DNA from: Okamejei kenojei
Taxonomy: Eukaryota
DNA length: 64,000 nucleotides
Assembly: GCA_035221665.1 (NCBI GenBank)
Contig: CM069152.1
Coordinates: forward strand, 18,724,001-18,788,000
Reading direction: 5' to 3'
Under the pieces are notes generated by a model. That model made no database searches, was not told the DNA's origin, and was given only the letters and a program-made list of their open reading frames with translations. Shown here in pieces: positions 1-64,000 of this stretch. The stretch's first letter is position 1; every line of letters begins with the position of its first letter. Position numbers and translations under genes: made by a program.

Positions 1-360
1 TTAAACAATTTGCATGGTAATAAGGTAACAATTATCAGGGCTTATGTTGAAAGATACAAGTTATTACAACACGCCAATCACGAGTCAGGGGTCAGGCAGT
101 GAGCGGAGGAAGAGAATCCAGCTCAAATTAACATTCTGTCAGCTCCAGAAATTGGTCAAATAAGTCGAATTAATTCTTTGTAATAAAGAGGGAGAAGTCC
201 CATCGCCTGGGCTTGATTAAAGCCTCCCTGTATTCACAGACACGTCTCCGGTACTGCAGCCACAAAGCTCAAACTGAAAATGAAGCGTTTATTGCTACAG
301 GCAAATTCGGGTCCAGTGGCTACAGTTTACATTTAGTATTTATAGAAAGTTAAATTAAAT
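1..360. promoter_or_regulatory. Candidate conserved non-coding element upstream of Uncx
   Basis: Non-repetitive, non-coding, dense in TAAT/ATTA and ACAAT motifs next to a developmental TF gene. Conservation not tested. Confidence 0.35.
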
Positions 361-1062
361 TACGGTGAAAAGTGCGGCCCTTGGCCTCTCCGACCCCAAG
401 CATTAATACTTCCCTCCATTCCTATTACTCCGTCTCTTATAAGTCAAACTGTAAATTTGGTCTCTTTTAAAAAATATTAGTATAATGGCCGGCTCCATAT
501 CGGACTTTATGGCACGACGGCACCCCATCATTCAATTAAGAATCGGGGGATATTCGACCGGGCATTGCTTGCAAGCCGCGACACATAACGGACTTTAAAC
601 AGGTTATTTGTACTTTTCACGTTAATAACTCCCAGATATTGCAAAAAATAAAACAAACATCTCATTTCTTTCAATAGAGCCTTCTCTCGCTTGCTTTCCT
701 GCCCAGCTAAAATTTAGAGTAACGCGAGCTCGTTTTCAGCGCTGATTTCGTGTCAATACCAATTTTATTGGGTGGCTTTCATTTTAAAGCGTGATTTTCA
801 CCTTGCCCGGATTATTGCAAAAATGTAAATTTCGTCACCCACAGGCCAAGGCTTCCTGTACTGGATCTCTTCGTTGCCTGGGTGATAACAGTTTAAACTC
901 TTCTCTCTCCCCGGGCACCTTCTGCCGCAGGTATCTCATCCTAAATATATGTCTTGACTTGTGATGGGTTATCTTACTCCCGCACCTCACCTCCCGACCC
1001 GACTCTACCCCCTTTCCCGTCTTCCAGTCACCTCACGTGCTCCAAACAATCCCAAAGTTTTG

Positions 1063-1195
1063 TTTAGGAAGCAACTGCAGATGCTGGTTTAAACCGAAGA
1101 TAGACCAGAAATGCCGGAGGAACTCAGCGGGACAGGCGGCGTCTCTGGAGAGAAGGAATGGGTGACGTTTCGGGTGGAGACCCTTCTTCAGACCG
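1063..1195 (-). mobile_element. Penelope-like element terminal repeat with hammerhead core, single arm
   Basis: Matches the window-wide ~135-bp repeat (AGGAA.CAACTGCAGATGCTGG...GGTGACGTTTCGGGT..AGACCCTTCTTCAG). Confidence 0.85.
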
Positions 1196-2764
1196 AGTTT
1201 AGTTGGTGCGAGAACCATCCACTACAGCGGACGGGAGGGCGAGCGAGAAAGTTCAGGACTCCGTATCTCCTGTACTCAGCCTCGGGTCATCTTCCCGTCT
1301 TCGCAATAAATAAGGCAGACGGTTAACGCCTAGCCAACCTTTGCAATAATATTTGAGCAACTTTATTTTTCCCTCTCCCTCTTCGGGCGCAAGGACATGA
1401 CAAATCAAAAGCAATTGTCAACCAAAGCGGCTCCCCATCAATTTACCAAATTCAATCTGAGTTCGCGAAGGACGCGAAAAGATTAATATTCTCGACAGAA
1501 CAACGCCTAATAATTTTATTTTTAAATCCATTAAGATGAAGGGAAGATGAAAAGAATACGAAAGATGTAATCAGAAAGCACTGTATTAATAGAGCTTGTA
1601 CATTTTAAATTTAACGTGGATTCACTCATTCGGATTGTTTTCACATGGAAGGAGGGTGCAATTCAATGAATAATGTGAGTTTAATGTAGCACTGACTCAG
1701 ATTTAATTTTATTTATTTACAATTTATAGCCCCATTACCAGAAATATGAAAGGCCCGAGAGAAATAACATTAGTGTGCGCAACATTTTTTCTTAAATTAA
1801 GATCACTAAATTTCTAAACGAAGGCGATTAAAACCAGGACAACTGCAGTGCCATATTTCCTAATCCCCCAATCCCCCCCCCCCCCCCCCCCCCCCCCCCA
1901 TCTTTCCGGGACCATCTTCCAACCATCCCTTGTACCCGTGCGAAAGAATTTCTCCAAACTTTGTGTTTCGTAGGCTGCCGTCTCCTCTCCGTAATATGAT
2001 TTGAACGAATTAATTTTACTTAAAAAAAAAAAATCGGCGTTATTTCAAAGCAGCGAAATTCTTTGTCTAATTGTTTTCCTCTTTACAGCTCGGCGGCTGA
2101 GAGCGAATTTGGAAACTTCAATGGGGAATATAATTTAATTAGAACAAAGCTGGACCCGGGCTCATTACCATTAATCACCGGTTCAGGGAAAGTAGCTGAT
2201 ATTCTTTTCCAGGAAGAAAATATGTGGGGGAGAAAAATAATCTGCCTCCTTGCACCCCAAGCAGTGGTGTGACCTGCGTTTAATTAACACCGTCCTCTGA
2301 TTAATAATTCAATATTTACTTTTTGTTGTCGATATTTTCAATAAGAAGCGTGAGGCAGGTTTAAAGATTTCCCCATATATATATATATATTTATATGTAT
2401 CAGGCAGCGTCACCGTAGCTTTAAATATTCGAAGTGACTGAGCAGTCTAGAGAAAACGCCGAAGATGAAATATCATGTTCTTTTAAATGCATTGTGACAG
2501 CTTTGGAAACAGTAGCTGATGAATCCCCTATTATCCGATCAGTCTATTTGCCGCTCAATGTGTCGCTGTAATTGGCCCGACATCAGTTTAAAAGCTGACC
2601 GAGGAAATCGTTCCCTCTTTTCATAAAAAAAAAAAAAAAAACCCTGGACAACACGATGGTCAATGTTTGGGAGCGAGAAAGGGAAAATAATCTATTAGTG
2701 CGTGTTGTACGAGGATGCGGGAGAAATTGCATATGTTTACTCTGTACTCTGCCTAGTATTTAAC

Positions 2765-3030
2765 CAGGTACCAATCAACCAGCGGGAGCCAGGGCCCGTA
2801 CTCGTCAAATCTTCCTGCATTGTTTTGACAGCTCATATATTGTTTATTGAGGTGGATGTCATGTATAATTAGCGATCGATATGGAAACGTTTTCAAGCGG
2901 TCTTAATACCCACTGGTACCAACACACAACGACTATACGTCTCTGACGTCAGACGCGATTAACGTTTCTTATTGGTCCCAAATTCCCAAAGCCTGAGCTA
3001 ATTATTGGGTCCTTTATGTTCATAAAGTAA
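2765..3030 (+). promoter_or_regulatory. Putative Uncx proximal promoter
   Basis: CCAAT at 2771-2775, perfect CRE palindrome TGACGTCA at 2944-2951, inverted CCAAT (ATTGG) at 2971 and 3004, TATA-like CATAAA at 3021, all upstream of the ATG in CpG-retaining DNA. Confidence 0.5.
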
Positions 3031-3179
3031 AGACACATCCTCCCCGTCCACTAGCATGTCTACCGCTTTTCTACTTTTCCTGCATACATTTTTGAAGTTC
3101 ACCCAATTCCTTTAAGTGCAAGCATTTTCTGTCCCCTCTTTCTCTCCCTCGCCTCTTTTTTTTTTCCCCCTGCAGGGAG

Positions 3180-3435
3180 ATGATGGATAGCAGGATTCTG
3201 GAGCATCACCATGCTCAGTTCGGAGGTACCTTGGCCAGTATGGTAGGATTCCACTACCCCCTTACTCATCACCATGTGTACGAGCTCGCAGGGCACCAAC
3301 TGCAGTCTGCCAGCGTCCCATTCACTATAGACGGATTACTCAGCGGCTCCTGCACGGCATCTGTGGTCAATCCGTCCCCTCTGATGCCCACGGCTTGTAA
3401 CGTGAACGGGGAGAATCAGTCCTTCAAACTGTCAG
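3180..3435 (+). CDS. uncx: Uncx homeobox protein, coding exon 1
   Basis: MMDSRILEHHHAQFGGTLASMVGFHYPLTHHHVYELAGHQLQSASVPFTIDGLLSG matches the vertebrate UNCX N-terminus as recalled, including an eh1-like PFTIDGLL. Donor CAG|GTAAG at 3435/3436, phase 1. Confidence 0.96.
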
Positions 3436-4313
3436 GTAAGAGAGACAGAGAGAAAGAGCGAGCAAGAGAGGAGAGAAAACAAAGTATTTAGGCCTTAGGC
3501 CGGAAACCAGATCTGAAGCTTGGCGGCAGAGAAATAAAAAAAAAATAAACCAATATTATAGGAGACAAGCTAAATAGCATTGATACTACACTGAGGATTT
3601 CTCCCACAAAAGGTGAGGGGTGTGATACGAGGACGAGCTCGATGGCCTTGGTAACTCCTAGACATAGAGTGTACGGGAGGCTCGGATCACCGTGTTTCCA
3701 GCACACTAGTTTTCACCGAGATTGCTGCTGCCCCGAATGCGTGGGGACTCGGCTTGATATTTTGTTTGTGTGTCTGGGTAGATGGCCGTGGGAATCGGTA
3801 AGGCGAGGCTGTGGGAACGAAGCGCTCTTTGCCCGGGTTGTGCCTGTTAAAATATATATTTTTTAAAAACCCCCACATATTGTTTCCATCAGTTCCCCTC
3901 TCTTCCCGCCGGGAAGAGAAGCAGATCCACACTCATGCAGGCGCCTTGAAGCTGCTAACAATACACTGGGACAATGCACCTGCCTTTTCACAAATCTCAT
4001 TCGGTGCCTCGTACCGTGTGTCAACTGTTTGATTCAGCGTTTTTTTTTTACCATGGGGCTAATATGCTGCATTTTGGAGTTTCTTCAACAACAAATAATG
4101 CACTCATTATTAACTTGGACTCAAGTCGCGAAACCGAGTAGAATTTGAAAGAAAGTGCAAGGGAAAATGGTTGGAAGGCCCGTATGGGTTGGGAGGAATT
4201 TGTGTGATCCAGCCATGAATATGTGTGTGTGTGCGCTCTCTTTCTTATTTATTGATTCTGATCACCGTTTTCCATATCTTTTTTTTTTTTTTTGTGTTCC
4301 TCTCTCGTTACAG

Positions 4314-4489
4314 AAGTGTCGGATCCGGAAAAGGACACCCCCGGCTGTAAACGGAGACGAACGCGGACGAATTTCACCGGCTGGCAGTTGGAGGAGCTGG
4401 AGAAAGCTTTCAACGAAAGCCATTATCCAGATGTGTTCATGAGAGAGGCGCTGGCTTTAAGGCTCGACCTGGTGGAGTCTCGGGTTCAG
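4314..4489 (+). CDS. uncx: Uncx coding exon 2 (homeodomain helices 1-2 and start of helix 3)
   Basis: Poly-T tract plus CAG acceptor (4311-4313). G+AA restores Glu, then [58 protein letters not shown]. Donor CAG|GTAAA at 4489/4490, the typical paired-class intron between Q and V of helix 3. Confidence 0.97.
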
Positions 4490-6776
4490 GTAAAAAAAAC
4501 ACAAACCCAGACAAGCTCATTGTATCGAATGACTGTGTTACCTCGGGTGGCATGCTCCATCCAGTGCGTACAAAACGACGTAACATTTTACAACTCGAAT
4601 GGCCAAATTAAACAGATTAAATTCACATTTTAATACATTTTAATACATTTTACTGCACGATTTATTTTATAATTATTTTTCCAAGCAAGTGAAATTAAAA
4701 TTGATACAATGGTCAACAATGGTTCCACAGCAAGAGGAGCAAATTATTGATGACAGCTTTCCGATTTAAAACAACCGATTTTGCTAATCTTATTGGAATA
4801 TACTTCCGTATTTTAGTCCATCGAGGTTGTGTATTTTTGTATTTTAAAAAAAGCGTGCATGGTGTGGTAAGAATGAACACGTCCAGGCTCTTCGCGTTCT
4901 GCAATGAAAATGTCTGGTATTGAGAATGTGCTACTTTTGATGTAGGAATCGCCGTGAGCTGCTGTGTTTACCCCAGTGGGTGCTGCACACAACTGCTAAA
5001 CAGAAAGCTGTGTAAACACAAGAGTATTTTAATGGGAAGAAGCCACCAAACATTTAAATCAGTGGTTGTGATTCACCAAATCGCACTCGTTCCTTCAAAA
5101 CTTGCGACGAGAAGGGGCACTGCGTCCAGAATATTTTAGGAAAATAACTTTCTTTTTAGATGGAAATGTATTGCAAAAAAAAAAACAAAAAACAAAAGAT
5201 ACGAGACACTCAAACGCATGCAAATAACGGTAACAAAAAACGACCGAGGGACAAATGGCAAATATAAGCGTTTAAAACTGTATCTGGCTACAATCTAGAA
5301 ATAGGTACGGTGGCGTAAGGCTGAACGGGGATATCAGACCAAATACACAGGCGCTCCTGACCCCTCGATGTTCTTAAGCACTTTATCCAATTTGTTGATG
5401 GTTACTTAAGTGAGGTTTAGATGAAGTCGACAATGTTTATTTCCCTTAAGACGGTAATGAGTACTTCTCATTGACGGAACAGTTGGAACGACACAAAGAG
5501 AACTCCTTGTAAAACGATTATTGGGTTTACTAATTCGTGTTTAACAAGGGGCAGAATAAAAAGGCATTGTGCCCCCCCCCCCCCCCTCCTCCTCCGATCA
5601 CAGGGAATGTACGTGTCTTAGGAAAACCTTAAAAATCTTTAATTTTGTGGAAAAGAAAACACGTAAATAAGACGAGTTTACATTCATATTATGATGTTCG
5701 TAGGTGTGTGTATGCGTGTGTGGGTCTGTGTCTGTGATATATTCGTGGCTAAAATAACTAAAGCCTCCCGGATGATCTGAGGATAGGGGTAGAATTGTTT
5801 AACGCAGGAGGGGTGAAAGTGAAGGAATGATTTTAGTGGTAATTTGAAATTTAGAATCGGAGGTTCATTTGTTTGTTTGTATTTGGTTGTGGGAACTGTT
5901 CTTGTATTAATACACAGTCATAATTATTATTTGGGTTTTGAACTCCCTTTAGAATCATCACATCCGTTGTTTCTATTGTACTCCCATCCACACACCCCCA
6001 TACTGTTTTTTGATGAGGGCTGATAAATTGAGGGGCGGATTCAAGCTTTGATTCCACCCCCCTACCACTGCGTATCCAAAACAAACTGCTTCACTTGAAA
6101 TCGCAAAGCATCGATTTAATTGATAGAATTACACGCGAGATTAAATGCAATTCGTTTGTCAATTAACCTAATTCAAGTTTTCGTGTTGATTGTGTAAACA
6201 AGATGTTATTTACGCAGAGGGGAAGGTGAGGGGGAAAAAAACGCGGCTCCCAAACTTCCTCTCAAGCTAGAGGTACCAGAGTTCGTTCTTGCTCAATCTT
6301 TTTTTGCTGGGGTAATTTTGAAAGAACTCTCTAAAACAATCCAATTCAACTTCACCTTCCAATTCCCCCTTTATTTAGTCTCAACATTGTGAGATAGCGT
6401 TAATCAGTGTGTTTTTTTCCTATGTACTTATTCCAAACACAAAAAAAGGAACGAATTTTCTAAAGTATTTTGACGAAAAGACAACAAACATCCCCAACGA
6501 TGGATTAGGGCAGTTAACATTTCTTAATAAAAATGACGCTAACACTTACAAAGTGGTGTTTGACAATTTTTTTTTTAAGTGTTTATTTAAAATTAAAATC
6601 CTTAACTAGCAATTAAACCCCTAGTACTGGAAGCAGCAGTCTGGTCCCAGGCAGCCCCCGAATTGTGTTCAGATAATTTCAGCCCGAGCATAGATGCTTA
6701 AATTCATGACAGAAACTTTGCGGCGAGTGAAATGTGAAATTCGATTGTAATGCCATTTTCATTGTTCGGTATGTAG

Positions 6777-7826
6777 GTATGGTTTCAAAACCGGAGAGCT
6801 AAGTGGCGGAAGAAAGAAAACACGAAGAAAGGTCCGGGGAGGCCAGCGCACAACTCACACCCAACCACATGTAGCGGAGAGCCGATGGACCCGGAGGAAA
6901 TCGCCCGGAGGGAGATGGAAAAGATGGAGAAAAAGAAACGAAAGCAGGAGAAAAAGCTGTTGAAATCCCAAAACAAACTGCTTCACCCGGAGGCGGACTG
7001 TAGTATTGCCTCGTCGGGATCCGAGTCTGACAGCAGCCTGACCCATTACCAATCGGTCCGAGCGCAAGTGGAACCCGGCCAACTCTCGCCAAATGCCAAC
7101 AGGGTACAGCGCGAAGCGAACTGTGAGCAAACGGGGCCGAAACTCGCCCCGCACCAAAGAAACGCTTCCCAGAATCATGCCAGTAGATCGTCAGATCCCG
7201 AGTGCGATAGGGATCAACCTCCGAGCCATCCGTGCACGAACGGTCGTTCTTCCGACGTGACAAAGTGTGATCAGAAAAGTAATCCTTTCAGCGTGGAAAG
7301 TCTTCTTTCAGACACACCTCGGCGCAAAGCGCATTACGAATTCCCGGCCTTAGCAACCCCCAGAGCAGTTATTGGGAAAGGACATTTCCTACTGTACCCC
7401 ATTACCCAGCCCTTAGGTTTCATCGTACCCCAAACTAGTGTCCGGCCACCCCTCGTGCAAACTTCATCTCCCGTTGGGGCTGATACAATAACTCCAGCAA
7501 CAGACCAGGGACATTCCATTAACCCCGGGACCAGTTCAAACTCAACGCAGACCAGCTGTCCCGGGTCAGATTCCAGCCCCACAACGCAGAGCACCTACAC
7601 CGGGGCAAGTCCGAACCCAACACAGACTAGCTACTCCGGGTCAACTCAGAGCGCGACGCAGGCCAACTATCCCGATTCAAATTCCAAGCAGCCAGAATCG
7701 AGTAAACCTCAGGCCCCGGAGAGTCCAACTGTACTAAACCGACAAAGTCTCGACTCTCCCGGGCCAGTGCAAACGAACTGCCATCGAGAGCACATGACAG
7801 AGTGCGAAGAGGTAGACATGGACTGA
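6777..7826 (+). CDS. uncx: Uncx coding exon 3 (recognition helix and C-terminal region)
   Basis: TAG acceptor 6774-6776. Frame reads VWFQNRRAKWRKKENTKKGPGRPAHNSHPTTCSGEPMDPEEIAR (Q50 homeodomain), eh1-like NPFSVESLLS, GKGHFLLYPITQPLGFIVPQ and terminal EEVDMD*. Spliced CDS 256+176+1050=1482 nt, no internal stop. Confidence 0.97.
   Translation, partial: VWFQNRRAKWRKKENTKKGPGRPAHNSHPTTCSGEPMDPEEIARREMEKMEKKKRKQEKKLLKSQNKLLHPEADCSIASSGSESDSSLTHYQSVRAQVEPGQLSPNANRVQREANCEQTGPKLAPHQRNASQNHASRSSDPECDRDQPPSHPCTNGRSSDVTKCDQKSNPFSVESLLSDTPRRKAHYEFPALATPRAVIGKGHFLLYPITQPLGFIVPQTSVRPPLVQTSSPVGADTITPATDQGHSINPGTSSNSTQTSCPGSDSSPTTQSTYTGASPNPTQTSYSGSTQSATQANYPDSNSKQPESSKPQAPESPTVLNRQSLDSPGPVQTNCHREHMTECEEVDMD
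7524..7690 (+). repeat. Coding degenerate tandem repeat (36-39 bp unit, 4.5 copies) in Uncx exon 3
   Basis: Units PGTSSNSTQTSC / PGSDSSPTTQSTY / TGASPNPTQTSY / SGSTQSATQANY / PDSNSK. DNA units share nCC GGG ... ACR CAG. Confidence 0.8.
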
Positions 7827-8200
7827 ACAGGCCTCTCTAAAGTAACATCACAACTGCAAAGCAGACACAACAAAACAAAGAATGAGGAAAGAATGAGGAA
7901 AGAATATGGACTTTCGCGTATAGTTCACTAGATAAACATGTCCTTTCAACTTATTTAGTTTGTTTGCTTTGCAGATGGATGCTTGTGTGACATTTTACTG
8001 ACGAGAAGATGCGCTCAGATATTAAAAGACTATTAACCCGGCTCGCTTTTACTAAGCGGGGCGAAAACAGTAAATCTTATATATACACGGTCAACGTCGG
8101 TGTCCGAACGCAGTGTATAAAAACCAGGAATCCTCTCCTCTCATCGTGTAAAACCCAAACAAATGTATTAAATATTTATATATGATGTAACATTTTTATA

Positions 8201-8206
8201 AATAAA
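8201..8206 (+). terminator. Putative Uncx polyadenylation signal
   Basis: AATAAA about 375 nt after the stop, in an AU-rich 3' UTR and followed by GT/T-rich sequence. Confidence 0.6.
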
Positions 8207-8319
8207 AGTTTCTGTTTAAAAAAAAAAATCCTCTTTTGTCTCATATCTGTCAGTGTTAATATCTGCACAGGAGCCGAGCTGTTCTGCTCGAGCCTGTGTT
8301 TGTATTTATTGCTATAAGA

Positions 8320-9270
8320 CCTTTATTCATTAAAATGCTGTGAATCTGTGGTAAAGCCGGAGGGGCCGCGGTCCTGCCCGCTTCCTGCCGAGTTCTGATA
8401 TGAAAGTGATTATTTTCCCGATGGCAGCCGAGGTCGGGTTTAGCCCAAAGGGTTATTACACATTACCGATTTTATAGTGATATGAAATCACACAAGTTCC
8501 TTCAATAATAGAATTAGCATGAAAGGGCTGGGGCATAAAATTGAAATTGCAAAATAATAGGATGAGATGCGTGTGTGCATATTTGACTGTGCTGAATTGG
8601 TTGTGAAATGGGAAACCGTGGGTTGGAATTTTCATGAGATTTCCTTTGTCATGTATCTTGTAGCAGGCTATATTAAGATAGATGTTCGATGATATCCTTC
8701 ATTGTTCTGTCGCTTATATTGATGTTCTGGTGTTATCATCCTATTGATCATGTGTCGCCTGTAATAGGACAGGGAAAGCAAACGCGCCTCAACAAAAGAA
8801 CACATTTGTTCTAATAGGGAGGAGACCCAAGGGGGGAGTTTGCAAGATTCAGGACAGCTGTACCGAGGAAAAAAAAAGAGGGGCGATGGGGAGGGGTGGG
8901 GTGGGGGGGTGGGGGATGAGAAACTTTGCCAAAAACTCGCACCCAGTGTTGCTAACACCCCCCACCTCCCCCCATCCCCGCCTCATCAGCCGCCACCCCT
9001 CCCACGCCAATCCCCTTCAATTTACAGGGCACTTATGCAGTGTAAACTACATCAGTTCCCTGGGAATTAAAATCCCAATTATTAAAACCATTAATTTTGT
9101 CGAGTCTGTGCATAGTGGAATTATGTTTACAGCCTAGTTAAATATCGTTGATCCCTTCTGGTCATCGGGACTTTTATTTGCAAATAAATTGAATATAATA
9201 ATAAGGCCAGCTTAGTTCTGGGTGTGCGCAGATGAATTTCTGAGCTCCCGTTCTCTTTAATAATATTTAC
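8320..9270. promoter_or_regulatory. Candidate CNE cluster downstream of Uncx
   Basis: Unique-looking AT-rich blocks with homeodomain, Hox-like (TTTAC/TTTAT) and Fox-like (GTAAAC) motifs, separated by G/C runs; no TE remnants recognised. Confidence 0.35.
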
Positions 9271-10005
9271 ATAATTTTCGCTCGGTGTCTGTGATATTTG
9301 CTCTGCAGGACGCGACAGCTTTTGGAGAAAAAAATAATTAGATAAAAAAAAAGAGAATTTGTGTCGAGACGGACGTCACTTTAGATTCTAGGAGCCGAAA
9401 TGTACATTCTGTACAAATTCAGTTAATAGGAAAATGATTGTGTCGGTGTCCTTAAACCCGTCTCGCCTCAAATCCCTGACCCGAGTGGTCATGCTTGCCA
9501 TTTCTATATCGGTTTGGTACCAAAAGGTGGGGGGAAATTATAATCCGCGAAAGGAGGGGAAAAGCCCCGGCGTTTAAAATGCTATGTTGTTTTAAATAAC
9601 GTGAAATATTTCCCTGCCAGCAATAAATTGCGTCCTTTCTTCAATTTGCAGCTGTTCATTTTGTCTGTACAGCTCATGTTTTATTTATTTACAGCCATAA
9701 TGATTGCGGTTGTGAATGAGGCCGAGTATCGGTCGCTAGCAGACACATGTCCTTAAGGTGAATTAGTGATTTAGTTAAGCAGTTTACTCCAATGTTGGTG
9801 CTGCACTCAGCTCAATAGGGTTTTTTTTTTTTTTTGCTGAGCCTGAGGAGGAAGCTGTTTCTAGACAAACTATCAATCGATCTAGCTCGCAGTCTCCGGG
9901 AGATGTGTCCGCGATGAATCATACTTTATGAATTCAATTTATACCAAGAGAAATTTTCAATTTGAACGCTGGATCATTATGGGACTGTGCAAATTGTTTT
10001 TGCTC

Positions 10006-10153
10006 NNNNNNNNNNNNNNNNNNNNNNNNNNNNNNNNNNNNNNNNNNNNNNNNNNNNNNNNNNNNNNNNNNNNNNNNNNNNNNNNNNNNNNNNNNNNNNN
10101 NNNNNNNNNNNNNNNNNNNNNNNNNNNNNNNNNNNNNNNNNNNNNNNNNNNNN
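10006..10153. other. Assembly gap
   Basis: Run of N. Confidence 1.
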
Positions 10154-12059
10154 CTGAATATTAAGTTGCACGCAGAAAGGCGCAGTAATGGGGAGTGTGC
10201 ATGCAATAAGTGCAGATCACGGAGCTAATTTAGCACCTTGTGCGCTTCCATCTCGTTTTCTGATTTCCAAATCTCCAAGGACTGAGCGCAGCCCAAGGGC
10301 TGCACTCTTCTCTCTCACAACCGGTTCCAAAACGGCTGGTTTGTATTACAGAATTTCCAAATTAGGATATCAAGCTTAATTAATGGTAATTGAGTTCTTC
10401 AATACGTGTTATTTTTATTTAATAGAAACAAATTTGCACAATTAATTATGAACGTAATTTTCAAGAGCCCCATTTGCAACACATTTCCAAATTAGCTGAA
10501 GCAAATTAGATGCTTTTATTATTTCCCCCCCTCCTTAAGTGTTTATCGAAGAAGCATATATATTTTTTGGTTTGGACCCCTAGATCCTTACAGGATGATG
10601 AATTGCACAGGTTGGGAAGGAGCAGTTTATTTTGTGATTTATTTTTAACCTGGGGTTGTACAAGGCACTGACAGTTTGGACAAATTAGCAATCCTTCGCA
10701 GTCGCCTCTAATGAGAGGGGTTTATCTCAGCACCTCGCAGCTAGCGTGAAAAATTACCGCGTACTCAATAAGAGGTGTCGGATCGATCGGAGAGCAGAGT
10801 GTAAATTACAAAAAAAAAAAAAAAATCCTAACCACATTTAATCCGGAGACAAATTCATATAGATTAAAATAATACAGCTGCAAATGGGCGCGAGACACTT
10901 CGACTTCACAGTATAGGCTGGAGTCGCACCAAAGTAGACAGCTCTCTACAAATTAGATTTTCCTAGACAGCTTCACCTGATACAATTCCACGTCCTTTTA
11001 CAAAGAAAAAATTGTTGAAAAGTTAAAACAAAACATTATTTATTACAATATCCAAATTGATTAAACTGTTTAATTAATTGTTTTTCACGGGGTGATTTTA
11101 AACCGTCCTTTCTCATTTCAAAGATGTCTCATATATACCTTGCGAGGCTGACGATAGATTCTTATTAAGAACATAATTTATTTGCCCTGATATTGCACAC
11201 AGCTAGTGGGGAAACTCTCCAAGGAGTCTGGAATGAACTGTACATTTAGTCTATAACAGCATTGCTTTTATATTATAATATAACCCATGGTTGGGTGTTT
11301 ATATGTAGTATATTTGATTTCCCCCCCCCCCACCCCCCCCCCCCCCCCCCAGAAACGTCGTGAAATAACAGTGACGCTTTGTTTTTTTTTGATGTATTTG
11401 TAGAATTCTTCAGACAGTGTTTACAAAACCCGTAACCTGCAGTTTGATAACAACTCTCAGATAACAGAACTTGAACATCATAACTGTGTCAAATGCAGGA
11501 GAAATGTCCCCTAATGATTTAAATTTGTAGACTGCCAATGATATAGCAATGAGCTGCAATTTCCCAGTCCTGTAACTGAAACAAAAAATATCGAAACTTA
11601 AAATTGCATTCGGGATTGGAATCAACGGGCCTGTTTACCACGCTCGCTTTAAATCGGCTTTTAATTTTGCAACGAGCAAATAAAAATCTATCCGCTTCGC
11701 CGAAACGCTTCCGTAGAACGTAATCTCATATGCAATTTTTAAAGGAAAAAAAAAACTATTATTGGTAGAAAGACTTCTATTTTATCGCGGATGAAATTCA
11801 GCGTTCACACAGCCTCGGGATCCTGGAAATTTGTTTCGATTTTCCACACCTGATTCACTGAATTTTAATTTCCAATCCTCTGATCCCAGTTCCAGACCCG
11901 ACTCATATCTGAAAATAGCAATTATTTATTTCATGGGCGTTTGTTTGGCAGTGTATTTGTCGTCAAACATAATTTAGAGAATTCACGCTAGCACATTACG
12001 AACTATTAAACAAAGACAGTGAAAGGAGACTAGTTTGTTTTCATACATCTTTGTATGTT

Positions 12060-12490
12060 ACTAGGAGATGAGGACACCTGGGGAACTGAGGGACTCGTCG
12101 TAAAGCCACCAATTAAATTGTACGCTGATCGATAGAACATCAGCGGGGCAGACTAATAAGAAATGATTATGACTGTCGAAAATATGCAACCCCCGTAAAA
12201 TAGTGCAAATTTGCTCATACTTGTCACCAATAAGGGTGACGACTATTTTTTTTATTAAACGGGATTTTGTTTCGGGGTGGGGGTCGTTAATATATATGAA
12301 GGTTATTAATTTATACGCCTTGACTTGATGTAAAGGTTCAAGCTGGCTAATGCCGGCCATAAACACGTTAGTTACAGACACACGCAGGCGGTGAGGTATT
12401 TATACAGAGAATAGTAATGTAATAGTTGCTGCTGGGTATCACAGTCCATTTAAATAATTAGACGCTGTCTCTCTGTGATAAAGGTTTATC
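12060..12490. promoter_or_regulatory. Candidate CNE/enhancer
   Basis: GTCGTAAA, CCGTAAAA and CCATAAA (posterior Hox/Cdx-type) plus many TAAT cores within the TE-free block. Confidence 0.35.
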
Positions 12491-14900
12491 TGGAATTTTG
12501 CTAAAGTGACGCCTTCTTTTAGACTTAAACTAGCCTCACTTATTAAATGTTTAAACGCCTCGTAATCGTTTTCGTTTTCCTTCAGCTATTCTCTCTGCTC
12601 ACGGAGATTATAGTTATCCAGATTGGGTTTTTTTTTCAAATTTGGTGCCTATTTCACACGAATAATGTAAAATAACTTATTTGTGTTCTAAAGGAAATAT
12701 TTCTAAAGTACTGTTAGGATCATCAGACAACACAACAGTTTAAAACACGTAATGTGGTATCAAAGGCACTCGGCGATGCCCGGTTAGCCATTTATTATAG
12801 ATTAATCCCATCTAATTACATTTTTAATATTCCAACGTTGCCAATTATAACTTTTCTTTGAGGGCGAAATAAAGAAACACAAGTTAGGGAGGCATTTCAA
12901 CCATCTCGCACTGCGCTGACTGTTTCAATGTATTGGACTTCGCCGATACACAAGTTGAACTATTTATTGCAAAGGGCATGTATAAAACTACCCCAGGAAA
13001 AAAACAAAACAAATTACAACGCGCAGAATTAAACTGGCTCTTCGGTCCAATCAACAGGATTAAGAAAGAACCCCGTTTAAATCTGATTTTTTTCCCCCGT
13101 ACTATTTTCTTCCTTCTAACTGGTTCTGAAATCGAATTTAATCATATTTTACTAGCAAGAGTTGTCCGGTCAGTGGATTTGCTCTGATTAAGTAACAGAA
13201 TTGACATCTGAAAAATAAAATCTCCACGGCGGCCAAACTCGTTTATGCTGCTAGGACAGATCCCAGTCTTTTGTATCTCCACTCTTTCCCACTAATTATC
13301 ACCTTCTGGAACGTGTTTCATTAAGAAGGTCCTACTTTTAGTTAATTATCAGTAGGCTAACCAAAAATAATAATGATTATGATCTGACCCTGACTGAAAG
13401 ACAGCGGAAGCCATTATGTAGCCTTCCACTCACACTCAGCTATATATTCACCTTGCTTTCTTATAATAAACAGATTTGTTTCGCTATAAACTTACTCCCA
13501 TTGAAAACGTACATTGGATTTACGGCAGAATTATTCCAATTATTCCCCATTCTTGTCTTTTCTGTACCCCGTTTTACAACCAATTATATTAATTTCCAGA
13601 AATATTACCACGAGCTATTGGGGCGGTTAACTCGGCCTCTATGCTATGTACTGTAAATGTGCATTGACACCAAGTGTGTATTTTCCGTGTGTTTTGTTCC
13701 TGACGATGAGTTCGGTTTCTACTGATCCCCCCCTAAATTCATGAAACAGCGTGGCCTTGGGCTGCCTGCAAACTGATTCTGTTTCGCCTGGGTTTACGGG
13801 CTGGATGTGTCTTCGTGCATGGGTGTAGAAGGTGCATACTGCATGCGTGCAGCAGGTATGGCTAGCCGGTATGGAGGAACGACCATGCATGCAACAAGAA
13901 GTTAAGTGGACTCCGTGCATTCCTAGTTTTAAACTTTGTTGATATGTCGGCAATAATCTCATTAACTGCAGCTGCTAATTTGGGGACTCGATAGGCGGTG
14001 CACTGGTGAATTGCGGTGACATGACTTGGTGAGGAGGTTGAGGTTGGACATTCACTTAGCGGGAATCCTTTCAAATGACTTGGTCGTAAATTGGACCCTC
14101 TGTTCCACTTGATTCAGCAGCCGTCTGGGTTTACCCAGTTGGAATGCCTTCTGTTGCTTTATGGAGCCGGGGCTAGGATCGATTATGCTCGTGCTATGCA
14201 AAGTTTGGGTAGGTTGCCCTATTAAACGGCGCTGCAGAATTGGTAGCTTTGGATATAGGGTTGAGAGATGACCATTGTTTGAATAGCTTCAGTAAAGCGC
14301 ATCTGAAAAGTACTGTGCATCTTACGTTCTTCCCCTCTATCAGTCTTCCAAAGGGGCTGTTTGCAACATAAAATGTTGGAAGTACTCTATGTTGATAAAA
14401 GAGTATTCGATCCACAATTCCCGCTCTGGTTTCTCTTCCACAGTGCAGCCTGGCCTGCCGAGTACATCCAAAATTATCCGTTTTTATTTTTGATTTCCAG
14501 AATCTGCATTTTTTTTTTTTGTCGATTGTCGGAAACAAATACACTCATGGCAGGAAGAAATGAGTTCTGTGTAACTTATTCCCTCCTGTCCCATCCCATG
14601 CAACCACAGGGGGTGGGTATCTTTTATCTCCTCGAGGTGAAGCAGTCATAGATACACTTGGACTTGTTCCGATTTACTGTGCCGTCTTTGGTCCTCCCTA
14701 TCGGGAAGATCAAACGCATATTGTTGGCCAGTTTTGCAGAGCGGGTCTGATCCTCAAGTAACCTGTTATATTTATCCCAAACCCCGCCCTGAACTCTGTG
14801 CTTTACCTCCATAACTGGCTCCACACAAGTGCGAATATCAACACAGCACCTTCCAGATCGACACTGAGCGCAAGATTGGTGCTGAACACGACCTTGTAGG

Positions 14901-15094
14901 TGTAGGAAGGAACTACAGATGCTGGTTTACACCGAAGATAGGCTCAAAATGCTGGAGTAACTCAGCGGGCCAGGCAGCATCTCTGGAGAGAAGGAATGGG
15001 TGACGTTTGGGGTCGAGTCTGAAGAAGGGTCTTGACCAGAACCGTCACTGATGCCTTCTCTCCAGAGATGCTGCCTGTCCAGCATTTTGTGACT
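14901..15094. mobile_element. Penelope-derived inverted dimer
   Basis: Two inverted arms of the repeat; TSD ACCTTGTAGGTG at 14891-14902 and 15095-15106. Confidence 0.85.
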
Positions 15095-15299
15095 ACCTTG
15101 TAGGTGCTAGATCTGCCCCCCCCCCCACGCCCCCCCCCCTCCACGCCCCCCCCCACGCCCCCCCACGCCCCCCCAATCCCCAAACACACACATGCAATTG
15201 CTCCTGTCTTGCTCATATTCATAGCAGAGTTTCCCTGATGCATCTATCCATTCAGCCTGTTCTGCTCACCTCAGATTTATTTATTCCTGCCATTAGTCT

Positions 15300-16140
15300 A
15301 TTTTATCATCCTTGATTAATCTCTTGCCACTTCCATCCAGGACTTTGATGACACTCTCGGCCACTTTCTAATTTCCTTGCACCAATCTGGCTATATCCTC
15401 CATGCCTCTCACCAAGATCAGTTGCGGCCCCTTCACTTATTCCTTGAATATAGCCCAAAACGTTCCCCTTCCACTACTATCCTTCTCGATGAACTCACTC
15501 GCACACTGAACACAACAATTCCCTTGGATCCATTTACTACTTCCAAGCAGAATGATGCTATGGGAACACATATGGATTCAGCAGTGCTTGTTGAACCTTT
15601 TCCATTTCAATCACACTCAGGTCTTCTCACTTACCTTTTTTTGTTGGAACATGTACAGAGACCATTTCTTGCTGACTCCTTGAATAAGAAAACTCCACTA
15701 CTTTTACTGCCAATTTCCACCCTGAACTTACCTTTCCACCATCCATCTATGACACTTTCCGTTTTCTTTCTCTGCCTCTGCGAAGATAGGATCACAGAAC
15801 TTTCACTAAAAGCTCACTGACTTCCACAGCTAACTTAGTTACATTTTTGCCCACTGAGCTTTTTCTAAAGACTGCATTTCATCGGCTCCTCTTTCTGTTC
15901 TGACAACGCCAACATCACACCAGTATTTCTGATGTGTCGTCCTTCTTCCGCCAAGTGTTTGCCTTCAACTGTACTTGGTATTTGATATTCCAATTGTTGC
16001 TTTAAGGTTCTCACACCTTGCCTGAACACCTCACCACCCTTCATGTTCAACCAATCTTCCCCTGCAATTTTGGGACTTCCACCAATACACTGCATTCTTC
16101 GCTCTCACCTTTCAGGAAGGTCAGCATGCTTCCTAATGCT
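15300..16140 (+). mobile_element. Old Penelope-like RT/linker remnant
   Basis: Degenerate motifs (AMGTHM resembling GVAMGTRM; a KPTDSH-like segment; IFP...LS.F linker) with many frameshifts. Confidence 0.55.
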
Positions 16141-16669
16141 CTGGATCGCTCTTCCATTCCTCCTGTTCCATCCTCTTTCTTGCTCCACCTTCCTCACTAT
16201 GCTACTGCACAACACCTCCTAAGCCACAACCCCTACCACCAAGAAGGACAAAGGCAACAGTTATGTGTGACACCACCGCAGATTCCTCTCCCTGTTGCAA
16301 GCCATCCAAATTTAGAAATATTTTGCTGTTCGTTCATTGTTGCTGAGTCTAAATGCTGAAATTCCCTCCCCAACAGTATACTTCTCCAAACAGAGCACCT
16401 TCACTGGGAGGATTGGCTTGCAAGCAATGTAAGGGTCCTAACAAATGCATAAGAAAGATAAACAGAATCCCCTTATGTAACGCTTGGATTTGGAATACCT
16501 GCTCCTTTAACAACCTCTTCTCACACTCCCACTGCTCAGTGTGACCCCCATCATTTGGCAATTGGGTGGACATTTTGGATAAGATTTCCACCCAGTCCAT
16601 AAGCATGACTATCACGCTCCCACTCTCAGCCTCTGTTCTTGGCACAAGAGCACAAACACACAAACGAGT

Positions 16670-17060
16670 AGACCACCAGGCCCCTCAAATCTACCCCACC
16701 ATTTAATATACGTAATCCTGGCTGTTCTATGCTGGCCACAACTTATCTCTATGCCAGCTACCCATAACCTTCAATTCCTTGATCTTTCAAGTATTTACCT
16801 GTCAATGTAGATATTGATCCAACCTCCACCACTCTCTGAGGCAGAGAATTCCAGCGTTTCAGTACCGTCTGAGAGTAGTGATTTCTAGGTATGCAGACAC
16901 ACCTCAATTATCAAGTGATTCTTTGTAGCGATATCCCCTGATCGTGACTCTCCCACTCATGAAAACGTCCCAGCATCTTCCCTGTCCAGTCACCTTAAGA
17001 TCTTATATGTTTGAATAAGGTCACCCCTCATTCCTCTTAACTCCAAGGAACACAAACCCT
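16670..17060 (-). mobile_element. CR1 LINE 3' fragment
   Basis: Degenerate inverse of the CR1 3' end at 35833-36300. Confidence 0.65.
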
Positions 17061-17107
17061 CTCACCGCAGGAATTATTCTGATGAATTTCCTTTGAATTG
17101 TTTCCTG

Positions 17108-17410
17108 GGTGTGACAGTGATGTAGCAGATAGAGCTGCTGCCTCATGCTGCCTTAGACCAGCGGTTGATCCCAACCTCAGGTGCTGTCTGTATGGAGTTT
17201 GCTACTATTCCCAGTGATCACATGGGTTTTCTTCAGGTGCTCTGGTTTCCTCCAACATTCCAGCTTTGTAGATTAATTAAACTCTGTAAATTGCCTCTGG
17301 TGTGTATTAAATGGATGTAAAAGTGGGATAACATAGAACTAGGGTGAACGGGTGATTGATGGATTTTGTGTGCTGAAGTTGTATTCATGCTGTATCTTTC
17401 AATCAAACAA
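17108..17410 (+). mobile_element. tRNA-derived V-SINE (HE1-like)
   Basis: tRNA-like head, V-domain (GTCTGTATGGAGTTTG...GGTGCTCTGGTTTCCTCC), tail ...GCTGTATCT(TTCAATC). Confidence 0.75.
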
Positions 17411-18819
17411 TCAACAATCTCTTTTACGCCCTATCCAAAGTCTCCACATCCTAGCTGTAATGTGGAAGCAAGAACGGCAAACAATACATAAAAAATGGCA
17501 TAACCCAAGTTTTATATAGATGCAATGATTCCCAACGTTTATACTCAATGCCTAGACCGATGAAAGAAAGAAGCCATATGCCTCCCAGCTCAGTAATTCT
17601 GCCCTCCCCTCTCCGCTCCTTCCTCTTCTAACCCATGGACACGTAATCATTCCCAGCTCCCATATTAGATCATCTTGAATGTGAAATGTGAATTTTCTTT
17701 CACTCTCCACAGAAGCTGCCTGATCTGCTGATTATTTCCAGCATTTTAAAAACAAAACAAATTATATAGAGTTGTAAAATGCATTATATATGGGATCTGT
17801 AATATGGTTTCACCCATGAACTGAATTTAATTGGTCCAGTGCTCAGGTAGTTTGTGTCATAGAGGATGCAACACAGAACTGGGCTCGTCAGCCCATAAAG
17901 TCCACACTGACCCCAATTTACACGCAACCCCTGTTTTCATTAATCCTATATTAATCCCTTTTTTTAAACCAGAATTTAAACACCACTATCACAGGTTATG
18001 TGCTTTCCCAATCTTCAACTTGTTTTGTATAATTTGGCTTCTGATTCATTCTGAAATTAGTAATATTACTTTAAATGATTTTCCAGTCAATAGTAAGATT
18101 ATTGAGATTAGATAGTGTGCTGGTATGATGTAGCGGTGTGAGTGATTCGGATTAGGTGTAATGATTACCAGTAGGGGTTATCGTTAGTGATTAGAGAGGA
18201 CTGGATTTACAGGAAAGTGTTATGTTTATTGTTAATTGTTTGAATTAGTTTAAGAGATTTAGTGCTCAGATCTTAGTGGCTGAGGTAAGATATTAGAACA
18301 TAAGTACCGCTATCACTAGTTATCTATTTTTCATATGTTTTTAACCTTGCACTGACCAGTGGTACCATAGAAACTGCAGCTGGCTTCATAAGGAATCCTG
18401 TTCACAGCCATAGACAGATTTCAGCATAGAGCGCAGTCTCTTGATGGAAATTGTACCTGAATATGGGGTTGCATTTATGAACCAAGTTTGTGTTAAATTG
18501 GAAGTAGCCCCTCGATTTGTTTCATTAAATCGGTTACTGAGTTGCCATTTATGGACAAGTGGATTTAGATAACGGATACACCATGATCTATTTGAATGGT
18601 TTACCCCCATTTGCTATGTTCCAAGTTCTAATTCATTTTCGTCCCTTCAAAATGGCACGAGAAATGTAATTAACATTTACAGACAAAAACTTACATTAAA
18701 AAAATCTTCAATTTTGGATTCTCCCCCTCGGTAGTCACTGATTGCAAAATACTTTAAGAGCAGCAGCCCCCCCCCCCCCCCCCCCCCCCAAAAACCCTAG
18801 AACCTAGATTGGGCAACAT

Positions 18820-19220
18820 AGTGTAAACTGTGACACCAATTGTAAACATTTCATACATTCAGTGCAACAGTATGGAGGTTCCTTTATTCACTGCCACAAT
18901 GTAAACAGTCCCAATATTGAGCATTTGATGTAAACAGCCCAGAGATAGTGTCAAAATTGTAAATACTGTAGTCCCTGCATTTACTTCACAGTTTGAGCCC
19001 CAGTGTAAACTGTATACCAATTGGGAACCATTTTGTAAACAGCTCTGGATTGGCTTCTCAGTGCAAATAATCCCCAGATTTTATTTTACAATGTAAAGAG
19101 TCCCCAGATAAGGTGCCACAGTGTAAATATTTCCCACACTTGTTTCTCCAGTGTAAATCCCTAGATTGCTTGTTGCAGTGTAAAGGCTCTCCATATTGGG
19201 TGTGGCATGGTAAATATTCA
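18820..19220 (+). repeat. Degenerate ~30-bp minisatellite with TGTAAAYA cores
   Basis: About 13 (C)AGTGTAAA-like units spaced ~29-30 bp (e.g. 19061, 19091, 19121, 19151). Confidence 0.7.
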
Positions 19221-19344
19221 CAAGTTATAGGAGTGGAACTAGGCCATTCGGACCAGCGAGTCTCTCCAGCGTTCAATTACGAAAAGCAGAGCTGGCTGGG
19301 TGTTTTGCAGCGTGACTTGGTCTTCCCTTTCCATACTTCGAGTT

Positions 19345-19446
19345 TTCCTCTCCCCTGACTTTCAGTCTGAAGAAGGGTCTTAACCTGAAACATCACCAGT
19401 TATTTTTCTCCGTAGATGCTGCCTGACCTGCTGAATTACTCCACCA
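19345..19446 (+). mobile_element. Penelope-like terminal repeat, degenerate hammerhead
   Basis: CAGTCTGAAGAAGGGTCTTAACCTGAAACATCACC...GATGCTGCCTGACCTGCTG. Confidence 0.75.
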
Positions 19447-19754
19447 TCTTCCATGTTCTTTCCAAAGTTGGTGCATCAGGGGTGTGCTGGAATGCTTGCG
19501 AGGATGAGTACAGCTCCAGCAACACTCAACTAGCTCTAGATGATCCAGTTCTAAATAGCTGCCGACCATCAGCTCAGTTACCACCCAAAACCGTCACTCA
19601 TTCCACCATTCCTCACCTACAGTGCATCACAACTCCAGGGTGCACTGGAATAATTACCAAAGCTTCTTCAACATGCCTCCCAGATACCTGGCCACCGGCT
19701 GTAGGAACAGTGGTGGCAAGGACCGGAATAACATCCTTGCAGGTACCTCTCCAT

Positions 19755-19942
19755 ATAGAAACATAGATACATAGAAAACAGAAAAAAAATAGGTGCAGGA
19801 GTAGACCATTCGGCCCTTCGAGCCAACACTGCCATTGAACATAATAATGGCTGATCATCTAAAATCAGTTCCCTGTTCCTGCTTTTTCCCCATATCCCTT
19901 GATTCCCTTAGCCATAAGAGCTAAATCTAACTCTCTCTTGAA
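19755..19942 (-). mobile_element. CR1 (HER1-like) 3' end
   Basis: (ATAGAAAC)n tail plus AGGTGCAGGAGTAG.CCATTCGGCCCTTCGAGCC; inverse of 36130-36300. Confidence 0.85.
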
Positions 19943-21737
19943 AAATATCACACACCTTCCTTACTTGTCTGTTATACCGCTGATCCCTCAGTGTCATTTG
20001 ATCTAATGCTGAACCCTGTACCTCATGGTACTATGGAACTGTCTATACACATGGACCACACTTGTTTAAGAAAGCAGCTCAGCACCATTTTTACAAACTC
20101 GTGGAAGAAACAGACCCTATAGCCCACCTTGTCCACTCCAGCAGTTGCACCCATTAATCCCACCTGCATTGGGCCCAGAGCTTTCCACAGTAATAATAAT
20201 CCAATGAGAATGGTGAATAAATGCCCAGATATCACCTGCAACCAGTTGGTGCATCATACTGCACATCAGATGGAGTGTTGGCTCCCCATAGTATATTTGC
20301 ATTAGATGATTAGTCTATGACACAGTCTGTTGTGATTAGGTGGTTTGATAGTAGAGTAATTGGTATGGCCTGTTATTTATTGTAAATTTGGAATAGGTTG
20401 CTCAGTAATGACAGTGAGATTTGGTATATTGAGATTAGACAGTACACGTGGAACATTTGGGGCCAGGCTTTGCTGATAGTGACCATTACTTGTGCCCAGA
20501 GGTTTGATAGGTTTGGTGTGCAGGATTTGGAAGGTTGAGGTTAGAAGATTGAGATTTATTGATGATAAATTGGATTTAAGCAACGGATACATCAGACTGG
20601 AGCAATGGCACCGTTCCTAAAATCCGTGGTGGGTTTATCCTGGGCTTTAAATCAGATCAGCCTTCGGAAAGACATCTTTCCCAAATGAATCTTATCGAAA
20701 GTCATAAATTCCTCCGAGGAATCTGAACAGTTCCATGTTCCTGTTGGAGAGAGGACCTCGTCTTCGTTGCAGATCACATTTTGGAAAGGAGAAATGGGCT
20801 GAGATATGTTGTTGGAAGCTTGCTGCAGACCGGGTGAAATCAGACAACAATCTCCGCGACCCAAGGGACGTTTCCGAGCAACTTTGATGGAGGTTCCTGG
20901 TAAGTTTATAGCGGGGGGCGCGGGCAGAATTTCAACATTAAAAGAGGCGGATAGAGAGCGGTCGGCTTGGTGCTAATTGAAATACATTCTTATTTAAAAG
21001 CGCTTTACTCCACAGTTCCCAGGCGGTTCAAACGGCACATATCTGGACTGGACAGGCTCAGATTAACAAAGGTTATGCAGGGGAGGCACAAGTGCATTCG
21101 TTCCATTTAAGAACCTACTTCGGTTACACGGAAACTATGGTCTGGTGATTCCAATCTCTCTGTCCATTTCGGGAACGCGGATAATCCCAACACTCGAGAT
21201 GGAAATGGGGATCGGGGAGGGTGGGGGAAGAGATAGGGACACTTGTACAGCGGGTAGCCGCGCACACCAGTCTAGCACTGACGCTAATTATATGTGGGAT
21301 GGGGGGGGGGGTGGGGGGGGGGGGGGGGGGGGAGCAGGGAGAGCAAAGGACGCGATCGTTTGTTTCAATTAAACACAACAACTGAATGGATAATCAGTTG
21401 AAGTGCCGAGGCCGGAGCATTATCAAAGAATAGAGCTCAAGGATATTTAATGAAAGCTCGAGCTAACAAGATTACTACAGAATGCTCTGGTCACCGGATC
21501 AAAAGCAATGTTGGGGCCAGGTAGCAATTCACAGCAACTTTCCGTTTCCATCTAATCTCAAGCAGTCTCGCAGGTTTAGTTTTGTCATTTGTCCGGTTTA
21601 TTTTTCCCCATCTCACCTCTGGTTCTCTCTTCACATTGTAAATATATTTTCCCCTAATTAACATTCATGTTCTCTGTCCGGTTCTCGCCCTCTTTCCGTC
21701 ATTCTTCGCGACCTTTCACCAATCCTAGTCGCCTCCT

Positions 21738-21818
21738 AGAAACATAGAAACATAGAAATTAGGTGCAGGAGCAGGCCATTCGGCCCTTCGAGCCTGCACC
21801 GCCATTCAATATGATCAT
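21738..21818 (-). mobile_element. CR1 extreme 3' end
   Basis: TAGAAACATAGAAACATAGAAA tail plus GGCCATTCGGCCCTTCGAGCCTGCACCGCCATTCAATATGATCATG. Confidence 0.85.
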
Positions 21819-22502
21819 GTCCTCTCCCGTGATGTATCTCCCACTTTCGCCCCCTTACCATGAATACTCCGCTCTTGGCATCCCTTATATATCTTCGTCT
21901 TCTCCCTTTCCCATACCTCACCTTCTGTCTTTCTCAACAACATCCCCTCCCGCTTTCCTTCCTCACCCCATCTCCCTCTCCTTTTCCGCTCTTCTTCATC
22001 CTCTCCATCCCTCTCCCTTCTCTGTCGACGCCGCCCTCCCTCAAAGCCCACTCCCTCTCAAACTGTCCCTCCCCTTCTCCCACCAGCCAACTTGCACCCA
22101 AGGTAGTTCCATGTCATTGAGAGGACGGATCACAAAGTTTGACCTTCGCGAAAGAACCTCCTCAATGTACGAGCAATCCGCTGGCCAGGATGAAGAGTTA
22201 AAGTTAATGAAGAAACCGCCGTGGCCCGTCCCTTTGATCTGATTGTTACGGGGGTTCAATAGGACCATGTGTTACTTGATTAATTCCCATTCTTAAAGAA
22301 AAAACAATCTAGACAGAGGCCATATGGCGATGAAATCTCATTTAACAAGCGAGCCCGCTTCAGACGTTGCGCTGGGCTGTCTGCCGGCTGGATGCGTTTT
22401 GTTCTCTCTGCCGAGACAGAGAGACTGGCTCCGGGAGCCCTGACCCTCCGTCCCGCACTGCTGGAGTTAGCGAGGTGCGGAGACGTCCTGCCCGGGAGAT
22501 CT

Positions 22503-22736
22503 TAAGATCATAAGTGATCGGAGCAGATTTTGGCCATTCGGCCCAACAAGTCTACTCCGCATTCAATCTATCCCCCCCCCCCCCCCCCCCAAAAAAAACC
22601 CCTATTCTCCTGCCTGTTCCCCATAACCTCTGACACCTGCACTAATCAAGAATTCTATCTGTCTCTGCCTTAGAAATGTCCACGGACTGGCGACCTCCAC
22701 AGCCTTCTGTGGCAAATAATTCCACAGATTCACCAC
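22503..22736 (-). mobile_element. CR1 3' fragment
   Basis: GGCCATTCGGCCCA...CCTCCACAGCCTTCTGTGGCAAA..ATTCCACAGATTCACCAC. Confidence 0.8.
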
Positions 22737-23861
22737 CGGAGATGGGTGACCAGTCCCGGGTTAAGGGGACTCTCTCTCTCTCTCTCTCCGGTGCACACAC
22801 TTCCAGTCTCCTCACAAGTTTCCTTTTACCCCCGCTCCCAACGCTGCCTGCGTTTTTTGTTTTTTTTTGCTGTCAGTTTTATTTCATTTTTCTTGCAACC
22901 ACCACAATCGCTCTGACCAAAAGGTTTACACTGGCCCATCTTTTACCCGCTTCCTCTCCCTCTCCCCGAAGTTCAACATTATTGGACACGTCCGTCCGAC
23001 TGTCTTGTCTCGGTTTAGTTCCTGCTCCGACATTGCTTACATTTCCACCACCCCCCGTATGACATTGTAGTAACCATTTCTTGTACCGTCTGTGTCATGG
23101 GTGGTACAACACAGAAACGGGCCCTTCGCTACCTTTATGCCCATCTACGCTCATTCCATGTGTCTGCCTTCTGCCCATGCATGGTTCTGTCTAGCCTATT
23201 TACCTGTACCTCTTAGTTGCTGTGCATACAGCAATAAACTCGACACAACTTGACCGTCTAATAAGTGCCTGTCGAAATTCCGCTTAAATGTAATGGTTGT
23301 GTCTGACTTCACTTTTTTTTTTGCCCTGATACCTTGTATTTGCGCACTTTTTTTCTTTTCACTGTTCTGTAAATTTGTGTCATTTATGTATAATATATTA
23401 TGTGTTCGCTGAGTCTGTTCCTGTGATTCTGCTGAAAGCAAGATTTTCTTTGTACCTGAATCTCAGCTGCACTTGAGAACATGGCCACACACTTCACTTG
23501 ATTCCTCTGTCGGGGAGTTCCAGATACCATACTCTACTTTTGTCTGAGGGACTGTACTGTGCATCCAGTTGCCATTCTCTGTGTAAAAAAACTTTAATCT
23601 CAAATTCCTCTAGAACTCCTTCTGCTCCTTAAACCAATGTTTTCCTTTTAATTTCTCTACTGAGGATAAAAGATTCCACCCTATCTTGGCCTCTTATAAC
23701 TTTACCTCACTTTTCGTCTCCAGGGAAAATAAATGCACCCCTACCAACCTCTCCCCATAACTGACGTCCTTCAATCAAAACAATGCCCGGTTGCATCTCC
23801 TCGGTACTCTCCAGTGTAACCACATCTTTCTGTGCGGCAACCCAGAACAGTGCACAACACA

Positions 23862-24060
23862 TGTAGGAAGGAACTGCAGGTGCTGGTTTACACCGAGGAG
23901 AGACACAACATGCTGGAGTAACTCAGTGGGATAGGAATGAGAAGGAATAGGTGAGTTTCGTTTCTTCAGACGAACGGTCTTGACCTGAAATGTCACCCAT
24001 TCCTTCTTTCCAGAGATGCTGCCTGTCCCACTGAGTTACTCCAGCATTTTGTGTCTATCT
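23862..24060. mobile_element. Penelope-derived inverted dimer
   Basis: Inverted arms; probable TSD GTGCACAACAC (23850-23860) / GTGCTCAACAC (24064-24074). Confidence 0.85.
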
Positions 24061-24689
24061 GCTGTGCTCAACACTCAGTTTTCAATATAATGTTAGTAAC
24101 ATGTTTGCAATCTGCTTCACCTCCAGTCCAGTTTCTGTACCTCTCAATGGTCACTTTCCATGCTTGTATCCCTGTTTAATTTTTACACCTCCTTGATAGT
24201 TTATTTGTTTTTTTGGTTCAGTTGATGTCTCTCATTCTCTTTCTCAAGCGTGCCCTCTCCAAGCTTCCACAGGCTGCTTCCTGACTTGGAATGAACCCTG
24301 TTCACCTGCTGGTCTCTGCTCATGCCCAGTAACACTATGACCATGTAACTAACCTGGTTTGCTCATTCCTGCAGTTTAATTCAGGAGTGAACTGAATGTG
24401 TGGTCAGGGCAGTGTGGGTCTCTGATAATGATGATGGTTGCCTTTTTGAGGCAGCGACTCCTGTAGATCCTTTTTGATAAATCCGTTACATTCACATCCA
24501 ATTCACATTTTTTTCTCTGCATAGCTTCTGGTTTAATTCTACACTCCCTCTTTTCCTATAAATTAGTTAGCTTTGCCGCTCACATTTTATATTCAATATA
24601 TCACTGATTTCAATCTTGGCTTAGTTGCTGCCTCTCAGGTTTTGATCTTTCTGCTAGGTTGTTCTCCTTGTCCCCTATTACACGAAACC

Positions 24690-25075
24690 CCAGAATCCGT
24701 TGCCCCTGTGCTCACTGATCCACACTGGCTCCTGGTCCACTAACATTTCCATTTTAACATTTTCACCCTGCTTTCAAATCCTTCCTTGACCTCAATCATT
24801 TTTATCTTTGTCAACTCGCTGAGTCCTGTTAGATCCCTGCGTTGCTTCGAGTCTGGTTTTTCACACTTCTGATTTTCATCATTTCACTTCTGTTGTGCAT
24901 TCCTTCCACTATTTACTCCTCAGGTTTTGGTCTCATCCTTTTAGTCCTCACCACGTCTCTGAAGATCCCCCTTTGGTGACAAAGTTTATGTTTATCTCAT
25001 CCTATGATTACTTTGTGGTTCAGGTCAACAGCACATTTCACGACATTAAAGCCACAATATTAAATAAACGTTGCA
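24690..25075 (+). mobile_element. L2 LINE 3' remnant
   Basis: Degenerate PVL.D.HWL...FK.F.L.FKSL..L motif typical of the L2 ORF2 C-terminus, followed by an L2-like tail. Confidence 0.55.
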
Positions 25076-25563
25076 GTTTTCATTTATCTATTTCGGTTTT
25101 TGTGTATCACTCAGTTTATTTTTCAAGTACACACCACCGTTTCATTTTTGTAGCTCTCCTGGAGTTCAGATTTCCAAAAGTTGTTTGTTTTGTAATCACA
25201 CTGTTTAGATACTGTATGTCTCTCTCAATGTTGTTTTCATTTTACAGTAGAATTTTCTCTCTTGGGTCAGATTTTGAATTTCTTACACCTGTGTGTCTGC
25301 TTCACCTTGATAATATAGCTTCTGTTTCACCTTCAGTTCATATTTTGTTTCACTTCAATCATTTTTATGTATTTTACAGTTTGGACATTTTACCTCAGTT
25401 TGTTTTCTTCACCTGCCTTTCAGAACTCATTATTACGAGCCCTTTCAAGCCATTTTGGAAGAATAGAAACATAGAATACCATTCAAATTTTATGAATGGT
25501 ACAGCAAAAAATGCTTTGTCTTTATAATAATTAATGATATAAATTAAAAATTCTCACTATGAT

Positions 25564-36800: not shown

Positions 36801-36892
36801 CCTGAAGAAGGGTCTCGACCCGAAACGTCACCCATTCCTTCTCACCAGAGATGCTGCCTGTCCTGCTGAGTTACTCCAGCATTTTGTGTCTA
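36801..36892 (+). mobile_element. Penelope terminal repeat inserted in the Rex1 3' region
   Basis: Intact hammerhead core plus CCAGAGATGCTGCCTGTCC.GCTGAGTTACTCCAGCATTTTGTGTCTA. Confidence 0.85.
36802..36833 (+). ncRNA. Minimal type-I hammerhead ribozyme core (Penelope-type)
   Basis: CUGAAGA-A-[GGGU CUCG ACCC]-GAAA-CGUC/ACCC. Helix III is replaced by the ACGU palindrome; helix I pairing is weak. Confidence 0.65.
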
Positions 36893-36917
36893 CCTCCCAT
36901 CTACCTCATTGGAGACC

Positions 36918-37203
36918 TTTAGTTTAGAGATACAGCACAGAACCAGACCCTTCTATCCACTGAGTCTATACATCCATAATTAGCACTATCCTGCACACTA
37001 GGGACAATTTACAATTTATACAAAAGCCAATTACAAACCTGTCTGTCTTTGGAGTGTCGGGGGAATCTGGAGCACCCGGGGAAATCCTACGCAGTCACGG
37101 GGAGAATGTACAACCTCCATACAGACAGCACCCATAGTCAAGATTGAACCCGGGTCTCAGCCATTGTAAGGCACCAGGTCTCCCAACTACCCCACTGCGC
37201 CAC
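36918..37203 (-). mobile_element. V-SINE, near full length
   Basis: TTTAGTTTAGAGATACAGC tail, inverse V-domain, inverse B-box GATTGAACCCGGG and head CCACTGCGCCAC. Confidence 0.85.
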
Positions 37204-37806
37204 CCTCTGTCACCTTGAATTATCTTTAATCGGCATTTATTGGACATTATCTTGCAATACATATGATACCCTTTATCTTTTAACTGTACACTGTGGGACG
37301 GTTTGATTGTAATGATGTCTGGTCTTTTCTTTCACTGGGTAGCACAAGGCAAAAGCTTTTCATTGTACCTCTGTATATGTGACGATAATAAACGAAACTA
37401 AATTAAACTGATTTCTCCTCCATTGAGGATAATTGCCTCTGAACCTCGGTCTTTTAATTTGTGCTCCAAACAGGTAAGGCATCATAGCAGGACAAATATT
37501 CACATTAAGTCACGGTATCGATTTTAGTTCCTCTCTAATAATTGAAAGCACGAGAACTGCTGCTGCTCCAGGGAGGATTCAAAGCATTTTTTAAAAAAGG
37601 GCTTACTTTGGTAAAATCAGACGCATTTTAACTTCATGAGGCACGGGTGCTCTCAGGGAGTCACCAGTGCAATGATCCGGGGTCATAATATTGACCGCCA
37701 GCATATTAGTGAGCCTGTTGCATCGAGCCAGGGAAGGCATTCGACCTGGAAATCTGGGTCAGCCACCAGAGAGAGGGAAAACGTGGAACAACTCAGGTGC
37801 TGAGAT

Positions 37807-38019
37807 GCGTAGGAAGGAACTGCAGATACCGGTTTAAACCAAAGATAGACACAAAAAGCTGGAGTAACTTAACGAGACAGGCAGCATCCCTGGAGAGAAG
37901 GAATGGGTGATGTTTTGTGTCAAGACCCTTCTTCAGAATTGTCCCAAAACATCACCCATCTTCTCTCCAGAGATGCTGCCAGTCCCGCTGAGTTACTCCA
38001 GTGTTTTTGTGTCTATCTT
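37807..38019. mobile_element. Penelope-derived inverted dimer
   Basis: Inverted arms; TSD GGTGCTGAGA at 37796-37805 and 38021-38030. Confidence 0.85.
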
Positions 38020-38147
38020 GGGTGCTGAGAAGGTGCAAATTAAAACAATGGTTCAGCAATGACAGTTCCATTCTGCAATCATCCTGTGTTTCATTCATTC
38101 TGCTCTCTTTGTCTTTTAACCAAGCGCATGCTTGTTTACTTTAGATA

Positions 38148-38305
38148 AGTTCAGAGATACAGCCTGAAAACAGGCCCTTCGGCCCACTGAGTCCACGTCG
38201 TCCATCGACCACCCATACACTAGTTCCGTGTTATCCCTCTTTCCCATCCTGCACATGAAGGGGCAATTTACAGAAGCCAATTAACCTACAAGCCCGCACG
38301 TCTTT
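38148..38305 (-). mobile_element. V-SINE 3' part
   Basis: AGAGATACAGCCTGAAAACAGGCCCTTCGGCCCAC...GCCAATTAACCTACAA. Confidence 0.8.
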
Positions 38306-39314
38306 GTGTTTGAACCATTCAGTTTATTTTATCGTCACGTGCACCGAGATACTGTGAAAAGCTGTTGTTCTCTTTTAATTCCCTTAAATGGTGGTGTTTT
38401 TACTTGTTCCCCTCCTGCACAGAAAGAGTGTCTTCAGGCACTGTCACAGGGGGCAGTGGCACCTCCGTGAACTGAGGCCTGGACAGTGGCAGCCCATTGA
38501 CTGTGTGGGAGCACTGCCTACTGTCCTTCTCTGCTGCTCCTTACATCAGGATCCAAGTTCCTGGCTGACTATCATTTCCATTCCCCATGTCAAACACAGG
38601 CACCAAGCTCGATGGTGATGCTTATTCGCAATCACACCCACATTACCTGTCTCAGAACAGAACTCACAGCGCAGAGAAATCTCCCGGCCCAGCGGACACA
38701 CTCAGTTACCATTACCTCTGGCAAACAGATGATAGTACTTACATGTGTGTGTCTGCGAGCCCAGCAATTGCATCACTCAGAAGGTGGTGAGTCTCTGGAA
38801 TTTTCTGCCCCCAAGGATTATTAGATATATTTAATGTGGAAATTGATAAATATTTAATAGATTGAGGAATTGAGAATTATGGAGAACGGGCACAGAAGAA
38901 GAGTTGAAACTAGCATAGATTAGCCATGATAATATAGAATGGTGGGACAGGCATGGGGGGTCAAATGGCCTACTCTTCCCATTTTCCTGTGCGTGTGTGT
39001 GCCTATGTGTGTGGCCTGTGGGCGTGTTTATTAGTGTGTGTGTGTGCGCATGCCTGTATGTTTGTGTGCGTGTGTTAATGAGGCATAGATACAGGCCCTT
39101 CAACCCACCATGCCTCCGTGATGGTGTCAACTACAGGATCTTCACCTTCCTCCTGCAGCCGTTCAGAGACATCACTGACTCTGGCATCAGAGATGCAACA
39201 TAACATTTGAAAGCATGATTCTCAGCCACAGAAATACCTGTCGGCTTGTCTTGTACAAGACACTGGTGAGGCCACATTTGGAATATTGTGTTCAGTTTTG
39301 GTTGGCCTGTTGTA

Positions 39315-39645
39315 CAACACTCAATCCTCCAACATATCCGTCAACTCCAACGGGATCCCACCACTGGTCACATCTTCCCATCTCCACCCCTTTCTGTTTT
39401 CAGCAGAGACAGTTCCCTCCGCAACTCCCTGGTTCGCTCATACCTTCTCACCCAAACCATCCCTCCCCCATGAACTTCCCCCTTCAACTGCAGGAGATGC
39501 AACATCTGTCCTTATACCTCCTCCTTCGACTCCATCCAGGGACTCTGACAGTCCTTTCGTGTGAGGCAGAGGTTCATTTGCACCTCCTCCAACCACAACT
39601 TCTTGTACCTTTGATCTCGGCTACATATCGGCGAAACCAAGCGAA
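39315..39645 (+). mobile_element. Penelope-like ORF fragment (linker plus GIY-YIG start), Neptune-like
   Basis: ILQHIRQLQRDPTTGHIFPSPPLSVFSRDSSLRNSLVRS, Cys-rich linker NCRRCNICPYTSS, VRQRFICTSSN and HIGETKR across frames. Confidence 0.75.
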
Positions 39646-39726
39646 AAAAAAGTTTTCAGATTGCAAATGATGCAGATACTGCTGACTAGGAAGTGAGTTG
39701 TGAAAACACTGAATGTTCAAAGTGAA

Positions 39727-39820
39727 GACGAACACAGAAAGCTGGATTAACTCAGCGGGACAGGCAGCATCTCTGGAGAGAAGGAATGGGTGACGTTTCT
39801 GGTCGAGGCCCTTCTTCAGA
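39727..39820 (-). mobile_element. Penelope terminal repeat, single arm
   Basis: Matches the window-wide repeat. Confidence 0.8.
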
Positions 39821-40381
39821 CATGCTCCCCTCCCCTGGAAACAAAGGTGCTGTTTGTTACCTTACCGGATAACCTTGTGGAACTTGCGTCAGTCAATATC
39901 AGATAACAAGCGATGAATACCTTTGTAGCTAGTATTTCTTTTGTTGTTGAATGGAGATTTTAACCAATTCTTTTGAGGGATTAACACCGCTATGAAAGGA
40001 ATGTGTAAAATATTTTGAAATCACCACCTACATTCTGAGTGCATGTTGTGTTGAATATGACTAGCTAAAGATTGATACATGGTCTGCTTAGACAGTATTT
40101 ACAATACCCTATTTACCAGTAATACTGTGTACTCAACAATATGTTCACTAATCGGCTGTGAACCTTGAAAATACTTTTCCCAGATCACATTGTACAGGTT
40201 AAAATTGATAATTTTTTGATAATGATTTTGTTAACAGGAGCAAAGATATATCCTGGATGATAGACATTTGTAATCCATGTGATGAAACTGATTGTTGATA
40301 AGAATGGTCATTCCATCGTCTTCTGGCAAACTCTTGCAGTGGCACAGTCACTTCTTGTGAAACAAGCAATATCTTCTCTCG

Positions 40382-40465
40382 GCTGAACAAGGGTCTTGAC
40401 CCCAAACGTCACCCATTCCTTCTCTCCAGTGATGCTGCCTGTCCCGCATTTTGCGTCTATCTTCA
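40382..40465 (+). mobile_element. Penelope terminal repeat, single arm
   Basis: CTGAACAAGGGTCTTGACCCCAAACGTCACCC (mutated core). Confidence 0.8.
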
Positions 40466-40942
40466 AACAGACGCAAAATCGTCAGCTTACCTGACTGCAC
40501 ATCTGCTCAGAGGAGAGAACAATTATTCTTCTATACACCTCAAAGCAATTCCTTGAGAAAAGTATTTGACGTCTAACTTTACTGAGGTTGCAAAGCAAAC
40601 AGGATTTGACAAGCAAGTCTAGTTAGCAACTTGCTGCATCGATCCCATAAAAATATGCCACGCACTTTGCTTTGGGCAGCCAGATGTTGACATGAAACAA
40701 CAATGAAAATACATTTAGGTCAGAATTCCATGCTGACTAACTTGACGTAGCTGTCACTTGACAAATTCAACTCAATGGGCTAATATATAGCACAGAATAT
40801 TCTCAATTCCCTTTTAACAACCACCATAATTATTCAATATGCAGCTAGCTATTTTGCCAACAACAGGCTAAAATTAATGCAAAATAAGAGATTAAGGTGG
40901 AAGTAACATCATTTCTTAAATGCCTTGCAACCTTACTGATCA

Positions 40943-41137
40943 TAGACGCAAAGTGCTGGAGTAACTCAGCGGGACAGGCAGCTTCTCTGGAGAGAAGGAA
41001 TGGGTGACGTTTCGGGTCGAGACCCTTCTCGAATCGTCACCTATTCAATCTCTCCATAGTTACTGCCTGCCGTGCTGAGTTACTCCAGGATTTTGTGTCT
41101 ATCTTCGGCTTAAACCAGCATCTGCAGTTCCTTCCTC
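40943..41137. mobile_element. Penelope-derived inverted dimer
   Basis: Inverted arms; TSD CAACCTTACTGATCA (40928-40942) / CAATCTTGCTGATCA (41138-41152). Confidence 0.85.
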
Positions 41138-41289
41138 CAATCTTGCTGATCAGATCACTTTAAACTAGCTGATCAGTTTTGTCACCATTACATATATTGT
41201 ATACACACATAAACATATCACACTCCAGTTCTGTACCAAAGATGTTGCCTACGGGTTAGATGGCAAACCGCTGCCATGTATTACGTTTC

Positions 41290-41420
41290 AGGCACCCTTA
41301 AAGACCCTATTGAAGATGAGACGGAGTTTCCTGGCCAATGTTACCATTTAAAAAAAAAAAAATATGTCTGATTGCAGGTTGTGGAGCAAGTATGTGCAAA
41401 TTAGCTGCTGCATTTCTGGC
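41290..41420 (+). mobile_element. Ancient DeuSINE (SacSINE1-like) core remnant
   Basis: CTATTGAAGATGAG..GGAGTT.CCTGGCCAATGTT...TGTGCAAATTAGCTGCTGCATTTC resembles the Deu-domain as recalled. Confidence 0.45.
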
Positions 41421-41799
41421 CTGGAAATGCAATTGCACAGTGCATCTGCTTAACGCGCCATTTGATTAAAATGCAGCATATAATTGATGGCTACATGTGA
41501 TCATGATCTTTGCAGTGTTCTTAAGTAGCTTACATATGCACTACATACATGGACAACATACTTACAGTTCTCAGGGGTGAACTCAAACCGCATGCAGTGC
41601 CCGCTTTAAACCTCTCTTGTGCAATTGGTTTGCATGTACAGAATTAGCACTCGGTGTGAGAAAACGGGTCTAAACAGCAGGGATAAGTCCTCTTCCTGCA
41701 TTATTTAAAGCGATCAAGATTTCTTGTCTGTTTATTTCAGCTGAACTCGTTGGAATCAGACACAAACAAGTTTGGAGCGGCCCAAAATTACGCCCCCCC

Positions 41800-42007
41800 A
41801 CCTTCACCTGTATCCACCAGGCTTTATCTTACCCCTGATCTCTTCCAGCTTTCTTATCTCCCCCCCCCACCCCCACAATCAGTCTGAAGAAGACTCCCAA
41901 CCTGAACCACCATCCACCCATGTTCTCCAGAGATGTTGCCTGACCTGCTGAGCTACTTCAACCATTTGTGTCTTTTTTTTTTGTAAACCAACATCTGCAG
42001 TTCCTTG
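41800..42007 (+). mobile_element. Penelope-like 3' UTR and terminal repeat, older subfamily
   Basis: CAATCAGTCTGAAGAAG...CTCCAGAGATGTTGCCTGACCTGCTGAG...CATCTGCAGTTCC. Confidence 0.75.
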
Positions 42008-42659
42008 TCTCTTCTTTCATGTGGTTGGAACAAGAAATTATACAGGTTGATTATATTTAATAATAAGGTGAAATGCAGGCAGGCTGAAGACTTGTTTCAA
42101 TCCCTCCATGACATACAGATTCCATGCAGGGGATGCAATGAATGTAGCTCGTTGACTGAAGCTCACCATTTAAGCTGTTCAGTGAGACTTTGATCTCCAT
42201 TCAATAAATAGATACAAATTATCTATTTTTTTTAAATAAGATTCGATACAGTTCCACTGCAGCTACAAGCCTGGAAGGTTGATGGCCGGTTCTCTGAGCA
42301 AAGTTGCAGAGCTGCTTCCTCACCGGTGCCTCTGTGCCAAGGATGTTGTTGTGTGGCTCACAGAGCAACTTGAACCTGAAGGAGAAGGGACAAGAACACT
42401 TCAGTGCAGAAAGCTGAAAGTGCATGGAGAGATGGGCTCTGGCCAGTATCTCCCGCCCAGTGCATCTCCAACATAGAAGGATGGCCTGAGACGGGTTCAA
42501 CCTCTCGCTGTCCATCTGTCCATCCTGTCTGAATCACTGACTCCAGGCTCGTATGATGCTTCATATCATCTTATCTGGCAGCCTCCTCATCCTCCTGCAT
42601 CAATGATTGAGAGTCTGGAACATGTCTAACCATTCTGAGTATCACATAGTTGTACAATT

Positions 42660-44020
42660 AGTCACAATGGCATAGAAATGGCCATTTGGCGCATCATATT
42701 TATGCCAGCTCCTTATTTGGTCCCGTTCTCCACTCTACACCCATAGTCTCCACTTCTTGTAGATAGTGAGTTCCAGGTCACTATCATTCACCCTACAAGG
42801 AGGCTCTGTACATATCTATCTGTATCTCTTGCTCCGTCTTTCTACCATAAGTAATGAGATCGCCTTTTTCTTAGTGTACTTTATATAAACCTGCAAAAAT
42901 CTTGACAACCTCAATCAAATGTCCCCTCAACCACCTTTTCTCTTCTGGCTAAAATCCTTGGAATCCTTCTGGTAAATCTCATCTGCACTCTTTCAAGGAA
43001 CTCTCTCATCCTTCCCAAAGTTTGGTGCCCAGTCTGCAGGCAACATCCTTGCTCTCGCCTAATCTCAGTGTTATCAGTTTCAGCATAACTTTGCCACATT
43101 GTACTAAATATTTATATTTAAGTAGCCTTTACTAACTACTCACTCATTTGTTCTGCCACATTTGAAGATCAGCACACATAAACACGAGATCTCTATGTGG
43201 TATAATCGTTAAAATGTGATGTTAAATCTACACTGTCTCACCCCTTCTCTGTTCCATTAAAATGCATCACCTCACTCTTGTCTGTGTTGAACTTCATCTG
43301 CCCCGTATCTGCCCATTCAGCCAGCCTGCCCACGTCCTGGTGCCAGTCGCACTACTTGTCACAGCCCCAGGTTTGACATCACAGGCACATTTTTAAATTA
43401 TATTCTGTGTTCCAAGGTCCACTCAATTATATGCATGAAAAATACATTGATTCCCATGCCAATCCATTTGGAATACCATTATCCATCAACCCCCTGGTCT
43501 CAAAAACAACCATTCACTACAACTTACTATTTTCTATTCTAAAACCATTTATAATAAATATCCAAGTTAACACTGACTCTTTTATTCCATGAGCTTTTTT
43601 TTTGTTAACCAGCTTTCCATTTGGTATTTTGTCAAACACTTCCTTAAAATCCAACATCCTTACTGTAACTTTCTCTGCTATTTCATTTTAAAAAAACGTG
43701 GTTAGTCATATACTATCTGCCTATTGCAAATCCAGTCTGGTTCTCCTTACTTAACTCATACTCCATGATAATTTTCTCCCTGATTATTATTTGTTAAACC
43801 CTGTCCATCTCTAAAGTTAAACGAAAGTGTTCATGTTTACTAGGAATATCCACATACCACTAGAATGAACCATTGTTTTCCTCATTTGCCACTTTCCAAT
43901 ACTCAAACTATTGTAAAATTGTGGCAAAGCCCTTTTGTGATCTCCATGCCCACTTCCCCTCCCAACCTGGGATAGAAGCCATCTGGCTCAGGCAAGGTGT
44001 ATTTTCTAAGAATAACCAAC
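42660..44020 (-). mobile_element. Old CR1 LINE remnant
   Basis: Minus-strand LERVQMRFTRRIP and PEPDGFYPRL motifs, highly degenerate. Confidence 0.6.
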
Positions 44021-44337
44021 CTTTCCAACACATCTTGCCTATTAATTCTCACCTCATCCAACACCCACCCCCCTTCCAATATATATTTTGTCAACATCCT
44101 CTTCCTTAGAAAATTGTTATGCAAAGTGCTCGTTAATATTCTAGTGTTGGCCTGCATCTCAAGCTGAGCATCTTCAGCATCCCCTGCATCCTTGAGATAG
44201 TCTCAGTAATTGTGCCAGCATCTTCCATGTCTTTGCTCAGACTATACCGAGTCTTTATGCTATGTGCTTGCTTCCTCGTGTATTCCCTGTAGTTATCTTC
44301 AGTGTTCTGTGGGGGAGTGGGGGAAAGGATGGGGAGG

Positions 44338-44660
44338 TCTGGATGTTTCCACTAGTAGGACTAGAGTTCAAGACTGGAGGTCATTGCCTCAGAATTAAAG
44401 GACGTTCCTTTAGGAAGGAGATGAGGACAAATGTCTTTAGTTAGAGAATGGTGAATCTGTGGAATTATTTGCCGCAGAAGGCTTTGGTGGCCGTCAATGA
44501 ATATTTTTAAGGCAGTGATAGATAGATTCTTGATTAGTATGGGGAGATGGCAGAAGAATGGGGTTAGCAGGGAGGGATATATCAGCAATGGTGAATTGGA
44601 TTTGATGGGTCAAATGGTCTAATTCTGCTCCTATCACCTATGACCTTATGATCTTGTGAC
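44338..44660 (+). mobile_element. CR1 3' end
   Basis: GHCLRIKGRSFRKEMR...VNLWN.LPQ motif and a (TTATGAC)n-like tail. Confidence 0.85.
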
Positions 44661-44966
44661 CTCTCATGTGTGCTGGCAAAATCCAAAAATGACAAAAATA
44701 CTTCCTACACAATTTATACCCGATGCATCTCCTCATCCATAAGAAATCTACTCGCACATACTGTGACTCCTGCAAAATTGTTCCTCCATGACCACATTTA
44801 GAGGCGCCAGCTTATGGAGCCATCTCCTACTTGCCATTCTTCCTTTTCTCCAGAGCTGCTGCCTGGCCCAACTGAGTTACTCCAGCATTTTGTCCCTCTC
44901 CTTCTTACGATTATTGGATACTTCAGGCAGCTTTCACATGGGTGCCAACCAGTAACATTCCACATT

Positions 44967-45249
44967 GTGTAGGAAGGAACTCCAGATGCTGGTTTAAACG
45001 GAAGATAGACGCAAAATGTTGGAGTAACTCAGCGGGACAGACAGCATCTGTGGCGAGAAGGAATGGGTGATGTTTCAGGTCAAGACCCTTCTTCAGACTG
45101 AAGCAGGGTCCTGACCCAAAACGTCACCCATTCAACATAGAGAAATGCAAGATAATATATTGTGGTGGAAACAAAAAGGTCTTCAGACTGAAGAAGGGTC
45201 TCCAGAGATGCTGACTGTCCCGCTGAGTTACTCCAGCATTTTGTGTCTA
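44967..45249. mobile_element. Penelope-derived inverted unit with duplicated hammerhead segment
   Basis: Inverted arms with three CTGAAG cores; TSD TAACATTCCACATT at 44953-44966 and 45248-45261. Confidence 0.85.
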
Positions 45250-45384
45250 ACATTCCACATTATTTTACAGAGAGCTCACAAGTCTTACACAGATGGGACA
45301 AGAAGTTATTCAGGTGGTTGCCTCACCTCAGAAACTCCCGTATGGTTCATATGTCCGACTTGGCAACTTCTTCACTGCCATGCA

Positions 45385-46850
45385 TAGAATAACATACGTA
45401 GGATTTATGGCACAGATGTAGACCATTTGCCACTACAAGGCCATGCTACGCTTGAGTCCCCTCTCATCCGATCCTTTCTTGCTGTGTCCACTCCATTAAA
45501 CCTTTCAAAGGTCTTTGTTAGACCGCTCTTCAATCTTCTTTTCTTCCAGCCTGTTCATCATTGGCTTCTGTGCACATTTTCACATTTCTGGGACCTCCCT
45601 TGTAAATCCCTTGTGTTCTCTCTACACTGCCACTGTATTATTTTGGTGACCAAAACTGTAGAGTTCCCTAAATTGAGATTAATCAAGTTCCCATTCACAT
45701 TTGCCATATATTTCCTATTTTTCAATTCTATATCTCTTGAAATAAATCCTGGTTTGATCTAATCATGGACTTATACAACTACTAGTGATTGGTGTTTGGG
45801 TGCTCCGAGATTTCTTTCATCCCTTATCCTGGCTAGATCTTTATAAGTGACCTATTTTTTTCCACCAGAATATATTACTTTGCTCTATTATATTATATTT
45901 CTCTATGTTGAATTTCATTAGTCAATTATTACCCAATTCTGCAATTTTATTAATAACCTCCTGTCATTTGTTAAAGTCCACCACAGTGGAAGTATTCCCT
46001 TGCACCTCCCTACCAACTGCCACAGACAATGTGTTAGTGTCTGATAAGTTAGACATTTTTGATTCCAGACTGTATCATTAACAAGATTGGAGATAGACAC
46101 AAAATGCTGGATTAACTCAGAGGGACAGGCAGCATCTCTGGAGAGAAGGAATGGGTGACGTTTTGGGTCGAGACCCAGAGATGCTGCCTGACCCATTGAG
46201 TTACTCCAGATTTTTGTGTCTATTTTCGGTTTAAACCTGCATCTGCAGTTCCTTCCTACACATTAATAAGATTGGTTCTGGCACTAATGGAATACCAATG
46301 CCCATCTCCTAACACTGTGCTTTATCCCCACTCTCTAATACCTGTGCTGAAGCCAGTTTAGAACACCTTCCACTGCTTGTCCCCTGACTCCATATCCCTT
46401 GACTTTATTCATGAATCTATTGTGGGGCACCTTATCAAAAGCCTTTTGGAAATCCAGATAAATTATATCTACCACATTAGTATTGTCTATTTTCTTTGTC
46501 ACATTCTCAAGTAATCAACGTTGGTCAAACAAGGTTTTGCTTTTTGAAATCCAAGCTGACAATTCCTTTCATTTCAAGATGTTATATTCTCTCCTTTAGC
46601 AGGGATTCTATTATTTCTCCTACTACTGTTAATCTGGTCTATAATCCCTTGGACATGTACTATCACCCTGCTTGAGTTTCAGTATTACATTAGCTTTCTG
46701 CCTTTCTGCAAGACAGGACACCCTTATTCTTAACAGGTTATTATACATGGGCAATAATTTCCCTTTCTCTTCCTTAGATTTAAAAAATAATAATGCCTGG
46801 ATGTAATCCACCAGACCATGGGGTTTCATTCTCTTTGAGTTTGATTTGTT
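45385..46850 (-). mobile_element. Old CR1 LINE remnant
   Basis: Minus-strand YLDFQKAFDKVPH (inverse GTGGGGCACCTTATCAAAAGCCTTTTGGAAATCCAGATA, ~46422-46460) and G....P.DYRP motifs. Confidence 0.7.
46091..46261. mobile_element. Penelope-derived inverted dimer inside CR1
   Basis: TSD CATTAACAAGATTGG (46076-46090) / CATTAATAAGATTGG (46261-46275). Confidence 0.85.
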
Positions 46851-47399
46851 TATTTAATATGCCCCATTTTTCTGTTTGAAATGCACATCTCATTGGTCAT
46901 GTACACCGGTTCTATCTCCCCTGGTAATTATCAAAGCAAATGACAATAATGATTTAGTATTTCTGCTGTAAACCTATTGTTCCTCTTTCTATCACTTGAT
47001 GGTCCTATTCCCAACCCAAGCTTGCTTTCTTTTCCGATGTGTCTAAAATAATGATCTTTTTTCACTGTTCATTTCTAATTTAATTTCATAATTTATCCTT
47101 GTTTTTATTTACTTCTATGTTAATACCTTCTTGGTTGTTTAAAATTTCTTCTGCTGTCATATTTTTGATTGCAACCTCTTTTCTTCAGTCAGACCCAAAT
47201 GACTTTATTTATCTGCAGTGTGTTTGGTTTGTATCTTGTGTGTTTAGTTTGTTCTTATGACAATATATATATTTCATGCGCTCTGTTCATTACCATTCTA
47301 AGAGTTTCTCATTGATGTTCCACAATGCCCTTTGTCAATTTTGCTACCCATTTCATCTTCCCAACATCTAGTCTCAAGCTCCTCAAAATTAACTTTTCT

Positions 47400-47796
47400 C
47401 TTGGGCAGCTTGCACCCCAATGGTATGCATATTGAATTCTCCAACTTCAAGTAACCCTTGCTTTCTCCCTCTATCTCCATCCCTCCCCCTTCCCAGTGCT
47501 CCGACCAGTCTAACTGTCCCCTTGATTACATTTTACCTCTATTTGCTTTGTTGTCACCTTCTCCTAGCTAACAATGATCGATTCTGCATTTTTCTTGAGC
47601 CTCATCTCTTTTGATGTCTCGTTTTCACACCATACCCGTCCTCATCTCTGTGTCTCCCTCTCCCCTGACTGTCAATCTGAAGAAGGGTCTTGACCAGAAA
47701 CGCCACTCATCCCTTCTATCCAGAGATGCTGCCTGTCCTGTTGAGTTACTCCAGCATTTTGTATCTAACTACCATCATCTGTAGTTCCTTCCTACA
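47400..47796 (+). mobile_element. Penelope-like 3' end
   Basis: LGSLHPNGMHIEFSNFK* (GIY-YIG C-terminus), CT-rich UTR, then the hammerhead repeat from ~47677. Links the short repeat to a PLE ORF. Confidence 0.85.
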
Positions 47797-48549
47797 AGTT
47801 TTCTTTTAATTGATTGACCTGACTTTCATCATTTTTACTATTCTCCATTTGGATCATTTTTTTGATTATGATCTGTAGTGCCTGGCTGTTCATTTACTTT
47901 TACTTATCTGCTCAGGCCCCCCATTATTGGCACAGCAGTGAATGCTCCTTTGTGGAATATCTGCAGGATCTGGGTTATACACTAACACTGGTGATATAAT
48001 GGTCCATCATTGGCTCCATTTTAAACTTCACTGCTCACTCAGAGTCATTTGCTCCTTTCTGCTCATCAGAGCGTTATATTTTTCCTTGGTCTATTTATCC
48101 TAGTCCAGAAATGAATGGGGCCTTTATCCTACTGAGACCATCTCCAGTCTGTGTTGAACTTCATCTGGTATTGTGTTTGATTCCAAATGGCAATTTTCTT
48201 CAATTGTAAAGATATGTGGTGGGAGATGCAAGGCTTGGGAGAGAGAATGGATTACAGGGAAATAAGTGAGGGAAATGCAACTGAAGGGATTGCTTGAAGA
48301 GATGAGGTAGACTCAATGGGATAAGTGGCCCCCATCTGTGCCATTGGAAAGTACAAGAAATGTGAGAATTGAGGGTCAAAAATGAGCTCTCCTCATTTTC
48401 CAAGTGCATGGGACAATTGCTAAAGCTTTGTCCTGAGCTTAGGGGGGGAGGCATCATTATGTATCACTTGGAGAGACAGAGACAGGGACAGCTATAACCT
48501 GGTCCCTTCATTGTGGGCACATTGCATCGTCTCCAGTCCCAGCACTGTC

Positions 48550-49135
48550 ATGTTACATCTGTACAGGACCTTGATGAAACACATGTAGTTGTGTGTACGT
48601 AAATTTGGTCTCTTTATCTAAGGAATATTGAAGCCATGAAGAGTGTGTAATGTAGGCTTACTAGACTGATACTGAGGATGGTAGGACTAATGTGCGAAGA
48701 GGGATTGGATAGGTTGGTCTTATATTCACAAGCTATAGGAGTAGAATTAGGCCATTCATCCCATCGAGTCTACTGCGCCATTCAATCATGGCTGATCTCT
48801 GCCTCCTAATCCTATTTTCTTGCCTCCTCCCCATAACCCTTGACACCCATTCTAATCAAGAATTTGTCTATCTCTGCTTTAAAAATATCCACTGACTTGG
48901 CCTCCACCGCCCTCTGTGGCAATGAGTTCCACAGATGAACTACTCTCTGATTAAAGAAGTTCCTCCTCACCTGCTTTCCAAAAGAGCGCCCTTTACTTCT
49001 GAGGCTATGGGCTCTGGTCCTAGACTCTCCAACCAGTGGAACCATCCTTTCCACATCCACTCTATCTGTGCCTTGAAAATATCCATTGACTTGGCCTCCA
49101 CAGCCTTCTGTGGCAAAGAATTCCACAGATTCACC
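48550..49135. mobile_element. Two CR1 fragments tail-to-tail
   Basis: Plus-strand older fragment 48550-48730; minus-strand 3' end 48735-49135 (RTRAHSLRSKGRSFGKQVRRNFFNQRVVHLWNSLPQ) with an internal duplication. Confidence 0.8.
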
Positions 49136-62514: not shown

Positions 62515-63332
62515 GTTGGGGCCGTCAGTGGCAGCCTCGCCAACAGCCTGCCTCGTCCCTTTCTTCTTTTGTTGTTTATAGTCTGTTTTAATTGTATGTT
62601 TTAATGTATCTTTAGTTTTTGTATTATTTGGGGCTTGGGTTTGGGGGGGGGGGGGGGAGGTGGGGGGGAACTTTTTTATCTCTTCCCTCAATGGAGGTGC
62701 GGCTTTTTCTGTGTCGTATCTCCGTCCGCACTGCGGCCTTAACATCGTGGAGCTGGTGGTCCCTTTTTTAGGGATCGACTTTGGGAGCTCCAACCGTAGG
62801 AGCTTCGACTGCGCCGATCGCGGGAGCCTTGATCGCCCCAACTGCGGATGTTTCAATCGCCCCAACCACGAGAGAAAGGGAGGGAGAAGGTAAAAGTTAA
62901 AGCCTTCCATCACAGTGGGGAATGGAAGGTCACCGAAGAACAAGATGGACGTGCTGCCTGCACTGTTGAGGACTCGGAGGGATTGCCGTGAGTGCAGAGA
63001 TCTCGGTGTTTTCGGGGGCATCGTGCCATGAGGACATCCCATAGTCTGGTGCGAGTGTGGGCGGCTTTCTGACTCTCAGGGACTGCAGAGAGAGTGACAG
63101 CGGTCGGTACAACTCTGGTCACATCACGCTAAAGGAGCGTGTGTGTGGCCCGGACATTGAACTGATGGCGGTGGGTCTCTGCTAATGCTGTGTGCCCTGG
63201 GGATTCCCACACATCGCTGTGGTGGCTGTTTATGTTTAATCTTTATGTAGTTTTGTATCTTGTTGCTTCTTTTGGTAAATCAAATTTCACTGTACCTCGG
63301 TACACGTAACATTAAAGGACCATTGAACCATT
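62515..63332 (+). mobile_element. Rex1-derived internally deleted non-autonomous element
   Basis: Degenerate APE endonuclease motifs PSI..GN.RS..NKMD.L.AL and HITLKERVC.PDIEL.AVGL, joined directly to a 3' tail (TTCACTGTACCTCGGTACACGT...ACCATTGAACCATT). Confidence 0.65.
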
Positions 63333-63573
63333 CATGCACTTGGATTAGGGGTTTGACTCTTTAAAAAATATATTGTTTTATCTGTTTTAAATGGACTTAC
63401 CCACAGCTTGCCTTGTCATCCAATGACATACAGTTATCTGTTCTATCGCCCTGCCTCCTTAATGACCCTATATTGATATGTCTGCAAATCATTTTACGAT
63501 TTGATGTTCTCACTTTAAGATCACTCCTTGCCTTCTAGTTTTTTTTATTCTAATCTCTTCATGGTCTCCCTTA

Positions 63574-63873
63574 AACCCCTGTCTCACGGTGCGAGTTGAC
63601 CCACGAGTGACCCAGAGTTGTCACTCGCGGTAATCACGTACACTAAACGTAGCGGGAACGTCGGAGCTCTTGCGAGCAACTTAGCGACTCGTGGCGCTAA
63701 CGGCAGGTACCCGTGAAACTTGGTAACTCGTGAAAAAAATCAAACATGTTTGATTTTTTCCACGAGTCAAATTTACAGTTCAAGTTAAAAATTGAAACAT
63801 TTTAAACTCGTTTATAACGTGGTGGCCCGTGCGTTTACCTTAGTGATTCGTGAGTCTACCGTGGGAACTCCTT
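63574..63873. mobile_element. MITE-like palindromic DNA element
   Basis: Imperfect terminal inverted repeats (TCTCACGGT / ACCGTGGGA) near TTAA/TAA flanks; internal 42-bp palindrome at 63726-63767; CpG-rich. Confidence 0.55.
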
Positions 63874-64000
63874 TAACTCAGCGGGCAGGCAGCATCTCTG
63901 GAGAGAAGGAATGGGTGACGGGATGACATTTCCAAATTTCTCCAGCCCCATGTGTTCACTTTTTTCAACTAGCATCTGCCCTTTCTTGTGTATGACATTA

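Follow-up and report, generated by a model that had tools for sequence, protein, structure and literature searches.

Head-to-head, hammerhead-bearing repeats in a skate genome as probable single insertions of a Neptune-type Penelope-like element

Insertions of endonuclease-positive Penelope-like elements (PLEs), as described for Pen2a, Pen2 and Pen3a of Adineta vaga (PMC3846280), for Penelope form C of Drosophila virilis (PMC2377424) and in an overview (PMC8557442), combine a head-to-head inverted terminal repeat with a 30-40-nt tail on one side only, an 8-10-nt duplication around the whole insert, and palindromes and overlaps at the inverted junction; their repeats flank an ORF or captured DNA, and their copy number is low. 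The origin of the tandem and inverted structures and of the one-sided tails has been named as an open question (PMC8557442). For PAc, the Poseidon element of Anolis carolinensis, the parts of the published account drawn on here report that two start sites delimit the tail in vitro, that both strands are cut and are extended without a strand difference in start site, from a region 111-118 nt beyond the beginning of helix II, that the template is uncleaved RNA, and that PAc itself is predicted to be dimeric; in those parts inverted dimers and end pairing are not treated and the pairing of starts per event is not reported (PMC11167929). Minimal hammerheads are also known from D. virilis, and Schistosoma carries pairs of opposite-strand hammerhead motifs 100-700 bp apart (PMC4209133), while animal non-LTR retrozymes are ORF-less, PLE-terminus-derived sequences of 170-400 nt with type I hammerheads, arranged as head-to-tail tandem repeats and processed by the ribozyme (PMC7229834; bioRxiv 10.64898/2026.07.22.740005).

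In a 64-kb stretch of Okamejei kenojei DNA, analysed as a whole and called the window below, a profile search finds 39 arms of a 134-nt module at 29 family loci, which span 4,283 bp (6.7% of the window). Ten of the loci are inverted dimers and 19 are monomers. The inverted arm, the one-sided tail and the duplication are already published for Penelope; here, unlike in those insertions, there is no ORF, the arms measure about 100-135 nt, and the product accounts for 10/29 loci. What we add is the pairing of one long with one short arm, examined in ten units only. All ten head-to-head units named by the first-pass annotation lie where it had placed them, and they are the 11 top-listed of 55 inverted-repeat pairs within 400 bp; all ten proved inverted when the orientation of the profile-found arms was checked. 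Among weak or older family members (7/39 checked), no inverted partner rose above background.

14888..15106, strand., inverted dimer 14901: duplications 14888-14902 and 15092-15106, 14/15 match; long arm left (minus), module 18-135; short arm right, module 3-100
23850..24074, strand., inverted dimer 23862: 11-nt duplication, 1 mismatch; short arm right, long arm left and shortened by two internal deletions; TCAG-N-CTGA palindrome at the centre
25841..26075, strand., inverted dimer 25855: duplication 14/16, including 9 uninterrupted matches; short arm left, long arm right; centre within hammerhead helix II
29597..29788, strand., inverted dimer 29604, variant subfamily: 6-nt duplication; 5 derived letters common to both arms; short arm ends at module 57; symmetric centre
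30586..30833, strand., inverted dimer 30600: perfect 8-nt duplication; predicted single hairpin fold; short arm left, long arm right; the long arm's hammerhead core is strictly intact, as in no other dimer arm
37796..38030, strand., inverted dimer 37807: perfect 10-nt duplication; long arm left, module 5-136; short arm right, module 23-104
40928..41152, strand., inverted dimer 40943: duplication 13/15; short arm left, reaching module 10; long arm right, from near 14-25
44953..45261, strand., composite inverted unit 44967: perfect 14-nt duplication; two centre junctions; from left to right the long arm, module 0-41 in sense, 46 nt of filler, another palindromic centre and a short arm to 96
46076..46275, strand., inverted dimer 46091: duplication 14/15; short arm left, module 14-99; long arm right, module 49-136
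58752..58980, strand., inverted pair 58752: no duplication; both arms long but of different variant types; two events are possible

Flanking duplications were scored as matches minus twice the mismatches, with a cut-off of at least 8. The scores are 12 (14901), 8 (23862), 10 (25855), 6 (29604), 8 (30600), 10 (37807), 9 (40943), 14 (44967), 12 (46091) and 2 (58752), so that 8/10 units reach the cut-off, as against 0/90 cross-paired flanks, 4/500 random position pairs and 1/12 monomers, the ends of the last being hand-set. These controls bear out the earlier claim that eight units are flanked by duplications and speak against the possibility, raised with it, that such duplications are no commoner than chance; a single duplication encloses both arms in 8/10 units, in agreement with one insertion event per hairpin. 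In the eight scoring units the duplications measure 8-16 nt, counting microhomology to the element, and three are perfect; over the whole set the length varies from 6 to 16 nt. The 6 nt at 29604 are not significant by themselves, but subtracting this unit and one duplication leaves sequence that aligns without gaps to a paralogous repeat at 43145-42968, the one case in ten with a spanning paralogue within the window. No orthologous empty site was seen among the best 15 of 21,661 joints. At several dimers, contigs of organisms A, C and H extend past the unique flank for 20-25 nt of the unit, an overlap below the 31-nt bridging rule and only a hint that these organisms have the dimers in common.

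The arms end in two classes, at module 125-136 and mostly at 89-110 across the family; within dimers, long arms end at 134-136 and short arms at 96-107, a tail of 30-40 nt being present on some ends only. Long and short arms are paired in 9/10 units and in all eight that score at least 8, where the short end lies 30-40 nt before the tail end, as had been claimed from a second arm about 35 nt shorter. The pairing, tested on the ten units of this single window with a cut-off at module 120 chosen after data inspection, gives p 0.031 by permutation and, against independent draws at the monomer rate, p 0.007 (9/10) or p 0.0025 (8/8). The exceptions are 58752, which is long plus long, and 29604, whose short arm stops at 57. 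Of 13 monomers, 5 have the long and 8 the short end, and the short end thus behaves as a start site of its own. In 3/8 units (14901, 40943, 46091) the short arm holds 5' sequence absent from the long arm, so that neither was simply copied from its partner; arms often carry internal deletions of 10-25 nt, however, and these three cases could be later deletions. At the other boundary, 17/35 arms start at module 0-8, and the module's 5' boundary is the strongest loose end in all four runs (1,575, 1,223, 1,570 and 269 contigs), with the tail end loose in 821 contigs (run X2). Such contig counts back the very high copy number proposed by the first-pass annotation, and the copies are mostly ORF-less as it held; that the repeat "dominates this genome" is overstated on present evidence, its share of the window being 6.7%.

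The centre junctions differ between units, which argues that each unit was built at insertion. Their positions coincide with palindromes of the template, at module 1-9 and 14-25, and the same TCAG-N-CTGA palindrome lies at four of them (23862, 29604, 30600, 44967), where the central base is that of the long-arm cDNA in 4/4. The junction of 14901 carries the sense-strand T rather than the A expected from a long-arm fold-back, which is one base only.

The PLE origin of the repeat is supported by two 5'-truncated copies, listed here with the monomers.

47400..47796, strand +, 5'-truncated PLE copy: endonuclease end, pyrimidine-rich spacer, hammerhead from about 47677, tail; last 17 endonuclease codons and stop at 47401-47454 (+)
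27884..28248, strand -, 5'-truncated PLE copy: last 8 codons and stop (minus, near 28246-28217), then spacer, a hammerhead whose core is intact, and short end; duplication of 11 nt, one of them mismatched
36802..36895, strand +, monomer nearest the majority sequence: short end; 5' start at hammerhead C3, where the strongest genome-wide 5' loose end lies
1062..1196, strand -, monomer: long end; hammerhead core intact
19342..19450, strand +, monomer: 20 nt of upstream spacer; short end
39715..39821, strand -, monomer: short end; hammerhead core intact
40381..40464, strand +, monomer: short end, followed by 11 nt that repeat the monomer's 3' end in inverted orientation
41860..42006, strand +, monomer of another subfamily: long end
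59711..59804, strand +, monomer: short end; hammerhead position 7 is U
62224..62321, strand -, monomer: long end; 5'-truncated at module 39

The proposed attachment to a GIY-YIG ORF end stands at both truncated copies, which align at the nucleotide level across 375 columns, although only 17 and 8 codons survive; towards a full RT-EN ORF in partial tandem, the window offers just unattached fragments. Positions 47386-47481 match the C-termini of P0001 (tblastn E 2e-4) and P0002 (E 8e-4), and a profile gives E 0.0017 for the 47400 copy among 3,337 six-frame segments; this copy also came first with a broad profile built on 76 ends, but only at E 0.058. P0001 has a Pfam GIY-YIG match above cut-off plus an RT hit, and in the read-through protein P0005 the hammerhead-frame peptide is placed after the endonuclease. 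The CX2-5CxxC linker between RT and EN, a marker of the Neptune clade (PMC8557442), is present in P0001, P0002, P0003, P0008 and 34/38 long relatives, and also in the window fragment 39312-39647, which is not joined to the repeat; Nematis shares the motif. By sequence likeness, the 134-nt module follows the C-terminus of a probably Neptune-type GIY-YIG protein. A decayed endonuclease end under 14901, suspected by eye, was rejected (E 0.28-0.44; 2/300 and 67/300 shuffles equally high). Pattern scans of viral contigs, metagenome contigs and prokaryote genomes did not find the repeat, nine 18-mer matches in viral contigs being due to chance (best E 0.007, 1/9 loci).

As far as the account of PAc drawn on here goes, the module resembles it in having an AC-rich end some 120 nt downstream of the hammerhead, two classes of end that differ by one tail and a template uncut at the hammerhead, the long end here lying 121-123 nt past the start of helix II. 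PAc belongs to the Poseidon clade and its ORF starts at helix II (PMC11167929), whereas the linker zinc finger of the relatives here is of Neptune type, and the module was not found as the N-terminus of any protein. One reading frame is open across the whole module; no protein matched it (of three candidates none reached E 0.01, and in a separate comparison the best E among 167 proteins was 0.99), so that an N-terminal ORF overlap like that of PAc is not demonstrated.

The majority sequence contains a minimal hammerhead, with core, bulge and a 5-bp helix II, as first proposed. It shares with that of D. virilis (PMC4209133) the extra base between A9 and helix II, the G10.1-C11.1 pair, a palindromic 15.2-16.2, a 2-bp helix I and AG at the 5' edge of helix I, but differs in its predicted helix II of 5 bp with a 2-nt loop and its loopless helix III. 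Position 7 is A in 18/21 arms and U in 2/21, and 79.6% of helix cells are paired, against 9-45% when slid. The core is strictly intact in only 5/18 arms that span it, one of the five being in a dimer (1/10 dimer arms spanning the core). No covariation or compensatory change was found in the hammerhead helices, and selection on the hammerhead in the copies was rejected (core 94.0% versus 90.7% elsewhere outside CpG; no compensatory pairs). Among 26 Rfam matches at E up to 5 none is a hammerhead, the best being miRNA models below threshold. The inverted unit is predicted to fold as one long hairpin (-134 kcal/mol, z -17), and isolated hammerhead regions fold no better than shuffles (5/5, z -0.7 to 1.2). 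A dimeric hammerhead fold requires two sense copies. Because the copies are head-to-head, any transcript would hold one sense ribozyme and its antisense in a single long hairpin. The copies decay neutrally, and the hammerhead, buried by the hairpin in the predicted fold, would be a passenger in the dimers: sequestered, decaying and incapable of forming the dimeric ribozyme.

Our main reading, to which we give a probability of about 0.9, is that each palindrome is a dead-on-arrival single insertion by a Neptune-type PLE, built at insertion. That a pre-formed palindromic master (retrozyme-, SINE- or MITE-like) was instead copied as a unit, whether by a DNA transposase or by a PLE enzyme from an RNA that was circular or formed a hairpin, would suit the similar unit size (170-280 bp), the duplications around whole units, the very high copy number and the palindrome common to 4/10 centres. 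It is improbable given the dissimilar centre junctions, the lack of compensatory change, an arm divergence within units (16%) near that between units (18.6%), and the 19/29 loci that are monomers with the same two end classes. A MITE reading is rejected, since duplications of 6-16 nt, unlike those of a transposase, and differing centres contrast with the fixed length and uniform copies expected. The label "retrozyme-like" also had to be given up: none of the 18 tandem rows in the window has a period above 23 nt, 0/35 arms start within 2 nt of the cut site (module 32-36), and, unlike retrozymes, with their canonical or dimer-competent ribozymes and circular RNA, the units stand head to head, sequester the ribozyme and decay neutrally. 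Independent insertion of two monomers, the later one into the earlier, with flanking repeats by chance, might explain 58752 with its discordant arms and missing duplication, and PAc is able to cut its own sequence (PMC11167929). For the set as a whole we consider this very improbable, because both arms lie within one duplication in eight units and hardly ever in the controls, both arms of 29604 come from the same rarer subfamily, and its reconstructed empty site is colinear with the paralogue. Arms of one unit share derived letters at 2.1% versus 0.8%, mainly through 29604 and CpG decay.

How the single insertion is built is less settled, and we favour, at somewhat short of even odds, target-primed reverse transcription from two primers. 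The GIY-YIG endonuclease would cut with a stagger, leaving 3' overhangs of roughly 8-15 nt to judge from the duplications, and both exposed 3' ends would prime cDNA on uncleaved element RNA, presumably from the start site at the tail end in one case and from that about 35 nt upstream in the other. Both cDNAs would end close to the template boundary observed immediately 5' of the hammerhead core, or before reaching it (an RNA start, splice acceptor or polymerase stop being candidate causes), and their 3' ends could then anneal through the palindromic template or short microhomology and be filled in, giving a head-to-head pair between duplications; monomers would arise where one cDNA was lost or never made. 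This two-primer scheme is suggested by outer junctions that are both element 3' ends within duplications, by the long-plus-short pairing, by a short end that also closes 8/13 monomers, and by the three units whose short arm extends further 5'. In L1 twin priming, too, both strands of a staggered cut prime cDNA, leaving an inversion between duplications with a microhomology joint. L1 inversions, however, begin at an internal site that varies and copy neighbouring stretches of the RNA that do not overlap, whereas the two arms here derive from one and the same region, with a second start at a set position. A close rival, which we regard as possible, is that a tail-started cDNA reaches the 5'-boundary palindrome, snaps back and copies itself until about 35 nt before its start, where the second target end joins; the short arm would then be a copy of the long arm, and asymmetric centres later deletions. 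Such fold-back has a precedent in print as self-priming on an antisense template (PMC3846280, Discussion), makes the pairing automatic, fits the common arm deletions and the centres at template palindromes, and predicts the long-arm base found at 4/4 symmetric centres, which for two primers is a 1 in 16 outcome unless the long cDNA usually runs further. It needs an extra deletion in 3/8 units, is at odds with the single junction base of 14901, leaves unexplained why copying should stop where most monomers end, and should let short-started cDNAs yield short-plus-shorter dimers, of which 0/10 are seen. Two-primer synthesis, for its part, has against it that the start sites of PAc did not differ between strands; it is judged on ten units of one window, with 58752 and 29604 as misfits.

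Building on the two-primer scheme, we put forward a view that we ourselves hold doubtful: the PLE enzyme may be an asymmetric dimer that seats both ends of a staggered break on the two fixed start sites of one RNA, so that one rule would cover tails, inverted repeats and short copies in PLEs at large. With both starts in the terminal module nearest the RNA 5' boundary, synthesis would run off the template and yield a complete palindrome, not a randomly truncated copy, and with one start in a downstream copy the product would be the textbook insertion of inverted pLTR plus ORF.

These minimal products reduce PLE insertion to two arms and one duplication, and their fixed one-long, one-short build is a record of how the elements paste themselves in. 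Annotation would tend to class such units wrongly as MITEs, microRNA hairpins or retrozymes, and their transcripts, if any are made, would be plentiful substrates of double-stranded RNA. Should the asymmetric-dimer view be true, independent records of this kind would number roughly 10^5 or more in cartilaginous-fish genomes, and transcription would turn each directly into a double-stranded RNA hairpin.

Self-comparison and a profile search of the window recovered 39 arms, each a copy of one ~134-nt module, the terminal repeat of a Penelope-like element (PLE) with a minimal hammerhead inside, and these group into 29 loci that make up 6.7% of the window. Inverted pairs account for 10 of the 29 loci and are named here by their starts (14901, 23862, 25855, 29604, 30600, 37807, 40943, 44967, 46091 and 58752); the first-pass annotation had placed inverted units at these positions, where we indeed find them, making up the 11 top-listed of the 55 inverted repeats within 400 bp. 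Every one has its antisense arm on the left and its sense arm on the right, so that the element 5' ends meet centrally and the 3' ends face the flanks. That such units carry flanking duplications was also confirmed: in one fixed search for flanking direct repeats, applied alike to units and controls, strong scores (≥8) were obtained for 8 of the 10 units vs. 0/90 cross-paired flanks, 4/500 random pairs and 1/12 monomers, and since the cross-paired control retains the element ends, microhomology to the element fails as an explanation. The same search found no duplication for unit 58752 and one with a score of 6 for unit 29604, equalled by 10/90 cross-paired and 49/500 random controls. When unit 29604 is excised together with a single copy of the 6-nt repeat that flanks it, a paralogous repeat matches gap-free across the junction (63%, 180 nt, E 1e-12), the only one of ten modelled empty sites with a spanning paralogue within the window.

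The proposed Penelope-like origin of the module is borne out by the endonuclease C-terminus upstream of it and by matching relatives. A 5'-truncated PLE copy retains 17 codons and a stop at 47401-47454, followed by a pyrimidine-rich spacer and then the module, and its peptide matches the C-termini of the related PLE proteins P0001 (E 2e-4), which has RT and GIY-YIG matches, and P0002 (E 8e-4). Another truncated copy, at 27884, retains 8 codons and can be aligned with the first at the DNA level. In a further relative, P0005, the protein's own spacer is read through and its C-terminal end is the peptide of the hammerhead frame, which provides an independent link between ORF and module in another genome. 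Seven proteins were matched by a longer PLE fragment at 56772-57062 in the window, the 5 named ones coming from sharks and rays, and these hits point to a cartilaginous fish as the host. The related proteins contain a CX2-5CxxC linker, described as a Neptune and Nematis clade feature in PMC8557442, and by this motif the module family would be of Neptune type. The window also contains decayed ORF fragments and older relatives of the module, the latter with no detectable inverted partners:

15410-16500, plus strand, decayed PLE ORF fragment
39312-39647, plus strand, decayed PLE ORF fragment covering the zinc finger of the linker and some of the endonuclease
55510-56436, plus strand, decayed PLE ORF fragment
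14393-14515, 17683-17747, 51961-52077, 58167-58272, 60040-60110 and 60617-60685, older, more diverged related terminal modules

At 56832-57377, a PLE RT-thumb fragment (minus strand) stands head-to-head with a long arm (plus strand) from an older terminal module of related type; this inverted insertion takes in ORF sequence, and no duplication was seen around it by eye. A 42-nt near-perfect loopless palindrome at 63726-63767 is unrelated to the module family.

The majority sequence holds the hammerhead core that the first-pass annotation had noted in the repeat. Its helix I has 2 bp and its helix II, preceded by an extra A, has 5 bp; helix III is palindromic and lacks a loop. An AG marks the 5' edge of helix I, a pyrimidine tract lies upstream of it, and the letters at this edge also resemble an initiator. 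The 47450-47676 spacer looks like a candidate intron, as in D. virilis Penelope: a GT sits at the stop codon of the ORF, and an AG with its pyrimidine tract directly precedes the hammerhead. The module hammerhead resembles the D. virilis variant, where the 5' edge of helix I is also where an intron ends (PMC4209133). The module copies are without selection, as judged from arms that mostly lie 3-15% from the majority sequence and differ by 16% within a unit and 18.6% between units, from CpG positions conserved at 71% vs. 91%, from core positions conserved at 94.0% vs. 90.7%, from a core intact in only 5 of the 18 arms spanning it, and from the hammerhead helices, where no base pair is changed on both sides across the arms.

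By contrast, the view of the units as retrozyme-like does not stand. A whole unit is predicted to fold into one hairpin (-134 kcal/mol vs. -58 for shuffles) that would pair the ribozyme with its own antisense; a dimeric hammerhead is built from two sense copies, of which a head-to-head unit offers just one, and the window holds no head-to-tail (tandem) copies, so that the reading fails by its own defining features, as given in PMC7229834 and bioRxiv 10.64898/2026.07.22.740005. The units are real, and they are an insertion by-product of known PLE architecture, not retrozymes. Rotifer and fly elements are described with head-to-head inverted pLTRs, a one-sided tail, 8-10-nt duplications and junction palindromes (PMC3846280, PMC2377424, PMC8557442, PMC8969392), and Schistosoma with opposite-strand minimal hammerheads 100-700 bp apart (PMC4209133). 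A search of freely accessible papers turned up none that deals with ORF-less, palindromic PLE stubs of cartilaginous fishes, or with twin priming in PLEs.

The module is abundant beyond the window. From the public sequencing run X2, 646,286 of 17.9 million records aligned to 36700-47900, other repeats included, with a summed depth, which is no copy number, of 1.0-1.5 million in module bins vs. 8-20 in unique bins; the bin with the ORF end reached 37,094, lowered by the divergence of that copy. We infer copies of the order of 10^5 or more, mostly without the ORF. Organisms C and H show the family at similar depth. Very high depth is also seen at 36923-37158, 38153-38301 and 44341-44654, high-copy repeats that we take to be probably SINEs. 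A homeobox gene and a DNA transposon remnant also lie in the window:

4262-4630 and 6777-7823, plus strand, homeobox gene exons, with the Pfam Homeodomain split between the two
33743-34504, plus strand, Tc1/mariner-type DDE transposase fragment

The gene resembles Uncx. The interval 1200-14300 contains no module locus against an expectation of about 6 (a post hoc count), which suggests selection against insertion near the gene.

For the arm ends, the module was numbered from its 5' T (hammerhead C3 at position 6, cut after 33), and 35 of 39 arms were mapped onto this numbering after the four weak ones (14434, 17703, 60040 and 60617) had been set aside. The 3' ends fall into two classes, long (125-136, reaching the tail) and short (mostly 89-110), with the cut-off placed post hoc inside the empty gap 110-125. 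One long and one short end are paired in 9/10 dimers, and in 8/8 of those with a strong duplication (p 0.031 when the 20 dimer ends are reshuffled; p 0.007 for 9/10 and 0.0025 for 8/8 when ends are drawn at the rate of the 13 monomers, 5 long and 8 short). The 5' ends cluster, 17/35 at module 0-8, and none of the 35 starts at the hammerhead cut site (32-36); the old arm 51962 was scored as starting at 61, near 5 under softer scoring. In agreement with this clustering, the strongest loose end of public contigs on 36700-47900 lies just before 36802 in all four runs (1,575, 1,223, 1,570 and 269 contigs), the loose letters closing with the first five bases of the module but varying further out; the tail-end loose end occurs in 821 contigs of X2.

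The geometry, the duplications, the end classes and the decay of the copies are observed. The centre junctions vary: four units are joined on a near-palindrome at module 1-9, those of 25855 and 40943 lie in or near helix II, and in the remaining units a short spacer or 2-3 nt of microhomology forms the joint. Because the centres differ, the duplications vary and monomers share the same two end classes, we argue that each palindrome was built at insertion, with no master copied. Poseidon of Anolis carolinensis, the sole PLE reconstituted (PMC11167929), has both target strands cut and extended, two start sites delimiting the tail, a preference for uncleaved RNA and a predicted dimer. Given this two-strand extension and these two start sites, the simplest reading, which we tentatively favour (probability roughly 0.45), is one cDNA per break end, each from its own start site: each end of a staggered break would prime one cDNA, and the two would anneal at self-complementary template sequence. 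Supporting it, both outer junctions of the units are element 3' ends, the short end terminates 8/13 monomers, and the short arm carries sequence missing from the long arm in 14901, 40943 and 46091. We infer the cut stagger, the priming order, the joining step and the cause of the 5' boundary.

Fold-back of the cDNA, which would then prime itself, is a close rival, only somewhat less probable, and the literature explains palindromic junctions of this kind by self-priming (PMC3846280). In its favour and against two primers, the central base follows the long-arm cDNA at 4/4 symmetric centres, and several 10-25-nt deletions in the arms might explain the three asymmetric cases that speak for two primers. 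The ten old copies do not allow these routes to be told apart. Unit 44967 holds a 46-nt filler and a second palindromic centre (45134-45198), which suggest template jumps or repair synthesis, and at 40381-40480 the 3' end of a short-ended monomer recurs behind it as an 11-nt inverted copy, tail-to-tail, the reverse of the usual arrangement. The pairing of one long with one short end and the shared 5' boundary turn an open mechanistic question into a countable one.
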